Origin: Pocillopora damicornis
Lineage: Eukaryota
Direction: 5' to 3'
DNA length: 64,000 nt
Assembly (NCBI RefSeq): GCF_003704095.1
Contig: NW_020846801.1
Location: forward strand, 124,001 to 188,000
Part shown: positions 1-64,000 of the stretch, piece after piece
Numbering within the stretch: position 1 is the stretch's first letter
How the letters are laid out: every line of letters starts with the position of its first letter
Program-made: the position numbers and the translations under genes
Notes under the pieces: generated by a model
Told to the model about the DNA's origin: nothing
Databases searched by the model: none
Seen by the model: only the letters and a program-made list of their open reading frames with translations

Positions 1-2307
1 ACAAAGAAAAATGGCGCTGAGGAACGTACTCCTCCGAAGAGCAAAATTCCGTCCTCAAATAAATCCCAAATACCCACAACAGGACGTAAGGAGGGCGCTT
101 TGCAGAAAGACAAGACAGGAGGCAAAATATCATCATCAGCAACATCCTCACACAACAGACCTGATTCTGCTAAAGAAAATAAAGATCCTACAAGTGCACC
201 AAATGGTCATGAACCTGCCAAGCAAGTCAGTAAAATTCCGTCTTTTTCCAAGTCTGGTATTCCCAAGTCTAGAATACCCTCCGTGACTCGCAAAGACAGC
301 CAGAATGAAGGGCAGGTGGCGCAGAATGGAGGAGAGGCACATTCTCCTGTTACTGGTACCCAAAGTAAGATACCCAATGCATCTTCCTCCCCTCAGGGGA
401 GCGGCATTCCTATGGGTGTCAGCCGCATTCCATCCTTTACTAAATCACCGTCAGCATCCCCTGGAACTAAAATACCCCAATCAAAACTTTCCACTGTGGT
501 AGGATCCAAAGCTACAGAACCGGATGGACCCCCCGGGAACTCGTCATGCACTCCAACAACCCCTTCCACACCGTCCGATACGACCCCCGAGACAAAGGTT
601 CCTACAGCAGGAGGGTCCAAGATTCCAGAACCTAAAATCGCCGCTAAGTCTCCATCAAGTTCCCTTCCAATCGCATCGAAGACAAGTGGGATTCCGAAGT
701 CTGGCGAATCGACACCATCCAGCAAGATTCCAGGTCATGCTGGCGACAAATTAACGCGTAAAACCTCAAGCGCAGAGAAAGAAACCGTGCCTACAGGTAA
801 TCCTACAGCGGCGTCTTCGCCCGTGGAGAGCAAAATTCCTTCGTTCCCGAAGCATGCAGCCACGCAAAAGTCCGTGGGGAACTTACCCAATGGACACGAG
901 CAGGTTGCCTCTAAGCCCAGAACAGGAATACCAACTTTTGGTGGTAGGCAGCCTTCTTTCGACAAGGAGCCTGCTACCCCTCCCAGTACTCCAATACGAG
1001 AAAACTTCTCTTCAGAATCGCCACTGGATAAGTACATTTTCTCCGAGGCGAGGAAAATGGAACAAATATTTCGCGATGAGCCCATTGAAGTGGTTGTACC
1101 GGCCGCAGATTTGGAGGAGGACGAGGAATTTTTGAGACAAGAAAAAGAAATCGAGGAACTTGAAGAGAACTCGCATGACTCGGAGCTGCAGATGCTGGAT
1201 TCAAAAGAAGCAGAGGATTTAATCAGTGAAGTGTTGAAAAGTTATGCTCCCGACATCAACACAGAAAACCAACTAGAACTGGATGATAGTTACGTTTTCT
1301 CCGTGAAGGATGACAACAAAAACTTTAAAGAGAAGGTCAATATTGATGACATTGTTCTTAAACCCGCCAGCAACGAAAATGAGTCACCAAATGAGACGAA
1401 AATTGTGGAAAAACCGTCAACGAAAGAAGATGTAGACGATGGGAAAGCCAAACTTGGTATCAAAGATTTAATGGCTGGAAAAGATGTTGTCCAAATTGGC
1501 GCAGATGTCACAGAGGAAGCAACTAAAAACAAGGAAAAGGAAACTGCCATATTGGAGAACAAGAAAAAGACACCAGATTTGAAAATTTTAATGCCAACTG
1601 AAAAGGTTGTTGAAAGACAAGTTGACGAAAAGACTGAGAAAGAGGCAACAAAGAACGAAGGACCCGCGATTGACACATTGGGTGAGTACGCTCAGCATGC
1701 CAGGCGCTCGCGCAGTCGACAACGAAAAATTGTAAGTCCTGATTCAGAAGAACCTGGGTTTGTTTCAGAACCTGAGAAGGAAGTTGAAAAAGAACCTGAA
1801 AAACCGAACGAAACAGAGAACATCAAAGAGCCACCCAAAAAGGACATCAACAAAGACAAATTCGGAAAAGCTCCGTTTGAAAGCGAGAAGAAACCTAAAG
1901 TTGAAGCCTCAAAAACGACAAAATCGAAATCAAAGAACGACAAGCCGAAGTTCCTGATTGAATCGTCGCTCGGGAAAGATTTTTACGCCTCTCGGAAATC
2001 GAATGAGAGTGTCGAATCACGAGATAGTGTTCATGATGATGTCGTGAAATCTTCGTTCAAACCCGAACTTTCCGCGCTCGTGTTTGAAAATAAAATCGTG
2101 GAAGAAACGTACACATTAAAACAGAAAGAATCACCGGTTGAAGAAGCCGTTAGCTTAGAGGAGGCAGAGTTTGAAGACGTTGATTTGCTGTCGGAGAAAA
2201 GCTTGAAGAATGAAAGGCGAGAAATAACACGGAGTGTTGACGAACTTGACGAAAAAACTGTAAAATGCATGGGATGTGGACGAGGTGGAAAGTGTTCCAT
2301 TATGTAG
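1..2307 (+). CDS. 5'-partial disordered protein with SxIP array and C-terminal CaaX (ORF1)
   Basis: Frame 1 is open from base 1 (TKKNGAEERTPPKSKIP...), so the track's TTG start at 100 is not the real start. It has 15 [ST]x[IL]P motifs in 40-933, an acidic/Lys-rich central region, and ends KCMGCGRGGKCSIM* (TAG 2305-2307). Confidence 0.85.
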   Translation, partial: TKKNGAEERTPPKSKIPSSNKSQIPTTGRKEGALQKDKTGGKISSSATSSHNRPDSAKENKDPTSAPNGHEPAKQVSKIPSFSKSGIPKSRIPSVTRKDSQNEGQVAQNGGEAHSPVTGTQSKIPNASSSPQGSGIPMGVSRIPSFTKSPSASPGTKIPQSKLSTVVGSKATEPDGPPGNSSCTPTTPSTPSDTTPETKVPTAGGSKIPEPKIAAKSPSSSLPIASKTSGIPKSGESTPSSKIPGHAGDKLTRKTSSAEKETVPTGNPTAASSPVESKIPSFPKHAATQKSVGNLPNGHEQVASKPRTGIPTFGGRQPSFDKEPATPPSTPIRENFSSESPLDKYIFSEARKMEQIFRDEPIEVVVPAADLEEDEEFLRQEKEIEELEENSHDSELQMLDSKEAEDLISEVLKSYAPDINTENQLELDDSYVFSVKDDNKNFKEKVNIDDIVLKPASNENESPNETKIVEKPSTKEDVDDGKAKLGIKDLMAGKDVVQIGADVTEEATKNKEKETAILENKKKTPDLKILMPTEKVVERQVDEKTEKEATKNEGPAIDTLGEYAQHARRSRSRQRKIVSPDSEEPGFVSEPEKEVEKEPEKPNETENIKEPPKKDINKDKFGKAPFESEKKPKVEASKTTKSKSKNDKPKFLIESSLGKDFYASRKSNESVESRDSVHDDVVKSSFKPELSALVFENKIVEETYTLKQKESPVEEAVSLEEAEFEDVDLLSEKSLKNERREITRSVDELDEKTVKCMGCGRGGKCSIM

Positions 2308-3055
2308 TTGAAACAATAGCTAGGAATTCTGGGGTTATTTTCGATTTCATCGTTCAATTAGTATTAAAATGAGTAACCGCCATGCATTTCAAGTGTCATC
2401 TCTTTTAAAAGAAAACTTAGTTGTATCCCTTCGTGCCGGTGTTTGAAAGAAACCGGGTTTGAGTGAATTTGTAATGAAAATTTGCTATTAAAAACTATGT
2501 AATCGTACTTTTGTGTCACTTTCTGAACTTGTGAACAACTTTTAAAAATTCGCCTGGCGTTTGAAGAATTCAAGGTTTTGTTGGTCGGGTGTTCCCGGAC
2601 AATGCCACCTTCTACGTTAACGTGAGAGAACTGGGCAAGAGATTAGGTTTAGTTTCTGAATGGGTTAAATCTCCTTTGCAGACGGTTTTAGACACGTCAC
2701 GCAACGCTACTTGAACCGAGCAAAAGCGATGAAAACCATCAAAATCTTATAATGGATATTGCACCGTCCTGTCACCTGTCGTCTAGTTCTTAATCGAGGG
2801 TTTTGTTGTGAGAGTTGAGCTGACTTCATCCCTGAAAAAAATTTATTTATTGTTATGATGACATAAACCTTGGTATGTCTGGTATTTGAGGTTCGAAGTT
2901 TTAGTGCTAACTCGCAAAGAGACTTTGATGGTTGGTTCTTCGGGAAATCAAATGCAACCAAAGCTACGATTTCAGAGCAAATTTACGTTCTGTTATGAAA
3001 TGCGTGATCGGAAGGTTTTTGCGTGACATCTGCGTGATCACATCCGTGACCTAAC

Positions 3056-3064
3056 TCACGTGAC
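3056..3064. promoter_or_regulatory. CLEAR-type E-box TCACGTGAC upstream of ORF2
   Basis: Direct match about 280 bp upstream of ATG 3343, within a patch of several (G/C)CGTGA half-sites (3001-3070). Confidence 0.4.
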
Positions 3065-3342
3065 GTGTAAGCGTCAAAACGAGGCTAAAGGCAACTTATG
3101 CTTCGACATAGAGAACGCAAATCGCTTCGAGGAGTAAGATTTGAGATCAATCTCTTCTTTGAAAAGTTTTAGAGAGCTGTAGTGGGCAGTATTTTGAATC
3201 AAGAAAAAACTTTCCCTGAAGTTTTTTAAGCATTAAGAACGAACAGATAGTAAAAGTGCCGTACAGAAAGGCGAGGAACAAGTCGTGACGCGATTACGCT
3301 CGAACATTGGTGTGTTGTACTGATCTGAGATAAAGTATATAT

Positions 3343-3720
3343 ATGGCAGCAAGTGGATCAGAAACGCAAACTATCGAAAACGTTGATCTTAAAGTTGATG
3401 ATAATCCAGATGAGGATCATATCGATATCGAAATAAAACAAGTTACAGAAGAAACAACTCCATTAAAAGCTGATAGTAACGATGAGGAACTGGAATTTGG
3501 ATTTGGAAGAGACGAGCCAGTCTTTATCACAGATCAGGATGTTGCCGATTATTCGGAATCGTCGATGGAAAGATCAACAGAACTTTCAGCAGACGCCAAA
3601 AAGGCATACGAAGAATGGATCTATGTAGACATGAACAAGACTACCCACGAAGTGAACGAGAACTTGCTTCTTTTGAGTTCAGTTTATGGAAAAGATCAAG
3701 TATGTTGTTGTGTTATGTGA
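3343..3720 (+). CDS. 125-aa acidic protein with LIR-like EEWIYV and CCaX terminus (ORF2)
   Basis: ATG preceded by an in-frame TAA (3331-3333). Strongly acidic. Contains EPVFITD, EEWIYVD and ENLLLL, and ends QVCCCVM*. Confidence 0.75.
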   Translation: MAASGSETQTIENVDLKVDDNPDEDHIDIEIKQVTEETTPLKADSNDEELEFGFGRDEPVFITDQDVADYSESSMERSTELSADAKKAYEEWIYVDMNKTTHEVNENLLLLSSVYGKDQVCCCVM

Positions 3721-4687
3721 ACTAGAAGAAGCATTAATTTATTTCTTGATCAAGTAAATCCACGGAAGGTTCCTTGATTTCCATCGTTTAGATTGCAAAA
3801 CGTAGAAGTTGTGAAAAAGCGGTATGAGATATATTAATTTATTTCATTTCAAAATGACCTCAAATGTCAAGAAAATGAAAGTAGATACTAAAGTTGCGTC
3901 ATACATGGGAATTGGGCCAGAGAAAGCCTTGTATATCTTTTATTAGCGAGAGAAAGTAGAGAAATTGTAATAGGTACATTTACTATTATAAATAAGTACT
4001 TGCTCTTTAGATAGATTGTCAAGCAAACTCTCTAGGTTTTGTAAAAGAGGGCAAAGACTGGATAGATAAAGATCTTATGTTAACAACTGCTCCATTGTTG
4101 TTCCTATACAAAGCATGTGACAGTACTCGAGAATTGGTTGCGCTAATGCTTAAAGCACATTTGATATCCGAAAGGGGAGGTATTAAATCCTTTGAGGATT
4201 TCAATTAGGCAATAGGCTTATGACACAATTATTGGCTAGCTAGTTTCATGGAAAACACATGATTTTACTTGTAACCTAATAGTACAGTTAGCCCTATTAA
4301 ATAAGTTTTCCTCAGGGTACTTACTAGTTTATTTTATTAACTGAGACCAGTACTTCAAGTGACTAAATGATTGGTTTATTAGAGGTGCATAAAATTCAAT
4401 TATAATTTTCAAACCAAATAAAGAGCAATATCATGATGAGAGATAGGAGTGGCTCTGGTCACTTTAGTTACTGGGATTCCCTGTGCTTTTAAAGAAATAC
4501 CATCATTTTTTTAGTGAAAATTCTAAATATGTTGTAAGTATTTGAGTTTGTCTGAAAAATTATTCCCTCTACTGGTTTTGCTTGTGACTTGAATGCACCC
4601 ATCCTAAAACAACTGCCAGAACTATTTATGTAGAATTTCCAAGAGGGTACAATTTTCTATCACAAGGGAAATGTCAATTCTGCTCAA

Positions 4688-4890
4688 TTAACCCTTTGAC
4701 TCCCAAGATCTGATCATTAACTCTCTCCTCTTGCTTCTATACCTTTCCTTGTGAATTGGTTACAAGAATTTGGTGTTCCATCAAGATACTATCTTGTACT
4801 TGATAAGTTTGAGTAATCTCACTACCTGTTTACTGGATAATGTTTGGATACTATAGGAAGATGTTTATCATTTCTGGGAGTTAAAGGGTT
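4688..4890. mobile_element. piggyBac-type MITE (TTAA-CCCTT...AAGGG-TT)
   Basis: Termini ttaaccctttgactcccaag / ctgggagttaaagggtt are inverted repeats. Related elements or ends occur at ~5367-5553, ~7657-7860, ~39565-39779 and 62310-62328. Confidence 0.6.
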
Positions 4891-5366
4891 TGATAATCAT
4901 GTTTAAGTTGGAAAGTATAAATCATATCTCCTTTGCAGCTTCATCTGCACCAGGGATATAAAATTATTATTTGATTACTGATTGTACCAGGGACATCGCT
5001 AGCCACCAAAAAGAAACATCCGCTTTGTCTAAGTTTTTGAAGGAACTAAAACTTTAGTTTTATTATGTACAGCATCAAGTGTTATTGATTTCCACCTCCA
5101 GTGACCTAATTAGGCAATAAATATCAGCGGCCTGATAAAATTAAGAAAAGTTTGTTCAAAATTGATCAAATTGTGTTACTAAGATAGTTATCTGAACCCT
5201 GATATGGAAGTTATGGTGGTTTTAGGGAAGACTTTAGTAAAATTATTATGTCTGTAGCAAGAAACCAAACCAGTAATAGACTTTGATATTCTGTAACCTT
5301 TTTTGACAATAACTTTAAACTGTGTTGTGTTCATTGAAGTTACATTATTCACACCACTCTGTGCCT

Positions 5367-5553
5367 TAACCCTGTAACCCCTAAGAGTGAGCATCTAATT
5401 TCTCTTTACAGTATCACCCCTGAGTCACAAGGATAAAATGAAATGAGAAAAGAGGCTCATGATTGTTAAACAAATTCTTCTTGTCAACACTTAGGAAATG
5501 TAAAGAGAACAGTATGGAGACTATGCATACTGATGTCAAGTTGTAAAAGGATA
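5367..5553 (+). mobile_element. MITE copy (TTAACCCT family)
   Basis: Clearly similar to 7657-7860 (aatttctc..tacagtatcacccctga...gaacagtatggaga...tgcatactgatgt). Confidence 0.55.
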
Positions 5554-5713
5554 ACTATACACACCAAGAGACAGTTGTATTCACACACCCTGTGCTGCAA
5601 GAGTTTATATTTTGCCCTCAAGGTAAATGTGGAAAAAGTGCATTTTTAAAATATTTTCCATCATTATAATATAGGAATTTTTGCACTTTCTTATCCTTGC
5701 AGAATGGAATAAA

Positions 5714-5840
5714 AGGAGGGGTACATGAGGGGGTATGGGAGGGGGGTAGGGGAGGAGTGAGTAGGGGAGGAGGTAGGGGAGGAGGGTAGGAAAGGACAGG
5801 GCACAAGAGGGGAATAGCAGAGAGAACTTGTTGAGGGGGA
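5714..5840 (+). repeat. G-rich polypurine tract (G-quadruplex/triplex-prone)
   Basis: Repeated (TA)GGGGAGGAG units with many G3+ runs. Confidence 0.6.
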
Positions 5841-7656
5841 TGTTATCACTCCAAATAATTAGCATACCAAATCTTAGGGGTTTTCTGCCACGTGCACAAT
5901 TAAGTGTAGGCTGTCAAGTTCATTCGTCAGTATTTTAGGTACTTCCGTTAAAATATCGTGAAATTACGAGAACCTTATCATCAGTTAACATTCCATTGAC
6001 AATATTGACTTTAAAGTTGGGTTAAATTACGTTTCACGAGCTGAACTGAAGTTACAGATGAATAGAAAGCTCTCTTTTATCCTTTTTCGTTTTGGTATTT
6101 CTTTCTTCTTTTATCCCGAAGACGTTAGCCTTGACTTTCTTGTCAACCGAAGAAGCCTTGTGATATCAGGTCCGTCAGCAACGCGCACGTTACACTTGTG
6201 GTATGTGGTTGTGATAAAATTTTACGCGCGCGACACTCACTCGGGTAAAGTTCAGTTCCTGTTTATACCCGAGGTTATCGATTCACTCTCTAAGTAATTG
6301 AACGAATTCGTAGTCGACCTTCGTTGTCTAAACGGAATTCCATAGGAAGAAATGGTAAGTACAGTGAAAAATTTGAAAAATATCTGTGCTTTTAATTTGA
6401 CTTAGAAGTGATAGGCGTACCAAATGTAAACAAATGAATTTAGTCACGAGTAAGTCACGAGTAAGAAACGAAGAGAAAGGGAATCAGTACGTATTTTTAT
6501 CCTCCACTCATGAATAAGAAACAAGGAAGTGAAATTAGCAATAAGGTGTTGCAGTGAAAGATGTAAGACTGTTGCTTCAGATGATTCAGAGATCGTGAGC
6601 TAAATTAAAGAAATCCGCCAACATTGCATCAGGCCGCCACTAATAGCAGTATACTTTTCACATCAGAAATATCTGCCCAAGCCGTCTCGTACAGGTACGC
6701 TTATCTCTTTCCATATATTAATCTTTGAAAATCTTGCGTATCCTTCTTCGAAAAAGAGTCGTTTACTCAGAAGTATTTCGTTGTAACGAACGCATATTTA
6801 ATATGGTTTCCAGTCCAAACTTCGCGACCTTTCACGTGTTAAACTTCAATTCAAACTTCGCGACAGGAAGTCCAACTTGTGTTTTGAATTTTAAGAGTGA
6901 AAACTTTCGAAAAAAATAGCATTTTGCATCAGTTTAGCAATACTTGATTGAGAGCATTTTGTTTTTTTTTTATTCTAGCTCTAACCCTGAAGCAGAAATT
7001 TCTTCAGTTTTACGTTGTGTACAATACCGAACTTGAAAGACCTTTACCTTGCAAATTAAATTACTGATCGACTTTTAATGACTCGGAATTTGTCCTCCAA
7101 ATTTAGTTATGGAAACGATTGTTTGATAATATTCTTCCCTACTTCAGAGTAGTGTTAACTTTTATTTTGCTATTATATAAACTGTCTGTAACATTGATAC
7201 ATCATTGAATAAGTATTTTTATAACGGAGACATTCAGGTGGGCGATCACGCGACCATCATCAATTTGACACCTCTCAAGATCTCCTTGTTATGGTTGAAG
7301 GCTTGAGAATTTGGCGCTCAGTCAAAATATATTACCTCTTTAATCTTCGCATTGCCTTCTGCTCGAGATTTTATTGAAATTGAAATAATTTCCCAGCGGT
7401 CCTTAATCTGATCTTGACGAAATATTGCCGATGTTCTTCGCCCCTAAAATTGGTTTACACTAGCCGTCACTGACGCAATTCCTTAATTCTTTCCTGCCAA
7501 GAAAAATTCTAAATGGGTTCATGAAAACAATACATTTTCATGTACATAGTATTCAAGTCGCCGCAAAGTTTTATTCGATCTATATGTCGTCCTCTCCCGA
7601 TGTGAAAATATAATTTGTGTAAAAAAAGTCAGCAATAGGAAAGCACCAGTAAGAGC

Positions 7657-7860
7657 TTTAACCCCTCAGAGTGACTAACATCCAATTTCTCCTTACAATA
7701 TCACCCCTGACTCAAACATTAAGGTCGCGAGAATAATGGAAATGATCGTCGATTACAGAAGCTGTTGATTGTTAGGCAAATTCTCCTTGTCAGCACCTTA
7801 GGAAATATGAATGGAACAGTATGGAGAATATGCATACTGATGTTAGGGTGTAGAACGGGA
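7657..7860 (+). mobile_element. MITE copy (TTAACCCT family)
   Basis: Similar to 5367-5553, and in reverse orientation to 39565-39779. Confidence 0.55.
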
Positions 7861-8591
7861 AGCGACATGAGTTGTCATATGAGCTAAAATTAGCTTGAAA
7901 TTGGTTACCATCCTCTAACTCATGATGTCTCTTAAATCGCAAGATCCTTGAGAGAAAAATCGATTGGAGGCGTTGAAACAATTTGACGTGTCTAAGTGCA
8001 AATAAGTGGCAACCGGTTTGATATTCACAGGAGGAGGATTATCAATAGTTATAAAACGACTGGTAGTTTGCACCTTCTCATTAAAGGTTTTTCCTTCCTC
8101 TTTTATTGGTTATCTCAAATCTCTCACTGGCTTGTAACATTAGCGTCGTTTTTCGGTGTTTTCGTTTCGATCCTCGCGAGAAGCGGGAAGGGGATGTAGG
8201 AAAGGAGAAGGCGGAGGCCTAGGCTCAATAGCCTCATAGAGGCTGGTAGTCAATTGCTACTAAAATTTTTATTAGTTTTTGTCCTGTTCTCTTTTGTCTC
8301 TCTGATTACAAGCATCTTTCAATCCAACAGTTCGATAAAAAGAGCAGTTCTGCTTCTACATCACCCAAACCAGGCGGTAAATGCGAACATTTGAGAACCA
8401 AATTAGATTAGAACATTTCGTTTGCAATTCCAATGGGAATAACCACGAACAATGTAATCAGCAATGAAAAGAAGCACATTGATTTTTCATTTTCTTTGCT
8501 GCTATTTTTGACTTACATTACACGTTGTTATTCCAAGCGACTGAATCTGCATTTTAATCTGTTTTCATTTTCTTGAAGGTTTCCGCAAGTA

Positions 8592-9200
8592 ATGACTAAA
8601 CACCAGTTGCCATTCGGCGATCTAAACAACTCTCACTGCGACTGTTCAGCAACCCCTAGTTGTCAGTTGGAGTGGAATCATAACTTCCACGAGGATCAAA
8701 CCACCGTTTTGAGAACTAATGGCTCAGACGAGGGGTTAATTACTGAAATAAAAACTCGGACAACGCACGATTTGATTCCGGTGGAAATCACACAGCTGCA
8801 CACTGACAAACATCCAAAGATTAAAACCCCAAACGGAGATTTTGAATATGTAAATCTTAATCTTCATTTCTGGGAAAGAACGAAATCGGACGGCATCAGA
8901 CACAAAATGGAGAAATACAAACCGAACTGCTATTATGGAAAGACACAGGACACAAGCGACGAAAACCCAGCTAGTTCTAAAAGCGCCGATGCTTGCCGCG
9001 GATCGGTTCCAAATCCAGTTCATAGTGTCTGTGGGGTAGCTGAGAGTTCAGTATTTTTCTCATCAATCGGAGAATGGACAATAGTTGATCTCAATCTTCG
9101 AGATTTTGAGAAGGAAGATGCGAAACGAACACTTTATTTAAGAAGGAAATGCACACCTTACAAAGAAGTTGAACCGGAGAGTTTTTGCCTTATTCTCTGA
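8592..9200 (+). CDS. 202-aa protein with LIR-like motifs and geranylgeranyl-type CaaX (ORF3)
   Basis: Ends PESFCLIL*. Contains DFEYVNL, IPVEIT and GEWTIVDL. A good splice acceptor (ttttcattttcttgaag, AG 8577-8578) lies just upstream in an open frame, so this is probably a terminal exon. Confidence 0.7.
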   Translation: MTKHQLPFGDLNNSHCDCSATPSCQLEWNHNFHEDQTTVLRTNGSDEGLITEIKTRTTHDLIPVEITQLHTDKHPKIKTPNGDFEYVNLNLHFWERTKSDGIRHKMEKYKPNCYYGKTQDTSDENPASSKSADACRGSVPNPVHSVCGVAESSVFFSSIGEWTIVDLNLRDFEKEDAKRTLYLRRKCTPYKEVEPESFCLIL

Positions 9201-11829
9201 ACAACTTCAAGAAAGGATGGTTGAAGGGAAATCCATCAATTACAGAGGAGTATTACGAAACTATTTTGAACAAACACTCTCAGATACGAAGCGTATTTCG
9301 TACTGAGAAATAATGAAACATAATAGCATTGTTAAGTTTATTTTTATTTAGAAATTAACTGTAGGATCAGTCGAAAATGAAAGATCGCTTGTTCCTTTTT
9401 AAGCATTTTCGTAATAGGTTCATTTTGAGAATTTTGAGCGAACAAAAGTTGTTACAAAACGCGCAATCACTTTGTAACTTAGTTCAAATTGCTTTTTTTT
9501 TCCAAAAGCGTAAGATATGTTTACATTTTAACAAAAGTCAAACTTTCAAGAAGGAATTTTGAGGAATGTGAATTTGTCATAATAATGTACTTTCTATAAA
9601 AATCTAGAGGTCAGCTTTACAAATACAGTACAACTGAGTTTGCTTTCCCCTGAGTTGCATTCCAAAAGATGACTGGAAGTCATCTGAGATGGATGTAATC
9701 AAAAGCCTGCGTGACAGAAAATATATAAAAAAACAATAGCAAAATAAACAACACCTGTATCTTTCAATGAGCGTTTCTGTGTAGTTCACGCAATCATTTA
9801 TCTCCGCATTGAATGCAACTAAAGGAGTTCGAAGATCGGCAGACTGATGAGTAAGCCTAACGAACGAGTAGGCAGGCAAGGAATAGACTACGAATTGATG
9901 AGCAAATAAATGAACGAAATAGGGATCGTACGGATACATAGGAAGAACAACGAAAAAACCTCGTCTTGTCACGATTTCCCGCTCTTTTTCAAACACGATT
10001 TGAAGGCGCCTATGGCGTAAATGAACAAGAGTTTCTACAACTTCATGTTAGCAAAGCGAGTACGAAAATTTCGTTCCAAGAAATACTTGTCCCTTTTTTT
10101 TTCTTTTCTTTTTTGATGAGCGATGAGCAATTTATACTCAGCGATACTACACACAAAAACGTCTTATAAGTTATTATCCAAATGCTTATTTCATGTGCAT
10201 GTCTTAGAAAGGGGAAAAAGCGAAGCACATGGAAAAGCGTAGCGCGCGCAGCCGACTGGTTAAACAGGTTTTTCTACAATGCAATATATCTCAGGATGTT
10301 TGTACTCGATTCAAGCGTTTTTTTCTTACTCTGCTTTGTGCAGTTGAATAATAATAACATACCGCTTTATATATCGCAGTTGGATAATAATAGCATATAT
10401 CGCTTTATCAAAACTCGATTTATGTGGGAGACTCTAAATACACTAAAGATAGCGCCCAAATCGCACTGCTAACAGCGTACAAAAGCTACAATTGACAATC
10501 AATCGCAAGGTCGGCAGAGAAAAAACACAGTTATAGCTCAAGATTTAAGGAGTCTTGGGCACGTTTCCAATCATGTGCATGTTGTTTCTGTTCGGAGAGG
10601 CGGGAAAGGGGGAGGACGCTAATTAAAATTGCAGGCCATCTATGCACGTTCCCCATAGCTGAATTCGACCCTGTTTCCGGCGAAGGAATGGAATGGTCAC
10701 GATAACAGTTGGCGGTGGACCAATGATGAAGCATTCATTTATCTAAACATCCGAGATTAGGTACAGCCGCATATTATGCAATGGTCCAAACGAATATTTT
10801 ATAAAGGTCAACGCATTATTTATGATCGGACTCGAGCTTGTCGCGTGCCTACCTCGCGTTTCCCATCGTACTTGAACGTCCCATCGTTTCAAAGGTTTAA
10901 CCGCTACGTAAATATTCTGACTTAATCTCCAAGCATTCTCAAGAAAGCTAAAAAATTTATTCTCTCATATATACGTTGAACTCAGACAAAAAAAAAAGTC
11001 CAAGGTAAAAGAGTATGGAACTTCATGAAGACGACTGCGTTTTTATTTTTTCTGAGTTCGAGTTATGACAAGCATTTACCTCAACACCTGAAACATTCTC
11101 GGGTCATTTTCAAGGGTCATGTTCCAACCGAAACTTCTGGTTGAGCTTTATCACGGAATATTTACATAATCTATTTTGACTTCGGTTCTTTGGACCCTCT
11201 CGTCAAAATACAGATTCTCCTTACGTCTCATCATATATTGATGGTGGTGTTGGTTGCAAGAATGTACTCTAAATCCTTACTACACTCTCTTGACCTGAAA
11301 TTTTTTCTTTTTTGACCGATACTGTCAAAAAAAAAATGGTGACAGCGGCTTAAAACACTGTAACACAATCTTGGTTACTTTTTTTATTGCAACGAAAGAA
11401 AAAACTCATAATAAAACCTAACTTCAATAAAATTTCTGCCACTAACGTGACGCTCTGTTTGTACAAGGTTAAGGCTCCATGTGAATTTTTTCTTTGCCTA
11501 CAAAGGGTTTCAGTGCATTTCTCATGCAATCGGATTGTACGCCATGGGAGAAATGTAATCTTAGGAACTACGTACGACCAACAAGGAGATAATTCTGTAT
11601 TTTACCTTTCAGCGAACAATGTTCAATTTATTTTCATATTAAAGTTCAATTGACAAATTCGTTACGACAACAAACTATGTGAACTTTGATCGAGACTGCC
11701 GAATCTAAACGAAGCAATTGTTTCACTTGTCGTATGTTTGTCCAATCAACGTGCTCCACTGGTGAGCGGCACGCTTATTTGTAATGCATTGCATCAGTAA
11801 GGGAATTAGCACGTTTGAACTCATTCTGC

Positions 11830-11836
11830 TATATAA
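11830..11836 (+). promoter_or_regulatory. TATA-like box upstream of ORF4
   Basis: TATATAA about 75 bp before ATG 11906, with CCAAT at ~11742. A competing splice acceptor (ttgtag, G at 11891) also exists. Confidence 0.35.
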
Positions 11837-11905
11837 GGACGAATACATAAATTCTTGCTACCAAAGTTCATCTGTTTTTATGTCATTGTAGCTATTCAAG
11901 TGAAC

Positions 11906-12940
11906 ATGGCAGAGAGCTTTTCCGTTAAGCGAGGCCTTGCTGGAATGTTTCATTGGAAAAGTGATAAAAAGGGAGACGAAACTTCGAAAGAAGAGGTTTC
12001 TGAACCAGAAATTCCTAAAGAAGAAACTCCACAACCAGAAACTTCAAAATTAGAAATTCCTGAACAAGAAACTCCTGAACAAGAAACTCTTAAACCAGAT
12101 AAGAAGAAGAATGGACACAGACGACATCGCTCGCTCGTCACCGCTAGCGAGTTGCCAATTCCAAGTTCTGGCGATGAACTAACAGAAGATGAACAAACGA
12201 AAACTCTGGAGGACGAAAAGGAAAAGTCTAAGAGCCGATTCCGACGTAGTCTGACATTCAGACGATCAAAGAAGAAGAAGAAACAACGACAAGAAGAAAA
12301 AGAAAAGCAGGAGCCTCTGCCGATAGAGATCCTTCTAACCCCACCAGTAGTGGACAACCTGAACGCCGAGGAAATTGTTCCACAGCTAGTCAGTCAAGAC
12401 GATGGAAGCCCTGATGTTGGAGTAGAAGGAGTCATAGACGCCATGGGCGAAAACATCGCAGTCCCAGATGTTTCCACAGAAATCCAAGAGATTCAAAGTG
12501 TAGTTTCTGACAAAATCGAACCCGACGGGGACGAATTAATGGAAGTGATCAAGAAAGTTGAGAGTCTCCAGAACCTACAAGACAAGATTGGCGTGCCCTC
12601 AACCGGAACCTACCTAGAAGTGCACGCGATGTTCAAAGGTCTTGGATTAAACACCGACAATTTTCTTCTGGCCAGCTCAATTTCTTCCCTTCTTCAGTAC
12701 GAAATGTCCGTGTGTGCCTATGGTTTTGGCCTTGTAAAACTAGACGTTCTTTGGAATTCCCTGCTGAATCGTGCGCAACAAGCAAAAGAAGCCACAAGAC
12801 AAGTTCTGGTGTATTTCATTAGGCCTTTGATCAAGAAATACCCCCACTACTTCATAACTGCGATTAAACAACGAAAAATGATCGAAAAGGCTCAAAAGAA
12901 GATCGAAGCGGCAAAACCGATTGAAGAGACACTGTTGTGA
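11906..12940 (+). CDS. ~344-aa scaffold-like protein: 5-aa repeats, polybasic motif, PIEILLT, helical C-terminal region, PDZ ligand (ORF4)
   Basis: First ATG in good context (aacATGG) at 11906. Contains E[TI]PEQ-type repeats, SRFRRSLTFRRSKKKKK and PIEILLT, and ends IEETLL*. Confidence 0.8.
   Translation: MAESFSVKRGLAGMFHWKSDKKGDETSKEEVSEPEIPKEETPQPETSKLEIPEQETPEQETLKPDKKKNGHRRHRSLVTASELPIPSSGDELTEDEQTKTLEDEKEKSKSRFRRSLTFRRSKKKKKQRQEEKEKQEPLPIEILLTPPVVDNLNAEEIVPQLVSQDDGSPDVGVEGVIDAMGENIAVPDVSTEIQEIQSVVSDKIEPDGDELMEVIKKVESLQNLQDKIGVPSTGTYLEVHAMFKGLGLNTDNFLLASSISSLLQYEMSVCAYGFGLVKLDVLWNSLLNRAQQAKEATRQVLVYFIRPLIKKYPHYFITAIKQRKMIEKAQKKIEAAKPIEETLL
12003..12100 (+). repeat. 15-bp coding tandem repeat (~6 units, E[TI]PEQ-like)
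   Basis: Units such as aacaagaaactcctg and aaccagaaattccta. Confidence 0.7.
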
Positions 12941-15475
12941 GCAGTAACAAACTTTGAAGAGGGCAGTTTGCGTAGCTCACTTGAATTACAAGAATCTGAC
13001 ATATGAACTGCCATCACGAGCTTAAAAAAAAACGTTTGAGGATTGTGGACATGATCAAAGAACGATGGCTAATTTTTTTTTATTCTATTTTCATTTCAAC
13101 CGCTCAAGAACCTTACTGCTGCCTTTTTTACATATCACATTTTAAAATAAGCTGGTCGTTTTGAAGCTGTTTTAACATTTTCCTCATTACGTAACTGATC
13201 AAGTCACCATGCTATCATGAGTTCCCTTTAACTCTAAAGAAATCAAATCAAGTTATATAACTGAAAAATCCTCGGCATTGACTGTGCGGCGGATGATGGA
13301 CCCACCGCTTTGCATTTTAACAGTTTTCAGTTCTTTGGCATTGCCTTAGAAATCTATCTTTTCGAAATAGTTTATTTCGAAAAAAAAAATAATCGTATCG
13401 CTGAAACGTTTTGTTAAGATTTCAGAAAATATGAATTATTTCATTCAACACTGTGATCAGAAGAAATACGCATAGCCGATGCAATTTGTTCAGTTCGGAG
13501 TTTCTAAGCTCTAGGAGGATATTGCGAGCGAGAGTTTTTTTTTTATTAATTTTTTTAAAGTCATTTCACTGTCATATGATTTCTCCAAATTTTGTAACGC
13601 TCCAAATATTCGGAACTTTAGAAAATGTTTAGGGTTGTAAAGAAACGTAGATGGTTTAATTTGAGAAGAGTTCAAATGTGTTTAATTTTAAAAGCATCGT
13701 TTGAACAAAAATATTTTGGTGAAAAAAAGGCGATTTAAATTTATAGTTCGTTCCGTCTTTTTATTATGTACCAGATTTAGGGAACCAGCAAAAATATTTA
13801 TTTTATAGATTTCAAAATGCATTTTTATTCTTTTGATTTCGAGGGAAGGCTGGTTTATCTGTAAAAAAAATAACAAGATATTAAACGAATATCAAAACAA
13901 ATGCCTTTCAGTCTGTGCGAGTCTGAGATTTCTTAAACAGGAAAAATTGGGCCTGTGGAGTTTTGGACGTTTTCGCTCGAGAGTACTTGACGGAACGTGT
14001 CCTCACTTCATTGTTTAAGCAGAACTTTATGAAAGAGATGTCAGAAAATCATCGTAGCCCTTGAGGGGATCAGCTACCACGCTGTTTTTTCAACCACTGA
14101 AAAAAAAACAAATCCTTTTTACCAAATTCAAGATAGCTATAATTGTAGATTAATTTGAATGTCCTGCTTTCCGTTAGCTTAAGCTTTTTTTCTTCACTCG
14201 CATTGTTGAAGCTGTTTAGCTATGGCACATAAAATTCAGTTTACTCTTTTATCATGGATGGAAAAAATATGTCTCCTCGAAAAAACGGGTTCGACATTCA
14301 TGGGGTAAATGAATAATCGATTGATTGCACCCATAAATAGACCTGTTCGTTGAACTTTAGTCCCCCGAACTTGACCGCCGCGTTTAGTATGAAATAAGTG
14401 AACTGAGACTAGATGAAACAACCGAGAATGACTCCCAAAGCCTTATCAGCAATGTGCCCATTGCGTGCGTTACACTTCACAAGTCGTGAAAAATTGAGCC
14501 TCAATATTTCAGTCGGAAATTTGCAATCTGTACCAATATTTTTCATTCTTAATCACCCTCATGCCTTCATTTCGGTGTTTCCTATCTCAGTTAGCAAACT
14601 AATATTTTAAGCGCGTTTTCCTTCACATTCAATTAAGTTAGCTCGTGGCTACAGATTAGCATGACGTAGTAACCTTTATTAAACTCACATGAGAGTCATA
14701 AGAGAGTCATTTTAAGCTCGACCTTTACTTCGTTTACTTATTGAATCCTCATATACTTCCAAAAAAGGAGCGAGTAAAAGAAAAGTTTATTCTTATCAGG
14801 AACAAACGCATTCTTCTACGGCAAAATATTTTAGGGAATGATGAAATGTTTTTGCCGTTCGCAAGAACCTTCTCTATTGATTAAGAGCGTGCATGTAAAA
14901 TTCTCGAACCGCAACTTAATATAGCGAGGACCAAGTAAAGGATGCAAACAACTGTTCGTGTATTGATCGCTATCGAGAGGGAAACGTTTCGATGAAATAG
15001 CGCTGAAAAAACAGCTTAAAACACGCTCCGTCAAAATGAAGGCTAAGGGAAGTCCACTGTTAAGACAAAAAGCGTTATTTTGAGGTAATTTTTGTGGCTA
15101 ACAGTTTTAAACGGAAAAAGACAAATGAAAATTATATTCGAGGCATCAGAATGAGTGTTGATCTAGTTGTTCACGTTCTTTTCACATGTAAATCACATAT
15201 AAGCTCGTGACACTGCTTACGTGTTTAAAGCACTGCGCTAATTTTTACACCTTGCCAACATGTGGCAGAAAGTTTACGACTTTAAAATTATTCTGATTGG
15301 CTACTAACACTGTAGAACTAACTATATACCCTTTTCCTCTAAACCATAAAATTCGGCTAAACAATCTCAGCGATAAAAGAAAAACGCACATTGCCTAGAT
15401 TGACGACGCGAAAAACTCGATGCCAAGCTGATAAAGCTCTCGTACAAAACACTCGTTAATTTCACGTGCATATGC

Positions 15476-15485
15476 GTCACGTGAC
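15476..15485. promoter_or_regulatory. Perfect CLEAR element GTCACGTGAC upstream of ORF5
   Basis: Exact 10-bp palindrome ~125 bp before ATG 15610, with a second E-box (TCACGTG) at 15462-15468. Confidence 0.45.
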
Positions 15486-15609
15486 TGTCCCTGTGACGAT
15501 CATTGGACAGATTTGATATCTCTCTTTCAGTTAAAATAATTCTAATCATTTCTGTTAAGACAAGTTTGTAACGCAAGCGTTAGGATCTTTCTTAAATTTC
15601 GTATTTAAA

Positions 15610-18333
15610 ATGGCAGAGAGTTCGCAAACAAGTGGAATCGACAAGCAGCTTTTCGGCGCCAAAGACGAACCCGGCCGAAAATCGACGCCAGAAACGCAGG
15701 GCGGAGAAGAGGCAACAAAAGCACAATCTAATGGACGTTTGGAGAGCGGGTTTAAAGGTCAGGAAAGTTCTTATTTTGTTCCCGACAAAAAAAATACTGT
15801 CGATAATTCTGAGATGAATACGGCAGGAAAAGGAGAAATCTTTGCGGAGAAAAAAGCAAGTGAAACGGCAACTGACCGAGAAGAAAGCGCCTCACAGGAC
15901 AGCAAGAAAATCGCAACGACAAAGGAAACAGCTAAAGAAAGTACGAACAAAGAAAGCCAAGGTGAACAGGAGACACAAAGAACTCAAGAGTTAAAGAGCA
16001 ATGAAAAACAAACCCTCAAACCTGATCAAACCAACAGCACCAAAAAGGGGAGATTAAGTTTTCGCCGCTCTAAGAAAGGTAAAATTTCCAAACGCAAAGC
16101 CTCACTCGATGAAGAAAAACGTGTTGAAATTTTGAAATGTGAAACTATCGCAGAGGATCCGAAGATCTTCGAGGAGAAGACGGATGAGATTTGTGACAAA
16201 CGAGCGGATAAAGCTGACGAAGCGAAATTCGAGACTGTTGAAGGTTCGGTGGAGATGGAAAACAGAGAACCGTTTACTTCTCCCGAGGGAGTCCAAAACG
16301 AAAAGTCCACAGCGACGAACAACAAAGGAATGAATATAAAGCAATTTGCAAGTTTCCGTCAAACCACAAAAGGCAAGTACAATGTCAGCCAGACCTTTAA
16401 CACTGACGCATGCGAAGGCCATGGGGAGCGATCTGAAAAATTCGAGAGCCCTGAAGATCGTCAGGATATGGACGTGGAGGAGACTTCGCTCAAACTACCT
16501 GTTGCTGCTGACAAAGGTGAATCGAATGAGAAAGATGATGAGAGAGAAGAAAAAGCGGACCTTAGGAAGAAAGAGACTGGTAAGCAGAAGAAAAAAGTGA
16601 CGGTTCTAAGCTTCAAGCGCAACAAACAAAGTCTTAAAAAACCAAAAGGAAAATCAAGTAAAAAAGACGAAGAAAAAAGTGAAATTAACGCGAGCGCTAA
16701 AATTGGTGTGGGCAAAGAAACTAATGACGTCAACCTTATGGATGGCGGTGCACTACGCAAGCAAGCCGACTGTGAAGAGAAAATTTCAAACAACCGAGAA
16801 GAACGCAAATCGATTGTAGCGGAGGAAGAAGATGCAACAGCAGAGGAGAAATCGGGCTCTGTTGAAGAGAAACAGGGTAATTCTCTCGAAAACGAAGAGA
16901 GCAACGCAGAAAAGGAAGACGGCTCCGCAAAGGCGCATGAAGTGACAACGGAACTTTCACTGAAGAAAAAGAAGAAAGAGAATATTTTGCGTCGTTCATT
17001 GAGGAAGTTTACGAATCCAAGTTCTGTTCCACATGGGAAGAAAAAAACGAAAGGGGATGAAAAAACTGTAAACGCAGATAAGGGAGCCAGAAAGAGGAAT
17101 GAGGAGGAAGACAAGAGTGAATGTTCTGGATTGGAGGAAAGTGTTGAAGAACAAAGTGTCGCCCAAAAAGATACTGAAGAAAAATCGACCGAATGCGAAG
17201 AAAATTCTAAAGCAGTAAAGAGAAAGAAAGAGTTAACAGATAGCAATCGAGAGTTGAAAAGGCAGAGGGAAGATCATGAAATTGAGATCCAAGACAAAGA
17301 TGCGCTCGGAGAAACAGCTGATGTTGTTGTGGTTGTTGAAGTAAAGCAAGACGCAAAAACATCTGAAGTAAAATCAAACGTGGCAGACGATTTAGAGAAT
17401 GGGACAACAAAAGAGCGCAATCGAGAGAAAGAAAATAGCGCTGATGAGTTGAACTGTGAAGGAAACAAAGAGTTGTCGCCACAAAAGAACAAAACCGATG
17501 AACAGGAGGAAGTCAAAGCTGACGTTGAAATTTCTCAAGAGATTATTGCACGCGAAGCTAAACAAATTGAAACATCTGCTGAAGGTCTAGGAGGGCGTGT
17601 AGTCGAAGTACGAGTTGTTATTGACGAACAGGCGAAGAAAAATAAAGAAGAAGAAACTAAGGCTGAAGAAACCAAAGGCAGCAGCGACGAGGGGAATACC
17701 TTCACCGAAATCCAAAGGCAGACAAGTGAAACTAAATCTGAAAGTCGCCACCGCCATCTTGACGGATACGACTCGGATCTTACAGTGGTCACTGCTTTGG
17801 CCTATCCGTTTACCGAAGACGATGAATTGTCAGAAAGCGACACATCGGGAACCGATGCAAATACCGAAGATGACGAAATACAAGCCATTGCCGAGGTACA
17901 CGTAATACCTCCGGAAATTGAGACATCTGGAGTAGAAGGGCTGATGGAAACTACTACCGACCCCGATACCGAAGACGAAGAAGTACGAGTTATTAACGAA
18001 GGAGTGTCTTCGGATACGGGGGTATTACGAGACGGAAACGAAGGCAATGCGAAACTAGTTCCTGGGGGTGAACACGAAGTGGACACCCCTACCCAAAGCA
18101 ATGAATTGGAAAATACATTGACGGCAGAGGAAGAGCCCGCCATACGCGAAGAACAAAATTCACGGAATGGAAGTACTGCGCAGAGTTTACAAAGTTCATT
18201 TCAGAATCCTGCAGAAGAATGGATCATGGTACATCGGCTCGACGTGACTGAAGAGATTGCACTTCGTCTTATGACCGTACTCCCTCGGATCTGTAAGCTG
18301 AGGAGGAATGTATCATGCTGTACGGTCATGTGA
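15610..18333 (+). CDS. 907-aa Glu/Lys-rich disordered protein with polybasic motifs, LIR-like EEWIMV and CaaX (ORF5)
   Basis: Uninterrupted 2.7-kb ORF starting aaaATGG. Contains LSFRRSKK, FASFRQ, LSFKRNK and LRRSLRKF, and ends ICKLRRNVSCCTVM*. AATAAA at ~18370 and ~18769. Confidence 0.88.
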   Translation: MAESSQTSGIDKQLFGAKDEPGRKSTPETQGGEEATKAQSNGRLESGFKGQESSYFVPDKKNTVDNSEMNTAGKGEIFAEKKASETATDREESASQDSKKIATTKETAKESTNKESQGEQETQRTQELKSNEKQTLKPDQTNSTKKGRLSFRRSKKGKISKRKASLDEEKRVEILKCETIAEDPKIFEEKTDEICDKRADKADEAKFETVEGSVEMENREPFTSPEGVQNEKSTATNNKGMNIKQFASFRQTTKGKYNVSQTFNTDACEGHGERSEKFESPEDRQDMDVEETSLKLPVAADKGESNEKDDEREEKADLRKKETGKQKKKVTVLSFKRNKQSLKKPKGKSSKKDEEKSEINASAKIGVGKETNDVNLMDGGALRKQADCEEKISNNREERKSIVAEEEDATAEEKSGSVEEKQGNSLENEESNAEKEDGSAKAHEVTTELSLKKKKKENILRRSLRKFTNPSSVPHGKKKTKGDEKTVNADKGARKRNEEEDKSECSGLEESVEEQSVAQKDTEEKSTECEENSKAVKRKKELTDSNRELKRQREDHEIEIQDKDALGETADVVVVVEVKQDAKTSEVKSNVADDLENGTTKERNREKENSADELNCEGNKELSPQKNKTDEQEEVKADVEISQEIIAREAKQIETSAEGLGGRVVEVRVVIDEQAKKNKEEETKAEETKGSSDEGNTFTEIQRQTSETKSESRHRHLDGYDSDLTVVTALAYPFTEDDELSESDTSGTDANTEDDEIQAIAEVHVIPPEIETSGVEGLMETTTDPDTEDEEVRVINEGVSSDTGVLRDGNEGNAKLVPGGEHEVDTPTQSNELENTLTAEEEPAIREEQNSRNGSTAQSLQSSFQNPAEEWIMVHRLDVTEEIALRLMTVLPRICKLRRNVSCCTVM

Positions 18334-19802
18334 TGGGGTGGAACACCCGCTAGTGGTGTCTAACTGTTGAATAAATACTCGTTAATCAGCGGTTGGATTT
18401 AAAAGCCGCAAAAAAAGGAACAAATTACTTTCTGGAATCACTCATTGGGAGCTTCAAAGTACATCAACAAGTCAAGTGATCATATTTTGCGTGGAAAAAA
18501 AACGGAAAATAATTAGAAAAAGCAAAAACAATACAAAAAGAAAAAAAAGGGAACACGGGTTGTGCTTAAACTCATTAGGTATGTTCTGTATGCAACTGTT
18601 AAGCTTACCTTGTCAAGAGAATGGAAAAGAAAAACACTTCGCGTTGGGAGATCGACTAGAGTTAGACATTTCATCAAACGGAATCAAGGAATATTTATTG
18701 CAAAATTATTTAACTTTGAGCTTGTATTAATATTTTCTTTTTCACTGACGTCGCCTGCATAAGAGCCGAATAAAAAACTAAACTAAGTGTATGGCATATT
18801 CTTAAGGTTTACTACGTAAACAATGCTGCTAAAGTTTGTCGTAAAGGGGGAAACTATATTTCAAAAGTGATCAACTAGCTTTTTCACAACTTATGTCTTT
18901 TCGCTTCCTTTTCTGGACTCGAATTCTTGATAATAAATTTGGAGACTAGAAGCTTTCAGCTTATGTTTCGTTATAGTGGAGCATTAAGAGACTAAGTTTT
19001 ACAAGTAAGTGAGCGCATTATGGTAACGTGAAAAAACAGTCAACATGCGATGGGCGGATTAGCCTAAAGCCACAATGTCATGGTCTGCTCTCTCTGTCTC
19101 GCCCCCTAAAAGACTTTCCCAGAGTATGGTTTTTTCTTTTTTCAGAATGAAAATAATCCACTAGGAAATCTAAATATTTTGGCGGAATTGTTAATAATAA
19201 GTAAACCTTTACCATTTTAACCTGGTCTTAGAAGTCTTTTTTACAATTTCCAGCTGAATACACTGAACTGACGCTCTACGCTTTCGTTGTGTGACAAANN
19301 NNNNNNNNNNNNNNNNNNNNNNNNNNNNNNNNNNNNNNNNNNNNNNNNNNNNNNNNNNNNNNNNNNNNNNNNNNNNNNNNNNNNNNNNNNNNNNNNNNAG
19401 ATTTAATAGACACTTGGAGGTTCCGTCAATATAAAAAATTTCTCTGACGCAGTGTTGTTAGATTGATATATGTCAGTGTTGGCCCCATTACAGAAACTGT
19501 TAGTGAAATGTTGATTCATAAAACAATGCTAAAAGATGGTAGATCACATCTGAGCCAAATGTCTCTTCAACTGTTATAAGAATGATTAGTAAACTAGAAA
19601 ACAATTTCTACAATCTACACTCCAAGATAACTATTCTTCACAAATCATTTAATTTAGGAATTCATGGAGTTAACTCTAATCAATCTCAGAATTTGGTAAC
19701 CAGTGCCTTTCATATATCATTCCTTCTAATGAATAACATAAAAGCTAACAACTGATTTCTGGAGCATACTTCTCTAATACTAACTTTTTTCTTATTTCTT
19801 AC

Positions 19803-21162
19803 CTAACATAGCAAAGATTACCATGATAAAAAACAGCAGAAAGAGCACGTACAGGATTGGGGGAAGTGAAAGTAAAATCTGTCTGAGAACCCTAAAAATT
19901 CAAAGTAAAAGAGAGTGCATGAATCTCATTCAAACAACAGGAAGAAATAACAGTCATTTCAGAAAATAGAAGTTCAAAACAGCCAAAGACATTTTGCTGC
20001 CAACGTCTTGAATTGGTGGATTACCAATCCCAGTGCTCTCTTATCAGGGTATGTTACAGCTTCGTTTCCCCTGATTGGGAGGGTACTCTTTATAGGGTGA
20101 TCCCCAAGATAAACTGATCTGTAGCCCTTGAACAGTGAACCCCAAAACTGGTCCCTCCCTAACATCTATCTTTGAGATGGTGTTATTTCACCATTGATCA
20201 CGAATTTGGTGGGAAAATTCTTCCTGGAGAGATTTTTGGATCCTGTTAATACTCTGAGGTTGGAACAATAAACAAAAAATTTATTTACACAAACCACAGT
20301 GACAATTTTAACTTCAATTTTAACTTACAGAATGAGACTCACCTTCTCACCCCAGAACAGTAATGCGTGTCAATAAGAAAGAGTGGGCGCAGAGATCTTG
20401 TTACTCGAAAATGATTCTCCCTTCTCACCAGCACCACAATGGCTTCTATAAATACCACGCACCAGATAAAAACCTGATGGTAGGTGAAACATTTGAATTG
20501 TTTTAAAGTTGGATTGGTATTTCAGCAAGCCAAAAAACATATTGCCAGACCCATATCGATCTATAATACTTAAGAGGTTCTAGATAGTAAGAATCCCTGT
20601 CATTTTTATCAAACTAAGTACTCCCTCTGAGTCTCACATCCTTTCTAATTACAATTATAATAATGGTGCTAATTATCTTGCTAAACATCCACACCCAGTT
20701 TGTCCAGATAGGGAAATTTCAATCAAGTGTTGAGAACAATCCAAGATTACATTCACTCACTTGGTGATTGGTCCATAAAAGTTTTACTACCTTCTCAATG
20801 AATCAGATGTAAGACTTCAACCAATTGCAGTGTGATAGCTTGTGCACATTTAGTTCCATCCTCTAAGCATTCTGGTTGTTTTTAATTCAAGTCCTGATCA
20901 GCTTCTGGCAATTTCTTTTTCATTTTTCTGGTTGTCGCTGTAATTAATTTGGCTTTGTTTTTTTATACTTTCACTTGAAAAGCCCTCTATCAACCCTTTG
21001 TGATGGAAAATTAATGCATGTTACAACCAAAGTAGCACTGTAATGTACCGTGAAACGCGTTCTCTTATAGGAGAAGAAAAACTTTGCTCCCTGCCATTTC
21101 AGTTTTACAGCAAGTCCAGCAAAGACAATCACCAGTGAGAGAACCTCCACGGCTGCATGAAC
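19803..21162 (-). CDS. TPCN1: Two-pore channel 1, copy B, domain-I exons (partial)
   Basis: Exons 21162-21049, 20473-20343 and 19891-19803 with GT-AG ends, encoding VHAAVEV...YKRTRFT / ...[15 protein letters not shown]...GVR / [12 protein letters not shown]. Paralogous to 42839-41354. Confidence 0.85.
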
Positions 21163-23281
21163 CTGGTAAACAATATTGAATTCATTATTGTAATTTACAA
21201 TATCAAATTATTAATCTTATATATATCAATTACCCATATTAAATAGTAAGCCCTCTAAATTATTCAGTAAAACTGCTATTTCAATCATTGGTTGATACTG
21301 AAGGATTTACTTCTTGACTACTTATAGAATCAATCTCTCTATGCTTAAGGACATCATGTTAAAATACAACTTAGAGGTTAATTATTTTGCATTTACCCAA
21401 AAATACAATTGCATTATAATCGCAAGTGTAATCTGTATCTGTAAAGGAGGGGAGGTTAAGGAGAGCCATAGTGACCCTCAAATTGGGAGACACTGGCCCA
21501 GTAAAATATTCCTTTTTGCATCTTCTCATTGTCATTTTCTACATCAGGATCACACTTTTGCTCTGATGAGGGCTAGCGCTGGAAATATCAGCTTTAGAAA
21601 CTCTTTATAGTGGCCAATCGACATTATTGTACATTAGACTTGCTTAGGGTTAGGCTAACCCTATGAAAACTATGAGCATAAATTCAGTATACAACAGCAA
21701 GTGAAGTTGATACGATAACCCAATATCTCCCACAGATATTTGGTTATCATGTCAAGTTCAAAGTCTGTCTAGTTTCCAAGCCCTAAGCAAAAGTTCGAAA
21801 CTCACCCCCTTTATTCATACTTTGTAAAGCCCTATGCTGTAGGACTTTCCCTTTCAACCCCCCCCCCCCCCCCCCCCCCCCNNNNNNNNNNNNNNNNNNN
21901 NNNNNNNNNNNNNNNNNNNNNNNNNNNNNNNNNNNNNNNNNNNNNNNNNNNNNNNNNNNNNNNNNNNNNNNNNNNNNNNNNTGACTTTATGGAACTGCTA
22001 TTGTTTTGTTAGGGTCAAAATATATTGGAGGACCAAGATTCTTTTCTATGTCTCAACTTAATTTGGAGTTGCAATAACTTGCTATATGAGCCTCACTCTT
22101 GCAAGAACACATCAGTTTGTTACAAGAAAACAATGTTAAATATCGACTGGCACGACATTTTACCTTTCTTTTACTTTGACGAATTCTTTCACGACAGTTA
22201 AACCTAAAAGTCCTTTTATTTAATAGTCTTTTAGCATTAACATAACAGTACAATGTAGATGACATGGGGATACACGAAAGAATGCGTGCATAGACAAATT
22301 TTCTAACCTTTCTGCTCGTTCCTTAACCTTTTCAAACTTCGTATTAGTATTCTGCTTAGTTCACGATCACGTCTACATACACGATCTATAAAACGCTCGA
22401 TATCTTTTAGTGTGGGTTTACCGCGAACGACGTGTGCATATTTTGTATGCTTTTTTAGCGTATTATAAACAATGTCTATACTCTTCATCCGCAATTAACC
22501 TATGTGCTCATTAGTCAAAGCGTCGCGCATGCGTCAGAGTCTAAAGGTTGCGCATGCGTGCTAAGGACTTGACCGCGATTTGCGACCGAACCAAAAAAAA
22601 ACCAAGCCGGAATTTCAATTCGGGCGTTTCCTTTGGAAAGCCCGAGTAAAAATGGTGCGATTTGTGAATAAATCACATCAATTAGTACCAATCAGATTAC
22701 AGGGACCACCAGTGATTTCAAAATGGGTGTAATTAACGGAGTTAAGTGAATATGATGTGATCTACCAACGAAGAAAATGTATCGAGTCGAAGAAACAGTT
22801 TTGGTCTCGGTCCTCATTTTTGTCAAAGAAATAAACACATACCGCTCAAAAAGATGATAATACGTGCAAAGCTGTCAATTATTTCTCGAATATTGTGCGT
22901 GTTAAATATTCAATAGTGAGATCTCATTTACATCTACATCTACTTTTATTAAGTTGGTAAAATCTGTACAGACATCACACCAATCAACTCGCGCGCAAAG
23001 TGAAAACACTATATGAAGGCTTAAAATTATATTAGAAACGATTTTGATATAGAAAGGGGCCAAGAATATTCCACAATAGTGCAAATAATCGTGAACGCTG
23101 ATCGCGGAGAAGCGATTGCGTGACGCTCGTTAAGTCATAAGATGACATGTTATCACATGCCAGACGAAAAAACACTTTAAATTCTCATTCTGCATTTTTT
23201 ACCCACTCTGCAGTTTACATTTTGTACCTGGTCTACATTTTGTATCCGGTCTGCGGTCTGCAGTCTGCAGTCTGCATTTTG

Positions 23282-23421
23282 GGTAAAATTTCCGCACAGC
23301 CCCATACTACATTATGCATTCAGTTTTTGGATAGAGGAAACAATGATAAAAAACAATATATTGTCGTTGGGAAAACAGATTTGTTTTACAATAGTATGAG
23401 GCTGTGCGGAAATGTTTTACC
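23282..23421. mobile_element. 140-bp Merlin-like MITE with 8-bp TSD
   Basis: TIRs ggtaaaatttccgcacagcc / ggctgtgcggaaatgttttacc, flanked by the direct repeat gcattttg (23274-23281 and 23422-23429). Confidence 0.75.
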
Positions 23422-23539
23422 GCATTTTGTACTAACAGGTATCCGTAGCACCAATACAGTCAAAATACCTGTGTGTGAGTTAATTCTTCATTTTCGTTTT
23501 TTACTGCATAAATACTCTTTCCTTCTGTAAAAATGTAAA

Positions 23540-23905
23540 CGCTGATCATGTATCAAAACTCTCTCACGGCAGTTTCTAGAAGCAACCTTTTAGGTTGACA
23601 CTTTCAAATAATGTTGTAAATATGATAATAACTTTGATAATAATAACTCTACTAACTTTTGATGTTTTACTATATTACTGTCGCAAAACCTACCGACTCT
23701 TTCGTAAGTCCACTTACGCGAAGATTCGCCATATCGGTTAATATTCGTAGAAGGAAGTGTAAAACAGTTTTGAGTCACAATACTCTTTTGGCTGTTGAAT
23801 TAGTTGTTGAATTCGTTACTCTTCACAGCTACTTGCTATGCATACCTGAGAACAATACTTCTAGATCTCTTAATCTATTTCTTGTGGGAACAAACCGGGC
23901 CTTTG
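23540..23905 (-). other. TPCN1: TPCN1 copy B 5' region (homologous to 44400-44760)
   Basis: Colinear similarity with copy A's 5' region, including both candidate donor sites (cag|gtatg and tcg|gtagg). Start codon unresolved. Confidence 0.6.
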
Positions 23906-24638
23906 TTTACAATTCACAGACCCAATGTTTCGACACTTCCTGTCTAGTACCTCCATCAGGGGTGATCTAAACGCTGCAACAAGAGGTCCTTTATTACAAT
24001 CACTAATTAGCAGCCTTTTTCCTGACGAGGTGTAAATAGGTGTCAGGAAGTCAGCCGCCATCGTCACGACGATGGCAGCTACTTCAGAACAGCCAAAAAA
24101 ACCCTTAAATTTCTCTTAATTTTCTGTCATAGCTTCAAGGACACCTAGTTAGGATAGCCCTCCTCTAAATTGCTCAAATACTGCATGGACCCTCTCAATT
24201 ACAAACCAATGAGCAGTCGAGATTGTCAACATGATTTTAAATGTCTTCCTGTTTACTTAAGATCTGATGGGTACCTGCAAGCCCAAAGACTGTTTGTAGA
24301 TTATTATCTGAGATTAGCTTTTGAGCCTCTTGAACAGATGTGGTATTCTTTAGAGCCTGTAGAGAATTTCTGAGGTCAACCATCAAAACATCAAAAAATA
24401 TTTCAAACCACGGAAGCCGAAAAGGGACATTCAAAAAATATATTTTGCAAATCCTAAAAAATGTTTAGAATCAATATCTTTTTTAGACAAATCGCTTTTA
24501 AAAAGTTCGAGTTCGAGTTTAGGACATTTCGATTAGTGTATATTGTATGGTTATGGCCTATTTTACTGAGTATATGTACATAATAGAGTAATCTGTTGAA
24601 CTCTTGTTGAAGGTTAACAGTTTTTCCCGCTCCCATTT

Positions 24639-25178
24639 TCAAAAGGTGGCGTCATAATTTACTTCTTCCTCATCAAACACTGTGTTTACTTCTCCCATTG
24701 TTATCTCCTCAGTCACAAGACCATTGGATGACGTATTCGAGGAGACTGGTGATGAAGGAGAGTTGGTAGAAGACATGGGCATTTTATCCTCTGTTATATA
24801 AGCGTGCACTGAAGTTTCTCCCATGTCGAGGGCCCTTTCCTTTTTTATCCATTCCTACAAGGAAAAGCGAAACAGGTCAATTATAAACGAGATGTTATTA
24901 AAAAACAAACAAACAAATAAAAACAAAAACGGGGCACAATGATGGCGTGACCTCGTCGCTTCAACATTACTTGTCTGACTAATTTACTACAGTGTAATTT
25001 AACAATTAACAACTGACTAATTTACTACAGAATAATTCGTCAGTTAACAACTGACTAATTTACCACAGAATAATTTACAAACTAATGATCAATGAAAAGT
25101 TTATACCTTGACTTCATCGTCGTACATTTTTACGCTCAAATCCATTTTTGTCTTGGGGCGTTTTCCAACGTAATGAAC
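24639..25178 (-). CDS. TPCN1: TPCN1 copy A, last two exons
   Basis: Exons 25178-25107 (VHYVGKRPKTKMDLSVKMYDDEVK) and 24854-24639 (EWIKKER...NYDATF*). The contig end 25272-25292 overlaps the contig start 31373-31393 by 21 identical bases. Confidence 0.8.
24995..25085. repeat. Short tandem repeat (~3 x acaactgactaattta.tacag.ataatt) in the last TPC intron
   Basis: Seen directly. The reverse-complement version is at 25810-25915 in copy B. Confidence 0.55.
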
Positions 25179-25711
25179 CTGCAGTGAAATGAAACGAGTG
25201 TACGTGAGTCACATAACAGTCTCAAACTGTATTGAAACAGTGTATCGACTAAAATACTACAGCCCAACAAGTGTAAAATTTATGAACAAGAANNNNNNNN
25301 NNNNNNNNNNNNNNNNNNNNNNNNNNNNNNNNNNNNNNNNNNNNNNNNNNNNNNNNNNNNNNNNNNNNNNNNNNNNNNNNNNNNNNNNNNNNACAATAAG
25401 TTCAAAACTTTCAATCTATTATCACTGGTTATCAAAATGAATTACGAGATACCATCCAAGGGTCCCTCAAGACAGCTTCCTATGTTCATCACATACATTC
25501 AACCGTTGAGAGACCCATAAGTTACATTGAACGTATAAACAGGTATCGTTATTTAAGGGTTCTTGTTCATAAATTTTACACTTGTTGGGCTGTAGTATTT
25601 TGGTCAATATACGAAGGTCCCAAATGCGTAGCGGCCTGTTGTACCGAGGTTTAACTGTTTCAATACAGTTTGAGACTGTTATGTGAATCGCCTACACTCA
25701 TTTCATTGCAG

Positions 25712-26219
25712 GTTCGTTATGAAGGAAAACGCCCCAAGACAAAAATGGATTTGAGAGTAAGAATGTACGACGATGAAGTCAAGGTATAAACTTTTCATTT
25801 ATCATTAATTGATGAATTATTCGGTAGTAAATAAGTCAGTTGTTAACTGATGAATTATTCTGTAGTAAATTAGTCAGTTGTCAATTGTTAAATTACACTG
25901 TAGTAAATTAGTCAGTTAGACAAGTAATGTAAAAGCGACGAGGTCACACCATTTTGTCATTGCGCCCCTTTTTTTTCGTTCTTTGAATATTATCTCGTTT
26001 GTAATAAACCTGTTTCGCTTTTCCTTGTAGCAATGGATACAAAATGAAGAGCCCCTCGAAATAGGAGAACCTTCAGCGCACACTCATATAACAGAAGACA
26101 CAATGGCCATGTCTCCTACCAACTCTCCTTCATCACCAGTCCCCGCGAACACGTCATCTAATGGTCTTGTGACTGATGAAGTAACAATGGGAGAAGTAAA
26201 CATATCGTTAGACGAATAA
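25712..26219 (+). CDS. TPCN1: TPCN1 copy B, last two exons (inverted contig)
   Basis: Exons 25712-25783 (VRYEGKRPKTKMDLRVRMYDDEVK) and 26031-26219 (QWIQNEEP...NISLDE*). Confidence 0.75.
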
Positions 26220-26618
26220 GACGCCACCTTTTGAAAATGGGAGCGGGAAAAACAGATACCCTCTAACAAGGTTCAACAGATTACTCTATTATGTATATAT
26301 ACTCAGTAAACTCTTACCTAAAATGAGGCGGATACCAGTCTGATCGGTCCCTAAGAGCGCTTGAAGAACCAACTGCATAGTATGCGGTTGGTTTTTCAAG
26401 CGCTCTTATCAATATTTCTGGGGCTGCACTTGCGTCATGCAATGAACTGTAAATATGTAGCGCCGCATCGTTTGTCACATAACGAAAGCTTAGAGCGCCA
26501 GCTCAGTGTATATTCGGCNNNNNNNNNNNNNNNNNNNNNNNNNNNNNNNNNNNNNNNNNNNNNNNNNNNNNNNNNNNNNNNNNNNNNNNNNNNNNNNNNN
26601 NNNNNNNNNNNNNNNNNN

Positions 26619-29600
26619 AACTCTTTCTTCATAAAAGGTAAGAATCTCTGGGGCAAATCAGTTGAATTTTGGCTAGTGTCTGCCACCTGATGGTTTTAGT
26701 TATTATAAGGAATTCTAACTACTCCATGATGTCAACTCAACACCATCCACAGTATCTCTCTCTCTTCCCTCTATTCTCCTTCTTAATGGTCCAGGTCAGG
26801 GAGGAAAGAAAGATCTTAAGAATCTGACGCACTTCAGAGTAACAAAAGTTTCTCAGACTTTAAGTGTGTTTGTTAAAGTCTTGACTGGTAGTTTTCTTTT
26901 CTCTAAGGAAAGGTATAAGAAAAGCTTACGAACTTCTCAAAGGTGAAAATGTAAGTTGTTGATAAGTTAGTAATGTATCAGTCTATTATTAACAATTAAC
27001 TGGTCAGTCAGTCAGTCAAATAGATCATCTTCTGTCTGTCAGTGGAGCAGACAGCCAGGAGACAAGCACTGGTAGGCCATGAGTCAGTCAGTAAGTTAGG
27101 CATTAGGTTGTCAATCTAGTGGTCTGTCAATTTGTCTGAGTTAGTCAATACCCAATGAATTAATTCCCTGAAATAGTCCACTTATGTCTTGATTTAAGGC
27201 AGGGTCATTTATATGTCAATAACAAATTTTCTGGCAGAAAAAAAATAATCTACCCCTGAGGTAAGATAATTTACACTTTTTTTCATAGCCTCCACATGGG
27301 ATCCCATGGGAAACTTTTAAAGGCTTGATGTCACATTACGACCCCAAAAGAAGTAAGTGCTTTAATTTACTTCAGGCTTATAAATAAAAAATGTGCTCAA
27401 AGTGTTTATTACTTTTTACGAGTTCGCAGTTAACTATAATATTTTGAATATTATTATCGATAGTCACTCAATAAGAGCCTGGACTAGTCTCAAATCTTAC
27501 TCACACACACTATTGTTGTGGTTTAAATATTTTAGAGAAATATTATTAAGGTCATTAATCTAAAGATTGTTACTTTTCCAACAGCTGATGTGGAGAATTA
27601 TCTTTTTTTTAAGTCATTAAATAAAAGTAACACTGGACAATTAAGGTAATGTCCTCTTTCAAAAATGAATTATTTTTAGGTTTTTCTAAAGATTTGAATT
27701 GGTAATTTGTTTTTCGGCTTCATTGTAGTTTAAAATTTATTTAGTTTCTACATCTGGTACCATTGTAGTTTGACTGTGACTCAATATTTATACTTACTGG
27801 TAGTTATCAACTTTTATTTTAGCCTGGATGAATTTTACAATGTTTTTGAAAACAATGGGATGAGGTGGAAGCGGGTATGTGTCTATTATTTTATCGAAAG
27901 AAATTGAAGAACATTTTGAAAAACACAATTTCAAAACCTGCTAAAACTGCTGTAAAAATCGTGTTATGATTTATCTCACATGGTTACTGTTGTTGTTTTC
28001 TTAAAGGTAACAGAACATCACGATCAGTGGTTTAGCTGTTTTAGGTCATGCAACTGTTTGTACCGCACACTCAGAGGTAAGATTTAATATCCATGTTCAG
28101 TGTATTTGAATCGTCTTTTTTAGGGCGGTGTTCGAATTGAGTGTCGTAAAACCAAAACCAGAGTAGCGACAACCACCAATCAGAAGACAGTAAATACTTT
28201 AAGAGCCAATGAGAACTCCAAGTGAAATGAAGCAAACTGCCTAAAGCGCGGGAAAACGCGGGTGACCATGTCGCGATTGGTTTTAGTTTTGAATCTGATT
28301 GGTTGAGGAAGTAGTGGAAGTCTTCTGGACCAATCACTGAACGAAAGAAATCAAAACCAAAGCAATTCCGAATTACTTTCGACACTCAATTCAAAGTTGC
28401 TAAATAAGTGGGAATTAATTGTCCAGCCAAGACAGGGAGGACAACGACAGTGTAAACACTTATTTTTACCTCTGATTCCTTTGGCCTTGGATATCTTAGA
28501 AATTATATCTTTCTTTTGTAAAATAGAGAATTGTGAGCAGTTGGCAGGAAGTTATTCATGTAAACTTTTCTGACGTGGAATTCTCTTAAATCTCCTCATC
28601 CACCTCTAGTGGCCTTTTTGACAGTCTTTTCAAAAAATTGTTCTTGAAATTTCTGTATATCTCCCTGGATTTTTTAAGGGGTGTTTTGTTTGTAACTCTG
28701 TGTGAGCTTGTTAAGAAATATCCTTGAAGATTTTAAACCTACAAACCCATTCGTAAATAACTAAAACCATTGAAAATAGTTCAAAGTCTTAGAAAAGTCT
28801 CAAGAATTCTTGGAAAGTGTACGATTTGTTATCATCAGTCCAGAAACAACCAAGTCACGAAATTCATGCGATCAGCATGAAAAGCTTCCTCCGCTTGATT
28901 GCTATAGTTTCCAAAACCCCAAGTTGATGACAAATGGCAATTAATGATTATTGTCTTACCGAAACTTAGATGTCTAAATTCGTCCTGATACAAAAGTCTA
29001 ATTTTTTTTTCACAGGTATTCGCTGGCTCATATCACAGAAACCTTTTGAGTTCGTCATCTGTAAGTCTCTTTGAATCTTTGCTGCTAAATTGTAGAATTG
29101 CATTTCACTTGAATTTAGCAAATTCACTCACACTTTGGAATATTGTCTTGTAATTTCCAGACATTTCAAGAGCTGAAACGTAAAGAAATTATATCAAACG
29201 TTTTTAGAGGCCTTGCCGTAATAGCTAAGCTTCATTAATTAGACCTACGAACAAACATTTATTGGCCTTGAACTCCGCTTTCAGGTAATGCTTGGCTGGT
29301 CTTCATAATACATTCAGATCATTAACTTCTGCTTTGAATAATCGTCTTTGAAATTTTCTTCTTTAACAGACGCAATTATTATTATAAATGGGATTTCAGT
29401 TGTTGTGGATATCATTGTGTTTTCCAGTAAGTTATTTTCTCCTCTTTGATTTTAAGCTTATCCAATTATGTCGTTGAAAAATCTGTTTAGAATTGAAGTG
29501 TCTCATTACACCACGCAACGAGGCGGCGGCTTATCAAAACTGGAGGCAATTTCTCTTGACCGGTCTTGTGACTAGTACCAAAAGCGGGAAAAACGCCCGT

Positions 29601-30114
29601 GAAAAAGCCGCGGCGCGTGTTGGGTTGGCCTCTGATTGGCTAAAATAGTGGAGTGAGTTTTGTGAGTCAATTAGAAAACGCGGGGCACTTACCCAAATAA
29701 AGAAATTCTGTGCATCCGTGCATAGATGATATTTGTTCTGACCGAAAAATATGTTGAGAGTTCCATGCAAAAGATTTTATTTACTCTTTATTTGCAGACG
29801 CTCCTCAAAATGAAAGGGAAAAGAAGATAAGAGAGCTCCATTGGTACCATATAGTCTTCATTTGTGGTGAGTTGATTCATCGATGTGACATGTATTTTTT
29901 CCTAAATTTTTTTCTGATACGATGCATAGCTCGATTTACCTTTGTAAAAGTTTGTAAGTTGGTTCCGTATTGGATTTAAATTACTTGGGCTATTTTTAAA
30001 GACTCTTTCAGATATATGCAATGTAACTTTAATGTTTCCAGTTTATGCAACAGAAGCCTTGCTCAAACTCCTTGGTCTTGGTTTAAGGAAATATTTCCGG
30101 TCTGGCTGGAATAT
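26619..30114 (+). CDS. TPCN1: TPCN1 copy B, linker and domain-II S1-S2 exons (inverted contig)
   Basis: Exons 26619-26637 (partial), 26908-26950, 27289-27352, 27585-27645, 27823-27874, 28007-28076, 29016-29060, 29370-29426, 29798-29866 and 30042-30114. Sizes and phases match copy A. Confidence 0.85.
28125..28395. mobile_element. Hairpin-ended interspersed repeat in a TPC intron (shared with 37450-37720)
   Basis: Ends aattgagtgtcg...cgacactcaatt. Present at the same intron position in both TPC copies. Confidence 0.55.
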
Positions 30115-30991
30115 GTGAGTATTTAAGAACGGAGTTTAAGTTGTGCTTTCTTGTGTTGCAGTTAAGGCTATCGTTTCTNNNNNNNNNNNNNNNNNNNNNN
30201 NNNNNNNNNNNNNNNNNNNNNNNNNNNNNNNNNNNNNNNNNNNNNNNNNNNNNNNNNNNNNNNNNNNNNNNNNNNNNNNNNNNNNNNNNNNNNNNNNNNN
30301 NNNNNNNNNNNNNNNNNNNNNNNNNNNNNNNNNNNNNNNNNNNNNNNNNNNNNNNNNNNNNNNNNNNNNNNNNNNNNNNNNNNNNNNNNNNNNNNNNNNN
30401 NNNNNNNNNNNNNNNNNNNNNNNNNNNNNNNNNNNNNNNNNNNNNNNNNNNNNNNNNNNNNNNNNNNNNNNNNNNNNNNNNNNNNNNNNNNNNNNNNNNN
30501 NNNNNNNNNNNNNNNNNNNNNNNNNNNNNNNNNNNNNNNNNNNNNNNNNNNNNNNNNNNNNNNNNNNNNNNNNNNNNNNNNNNNNNNNNNNNNNNNNNNN
30601 NNNNNNNNNNNNNNNNNNNNNNNNNNNNNNNNNNNNNNNNNNNNNNNNNNNNNNNNNNNNNNNNNNNNNNNNNNNNNNNNNNNNNNNNNNNNNNNNNNNN
30701 NNNNNNNNNNNNNNNNNNNNNNNNNNNNNNNNNNNNNNNNNNNNNNNNNNNNNNNNNNNNNNNNNNNNNNNNNNNNNNNNNNNNNNNNNNNNNNNNNNNN
30801 NNNNNNNNNNNNNNNNNNNNNNNNNNNNNNNNNNNNNNNNNNNNNNNNNNNNNNNNNNNNNNNNNNNNNNNNNNNNNNNNNNNNNNNNNNNNNNNNNNNN
30901 NNNNNNNNNNNNNNNNNNNNNNNNNNNNNNNNNNNNNNNNNNNNNNNNNNNNNNNNNNNNNNNNNNNNNNNNNNNNNNNNNNNNNNNNNNN

Positions 30992-31155
30992 GACCCTTGA
31001 GACTTTTGCTGTAAGTATTCAGTTCTTCTTAAAAAATCTTATTGAGTTCTTCATGTTACTAAAACAATTAATATTCCTTGCAGACTTTTTAAAGTGAAAA
31101 AAAGATACCGTGACTTGTTTGAGACAATAGGTGTCTTGTTACCTCGAATGGCCAG
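30992..31155 (+). CDS. TPCN1: TPCN1 copy B, IIS4 and S4-S5 linker exons (inverted contig)
   Basis: 30992-31010 (RPLRLL, partial) and 31084-31155 ([23 protein letters not shown]). Confidence 0.8.
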
Positions 31156-31818
31156 GTAATGCTATCTCTGTTCTAGTGGAATTGTCCATTGTTATGTAGG
31201 CGTTGCACTGTTGCTGAAAGTTTATTCATGGCTGAGCGTGAGAATGACAGTTTGTCACGCAACGTCTTCTGCNNNNNNNNNNNNNNNNNNNNNNNNNNNN
31301 NNNNNNNNNNNNNNNNNNNNNNNNNNNNNNNNNNNNNNNNNNNNNNNNNNNNNNNNNNNNNNNNNNNNNNNNTGTAAAATTTATGAACAAGAACCCTTAA
31401 ATAACGATACCTGTTTATACGTTCAAAATAACTTATGGGTCTCTCAACGGTTCAATGTGTCTGACGAGCATAGGAAGCTGTCTTGCGGGACCCATGAATG
31501 GTATCTCGTAATTCATTTCGATAACCAGTGATAATAGATTGTAAGTTTTCAGGTTATTGCTCAGTTGTTGAACGGAATATTACGCAAATGGAAAGCTTAA
31601 ATATACGGTCATTTTGATACTACCGTAGTGGGAAATCATGTACTATGCTTGCCGCGTGAGTTAGCGGCAGATCTCTGATTGGTCCCTTGATGGGCCAGGA
31701 ATTTGAGTTGAAGTCACAGAGGTGGTATTTCATGACTCAAGAAACATTCCTCTAAAAACAGAAAACTTGGGAGTTGAATGAAAATGTCTGATAGACTGCG
31801 AAATAATGATATTCTTAC

Positions 31819-34800
31819 GGGCTGATCGGGCTGCAGATCTTCCACATAGCTTTCGCCCAAGGCCAGGAGTTCTTCGTAGGTCACAATGATTTCCATCCTG
31901 ATTTTCATATCCTCTGTGGAGAGGTAAACCATTTTGTCAATATTGAACACACTTTCCTCTAAGCGCAGCTATTCTCCATCTTGACAAGCGAAAAACTTAA
32001 CGCCACTTCGTATAATGTGTACGCTTTGCGAACCCTTTTCCTTTTTCTATGGTATGTTGAAAGGTAACACACACCACGTAGGTTTATTTTGCTCTACAAC
32101 TTCTGTGACACCACTAACGATCGAAGATACGTGATCTTTGAAATACGAAATTCATTGACAAGAGAGACAACGGGGAACGTTTTAAACATTTCAATGTTGT
32201 TATTTATGGCAGAGTGGTCCAGAACAGTCTCGATTACAGTAATATCTGACGCTCTTCACCTTTCTCGTCGGTAGGATGTTCTTTTCTATATTCAATCCGG
32301 AAGAGAAAGGCTTCCAGGATAAACGCCACAACTATTGTCATAACAACCTGGCCAAATAAGATAGGAAAAGAGGATACTTGATTACCGAGAACTGGTAAAA
32401 ATATGCTAAAATAGTTCTTTTCTAAAAGGCACATAGAAGAAGATAAAAGAAGCTAACAACGCCTGAAATGTTTCAGAAACGTTTTTGATCTTTTTTTTAC
32501 TCATCTACCATCATGGTCATCTCTTCATTCGATAGTTTTTCTATCTCCACGACGCTTTTTGCATTCCTTCTAGGAAGCGTGTCGCATATGGACCTGGTAG
32601 GTAGCCTAAGAAACTCGCTGAAGAGAAGCTCTCCTGAACTTACATAGGCTCAAATGTGACTAAGATGGGATCTCTAATTGGCCACGGAACAGTCTATAAT
32701 GGGGTAGAGGTTCTGAGAGGACAGCGACACACACCCAGCAAACATTGACTTAAGTACCCCTTCCCCCGAGGCTATTTCAAAAGCCCAAGTATGCAGATCT
32801 TTGTCTAAAAACTTGTGTTACTATGATAATCGGTGATTTTAACACCTACCATTGTGACAATGTAAAATGACATAAAGAATACTCTGGCCCAGTCTGATGT
32901 CAGGTAAACTATCCCTTCCTATCAATAAATAGGAAAAGAAAGCTGATTGTGAAAAGGAAAAAACTAATTCAGAAGTTGCACAAAACAAGCCAATAACTCC
33001 ACCACACCAGTTGAATACAACTTAAATGATGCACAGGGATCGCGTGCACTCACTAAGCGAGTGGAACACTAAATCAAGCAATCCCGTTTTCTTACCATTA
33101 TTATAAACCAGTTGTTTACCACTGTCAACTCGAACAAAGTCACTACAGAGAAACGTAATAAAAACGGTTATGTACGATGTGATGAAACTCTCCAATGGAC
33201 AGGCGGTCATTTAAATGAATTTGATAAAATTGCAAGCATGGGGCGGAAAGGAGAGTTGGGTTGGTGGGTGAGTTGGAAAAAGGTTTTGAATTCTTAATCA
33301 CCCGCGCATCCGTAAAAGGCCCATTCATCAAAATATAGCTCATGATGGGCTATTTCTGTGAGTTATGATAAGTGTACGCCAATTAGCGGATGTTTACAGA
33401 CGTTTTACATTTGAAGGGTGAAAAGAGGTCTTTTGTAGTACCGGGGTGATAGCGACAGAGGGTACGCTCGATTACCTGCCGTTTTTCGGGAAATGAATCT
33501 GCGCTCACCTCGCCCCGATCCCCCTCTCGGAGAGGACCGAATGAAGAACGGACTTGAGAAAACGGCGGAAAATGAGCGTAAGCGTGGGGTCTCCCTCAGT
33601 GTGGTTTAGCTGCCTATAACACAGAAACTAGTCATCTTTAGACTAGATATCTTTTGTTCGTTAATAAAAAAAAGCGCTTCGCTTGTGGTTCTTCCCTATT
33701 TGCAATAATAATTTAACTAGAAACAGTTTCAAGGCGCTTACCGTATGAATGTAGCAAATCATTGAAGTTGTTTAAATAATAATAGCCACCCTCCTTGTAT
33801 TCTCCTTCCCACGAAGTGTTTCTGTGCAAAATAATAATAATAATAATAAAACAATTAGAGATGAGATACATTCAGGAATAGCGACATTTAACTCATAACG
33901 TCCAACTCATTCTCTCCATGTATCAGTAGGTCTTAAAATGCTAGAGGATTTTGGTGCATTTCTCAAGCGTGGCGAGCAACAAGGGCGACTGCTTCCGCTG
34001 CACAACCGGAAAATTACTGCTCGACTAAAATGCGTCCAAGAAACGCCTGTTCTGCATGATAGTGTGCAAAATAAAATAAAATGGTAGGAAAGACGAGGTT
34101 GTTGAGTCGTTGACCGTCACATACTGGAGAGAAACAAATGTTCAGCGCTTCAACTGGGATTCGACCCAACGATCTTCCAGACAACTAGTTCGTAAGACTT
34201 TTAACCTCCGAGCTAAGAGTGACTTGTGGCTGGACTGAGACCATCCAAGAGATAATGAAGGGAAAGAGGAGGACAGACTGGTTATTGGGTGGAATACGTC
34301 GATTCCACTTGAGCTATTTCTGGTTACAAACATATGCGGAATACTACCTCCCCTAATGTTCGCACACCAAACCAGCCTTAACGCGATCGACTCGCATTAT
34401 ATCACTTTCACGCGGAACATTAGATCGAGCTTGGTCTTCATGCGGTCGTTTCGGTGCACAATCATTAGTTTGAGAGACTACTTATAAATAATATTAAAGG
34501 AATTCACTCCTCCCTCTCTGACCCATCAGTTCCGCTCGATCCATGTGAAAAAATATTCGATGAAAGACTGTTATTAGAAAGGAGAATACTTACACACAAC
34601 AATCCTTTAGTTCGAGTCCAGAGAAGCATTCTATTCCAATGATTCCAAACGAGTAGTACATCAACAGAATGACGACGGCAACCCTGAGAGAAAAATCGTT
34701 TCTTGTGAGTAACGTTAGTGCTTGGGCGACGTTAGCAAATCGCATTAGCAAAGTGGAAGACGTTGCGTGAAAAATATCATTCTCACGCTCAGCCATGAAT

Positions 34801-37800
34801 AAACTTTAAGCAACAGTGCCACGCCTACCTGGCAGTGAACAATTCCACTAAAAAACAGAGAACGTATTACCTGGCCATTCGAGGTAATAAGACACCTATT
34901 GTCTCAAACAAGTCACGGTATCTTTCTTTCAATTTAAAAAGTCTGCAAGGAATATCAATTGCTTTAGTAACATGAAGAACTCAATAAGATTTTTTAAAAA
35001 GAACTAAGTACTTACAGCAAAAGTCTCAAGGGTCTCAAACAGACGATAAAACTGAAGGATGTTGACACTGCACCAATAAAGCCAGCCACAGTTACAAAGA
35101 AGTCGAATCTGTAAGATAGCGTAACCATAGAAGCGTTTAGTTCACAATAAGACAGTTAATGGATCAATGTCAATAATGGAGTAACTGCACACCCACCCCT
35201 CCCCTAACCCGACAACAGTCAACTGATAACAACTGAGCTAAGGTTAATGTTGGGTTAGGGGAGGGGTAGGTGCACATGTACAGTTGCTCAGATACCGACT
35301 ATTAATCCCAGATTATTATAAAGCTACTGATTTGAAAACGGGGAAAACTCTTCTAAAACATATCTACTGTCTTTTGCTAACAGCTGGCGCTGTAAATAAC
35401 AGTTGACATATTTCAAAGTTTTTTCCCACAAAACAAACAAACAAACAAACAACTGCAATGTATCTATCCTTTTAATGCCTGTTTACTTACTACACATAGT
35501 AGTGCACCGTGCAAAAAGCAACCAGTGCTGATATTCACGGTTGTTCAGAGTTTCAGCAACTGCGCCGCGCTGAGCAAAAGTTGGTTGCAAGTCAGAATCT
35601 ACAAAGTCAGAAACGATAGCCTAAACTGCAACACAAGAAAGCACAACTTAAACTCCGTTCTTGAATACTCACATATTCCAGCCAGACAGGAAATATTTCC
35701 TGAAACCAAGACCAAGGAGTTTGAGCGAGGCTTCTACTGCATAAACTGGAAATATTAAAGTTACATTGTGAATATCTGAAGGAAATCCTCATAACTACAT
35801 GGATATATAAGTTCAAGGAAATCTACATGAGTCGTAAAAAACAGCCCAAATATTTTAAGTCCAATACGAAACCAACCAAAAAACTTCAATAAAGATTAAT
35901 CGAGCTATGCATCGTATCAGAAATAAAAAATTTTTAGGAATAAAATACATGTGACACTGATGAATCAACTCACTACAAATGAAGACTATATGGTACCAAT
36001 GGAGCTCTCTTATCTTCTTTTGCCTTTCATTTTGAGGAGTGTCTGCAAATAAAGAGTAAATAAAATCTTTTGCATGGAACGCTCAACACATTTTTCGGTC
36101 AGAACAAATATCATCTATGCACGGATGCGCAGAATTTCTTTATTTGGGTAAGTGCCCCGCGTTTTCTAATTGGCTCTCAAAACTCACGCCACTATTTTAG
36201 CCATCAGAGGCCAACCCAACACGCGCTGCGGCTTGTTCACGGGCATTTTTCCCGCTTTTGGTAATAGTCACATGGCCGATCAAGAAAAATCTAGTTTTGA
36301 TAAGTCGCCGCCTCATTGCGTTGTGTAATGAGACACTTCAGTTCTAAACAGATTCTTTGACGACATAATTCGATAAGCTTAAAATCAAAGAAAAGAAAAT
36401 AACTTACTGGAAAACACAATGATATCCACAACAACTGAAATCCCATTTGCAATAATAATTCCATCTGTAAAAGAAGAAAATTTTAAAGACGATTATTCAA
36501 AGCAGAAATTGATCTAAATGTATTATGAAGACTAGCAAAGCATGTCCTGAAAGCGGAGTTCAAGGCCAATAAATGTTTGTTCGTAGGTTGAATGAAGCTT
36601 TGAAGTAGTGCTATTACGACACGGCCTCTAAAAACAAATGAGCTAATTTCTTTATGTTTCAACTCTTGAAATTTCTGGAAATTACAAGACAATATTTCAA
36701 AGTGTGAGTGGATTTGCTAATTTCGAGTAAAATGCAATTCTACAATTTAGCAGCAAAGATTCAAAACTGAAGACTTACAGATGACGAACTCAAAAGCTTT
36801 CTGTGATATGAGCCAGCGAACACCTGTGAAAAGAAATGAAACTTTTGTATCAAGACGAATTTACACATCTAAGTTCCGATAAGAGTATAATCATTAGTTG
36901 GCATTTGGCACGAAATTAAGGTTTAGAAACTAAACCAATCAAGCGGAGGAAGCTTTTTTAACCATGCTGATTATTGGACTGGCCAAAAAAAATCGTTCAC
37001 TTTCCAAGCATTCTCGAAACTTTTCTAAGAATATTAATTTGAACTATTTTCAATGTTTTCAGTGAATTATGAATGATCCTGTAGGTTTAAAATGTTCAAG
37101 GATATTTCTTAACAAGCCCACAAAGTGTTACAAACAAAACGTCCCTTAAAAATCCGGGGAGATATACAGAAAAAGACTTTCAACTTTAAAAAAGTTCAAG
37201 AATAATTTTTTTTGAAAAGATTGTCAAATAGGCCACTAGAAGTGGATGAGATTTAAGAGAATTCCATGTCAGAAAAGTTTTAATGAATAACTTTCTGCCA
37301 ACTGCTCACAATTCTCCACTTTTCAAAAGAGAGATGTAATTGTGGAGCTATCCAAGGCCAAAGGAACCAGAGGTAAAAATAAGTGTTTACACAGTCGTTA
37401 TCCTCCCTGTCTTGGTTGGACAATTAATTCCCACTTATATAGCAATTTTGAATGGAGTGTCGAAAGTAAATCGGAATTGCTTTGGTTTTGCTTTCTTTCG
37501 TTTGGTGATTGGTCCGGAAGACTTCCACTACTTCCTCAACCAATCAGATTCAAAACTAAAACCAATCGCGACATGGTCACCCGCGTTTTCCCGCGCTTTG
37601 GGCAATTTGCTTGTATTCACTTTAAGTTCTCATTGGTTCTTAAAGTATTTTCCTGTCTTCTCATTGGCGGTTGTCGCTAATCTGGTTTTGGTTTTACGAC
37701 ACTCAATTCGAACACCGCCCTAAAAAAGACGATTCAAGTACACTGAACATGGATATTACATCTTGCCTTTGAGTGTGCGGTACAAACAGGTACATGACCT

Positions 37801-40800
37801 GAAACAGCTAAACCACTGATTGTAATGTTCTGTTACCTTTAAGAAAACAACAACAGTAACCGTGTGAGATAAATCATAACACGATTTTCTCAGCAGTTTT
37901 AGCAGGTTTTAAAAATTGTGTTTTTCAAAATGTTCTTCAATTTCTTTGGATAAAATAATAGATACATACCCGCTTCCACCTCATCTCACTGTTTTCAAAA
38001 ACATTGTAAAATTCATCCAGGCTAAAATAAAAGTTGATAACTGCAAGTAAGTATAAATATGGAGTCACAGTCAAGCCACAATGGTACCAGATGTAGAAAG
38101 CAATAAAATTTTAAACTACAATTACCGATAAGCCAAATCTTTAGAAAAACCTACAAATAATGCATTTTTGAAAAAGAACATTACCTTAATTTTCCAGTGT
38201 TACTTTTATTTAGTGACTTGAAAACAAGATATTTCTCGACATCAGCTGTTACAAAAGTAACAATCTTTAGATTAATGACCTTAATAATATTCTTTAAAAC
38301 GTTTAAACCACAACAATAGTGTGTGAGTAAGATATGGGACTAATCTAGGCTCTTATTGACCGACTGTTGATAATAATATTCAAAATATTATCATTTACTG
38401 TGAACCTATAAAAAGTAATAAACACTTTGAGCACATTTTTTACATATAAGCCAGAAATAAATCAAAGCACTTACTCTTTTTGGGTTTATAAAATGACATC
38501 AAGCCTTTAAAAGTTTCCCATGGGATCCAATGTGGAGGCTATTGAAAAAAGGTGTAGATTATCTTACCTTGTAAGTAAATTAATTTTGTTGTGACAGGAA
38601 GTTTGTTAGTGACACATAAATGACCCTACCTTCAATCAAGACCTTAGTTGTCGTAATTAGTTTAACACAATAGTTATTTCAAAGTGGACTATTTCAGTGA
38701 ATTAATACATTGGGTATTGACTAACTCAGACAAACCAATAGATTGACAACCTAATTCCTGACTGACTGACTGACTGATGGCATACTGGTTCTTGTCTCCT
38801 GGCTGTCTGCTCCACTGGCAAACAGAAAACGACATATTTAACTGACTGACTGACTGACCAGTAAATTATTAATAAAAAAATGATACATTACTAACATATC
38901 AACAACTTACATGTTCACTGCAGAGAAGTTTGTAAGCTTGTCTTACAGCATGCCTTAAAGAAAATAGAACAACCAGTCAAGACTTTAACAAACACTGCAG
39001 TAAGTCTGAGAAACTTTTTGTACTCTGAAGTAAGTCAGATTCTTACGATCTTTCCTTCCTCCCTTACCTGGACCCTCGAGAAGGAGAATAGAGGGAAAAG
39101 AAAGAAATATTGTGAATGGAATTGAAGTCACATTATGGGGTAGTTAGAATTCCTTATAATAACTAAAACCATCAGGTTGCAGACACTAGCCAAAATTCAA
39201 CTGCCACAGAAATTCTTACCTTTTATGAAGAAAGAGTTTTCTAAACTTATTCTTTTCAATGTTGGTAAAGGTATCATAAACCACAGCCAACAGCTGCAAT
39301 GTCAAAGCAGGAAAACATTATATGTTTACCATGGGCTACATGCAATTAATTTTGGTTAGGGCCAAAATTTGGAAAAAAAATTACAAAACTTTTTGTCATG
39401 ATAAAGTACTGAGTGACTTATGGTCTGGCGACTAACATGAAAAGATATCTCCTGATTAATAATTTTTCTCTAATTGTTTATGTTCTTATCTGCTGCCTGT
39501 TTGACAATTTAGAGATATTGTTGGTAGAAATTAATTTAATCAGGTACTTCTCAGGGTGAAAGCTCAACCCATAGCTTTCCACCCTAATATTAGTTTACAA
39601 GTTCTCTATACGTTTTCTAAGGTACTTACAGGGAGAATTCACATAATAATCAAGAGCTTCTTGACCTCACAATCATTTCCTTTATTCTAACGCCCTTAAT
39701 TTGATTCAGGGATGATATATGGGATTGATATATCATTTATGGAGAAATTAGATCCTAGTCTTGGGGGTTAAAAGGTTAAAAGAAACAGGTCAAGAAAACT
39801 GGGTGGTAATTGCCATACACAGTAAATGACCATGTAGTCTGATTGTCCAGGTGAGAGTAGTCCTAAGAGGACTCAGATTGTTGTCAGTTATAGTGACTGA
39901 CATTTCAACAACCTGAGCAGAAGTCATCATTAGAGTCAAGTGACTTGTCAGATTGGTTGAAACCAGTGGAAATATATTAATATAAGCAATAATGTGGTGC
40001 ATATCTGTGTTACAATTCATGCATTGTAGTTGTTTGAAACCTTACCAGATTCATGAGAAAGTAAAGAACAATTGCGATGTAAACAACAAAGTAGATAACC
40101 GACCATTGTGATCTGTTATATGCTGGCATCATTACATCAGGATAACTGTAGAACAGAATTAACAAATTTAGTGTAATTAATAAGAGTGCGAATATTTCAA
40201 TGACCTAAAATCATTCTTGTTTAACTTATAAATAACAATTAAATTTCACCTACTTTGCTGTTGTAAGTAACACAAATAAGCTGATGAAGCTTCTCCAGAA
40301 GCTGCTGAAAAACTAATTTTGCAAAAAGAGACTGAATTAAATAGAAGTCCTTGGAAAGACTAGAAGCCAATAAGCAGTGAACTTTTCTTTAATTGAATAA
40401 TCTAGCATGCGAGTGAGGTGTGATGGTGAAAAAGAAAATTGGTCCATCAGATGTGTCAACATGTTTAATAAATAGGTTTAGTAACTAATTAAAATTACCT
40501 CATCCTTTTCATTGTCAGAAAACAGGTAAAACCCTGCAAGCAAGAAGGAAACTGTAACAAAGGCTATTTTCAGTTATTTGCATGACTTTCAATACTCTTT
40601 TGTTTTGTGTGACAGACTTTCAAATTGTCTGCATTATGTTTCATTCAGCCATGAGACACGTGTGAGTTACAAGTATTGTCAGTGAAGATAAATTGAAGGA
40701 TTGTCAGAATATTAGTCGAGTAATAGAATGGGGAAAGAGGTATGTCATCTTGTTTATTTTTGTATTTATATATCACAATGTGTACAATCAAAGGTTACAA

Positions 40801-43800
40801 AATTCTGTTTTGCTTAGGATATTTGGGTTGTTTTGATTTATCTGTATACATGCCCTGCATGTTCAAGTTTAGGACATTTCCATCAGTGTATACTGTAAAG
40901 TAATGGCCTATTTCAATTTGTTGTTTTCCAAATTTTACAAGCTTTCAAGTTTAATAAATGAATTGAGATTCAATAGACACTTGGAGGTTCCATCAATATA
41001 AAACAATTCTCTGACGCATGTTGTTAGATTCAATGGATGTCAGCATCTGCCCCATTGCAGGAACTGTGAGTGAAACATTGTTTCATAACACAAAGCTAAA
41101 AGAATTGATGGATCACACCTGAGCCAAATGTCTCTTCAACTCTAGAACGATCAGTGAACCAGAAAAACAATTCTTTAATCTACATTACAAGATAACTATT
41201 CTCCAGAAATCATTTAATTTAGGAATTGATGGAGTTATAACACTAATCAAATTTCAATAGGTAACCAGTACCTTTTCATATATCATTTTTTTTTAATGAA
41301 CAACATAAAAGCTAACAACTGATTTCTCTATGACAATTTTCCTCATTTCTTACCTAACACAGCAAAGATTACCATGATAAAAAACAGCAGAAAGAGCATG
41401 TCCAGGATTGGAGGAAGCGAAAGTAAAATCTGTCTTAGAACCCTAAAATTTAAAAGCAAAAAAAATGCACGAATCTCATTTTTACATCTGGAAGTGATTA
41501 CATTCATTTCATAAGGTAAAAGTTCAAAACAGCCAAAGATATTGTGCTGCCAACATCTTCAATTGATAGAACCACTCCCAGCACTCTGCTGAGGTGTGGT
41601 GGTTGGGGGGCATCATAAACTACTCGTGGCCATCATTGTCATCTTCTGCTTCATCATTTTACTGCGTTACGGTCATCTGACCTTTATTTTAGAATTGTCC
41701 AAAAGTTTCTTAGACACAAGGCTGATGTCTCTTGTTTAATTTATCAGGATATGTTACGGCTCTGTTTCCCCTGATTGGGAGGTGTACTCACAATAGGATG
41801 ATCCCCAAGATAATCTGATCTAAAGCCCTTGAACAGTGAACCCTAAACCTGATCCCTTCCCTTACATCTGTCTTTGAGATTGGTGTTATTTCACCATAGA
41901 TCATGAATTTGGTAGGAAAATTCTACTAGAAGGAGAGATTTTTGGACCCTGTCAGTACTCGAGGTTGGAGCAATAAACAACAAATTTATTTACACAAATC
42001 ACAGTGAAAATTTTACCTTCAATTTTAACTACAGAATGAGACTAACCTTCTCACCCCAAAACAGTAATGTGTATCAATGAGAAAGAGTGGGCGCAGAGAT
42101 CTTGTTACTCGAAAATGATTCTCCCTTCTCACCAGCACCACAATGGCTTCTATAAATACCATGCACCAGATAAAAACCTGATGGTAGGTGAAACATTTGA
42201 ACTGAATTAATACATTTATTGAATTGGCATTTTAGCAAGTGCAAAAGCATAAGCCAGACCCATATTGATCTGTAATATTTAGGAGGTTCTAGATGGTAAG
42301 AATCCCTGTCATTTTTATACAGTGTTCTCATTGAGTCTCAAATCTCCTCTAAGTACAAGATGGTGCTATTATCTTGCTATACATCCACACCCAGTTTGTC
42401 CAGATAGAGAAATTTGAATCAAGTGTTTAAAAAATCCAAGATTACATTCACTCACTTGGTGATTGGTCCAGAAAACTTCTACTACCTTCTCAACCAACCT
42501 CAACCAATTGCAGTGTGATAGCTTGTGCACATTTTTCCATCCTCTGAGCATTCTGGTTGTTTTCATTTCAAGCCCTGATCAGCTTCTATTAATTTCTTTT
42601 TCATTTATCTGATTGTCACTGTAATTAATTTGGCTTCATTTTTTTATACTTTCACTTGAAAAGTCCTATATCAACCCTTTGTGATGGAAAATTATTGCAT
42701 GTACCAAAGTAGCACTGTAATGTACCTTGAGAAGGGTTCTCTTATGGGTGAAGAAAAGTTTTGCTCCCTGCCACTTCAGTTTTACAGCAAGTCCAGCAAA
42801 GACAATCATCAGTGAGAGAACCTCCAAGGCTGCATGAACCTGGTAAACAGTATTGAATGTTCATTATTGTAATTTATAACATCAAATTATTAATCTTACA
42901 TATATCATTTACCCTTGGGAAGTAATAAACTCTCTTAATTGTTCAGTAAAACTGCTACTTCAATCATAAATTGATACTGAACAATTTACTTCTTGACCAG
43001 TTATAGAATCAATCTCTCTATACTTAAGGACATCATGTTACAACACAACTTAGAGCTTAATTATTTTGCATTTACTGGAAAATAAAACTGCATTATAATC
43101 ACAAGTGTAATTGGCATCAGTAAAGGAGAGTGGGTGGGGGAGGTAGAAGGGCCTTAGTTTAAGTCCCTCAAACAGGAGATACTTTCCCAGTATAAAATTG
43201 CCTTGGTAAAATATTCATTTTTTCATCTTCTCATAATAATTTTCTACATCAGGATCACGCTTCTGCTCTAATGAAGGGCTAGCACTGGAAATGTCATCTT
43301 TAGAAACTCTTTATGGTGGTCAATCGACATTATTATACATTAGACTTGGTTTGGATTAGGCTAACCCTATAAAAACACATTCAGTATACAATAGCGTGTG
43401 AAGTTGACATAATAACCCAATATCTGCAGCAGATATTGGGTTATCATGTCAAATTCAAAGTCTCTCTAGTTTCCAAGCCGCTCATCCTTGTGGTGTTCTC
43501 AAACTTTTGAAAACTCAGAGAAAAGTGTCTTCTTTTGTAGATTGTTGAAAAAAATGTAAATAAAACAATTATTGAATATGGTTTTTGCATGATATCATGA
43601 AAGATCAAACCTCATGTCTGTGTTATCTGCCTCAGCCTTTGGCTTCAGCAGGTAACTCCTATTCCACCCACCCCCCTCTCTGACCCTGTCTCACCTCTAC
43701 TCCTTTTTTCAAAACACTCCCTTAACACCTATGCCTAGAGCTGAGTGTACACTTACCTGGACTGGAAGACTCAAATTATTAGCCTTTAGTGCTGGAGGTT

Positions 43801-43960
43801 TTTCAGTGAGTCCCAAGGCAAGAAGAAACAATGCAGCCGTCAGCTCCAAAACGTAGAAATACCGTGAATGTGCTAGAAGGTACCATCGCAATTTTTGAGG
43901 GGTGGGATGGGTAGCAAAGCGGTCATTGTTCTTTCCCTCCTTGAGTAATATTGCTGCATT
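31819..43960 (-). CDS. TPCN1: Two-pore channel 1, copy A (multi-exon; continues at 25178-24639; first coding exon near 44.55-44.75 kb unresolved)
   Basis: Phase-consistent exons: 43960-43757, 42839-42726, 42177-42047, 41442-41354, 40533-40499, 40312-40254, 40145-40046, 39293-39220, 38953-38911, 38538-38475, 38245-38185, 38021-37970, 37836-37767, 36823-36779, 36464-36408, 36042-35974, 35745-35673, 35108-35016, 34942-34871, 34683-34594, 33821-33742, 33142-33096, 32918-32850, 32347-32260, 31913-31819. TPC1 signatures: [18 protein letters not shown], filter [19 protein letters not shown], filter [21 protein letters not shown]. Confidence 0.93.
34120..34215 (-). mobile_element. tRNA-derived SINE-like head in a TPC intron
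   Basis: Minus strand reads A-box-like tagctcggagg followed by B-box-like gggtcgaatccc. No complete cloverleaf. Confidence 0.45.
35161..35308. mobile_element. Foldback MITE
   Basis: cccacccctcccctaaccc ... gggttaggggaggggtagg inverted arms, with GGAT...ATCC ends. Confidence 0.55.
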
Positions 43961-46900
43961 CTACCAATTGAGAGAATGTATTGCTAAATAATCATAGAAG
44001 AGGGCAGCAAAGGGTTGACGAGTGTCTCACAACTACCAGTAAGCGCACAATTACTATATGACATTTGAATTTTACACAAAGGAAAATTATTTTATAATTT
44101 TTGAAAAACAGTTAATTGCTCTTATGCTCAAGAAATAACCTAAAAAAAAGGCCATTTTCGTATATCACTTCAATTATACGCTTTTGCAGAAATTAAGATG
44201 GTCATGTTATGTCAAAACCATCGGAACAATTGACCGTGACCCCACTTAACATACTATTAACATAAGTTGTTTTGCGTACGAACCTGCATCAACAAGTTCT
44301 AATTTAATTGTAAAAACTTTCAGAACACTGTTTCTGCAGTGGGCACAATCTCAACCAGCATCCTTTTATTTACAATTCCTCCGTCCTTGTTTAAGCTTAT
44401 ACGCTGATCATGTGTCAAAACTGAATGTTTCTCTCATAGCAGTCTCTAGTAGCAACTTTTTAGTTTGACACTTGAACAGTCTTTGTAAACATGATAATAA
44501 CTTTGAACTGACTCTACTAACTTTTTTTGTTCTATTTTGCTGTAGCAAAACCTACCGACTCTTTCGTAAGTTTCCTTGCGCAGAGATCCGCCATATCGAT
44601 TAACATTCGTAGAAGGAAGTGCAAAACAGTTTTGAGTCACATTACTAATTTAGCTGGCGTAGTTGAATTCGCTACAGTTCACAGCTGCTTGCTATGCATA
44701 CCTGATAACAATAGTTCAATATCCCTTGATCCATTTCTTGGTGGAACAAACCGGGCCTTTATTCTGAATGACAGAGTGGTTCCTCGGGCACAAGCCGGAA
44801 ATGAAGTGCATGCGTTCGCAGTAGCAACATGGATATTTATCGTAGAGTCTCCCCTTATACCTTCAAGAATGTTGAGAATTCAAATAAACGATTTTTTTTC
44901 TCAGATCTAATTTAAATCGTAGGTTTTGTCACGCTGCGCTCGGTAGCTCCAGCTGCTCTTTGTTTCTATTAAAGATGAGACCGCTGACACAATATTGCTC
45001 AAAGTAAGTATGTGAGGTGATCGTAACATAGTTCAAAGAACAACGAGATTCATCCTGAGAGACCAACAGAAGAGCTCCTTTACCCTTACAAGAAATCGAC
45101 TGACGAACCCTTGGGTCTCCGAGGATGGCTGCGTTTGGACTCATCCCTTAGACCTCTTGTGGCCAATCACACAAGTGAGTATGCCCTGTCAGTAAGAATT
45201 AGTTCAGAGAGTTTGCACTTTTATTTTTGTAAAGTACGAAGCACTTAGTATCGAAAAGGTCTTCATTTTCTTCTGTATCAATAATATCTTCAGTTTAACT
45301 TGCAAAAATATTTAGTGGGTTTTAATTTTAAACCATTTTTCGGATTGCCTTTGATCCGCAGGTAGAATTTCCGTCGAAAAAAAAAAACTCGCACAGTAGA
45401 ACGCCCCTGAAAAATGGGAAAAGGAATCTCTTCATGCGATTCAAAAGGCTGTCGTTATTTGGACTTACTCGAAATTTTATTATATGAATCGTCTACAGTC
45501 ATAGCTCCTCTTTGTACGATTCATCAAGATGGAAAATTTGAACATTTTGAATTTCTGCCCCTTTAGCAGAAAATCACAATAATCAGTTCTTGGTTGAAAT
45601 TTTAGTCTTCTCAAGCCGCATAAATTTGTTCCCACAAAGCGCCAAATAAATTCAGTCATCCTAAATTAAATTCCCTCAAAATTCTTTTAGCTGTTCGGTA
45701 TTTTCAGGAAAATGTTGATAATGCGATTAAAAAATATAGCAGTTTGAGGCGATAAGAAGTACTGATAATAATAAACTTTCCTCTAATTGGTTTTGCAGGA
45801 TTTTAGAACAGCGCTCATGCATATGAATATTAGATAATCACGTTGCGGTTGACTGTCTTCACGGATTGTTAGCCTGTTCTCAATCAGTGGTGAAGAGCGG
45901 AAAAAACTGGCGATTGTTACGCAAACGAAAATAGTACAGCAGAAGTCGTTAAAGGCTGACCCTTATATATCTAAGGCTTGTATTTCTATGCGGACCGCGA
46001 CTCAAGATAACTTACAATTTTGCTTTTTCGGAGTAAGGGAAGAAAAGTAAGTATCGATTCCCTGCATATATGTCAGCTCCTATGAAACGTGTGATAAAAA
46101 AACGTGGCCATATATTGATCCTTCCCAAAATATACAAATGACTTAATTTCTAAAGTATGAATATCTTTTATGTTGTATATTCAAAAGAAAAACGATCGGA
46201 ACACAATACGCAGAGTCACGTTTTTATCCGTTTTAGGAGCTCTATCCGCTAATTGCATAATATTCCAACAATCGTTTTGACTGAATTCGATGGAAATCAA
46301 ATTTTATGTAGAAGACAGACTGACGAGAGTTTTATCTTAAACCTATTACTTGGCTACTGGAAATACTAGCGTGGAACTCCTTAGAAACTGGCATTCACGA
46401 TCAGAGAATGCCGCTCGAACGCTCGCGATTCAGTAGTTAGCTGAGCCGTAGTTAATCGGGAGACTTAATTTTTTATCAACTTTTTTTGTTTATTTGTTTT
46501 CTTTTATAACAAGTGAAAGTATAAGAAAGAAATACGGAAAAGACGTGAGAAAGAGGGAATAATTGCAGGGTTTCTAATAGGACCTTACAGTTCTCCATTT
46601 CAGTTCAGTGCTACAATGTACCACGATAATCTAGTTCTTTGACCATTTTACACGTGTCTTTATAAATTAGTTGCAATTTGTTGTTAGATCACAATGGAAA
46701 CTTCTACCTGATATTTTTTAGTATTCTCATTACCTGTTTGCTGAATATTGTGAGGATATTACGAGGAGAAGTTACATGTTAATCACTTAATTTGCTCCCC
46801 CAAACTTTCAAGGGAATTAAGGTGGTATATTTATGAGTAGATCGTGGCTGGGTGGCAACTTTGAGATAAATGATAGTCGCCAATATCGAGTTATTTAGTA

Positions 46901-49750
46901 ATTAGACGGATGAGTTAAAAATTCTTGGCCTTTTTTTTCATTTCAGAAAAATAACCTTATTTAGTACCTTTACGATGAGCAAGGTACAAGGTCAATACAA
47001 ACTGGTTCAAGAAGCCAGGGACCTGAAGACCACGGAGTCTGCGAAAGATCACTTATAAAGTCGAAAGATCATCATAAAACCGTTTTAAAAATAATTTTAA
47101 AGATGAATGGGTAAGGACTTAGTTTCTCACAGAGAAAGCGCGAAAATTTTCACAGGGAACACAGACCCGTTGCTTGCTTATCCCAAACCATCTCTCTGAT
47201 AACAATTCAAATGCATAAAAACCAAATTAAAACTTTTGACGATGTGGTCCTGTTATAACCTTTTTAAAGGTTTGAAATTTAAAATATGTGAAAAATCACA
47301 TCATGTAGAGTGAAGCCCGCTCCTTTCATCTGTTTAGCCAATAAAATAAGGTGAAGGACGATTATATATAGTTGCTCTCAATATTATGAACTCTTCTTTC
47401 GATGTTCAAAACATTTCAGTCATGATCAAGGCTATATTTGGCCAAAATATTGTGTGTGAAAACATAACTTAATAAAAGATCAAAATTTGCGAAATCAGGA
47501 ACTCAAGGATGTCAGCGAGGCGTGTTACGTTTTCGCAAAATTGGAATGGATACCTTAATTTTAATCAGCAAAACTGTTTCCTCTGTCCATGTCGTCTAAT
47601 GCAACTTGAATTCAAACGTAAATGATAACCACAACTGTAGTCTAGAAAAGTAGGAAAACATAAAGCGAAAGTTCCCCCATGATTATTTATCAAGGGCTGT
47701 GACAACCTTCACGAGCTCTTCATCGGAATGATGAAAGAGGGAGGGGAGGGTCGCCAAGATGTTTCTTTTCTTTTACGGGTCAAGGGATTGCATCGTACGT
47801 GAGTAGGTCCACTATCTAAGTGATTTTTCACTTGACCTATCAATTCAAATCAGTGAACCGTAATATAGGTATAAGTCCCGGACAAAAGTTTTCCGGCAGC
47901 TTTTTATAGAGCGGAAAATATTATATCCTGAGGGGAAAAGGTATTGAAACGCATTGAATTCAGTTCTACTCATGATTTCCATGCATAGTCATTTGTACAG
48001 TTTCCTTGCATACACATAGTATTGACTTTCGGCGGAAGGTCCTTTCTTTTCGTGATGAAATCCTACTCTGGTGGCTTGAAACGAAAGGGAAACACGGCAC
48101 GAAAGGTTGATGTTCCCGACCGGAAGTCATAGACCAATAGCCACTTCAGCGTGACAACGGAAGTTGCTTCAGGGAACCCACCTGTTCAAATCGGGGGTAT
48201 AGAACCGATTTCTATCGTTAGATCAACTTAGATTCAATTTGACATTACTTTATTTCATTTCCTATGCTTGCTTTTAACCAGAGAGAGAAGCTAAATAAGT
48301 TCCTGATGGATTCAAAACTTTTTAATTTTTTTAAAAATAATTCCTTTTCTCTCATCCTCTATTCACTATCATTTTGAACAACTGTTGTTGTTTGCCTAGA
48401 GACCAGTTCCTTTGAACGTGTTCGATGAAATATCGGGCCGTCTCACTCCTTACTCACCATTAAGAGTCTGAAGAAGTGTATGAAGTTTCCGGAAGCAGCA
48501 TCTTAAGATGTATTGCATTGCTAAGCGTTTTCTGTTTACATCACGTAGTTTTTGAACCCTGAATAAATAATTCATTGAGTATTTTGAAAAACGTGTTCGC
48601 TCGGCATGCCTGCTGGCTGGAATGAAACTGTAATCACCGTTGTACTGTTAGTCTATTAACGAAAACGGGATTAATCCTCGAGCGGTTTCATAAAACAAAC
48701 TGTTTTTCAGCCCGTCCCGTTCTGTCCTTTCCCCCTGTTGGGTAAATGTTGTTTTCGACAGTTATAAGAGGGTTGCGAACTGAAAGCGGCATAATTTTCC
48801 TTTCGAGAGTGCATGTCCACATTCAATGCCGAAATTCGCTGGCTATTCGATTCAAGACACAACTGCAGTTATTATTTTCCAACAGAAGATTTGTTAAATT
48901 ACCATGAACAATATTTCGACCGATTTTCCTGAAAATATGAAAACATTCCACCTTCCGCTCTAGCGACTTCATAAATCTACAACCTATCTATATTGCCTGA
49001 AGATGAAGGATTCGATTTCAATTTCGTTTCTTCTAGAAAATGATAGCATTAAATATCAACATTATGCAAATGCTAAGCCTATAACAATCTGCTTTAAATC
49101 TTCAGTTACTAAAACAAAAAGCGCTGTCGTATTTAAAGGAAAGCGATAAAGTTCGTGGATACGCAATCAAAACGAGAGTGAGGCCGATAAAAATGAAAAA
49201 CCTCACTCAAATTTGTCCGATTTGGTTTGTTAACGGATAATAAATCAATCGCTGTATAATTTCCTTGTCCCTAAGAATATCAAACATCTTTCGAAGATGA
49301 ATTAGTCAATGTACATAAATTTGTACCAACCCAAACAATTTTAATATTGTCTTCCTCGGCACACAAGTCAAATAAAACATGTCCTACAATATGATTTTTA
49401 TATTTACAAGATTTCAAGTATATTAACGACTTTAACTATACAAGCTTTCTCCTTACAAGCTTAGGGGAAGCTCATGACGTTCACGAGATAACTACCAGCG
49501 CAATATGCGCAAGACAGACCCCGAGATGAGCAATTTCTTCTATTTACAGAGAAAATGACCACGATTTCTTTACGAAAGAGGTCTCAGTTGTTCTGTTCGT
49601 AAACCAGAATATCTGTATGGTTTTGTCTAGGTATAAAAGCTCTTTCAACATTATGAATAAAACATAATCTCTGTACAAAATCCAAAGTCTGCCCACAGGG
49701 CTTATAAAAAATTTTTAGTCCACTGTGGTAGGTCCTATTTTATTATTTGC

Positions 49751-50522
49751 CTATTCCCATCCATTGTCTTTGATCATATGGGCCATTTCGATGATGAACT
49801 TTCCTTCCTTATACTTTTGGCTGTTCTCAAAGGCATGTTCCTGGGGGGAAAGTAAAGATAAAATGCAGCCATGATTAGACCACTCGTTCAAAGACATTAG
49901 TTGCTGTCATGTTTTCAACCTGGCAAAATTTGCATATTAGAGTTGTTTTGCTTCGATCCCGCGCAAAACCCACGCAATACTATCGAGCGGAAATTTGATG
50001 CAAAATAACATGGCGGATTCGGCAAAAGCGAAAGAAAAAATTAAATTCGAAGAGTTATACTCACGTATTTCCAACCCAAGGTGGTTTTACAGCACTCGCA
50101 ATAAATGTCGGCAACTGCGTGCAGTCCTGTCAACAAAACTCGCTCTTCAGCTGGACCGCAGCCGACGTTCACTCTGCGAAAAAAAATTCGTCAAGGATAA
50201 TCACAGACGAAATTCGCTTCCCACACCATAAATTGAAAATGAAACTACCATAAAATTATACTCACACTTTATTGAACAAGTACGCCCGCCCTTGACTACC
50301 TTGGAACGACTGAAAATAAAATGAATTGAATCAATATGGTTGTGTTGTTGTCATGAACCACGAACGATCATCTCTTCAAACGTATAAGTCAATTAATTTT
50401 GATAAAGATATTGCACCTACCTTAGAAATAAGTTCGTCGTGGTTTGCCAGATGAGCCCGACAGTGAATACAGCTATAGGTTCTATGGCAGTGAGGGAGAT
50501 ACGCTTGAAACGTTTTAACCAT
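49751..50522 (-). CDS. YPEL: Yippee-like protein (YPEL1/2/3 type), 114 aa, 4 coding exons
   Basis: Exons 50522-50421, 50309-50266, 50173-50065 and 49840-49751 give [10 protein letters not shown]...CIHC...[12 protein letters not shown]...[38 protein letters not shown]...GWE*. Confidence 0.96.
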
Positions 50523-52413
50523 AATGGCGAAGGAAACGAAAGAGAGCTCTCCTAACACGAAATAATGTTTCCAAAATGAAGAATTCTACACCCAACTGAA
50601 CGTTGTCCGTAAACTTCAATTCTAGAAAACACAAGTACGTCTCAGCCAGAAATATCAACAGCGGTTGGTCGGATAAATTACGCCTGATCCAAAGCACTAC
50701 TTTCACATTTTCTTTCAGCGCAGTAAAGATTTTCTGTCGCAGATCAATTTGTTTTGGAAATTTGTTTTCACGACACACGTGACAGCAAGCTAGGTTTTTG
50801 TTCGTCTCCACCAATTAGAGTGCTGGTTTAGATAACCTGAGCGAGATAAACCAATCAAAACACTCGATAAAAATACATGATACAAAAGCGAAAGAGGGAA
50901 AGAACGACCGGAAATAAGAAAATCACGGAGCTCGTTGCGTCATGCTTTTCCGCATGAGAACATGGTTGGGTAATGTACCAACAAAGATTTTTCTCGTTTT
51001 GAGAAATTATAGCATTGCTTTGCTCCTAAGCGATTGAAACTTTTCACAGATTTTAGATCCATTGTCAGATTTATACTTTCGTGACGGAAGGCACGGTTAA
51101 TAAGGTGTCCAGCTGCGAGAGTTTGTGAATTCAGCGCACGATTTTAAAGGATCCCATTTTTTCTCTGTAATTCAAGAAATTTGAAAGAGAGATAATCACC
51201 TACGAAAAGGACTTAGAAAATGGCTTTGTTATTATTGATGTTGATCGTGTGAATTTTGGCATTTCGTTATCGCAATTCGTTGTAACCATCAACAACATAG
51301 GAAGACGATTTGGTCTCGTGGGCGCCATGTGCTGGAATTGGCGCTTTGGAGAGTTTTCAATCGCTGAATGAAATGTTACTTTTAAATTATCAGATATACC
51401 CATTAAATGGAGATCGGAATAAAGATAGTTGACAGCTGAACTTCCGTTAAAACTTGATTCGTGGGAGCGAAACCATTCCGTGACAATATTGAAAGTTCAG
51501 AACATATGTGGTCGGATAAATCAAGCTATTATCGGGGAACTGATGAATAGGCCTTTCATGAGAGTGTATATGCAGTTAATTCTTTGCATCATTGTTCAGC
51601 TGCGCGTAGTAATACCCCATAACGGGCTCTTGTTTCTTTTATCGATCGCATCCTTTTCTAGCTTACGGTCAGGGCCTCATCATTAGCCCAAAATGGGTTA
51701 CAGTAAGTTTGAAGCCTTTAGCCACGCTAGCCGGCGAAAGGTCAAAGATTCCAGATCCTATACAGACCTCTCTCTCTCGTACTGCACATGGCGTTAAACT
51801 TACTAGCGGGCTAAAAGGCGCTCGTGCCTCAGTGCAAATAACCAGGATGTACTCACAGGCTAATAATAATTTTAGAGCTCTTTAACCGCAAACCAGGGGG
51901 TAGCGGAACAGGTGCGACTGTTACAAATAAAATTCAAACAATGATTCGTACTCAAGTAAGCTGTAGGAGATTGAGACAAAGTAATTCTATTTCGCTGCCC
52001 CTTGTAAGAGACTAAGACAAAGAAATTCTACTGTGTCAAAATTTCTGAAACATCTTGATTATTGAAATGAGTTTCTCTCTGGACAAAGTAAAATGCATGT
52101 TCTATACCCTTTTTTATGCGATTTTCACCTAAATAACAATAAGTGGGCTTCGTTTCACAACTGATTTTCGATGTATATGCGAGCTTTCAGAAATAAAAAG
52201 CCATCAAAGAGAAAAGCGGAGTTAGAAAAAAAGGTTTGCTGATTTATGGGTTGAAGATCTACGGATTTTGGAAAAGATTTGTCCCAGATTAATTAAGAAC
52301 CAAGAGCAAAATCTGTATGGACAAGCAGGTTCTGTAATTGCCGAAGAGTGCATATTCATTCTTTAGGCCTGGATCTTGGATTCCGTTTGTTATAAACTTT
52401 GCATCGTTGGAGA

Positions 52414-52484
52414 TCATCGTTTTGTGACCCTCTTTTGTCGTCATCGTTTTGTGACCCTCTTTTGTCCTCTGACCCTCTTTTTTT
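52414..52484. repeat. 27-bp tandem repeat (2 full + 1 partial)
   Basis: tcatcgttttgtgaccctcttttgtc repeated. Confidence 0.7.
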
Positions 52485-52908
52485 CCGTCACGGACCAGGC
52501 TCACCGGATGTCACGCAATAGAGAAATAGTAACGCTCTAGGGTACTTACCGGTAGTAAAGGGGAGTTATAGGTTGTAACCTGCAAAGCGGGTCTATTTTT
52601 TAACGTTTTTTTGCGAGAACGGATTTGCTGGATTCTCCGGCCGCTGTAAACACAGTAGATAGAGTTTTTGAAAGTGTATCTCAAATAAATCAAAATATCA
52701 CGGTAAAGGCGGCGTTCTCTGATCACAAGCAATGTTACTCTCTGACAAAAGATTATCCCTTTCTTTAACTGTATATATGCCGCTGCAGCATCCCTTCTCG
52801 GTCTCACACAGAATTCAACGGCTTCGGGTTAAGAGCTGAATTTGGCCACATAACGCATGAAAGCTCTAAAGGGTAAAGCTGTTGAATCGGACGCTTCAAG
52901 CTACGATC

Positions 52909-53250
52909 TTAGCTTGTTCGAAGAGTTGCACCTCTGACCATTTCGTCTCTCCCCTTAATGAGCCAGGTCACAGTCCCTAGTTTCCAGTGATTCCGGTTCT
53001 TATTCTCGTCTTGCACAATCACAACATCTCCACCGTTGGGATGAGAGGTCTGCTTTCTCCCCCACTTCACGATGTTGTTCTGGTAGACTCCGCACATACT
53101 CACGGGTCCATCGCATAGGTATCGCACCCGTTTCCGCAGATCCTTGTTGGGGTAGTGGAGTGCATGCGCATGTAATTCTGGAAGATGAGTCGGGTTGACG
53201 CGTAGCATCGAATTTGAAGTGAAAATAGGTAACTGGACATCATCCCTTAG
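52909..53250 (-). mobile_element. BEL/Pao LTR-retrotransposon integrase C-terminal fragment
   Basis: GDVVIVQDENKNRNHWKLGTVTWLIKGRDEMVRGATLRT matches the typical Pao post-integrase motif. Degenerate. Confidence 0.7.
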
Positions 53251-53262
53251 GTAATTCAGTAC

Positions 53263-54841
53263 GGTAGCAGAGACCGGAAATCGGGGTTTTATTCAACCCA
53301 CGAGCTAGAAAAGGTTTGACAGTGGATTTTATTAGACCAATACCTCCTGGGTAAGGCTCACTACGTCGTAAAGTCGAAAAGTGGTATACGATCCGAGAGA
53401 AAGGGGGTTGCTACGTAACCCCTTCATCAGCGTGAAAACGAGGTTGTAAAGAGCGTAACATTTGTTTACCTTTTTTTTTTTACATCCTCATCAACATTTG
53501 CGGTCCAAATACCCAGTTAGTTCAAAATACTTGCCTCATTAGTTAAATTTTACCATAAAGCGACGTCACGTGACTTATCACGAGACAAGAAAAAAAAGAA
53601 GCCCTTGAAAATGTAAAAAAAATCCTTGTCCTTTTATAGACAAGTATGAAATTTGATTCTCGGCCTCTCTTATCCAAAACCTTTTGTCATTTGGCTGTCC
53701 AAACGTTCACTTCACCATTTACAGGTATTTTGTTCTTTTTTTAATGATCGAAAATCAATGCTTGGTCGATTAAATAACAAAACATGAAGACGAGGCTGAT
53801 GCTCAGAGTTGTTTATCCTCTGCTTCTAATTTAAGATGATAATTATTAAGTTTTCAGACTGTCACTACAGTGAATCCTTGAAGAACTAACATCAAGTCAT
53901 TAGTATTGCGCAGGACATTACTCATTGCTCAAGTAATAGTCGTACGCGTACAAAGCTTCCAAAGCACATAGGCCAAGCATTATGTGTGCACCATCTCACC
54001 TCATCGCGTCTCCTTATAACACTCCTCAACAAAATGGGACACTGTTGTAGTTGTTACGAACTACGTGCGACAGACACCAATATTGCAGCGGAAATACTTG
54101 CTAATGCGGATGAGTATGGCACTGTTGTACCGACAAATATAGCACCTTGTCTGTTTCTTCAACTAGCGACAGACAACACAGATGTCAATGAAGAAACCCT
54201 CGATGGAAAAAAACACAACTCATGCGACATCTATGGTTGCCGTATGACCGTATGGACCAGAACCACCACCAGTCCAACTGGCCAACCACAATGACAAGAA
54301 ACTATCCCTACAAACAGGTAGAAGGATTTACGAGCTAAAAGAGTGTTCTGCATTTGAGAGACGACCTCAAGTCATTTTTTATACTGGTCAGGCTAAACAA
54401 GAGTGGTTTAAAGAAGAAAATGAGCTGTTCAGTTTGAGCTAGCACGTTGCGCTGATGAAGTGTTGAAAGTCACGAGAATGCATCCCTCAGGTCTAACAAT
54501 TCCTTAAGGATTTTTCTTCACGTGATGAGTCACGTGACGTCGCTTTTTTGGTAAAAGTAAACTAATGAAGCAAGTATTTTGAACTAACCGGGTATTTGGA
54601 CCGCAAGCGTTGATAAAGGTGTAAAAAGAGGAGTAAACAAATGTTATGCACTTTACAACCTTGTTTTCACACTGACTAATGGGTGACGTAGCAAACCCCC
54701 CTTTCTCTCAGATCGTATATCACTTCTCGACTTTACGACGTAGTGAGCCTTACTCAGGAGGTATTGGTCTAATAAAATCAACTGTCAAACCTTTTCTAGC
54801 TCGTGGGTGAACGAAAGCCCGATTTTCCGGTCTCTGCTACC
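53263..54841. mobile_element. Non-autonomous DNA transposon with ~320-bp TIRs and a decayed transposase-like fragment (possibly Academ-like)
   Basis: 53263-53585 is the reverse complement of 54520-54841. The internal ORF 53986-54294 has LNKMGHCCS...DNTDVNEETLDG. The right flank ends ...CAGACTA. Confidence 0.75.
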
Positions 54842-54976
54842 AGACTAAGAGGGCTGTTGTTCAAGGCAACTTCTACATCCAATACAACTTCCTCCAACTC
54901 TGAGAAACACAATGTTCCGTTGCCTAATGGTCTTATAAAATACACTCTTAAAGATTCCTATGAGGTGTTCAAACTG

Positions 54977-57197
54977 TAGGGTAGAGGAACATGGAAATAT
55001 AAAAAATTTCTGTGGTTTCGGCGAACTCCTAGAATAGCCGGCCACCAAATTACGCGCATTTTAGAAATTCGACCTAACAATGCACATGAGGGCGGTCTCA
55101 AAAATAAACGAAATTTATGCGGCCAACTCGTAACTGAGGCGTGATTTGTGTTCATAAAAGCTTTTTAATGAGTTGCAGTAAGATAAAACATCATTAAGTT
55201 AAAAAGATCTTCATTTTCATCTGGAAAAACAGAGCCGCTGAAAGCTGACTCTTGGCTCAAGGCGACCTATTGTTTTGTTTATCAGTCAATTATGAGAAAA
55301 GCCAGGGGGGAAAAGTCTAGAGGCCGAGGTAACTATGACAAGATTATTCAGAATATTTCAAGTTGTTCATTTAGAAACTGTTCATCTTAACAACACTTAA
55401 AGTGTAGTCCTTTCAATTCGAAAATGTAACCTTTAATCTAATGAAATTTCACCACGAGAATTTATTTATTGAAAGGTTTCCCTCTTTTGTGTCCACGAAC
55501 TATAAGTTTGCATAAAATCGTCGGAAGTGAGATACCTTTTCGAAACACAAAACAAATAAACCATATGGATTATTGATTTGGTCTAAAAACTGGGAGAAAA
55601 AGAGGTCCTGCACAAGTAGCTAACGATATGTGCAATGCTCGCAACACAAATGGCACACGAATGTTTTATAGAATGGAGTGGCTTTCAAAGCTTCAAATTC
55701 AGGGATTTTTTCGCGACTCTCTGCGAAGAGAAAGCGATCAGGTGGCAAGCAAACCTCCAGCGATGACGCTGAGCCTGACAATCATGAAGAAATAGCTGAA
55801 GAGTTTGCCTCGCTAACAGATGAACATATGCTCGAGAAAGCCAGTGTAGACGTACAGTCTGAAATCAGTGGTATCAAGCATCCAGTGATGTATGACATCT
55901 ACAACCTTTGCGAAATGGCGTTTGAAAATAAACCTTTATTTTTCAAGGTTAAGATGCTCAAGGAAATGTGCAAGCATTTTGAGATCACATCTAACTCAAG
56001 AGACACCAAATCAACTTTGGCTTGGAAAAAAATAGTCGAAGATTGCTCATTCACGAAAAAGTAAAATTATGCGCAATGCAAGTTTCAAACAATCATTTCG
56101 GTATATTTTAATTCCACAACTTTGTCAATGACATTTGTGACAGTTTGGTTTATTTGGATTCTGGATTATACGTAGTAGACCTTTAGGAAAGAATACCTGA
56201 ACGAAGTGAGAAAATAAGAAGACTTAAAAAGATTTATATTTATTTGAGTGTTCTGGAAACACCAGGACCGAAAACTAGGGTAATGAGTAAAATGAAAGTC
56301 CTTCTTCTTAGAGGTGAGATTTGAGACTGCATAAGGTTAAATGACAAAAAATTAATTGATGGAAAACACACCCGCGCACTTTTTGGTGCGGGGACGTATT
56401 GCAGGAAAAAAAAAAAACAAGTCTCGTAAACTCTGTAGTATTTGGAACTATTCTACCTGGTTGATTTCTATATGTTCCGGTCAAATCTTTAATCGTAGAC
56501 GATTACTTGAAAACATGTGGTTTATCAACATGGACGAAGCAGCACGAGGAACTTAATTTACATAAGAGAGATGGTTAGGTTTGAGCTCGGTAACGAAATA
56601 GAGAAATATGGTTTTCGTCTTGTCACGAGCGTGGGATAAAGTCCCCAAAGAAAAGAAAAAGAGTCCATGGGGACTCATAATTTTTTCTTTGTCCCACGCT
56701 TCGTGAGAACTTGAGGTTTCATCAACTCAGAAGAAGGGCCTTAAGATACATCAGTCCGCGTGGTAAAATATTCTTTGATCACATGTCACATAAATCAACT
56801 GAAAAATAATTTACTTTAAGTACCACGAATACGAAAACTTTGACTTTGAAACTTAGTATTATTCTGAATAAACCTGAATCTTGTGATAGCTGTCCTGGCC
56901 ACTAAAGTTTTCCCCCCTTTCTCTTTAAATGACTGATAGATTAGAGGTTGCCTAGAGCCAAGAGAAAGCTTTCGGCAGATCTGTTTTTCGAGATGAAAAT
57001 GAAGATCTTTTCCTACTCAATGATGTTTTATCTTAATGCAACTCATTAAAAAGCTTTTAAGGACTCAAATCACTCGTCAAACACAAGTTGGCCATATGGA
57101 TTTTCGAAAATGCGCGTAATTTGTTAGCCGGCTATTCTAGACTCGGAATTTCGCCGAAACCACAGCATGTTTTATGTTTCCATGCTCTTCTACCCTA
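54977..57197. mobile_element. DNA transposon derivative with ~280-bp TIRs (TAGGG...CCCTA)
   Basis: tagggtagaggaacatggaaa...tgtggtttcggcgaa is mirrored at 57197-56950. Internal decayed coding sequence at ~55580-56064 (GIFSRL). A small hairpin element is nested at ~56610-56706. Confidence 0.7.
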
Positions 57198-58744
57198 TTT
57201 TAGCCAGTCTGAATAAAAGATACAGACGGGAAGAGGCTGAAGTTTTGCGCTGAGCCGAGATAAAAAGTTGCATATTTCAGGTCACGGCGGTAGCGTCAAA
57301 GTGTGTCAAACAAAAATATTTTTAGCGAAAAGAACCCTTAAAAAAACAAAACTTATGTGCTCTGTTGTAATAAAGGGTTGATCTAAATATGCGAAACAAA
57401 ACAAAACGCTTAAAGCATAATTTCGTAAAAATACGAGGTCAGCAATTTATGCTACTTTTGATAATCGGTGTTGTTAAAAACGGGCGTTTGAGCACCGAAG
57501 GGTTTTCGCTCAGAAAAAAAATATTTTGCTTTATTTGAAAAAACCAAGGTGGTTTCGATTACTTGTAGACTAAGAAAGATTCTTGGGCAAAGTTTGAGAG
57601 AAATCGATTTTTCGACTCGAAACGCACCAGAACACTTTTAGAGAGACTGCGTCTTAAGGTTTCTTCCCACCTTCGCGAGTGTCCTTCGGAAAAAAATTCG
57701 TACGCGCACTGGTTTAACTAAAATCTTAGCAATCTGTACAACAGAAGAAAGCTTACTATCTGCAGCTTACGATAAAGATATAATTTAAGCGACTTTTCCC
57801 TCATAGCAGGAAATTTTTCTTTTTTACCAAGGACTTTCCTCCGGTTTCTCTTTTACTACAAGCAAAGATTTTTTTCCATAAACGAAGAGCTGCCACGTGT
57901 GACTTTTGTCAAGTGCGCGATGCAAACAAAATATGGAAATAACTGAAAAACGAGCCCTAAGATGAGAGGTTGCCGCGGAAGTTCCCTCAGGGGTTTCGCC
58001 CAGGACCGAGATTATGACACCTTCCTGATTTATAAAGTTATATTTGAAAACGCGTCTTTTTAAATAACTCGGGTGCTTTTGAAGGTTTCAGAAAATTTCT
58101 TAAAGGAAACGTCAGATTCAATGTTTGAATTCAGTTTGGTTATATAAAAGAAAATCGATTTTTTCGACCTCTGATGGTGGGAAGTAACTTTAAATGTTGA
58201 TCCATAGTTTGAGTATTCCTCTACGGGCAATAAATCTTTTCAGGCTTGCCAGGAAATAGTTGGTTTCCAGAGACTTAACTAAGTCAAGGTGAACTGCCCT
58301 GGTCAAGCTGCATCCGTATAACACCAAATACGCTTTGTTTTCTTTCTTAGGACTTACTTGGTAAAGAATAGGACCTGCAAGTCCACTCTAACCACTTGAA
58401 ATGGTGTACAACCTTGAGTTCACGTTTTCTTGATTCTCCGGCCTCTGGAGATAGTATCCACGCAATGGCAGAATTTTTAAATGTTTACTTCTAATAAATC
58501 AACATATCACGATAAAAGGCGGCGTTCTCCGATAACAAGCAGTGTTATTCTCTCACAAAAGATTATCCCTTTCTTGAACTGTATATGATTACAAAAATCA
58601 TTTCCCGTTGTCAACCAACTAATTTGGTTTATCGCACAATAGAACCACGTCAGGCTCAGCCCTCGACACTTACCCACGTCATTTTACTTATAAATAAAAT
58701 CACAGTGTTGGCTGTCGTTTACTATCTTAAGGAAATCTTTTACG

Positions 58745-61700
58745 ATGTCTTCACGTCCACTTGTGTTGTGTTTGGTTCCTTCGACTTCTCCATCGCCTAT
58801 GATGTTAGAACTTGCCGAGCGTTCATATAAGGACGATTTTATTCTCATCCACGGAGTGAAAGTCGCTGATCTGAGCCAAAACGAGCGGGAAAATGTGAAA
58901 GGAATAATTTGCAACGATGGATTTAGATGTTCAAAAATGAGAGTGAACAGAGAAATTATGGACCTGCTGCCGAATTTAAAAGCGATCAGTACTCCAAGCG
59001 CAGGTGTGGATCACATTGATGTAGAGGAAGCTACCGCACGTGGAATTCGTGTAGGTTATGTTCCGGGCCATTTTACGAGCGATTCCGTCGCAGAGTTTGC
59101 TCTCGGTTTGCTGTTGGCATCTGCGAGGTCAATTTTACTGGCAAACGAAATAGCAAAGTCGTCTGATGCAGCACAATTAGCGGTAAGATTTTATCCTCCA
59201 TCTGGAAAATACTCCAACGACTTACGGAAATTTCCGAAAATGTGCCGAAGACTTCCGGGGGTTGACGAAAATATCTAGATTGTTTGCAAAATTGTATTGG
59301 TTAGTTTAATTTTCTCCGAGATGTGCAAATGAAGAGGAAAAAATTAAATATGATGGATTTATAGGTCAGCATTTGAAATTGTCCAGTTTGCATGCATAGA
59401 TGAATGGTCATTCTTGTTGACATTTCTGGTGGGATTAGTATTTGAACTGTCCCGAAGAGCATATAATTGATGCAGATTCACGAGTTTCCTCCGAAATAGA
59501 TGTATGATATACAGCCAAATGGCTTGTGAGGCATTTTTTGTTTGAAGTCTAATCTGATGTCAGTGAGTTAGGCCATTTAGGTAAGAGAGGGGTTTAACTT
59601 CAACGAAATCATTGAGTTTCTGTTACATAAACAGGAGTTTATTAAGGCAATATTAGGTATTTGGTATTTAAGTGATCCCCGGGTATTACACTAGAATAAT
59701 TATCAAGAAGTTAACTTTATTTTTACCAGAATATTTTGCGCTCACTTCCTTCATCACAAGTGACTGGTTCAACTCTTGGCATTGTCGGTTTTGGGAATAT
59801 TGGAAGGGCACTTACTGAGCGAGCCAAAGGATTCAAAATGAACATTTTGTATCATTGTCGGACGAGGAAAGAAGAGCTAGAAAAATCTTCAGGTAACAAG
59901 TGATACCGATCGAGGTGATTTGTAGAATGAGTAAGTTTGAACCCTCAGATAGTCTGCAACACCTTAAACTAAGCCGAGACCACACAATTTTGGCAATGAG
60001 GTCTCAATGGTGATATTTCTCAAAACGATTGTCTCAAATCAGTTACCTTATTGTATCTAAAAATTAATGTTTGATTCTACAAAATACTTCCCCCCCCTCT
60101 CTTTTGACAGTCCTTCTCCGAGTGGTCTTTGATCTCCTTCTCGCCCTTCGACCTTCTAGTGTCCACCCCAATGCCGTAAAACAGTCGTTCCCACCCTCTC
60201 TCCTGAGTACGTGTCCCAACTAGTTCCACCTTCTTCGCACCTCGCAGCTAATTTCATTGATTTCTGCCATTTCAACTACTCTCTTGTTTGTCATTCTTTG
60301 CTGCCATCTCATCCTCAGTTTCCGTCTTAGGCACTGGCTTTGGAAACTATTCAGTTTTCTTTCATCGGTCTTTGTGATCTGGGTATGTTGGTTCTCCTTC
60401 CTATTTCTCTGGCCGACAACACCTTCCATAGCCTCTGAAATGTACCTTGTGCCTACAATCTGTTCCTAACATCTTCATTGCCTCCACCTTCCTTGTCTAC
60501 AATAGCTCCAAGATACGCAAACTCCTCGGTATCTTCCACTTCTTCACCATTCACCACAATGTTCTCCCTGTTCCTAACAAACTAAGTCCTCAGTGTCTTG
60601 CACTTTCTCTCATTAAGTTTAAGGCCAGCTCTAGCTGCTTCCTTCATCAATCTCCCAGTCTTCTCACGCAAGTCATTGAACTTGGATGAAAGAAGTGCGC
60701 TGTTGTCCGAAAAATCAAGATCCTCCGACACTTCATGGCCAGTAAGAATAAGAATCCTGACATTACACATTCCTACTTTACTCCCAACTTAATCTTGAAC
60801 CAGTCTGATGCTTCGCATCCGTCGGCGATCACAGCGCATTCAAACCCTTCATATGTGCTTACTATCGCTCTCACCAGAGCTCCTTGTTTCTACCGTTCTC
60901 ATTGGCCTTTTTTGCTGTTGTAGCCCTCTCCTTTAACCACTTCCTCCTGTCCTCCTTAGCACTACGTTTCACTTCCTTATCTTTTGCATTACAGAAAAAC
61001 TTAATGGGTCCTTTGAAAAACTGGGAGCACGCACTTGACTTGTGATGGTAATTTGTGATTTTGTCGGTTGAAAACATGACTTTAGGGAAAAAAGGCTATA
61101 AGTTCGAAGTTGAACTTCAGAATAGGAGTAGAAATAGTCTCTATGTACACATTGGTGCCCGCTTGCACTCTTAATAGCTAAGGGTGACTTAAACTTAATT
61201 TACGTTAAAAAAACGTATCCTAGCTCTGTAAAGCTGAAACAAGTGCTGAAAGAGGGCCGCTAACAGCATCTATAGATATGTCCATAGCTACGTGCAGAAA
61301 ATTAACGAATTGGCGAAGAGAATTTAGGATAATCATTATATGGAGAAGCCTCGATTTAACGCTTATTACAACGATGGCGACTCCTCCTTGTTACACTTGA
61401 GAAAGAAATAACCATCCGGAAATATCCCTAAAATTTCTTGTTTACTTAAATTTGAATTTTTTGTCAGAAGAAGTAATGGTTTCTGTAATTGTAAGGCAGG
61501 ATTACACCTCACTTACAATGTAAGCCTGAATTTTTTTTTTGACTCCCTTTTCCATTTCTTTTAGTGGAGATAGAGGCCATATTTAGTTACAGGCCTGAAT
61601 TGAACCTACATATTTTCATAAACAATATTGACGACATCATTAAAGATGGGAACACTACTGTATTTCTCACTTATTTTTGTTTCTTTTCTCCATGAAATTC

Positions 61701-62103
61701 AGGTGCTACATTCTGTTTGGAATTAAAGGAGCTCTTGACAGCATCTGACTTTGTTGTTCTGTGCTTACCATTGACCCCTGAAACAACTAATTTCATTTCA
61801 GCAGAAGAACTCAGGATTATGAAGTCTACAGCAACACTTATTAATGTAGGTCGTGGAGGAACTGTCAATCATGATGATCTTACCGTGGCATTACAGAGGG
61901 GGGTTATAAAAGCTGCAGCATTAGATGTCACAGATCCACCAGTTCTTCCCAAGGACCACCCCCTATTTAACATGTCAAATGTGATTATTACCCCTCACGT
62001 TGCATATTTGACAACGAATGTTCAACAACTACGCTGTTCGACTTCATTGGATAATTTAAAGGCTGGTGTAAAAGATGAAGAGCTTCTTTACTCAGTAAAC
62101 TGA
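58745..62103 (+). CDS. D-isomer-specific 2-hydroxyacid dehydrogenase (GRHPR-like), 333 aa, 3 exons
   Basis: Exons 58745-59182, 59730-59892 and 61703-62103 are phase-consistent. Motifs [17 protein letters not shown] (Rossmann), LINVGRG, AALDV and ITPH. Confidence 0.9.
60100..60990 (-). mobile_element. Decayed RTE-like LINE reverse-transcriptase fragment in dehydrogenase intron 2
   Basis: DLDFSDN (degenerate YADD region), [20 protein letters not shown] and LGHVLR motifs, broken by frameshifts and stops. Confidence 0.75.
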
Positions 62104-62776
62104 AAGAGGAAATTACGTGAATGCGTGGATGCAAACTCTAATGATTGTTTGATTGATCGATAACTATATTCATGCATGGTTAAAAATTTCAATCCTCTAG
62201 ACTCTGAAAACAGCAAATTATCATTCAGTTTTGGAAATGCAAAGCAGTTGAACTTGTTTACACTATATTGATAATAATTGTCCTGAAGGCTTGCACAACA
62301 AATAACAAACTGGGAGTTAAAGGGTTAAAAAATTTCCTTGCTTTTTCAGTTTAAGTGCTCATGATAAGTTACAGCGGATTTCATGATTTGAAAATATGTA
62401 TTATAGAATCGAAATTATGAAATTTTAGGAGCCCCATCCTAAATTCTTGCAAGTTTGTAATCTGCTTTTTCAAAGAATACTGCGGTGTGAACACTATTGT
62501 TCTATATATTAGACACCGGTGTCAGATTCTAAACACAAGTGTTCTATTTCTAGACACTAGTGTAAAATTGTTTACCATATAGTGTCTGATTTTAGACATT
62601 AGCATGCTATTTTAAACACCTATCTAAGGTCTTAGATAATGGCTCTGTTATCATTGATGTTGATCATGTGAATTTTTTACATTTCGTCATTGAAAATCAT
62701 TGTAACCATTTACAACATAGGGCTGTAGCTGAGAGATATGGGGAGCCATTTGTGCCAAAAATATCATTGAATTGCC

Positions 62777-62968
62777 AGCGATAAAACTCAGTCGTAAGTG
62801 CTAAAATATCAATCGTTAGTGGTTAAACTCGATCTTTAGTGCTAAAATATCAATCGCTAGTTGTAAAACTCAATCGTTAGTGCTAAAGTATCAATAGCTA
62901 GTGGTAAAACTCAATCGTTGGTGCTAAGGTATCAATCGCTAGTGATAAAACTCAATCGTCAGTGCTAA
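62777..62968. repeat. 41-bp minisatellite (~4.5 units; 20/21-bp sub-repeat)
   Basis: agtgctaaaatatcaatcgttagtggttaaactcgatcttt and variants, head to tail. Confidence 0.8.
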
Positions 62969-63235
62969 TATGGATTTGTTCTCGATTTAAACTTGAACCA
63001 GTCTCCCGCCTGATGAACAAAGATGAACCAATCAAATCTTGTTTACTTTCTTGAAATCTATTGATAAGGGACATTGAAATTAGTATAAAGAAAAAGATAG
63101 ACCGGCTCGACCTCCCCATGTAACTTTTGTGGTCGCGTCGCATTATCGCCTTCTAATTATATTTTTGCCCTCACAAGGGATTTTCCCTTTTTGTAAGAGA
63201 TGATCGGAGGTTTTGNNNNNNNNNNNNNNNNCAAT

Positions 63236-64000
63236 TTTTAAATGCCGGGTGGTACGTTGTGACAAAAGGAAATAAACGATCGTGACCTTTTGGCTTTTGT
63301 GTATATGTAAAGAGCCGATTGTCTAGAGGTAAATTTGACACCTGGCAGAGACATTTCTATGATGTTTTCTGGGCACCTTCTTTTCTTGAGGTGTTGTTTA
63401 AAGTTCAAGAGTCCCACTTCAAATGTTTCTTTTGAAGAGTTAGCTCTACGCAATCTTATTGCTTCACCTTTAATGAAACCATATTTTACGCCTAGTGGTT
63501 AGTCTCGGTCGGCTTGAAATGGGTTGTGGTGTCCAAGATGGAATCTTTTGCGAATCTTTTTCCATTTGGTTCTCTGATATTTCGGCCATGAATTTGATAG
63601 TAAGGTGGAAATAGTTAGCTCGTTTAATAAACCGATCTAACTCTTTTCTGTCGCAATCCCAAAGGGAGAAAACCTAATCAATGTAACGTTTCCATTCTCA
63701 GTGGCTTTGTTTCGCTTTGTTGGATTAATTTCGTTCCAATTTGCGCCATGAAAATATTGGCGAGTGACACTGCCATTTTTGTACCCATAGCGGTTCCATG
63801 TGTTTGGAGGGATCGGTGCGTTATGGTTGTGGAACTTTTAGTATGCTACACACTCTACATTCGTTCCTTCTTCTGGACGTATATTTGTGTACAAGCTAGA
63901 AACGTCCATTGATACCACAATAGTATCTTTGCCTATCTTTGTTTTTTCTAAGAAATTGAAAAAAGCAGTGGTATACTTTATATAGGTTGTTGCAATTGCG
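63236..64000 (-). mobile_element. Penelope-like retroelement RT fragment (decayed)
   Basis: Minus strand encodes SMDVSSLYTNI, GTAMGTKMAVSLANIFMA, WKRYID* and GFIKGEAIRLLRANS. Confidence 0.75.

Follow-up and report, generated by a model that had tools for sequence, protein, structure and literature searches.

A conserved anthozoan gene cluster encoding predicted prenyl-anchored disordered proteins with a putative ATG8/GABARAP docking motif

Introduction

The paralemmin (PALM) family consists of prenyl-palmitoyl-anchored, largely disordered vertebrate phosphoproteins. To our knowledge paralemmins are not known for LIR motifs or SxIP arrays, and the selective-autophagy receptors that we know of are soluble proteins or have a transmembrane or reticulon domain as their anchor. 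AMER2 (FAM123A), an SxIP-containing plus-end protein of membranes, binds membranes through phosphoinositide-binding regions and not through a CaaX end. Here we describe five consecutive + strand genes, ORF1 to ORF5, that lie within 18 kb of a 64,000-nucleotide stretch of Pocillopora damicornis DNA, referred to below as the window, and that combine features of these systems.

How does the locus compare with what has been described? Like the cluster proteins, paralemmin is a long, low-complexity cytosolic protein with a C-terminal CaaX preceded by a palmitoylatable Cys, and the ORF1 tail, ...LDEKTVKC.CGRGGKCSIM, is reminiscent of the paralemmin tail. However, ORF1, ORF5 and their orthologs do not match Pfam PF03285 at E up to 1, and the coiled coil and Pal motif of paralemmin are not seen in the cluster, so we speak of resemblance and not of membership. 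The LIR/GIM interactors AnkB/AnkG, FAM134B and Atg40 share with ORF2 and ORF5 a [W/F]-[V/I]-x-V core that comes after an acidic run. Their anchors, in contrast, are transmembrane or reticulon domains or spectrin/membrane partners rather than a CaaX lipid; they have no sequence homology to the cluster proteins, whose ATG8 binding is putative. ORF1 resembles AMER2 in joining a membrane anchor to many SxIP motifs in basic, Ser/Pro-rich disorder, and AMER2 was the top named look-alike of ORF1 in an Atlas language-model feature search (0.76, a lead only), but no cluster protein matches the Pfam AMER family, PF09422. Finally, the disordered chains of ORF4 and ORF5 are acidic except for conserved patches, LSF[KR]R-K-rich, which presumably resemble the phosphoinositide/calmodulin-binding effector domains of MARCKS/AKAP12-type proteins; the similarity is compositional only, and ORF4 and ORF5 have no Pfam family match.

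Results

Layout of the cluster and its orthologs

The five genes of the window are the following.

1..2307, + strand: ORF1, in-window part of a 1142-aa terminal coding exon (open frame traced past the left edge)
3343..3720, + strand: ORF2, a 125-aa acidic disordered protein (full-length orthologs)
8592..9200, + strand: ORF3, an ORF or terminal exon; the whole protein has about 200-245 aa (orthologs)
11906..12940, + strand: ORF4, without CaaX; its C-terminal half is helical, and it has a basic patch of the SFRRSKK type (syntenic ortholog)
15610..18333, + strand: ORF5, a 907-aa disordered acidic protein (orthologs)

An earlier note on this DNA, made from the letters of the window, had pointed to the four CaaX ends and aromatic motifs taken up below. 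The length of ORF1 is not 735 aa, as its frame continues across the left edge. The exon starts at contig position 122879, 1121 nt left of the window; another 2.4 kb or so upstream of it, at about 3.6 kb from the window, there is a short first exon (MASFWEKLAQP). The ORF1 protein is disordered, at first rich in Ser, Pro and Lys and later acidic, and corals and sea anemones have 45 orthologs of it, about 1020-1200 aa long. Full-length ORF2 orthologs, of 119-153 aa, are found in corals and Nematostella. ORF3 has orthologs at the equivalent place in three other corals, the Oculina gene model having one additional short exon upstream. Orthologs of ORF5 have 907-1111 aa, start with MAES and end in CCT[VI]M; they include a Stylophora RefSeq model, and the Stylophora pistillata protein is 77% identical. 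The order of all five genes is shared with another coral genus, the order ORF1-2-3 is kept in further corals, and in Nematostella ORF1 adjoins ORF2.

The expectation that orthologs would retain [WF]xx[VI] and CaaX while the rest drifted was borne out. In all four CaaX families the last 50 aa are better conserved than the remainder, and in each the aromatic residue, the V/I at +3 and the CaaX Cys are invariant or nearly so.

Lipidation tails

The four CaaX ends that had been reported at 2307, 3720, 9200 and 18333 are all present: CSIM in ORF1, CCVM in ORF2, CLIL in ORF3 and CTVM in ORF5.

2263..2307, + strand: ORF1 lipidation tail KCMGCGRGGKCSIM and stop, with CaaX and two conserved upstream Cys
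2293-2307, + strand: ORF1 CSIM and stop, inside that tail
3703..3720, + strand: ORF2 tail CCCVM and stop (CC invariant; X = M, Q or L in orthologs)
9186..9200, + strand: ORF3 tail CLIL and stop, a geranylgeranyl-type CaaX (C[LCSK]IL in 4/4 species)
18316..18333, + strand: ORF5 tail CCTVM and stop (conserved in orthologs)

Only 8 of the 370 stop-to-stop segments of at least 50 aa in the window end in a loose CaaX pattern, and the four CaaX ORFs, which are among these eight, are the long + strand ORFs of the region. We took a CaaX substrate to have Cys at -4, an aliphatic a2, and M, Q, S or A (FTase) or L (GGTase-I) as X; all four tails have these residues. The ortholog ends are CSIM, CAIM or CVIS for ORF1 (in all 43 models that end in CxxX, each with extra Cys), C.[VIL][MQL] for ORF2, C.IL for ORF3 and CT[VI]M for ORF5. 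That X ranges over M, Q and L is as expected if prenylation itself is under selection. An additional upstream Cys had been claimed for every tail; it is a conserved feature of the ORF1, ORF2 and ORF5 families and not of ORF3, in which the second Cys is not conserved among four species. From these residues we infer that the four tails are prenylated and that those of ORF1, ORF2 and ORF5 are also palmitoylated.

Two apparent anomalies were examined. ORF4 truly has no CaaX: its syntenic ortholog likewise ends ...ETLI, in the same frame, which rules out a CaaX hidden in the +1 frame over the stop (...HCCEQ). Database models of ORF2 that read through the CaaX and place W after it (e.g. P0002, P0026 and P0030) are read as TGA = Trp calls, as the stop in the window is TGA.

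The aromatic motif

Each of the four acidic [W/F]xxV motifs claimed earlier was found in place, with its aromatic residue 45 (ORF1), 34 (ORF2), 41 (ORF3) or 37 (ORF5) residues from the end.

2167..2187, + strand: ORF1 motif EFEDVDL (F-x-D-V-D-L, acidic; ortholog alignment)
3610..3633, + strand: ORF2 motif EEWIYVDM (E, W and V invariant in 24 sequences)
9069..9092, + strand: ORF3 motif GEWTIVDL (I-G-E-W-T, D and L invariant in 4 species)
18214..18285, + strand: ORF5 motif EEWIMVH (itself 18214-18234), then conserved RLDVTEEIALRLMTVLP

The pattern [DE][WF]xxV at 25-50 residues from the end, which was set post hoc, arises in 0.4-1.9% of shuffles per protein. The motif Trp is the sole Trp of ORF2 and also of the 907-aa ORF5. 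Taken together, the CaaX ends and the motifs exceed chance. In ORF1 the F and the D are invariant, and +3 is V or I in 14 of 15 aligned orthologs and Pro in one. In ORF5 the EEWIMVH, a D, TEEI and an L are invariant in four aligned sequences, and a fifth, near-identical sequence bears the same EEWIMVH.

What might such a motif bind? The xLIR expression of iLIR (PMC5119064), with a core of [WFY]xx[LIV] after an acidic residue, Ser or Thr, is matched by 26 of 43 ORF1 models, 21 of 37 ORF2 models, and all models of ORF3 (4/4) and ORF5 (5/5); the GIM pattern [WF][VI]xV is matched by every ORF2 (37/37) and ORF5 (5/5) model. Against a LIR, 16 of the 37 ORF2 models fail the strict xLIR at one position, and the EEWIYV (WIYV) of the window ORF2 itself fails at position 5 only. 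Caution is also called for because LIR-like patterns are degenerate, with about 1.5e-3 xLIR matches to be expected per position (PMC5119064). The columns of the motif are invariant and lie in a predicted disordered context, and thus have the conservation and accessibility looked for in a LIR. ORF2 (AF2 mean pLDDT 47.8) and the Stylophora ORF5 ortholog (Atlas model pLDDT 0.37) are both predicted to be disordered, which fits the usual setting of functional LIRs. Extended LIRs have a C-terminal acidic-amphipathic or helical stretch, to which the TEEI.R of ORF5 is comparable (PMC7564214). The most likely reading, and on these patterns a plausible one, is that the motif is a putative ATG8/GABARAP docking site of the LIR/GIM kind.

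It is nevertheless quite possible that the same lipid-anchored disordered proteins use the motif to dock some other partner, such as a coat, sorting or scaffolding protein, through a clathrin-box-like or other beta-strand-addition motif, or that the motif is itself a membrane-proximal structural or targeting element that acts with the lipid anchor. The ORF2 conserved block, from K-x-[YF]-x-E-W to S-[ST]-V-Y, covers about 30 residues, far more than a LIR core, and its reach well past the LIR (LL..S[ST]VY) is unexplained by ATG8 docking; ORF3 similarly conserves VFFS.IGEWT..DL...FE.EDA.R..YLR. The distance from motif to anchor is fixed and short, at 34-45 residues, and WIYVD is a sequence that we take to resemble the L-phi-x-phi-[DE] of clathrin boxes. 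When ORF2 residues 70-125 were modelled in complex with a protein of the GABARAP-like type (metatranscriptome contig L041), the score was 0.11 against a mark of 0.34, a result without support for the complex that the tool treats as evidence neither way, and so not as evidence against binding; the coral's own ATG8 genes are all intron-split. On the other side, no alternative motif class fits all four proteins, clathrin-box positions 2 and 5 failing in ORF1, ORF3 and ORF5; AF2 gives no folded mini-domain in ORF2; and most orthologs satisfy the LIR/GIM patterns.

Kinship of the modules

Are the four modules one family? The earlier note had proposed tandem duplication of proteins that otherwise do not align. 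As to alignment, an HMM of the ORF2 tail, run on the remaining tails and on six-frame ORFs, returned E values of 0.08-4 for ORF5 and ORF3, which are not significant, in keeping with that statement; profile-to-profile, however, the ORF2 module does align, weakly, with those of ORF5 (P about 5e-4) and ORF3 (P about 7e-4). The duplication proposal gains partial support from this weak similarity among ORF2, ORF3 and ORF5; the F-type motif and tail of ORF1 have no profile similarity to the other three modules. ORF4 and ORF5 have weak similarity across the basic patch, which in ORF5 recurs as LSF[KR]R, e.g. at 16054 and 16606.

Wider searches returned little. Pfam, searched at E up to 1 with all five ORFs and with six orthologs, gave only chance-level matches to unrelated families, and neither the tail of ORF5 nor the family profile of ORF2 had a sequence match in the PDB at E up to 10. 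An ORF2 profile search found no paralog in the coral's own genome. In an exhaustive profile search, carried out for ORF2 alone, only 11 small look-alike clusters were found, and an Atlas look-alike search with the ORF5 ortholog gave no usable match. AF2 provided no usable fold for ORF2 or for ORF4 (pLDDT 39.9).

The ORF1 SxIP array and its motif

ORF1 has a second conserved feature, towards the left of the window.

40..933, + strand: ORF1 array of SxIP-type motifs ([ST]x[IL]P), 15 in the window and 2 just left of it

The 17 motifs compare with 1.9 expected in shuffles (maximum 8), and a number of SKIPS/SRIPS columns are the same in all sequences from corals to anemones. The region is K/R-rich with 12-25% Ser, as is typical of SxIP plus-end proteins. 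Motifs of this type bind EB proteins at the plus ends of microtubules, as this array may do.

The ORF1 motif could equally be read as FFAT-like. FFAT motifs have an acidic tract followed by a core like E-F-[FY]-D-A-x-E, in which F2 and D4 are essential and position 5 is normally Ala. By these rules ORF1 has the acidic tract and the invariant F and D+2, but position 5 is V/I and not Ala, and position 3 is E/V. One might think that ORF1 is functionally apart from ORF2, ORF3 and ORF5: a prenyl/palmitoyl-anchored plus-end protein whose E-F-x-D-[VI]-[DE]-L is an FFAT-like VAP-binding motif, or another acidic-Phe motif, and which would tether membranes, ER and microtubule ends in the manner of AMER2/STIM1-type cortical +TIPs rather than serve as an autophagy adaptor. 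The abundance of SxIP motifs kept as far as anemones, the invariance of the two key FFAT positions, the failure of the ORF1 module to show profile similarity to that of ORF2, and the rank of AMER2 among look-alikes speak for this. Set against them are the residue at FFAT position 5, the xLIR matches of ORF1 models, the failure to match the Pfam AMER family, and the adjacency of ORF1 and ORF2 ever since corals and anemones split. We consider a separate role of this kind improbable.

Transcripts and gene models

RNA contigs from four studies cover ORF1 and ORF2.

2308..2507, + strand: ORF1 3' UTR and poly(A) site (contig ends at 2439-2507)
3214..5390, + strand, ends approximate: ORF2 transcript, unspliced, with a long 3' UTR

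One ORF1 contig runs into an A stretch after 2507; the ORF2 contigs start at 3101-3250 and are colinear to 4830-5390. Coverage is near zero from 2600 to 3200, so that the ORF1 and ORF2 transcripts are distinct. The two are separate, unspliced mRNAs that retain their CaaX ends, as the proposal required of transcribed ORFs, and a single gene with alternative CaaX exons is thereby ruled out. The same CaaX closes the independent gene models from Oculina, Orbicella, Stylophora, Nematostella and Actinia, and for ORF3 and ORF5 the CaaX is the C-terminus in orthologous gene models.

That the ORFs share a strand and fit into 18 kb might suggest that they are not independent genes with real CaaX ends, being chance or untranscribed ORFs, alternative terminal exons, or ORFs whose C-termini are spliced off, but the two mRNAs with stops retained and no joints, the models from five genera and the strong purifying conservation make this exceedingly improbable. 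The cluster is a real anthozoan set of predicted prenyl-anchored disordered proteins, hitherto uncharacterised.

Promoter E-boxes

Two of the genes have CLEAR-type boxes upstream.

3055..3064, unstranded: CTCACGTGAC, a CLEAR-like E-box immediately upstream of where the ORF2 transcript starts
15476..15485, unstranded: GTCACGTGAC, a perfect CLEAR-type palindrome of 10 bp that lies 125 nt upstream of the ORF5 start codon

A second CACGTG near ORF5 is at 15463, and TCACGTGA occurs 5 times in the window versus 0.7 expected. In Oculina, the ORF2 promoter has a TCACGTGA-type E-box about 23 nt before the transcript contig; TCACGTGA is absent from two other orthologous promoters examined. MiT/TFE factors are not the only ones that bind the E-box TCACGTGA. 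As sequence elements, the boxes at the ORF2 and ORF5 promoters would count for ATG8 adaptors.

Discussion

How might these proteins work? In the scheme that we favour, four disordered proteins would be tethered to the cytosolic face of a membrane by C-terminal prenylation, ORF1, ORF2 and ORF5 through a farnesyl-type CaaX with nearby palmitoylatable Cys, and ORF3 through a geranylgeranyl-type CaaX. The conserved motif, [DE][WF]xx[VI][DH], would be displayed some 30-40 residues ahead of the anchor, so placed that the proteins could link ATG8-family proteins to a lipidated membrane surface. The remaining chain would add differing cargo: an SxIP array of the EB-binding type in ORF1, and basic patches in ORF4 and ORF5. 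We put forward this explanation, a conserved cluster of lipid-anchored disordered proteins in which the motif is an ATG8/GABARAP docking site, as a tentative one. A fuller version, in which these are anthozoan-specific prenyl-anchored ATG8/GABARAP adaptors from one ancient cluster, serving as receptors in selective autophagy or ATG8 trafficking with a lipid in place of a transmembrane domain, partly under MiT/TFE (CLEAR) control and with ORF1 also capturing EB-decorated plus ends, seems to us rather unlikely.

A literature search found no paper on proteins that combine LIR with CaaX or SxIP with CaaX, nor one on the Nematostella ortholog LOC5501108. If the motif does bind ATG8, these proteins would be the first lipid-anchored selective-autophagy receptors of their kind. 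If ATG8 plays no part, the cluster still serves as a clean natural case of disordered proteins evolving with only short motifs retained, namely a CaaX, an aromatic motif, SxIP motifs and basic patches, over roughly the divergence of corals and anemones. It also offers four compact putative membrane-targeting tails that are directly testable in Nematostella. Should ATG8 binding prove true, the proteins may act in the turnover of plasma membrane, phagosome or symbiosome in corals, and they would open a cnidarian-specific way into the biology of autophagy and phagosomes, on which the symbiosis of corals with algae and bleaching centrally depend.

The CaaX ends and aromatic motifs

The window comes from a genome of 234 Mb in 4393 contigs, and its first 18.3 kb holds five long + strand open reading frames, here ORF1 to ORF5. 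An earlier note claimed that four of them end in a canonical CaaX box preceded by an aromatic, LIR-like motif, and a check of the sequence bears out both the ends and the distances.

CaaX ends and aromatic motifs of the cluster (sequence check)
2167-2187, +, ORF1 aromatic motif, aromatic residue 45th from the end
2307, +, end of ORF1, CaaX CSIM
3610-3633, +, ORF2 aromatic motif, aromatic residue 34th from the end
3720, +, end of ORF2, CaaX CCVM
9069-9092, +, ORF3 aromatic motif, aromatic residue 41st from the end
9200, +, end of ORF3, CaaX CLIL
18214-18234, +, ORF5 aromatic motif, aromatic residue 37th from the end
18333, +, end of ORF5, CaaX CTVM

Among the 370 stop-to-stop segments of the whole window that reach 50 aa, just 8 match a loose CaaX pattern, and four of these are the long + strand ORFs listed here. 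Shuffling of each protein placed [DE][WF]xxV, a pattern picked after inspection of the data, 25-50 residues before the C-terminus in 0.4-1.9% of trials. The motif tryptophan is the sole tryptophan of ORF2, and likewise of the 907-aa ORF5. The extent first given for ORF1 was wrong: the frame runs on, still open, beyond the left end of the window to make an exon of 1142 aa, which is preceded, some 2.4 kb upstream, by a short first coding exon (MASFWEKLAQP). The extra cysteines noted near the CaaX boxes are conserved in ORF1 (two), ORF2 and ORF5, whereas those of ORF3 are not.

ORF4 has no CaaX box. A polybasic ...KRLKRRSKRQNRLKRHCCEQ* can be read in the +1 frame across its stop (window 12927-12947), and we judge this CaaX-like end a coincidence, because the normal frame of the syntenic ortholog closes with ...ETLI. 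Elsewhere in the window, a run of 1329 N at 30180-31000 is an assembly gap or a masked stretch, and two + strand ORFs (58745-62103; 177 and 128 aa) resemble, by eye only, exons of a D-isomer-specific 2-hydroxyacid dehydrogenase-type gene.

Transcripts and gene models

Are the CaaX boxes kept in RNA? Logan contigs from four RNA-seq runs, each of a different study, were aligned to window 1-6000. Coverage of ORF1 is unbroken up to 2439-2507 in the four runs, with a poly(A) tail after 2507 in one contig, and depth is about zero between about 2600 and 3200. A further transcript, with its start at 3101-3250, carries the whole of ORF2 and follows the genome colinearly as far as about 4830-5390. In these contigs neither ORF1 nor ORF2 loses its CaaX box to a splice joint; the two genes are transcribed separately, with their CaaX ends retained. 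In an RNA-derived Oculina contig the ORF2 ortholog is intact and splicing is confined to the 3' UTR; for ORF5 the orthologous RefSeq model consists of one ORF with CCTVM at its end, and the Oculina model of ORF3, with one additional short 5' exon, also ends in the CaaX box. RNA word depth rises abruptly at window 5400-5600, to 4,000-18,000 in each of the four runs, and loose ends are numerous there; a repeated element, or a strongly expressed RNA common to other loci or organisms, is the probable cause.

Orthologs and conservation

The nearest orthologs are in stony corals, which bears out the cnidarian source assumed in the earlier note; identity is 77% over the compared region between ORF5 and a Stylophora pistillata RefSeq protein, and 73% between ORF2 and an Oculina patagonica protein. 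For ORF1 there are 45 relatives, about 700-1200 aa long and automatically named 'titin-like', from corals and from sea anemones (Nematostella, Actinia, Actinostola). A word search gave 32 relatives of ORF2, and its profile, run exhaustively against 1.84 billion representatives, matched just 11 clusters, whose proteins are 44-172 aa long (complete ones 123-172 aa), with the identical tail type at the C-terminus in 8 of the 8 inspected. The single named match, the uncharacterised Nematostella LOC5501108/A7T103, is the next gene after the ORF1 ortholog and shares its strand. ORF1, ORF2 and ORF3 are neighbours in two further corals, and in one of these the ORF4 and ORF5 orthologs come next, which preserves the five-gene order there.

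The proposal that motif and CaaX box are kept while the rest drifts holds in each family, conservation being 0.73-0.84 in the last 50 residues versus 0.57-0.69 in the remainder. The ORF1 family conserves F-x-D-[VI]-[DE]-L and LDEKTVKC.CGRGGKC[SA]IM, the ORF3 family IGEWT..DL and C.IL, and the ORF5 family EEWIMVH, D.TEEI and CCT.M; invariant in the ORF2 family are K, E-W, V, L, S, V-Y and C-C, with M, Q or L as X. Some database models of ORF2 orthologs (for example P0002, P0026 and P0030) extend past the CaaX box by W and 6-24 residues; we read these as gene calls on short contigs that took TGA as Trp, because the ORF2 stop in the window is TGA.

Other segments are also kept. The ORF2 family retains E-T-Q-T-I-E (window 3361-3378, residues 7-12), which we take to be like the LC8/dynein-light-chain TQT motif, and [DE]x[VIL][VIL][VI][TSD]xxD (about 3514-3540, residues 58-66), in which aliphatic residues come after an acidic run and which resembles a SUMO-interaction or second beta-addition motif. 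ORF3 has a second aromatic motif, D-[FS]-[EK]-[YF]-V-[NS]-L-[NH]-L (8850-8880, about 120 residues from the end), kept in four of four coral species.

Do the modules share an ancestor? An HMM of the ORF2 tail gave no significant match to the other tails. In profile-profile comparison the ORF2 and ORF5 modules gave a single, end-to-end match (P 4.9e-4, probability 32%), GEWTIVDL... of ORF3 aligned with EEWIYVD... of ORF2 (P 7e-4), and nothing was found for ORF1 versus ORF2 or ORF3 versus ORF5. It is thus plausible, on weak support, that the modules of ORF2, ORF3 and ORF5 go back to one ancestor, and of the single family first proposed this much may stand; ORF1 may be unrelated, though it has been ORF2's neighbour since the coral-anemone split. 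Similarity between ORF4 and ORF5 is limited to a basic LSFRRSKK-type patch.

E-boxes

The CLEAR-like E-box TCACGTGA occurs 5 times in the window, versus 0.7 expected.

3056, TCACGTGA, just 5' of the ORF2 transcript start
15477, E-box within a perfect 10-bp CLEAR-type palindrome, GTCACGTGAC, 125 nt before the ORF5 ATG
53566, 54518 and 54530, three TCACGTGA, the last two 12 nt apart, 1.1-2.1 kb upstream of an ORF at 55678-56064

The box is kept at the Oculina ORF2 promoter and absent from that of another coral and of Nematostella. The boxes are suggestive of MiT/TFE control, for which they are not specific.

Predicted lipid anchor and probable docking motif

No cluster protein matched Pfam, and the ORF5 tail and the ORF2 family profile matched no PDB sequence at E up to 10. 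ORF2 is predicted to be disordered (AF2 mean pLDDT 47.8, 24-sequence alignment), and the Atlas model of an ORF5 ortholog has a pLDDT of 0.37. CaaX boxes with M or Q as X direct farnesylation, and those with L geranylgeranylation. ORF1, ORF2 and ORF5 would thus be farnesylated, with nearby cysteines as a second, palmitoyl anchor, and ORF3 would be geranylgeranylated; within the ORF2 family X changes among M, Q and L, which points to prenylation itself as the conserved trait.

Taking the families together, 56 of 89 models have an aromatic motif that matches the published xLIR expression (PMC5119064), and every ORF2 and ORF5 model has the GABARAP-interaction motif (W/F)-(V/I)-X-V. In ORF5 a conserved acidic-amphipathic stretch follows, as in alpha-helically extended LIRs (PMC7564214). 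We therefore consider it very likely that these disordered proteins carry a lipid anchor and a conserved, functional docking motif, and ATG8/GABARAP, at somewhat short of an even chance, the single most likely candidate partner. LIR patterns are degenerate (PMC5119064), and the conserved blocks of ORF2 and ORF3 reach well past a LIR. A complex prediction without alignments, pairing ORF2 residues 70-125 with a GABARAP-like ORF from a metatranscriptome contig, scored 0.11 against a mark of 0.34, a value that weighs neither for nor against binding. Introns interrupt every ATG8 gene of the coral itself; a metagenome contig (L070) that turned up among candidates for an intronless one encodes a GABARAP which we take to be human or mammalian, and it was left aside. 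For ORF1, an FFAT-like reading may also apply, as the invariant F and D agree with it, and a proline at +3 in one ortholog is a point of caution for the LIR reading.

What else might these proteins bind? Conserved basic LSF[KR]R patches lie within the acidic chain of ORF5. ORF1 has 17 [ST]x[IL]P motifs (SxIP-type, like those that bind EB1) versus 1.9 expected (window 40-933 and about 80 nt beyond the window's left end), many invariant from corals to sea anemones. Such an array is the signature of EB-binding plus-end trackers. The membrane-associated SxIP protein AMER2 came top in an Atlas feature search with ORF1, at a score of only 0.76, and Pfam AMER did not match ORF1.

Literature searches found no paper on the Nematostella ortholog, or on proteins that combine a CaaX box with a LIR or with SxIP motifs. 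The sequence searches, exhaustive for ORF2 only, place these uncharacterised families in Anthozoa alone, and their component features are all of known kinds. A prenyl-anchored plus-end tracker, as ORF1 may prove to be, would be unusual in itself.
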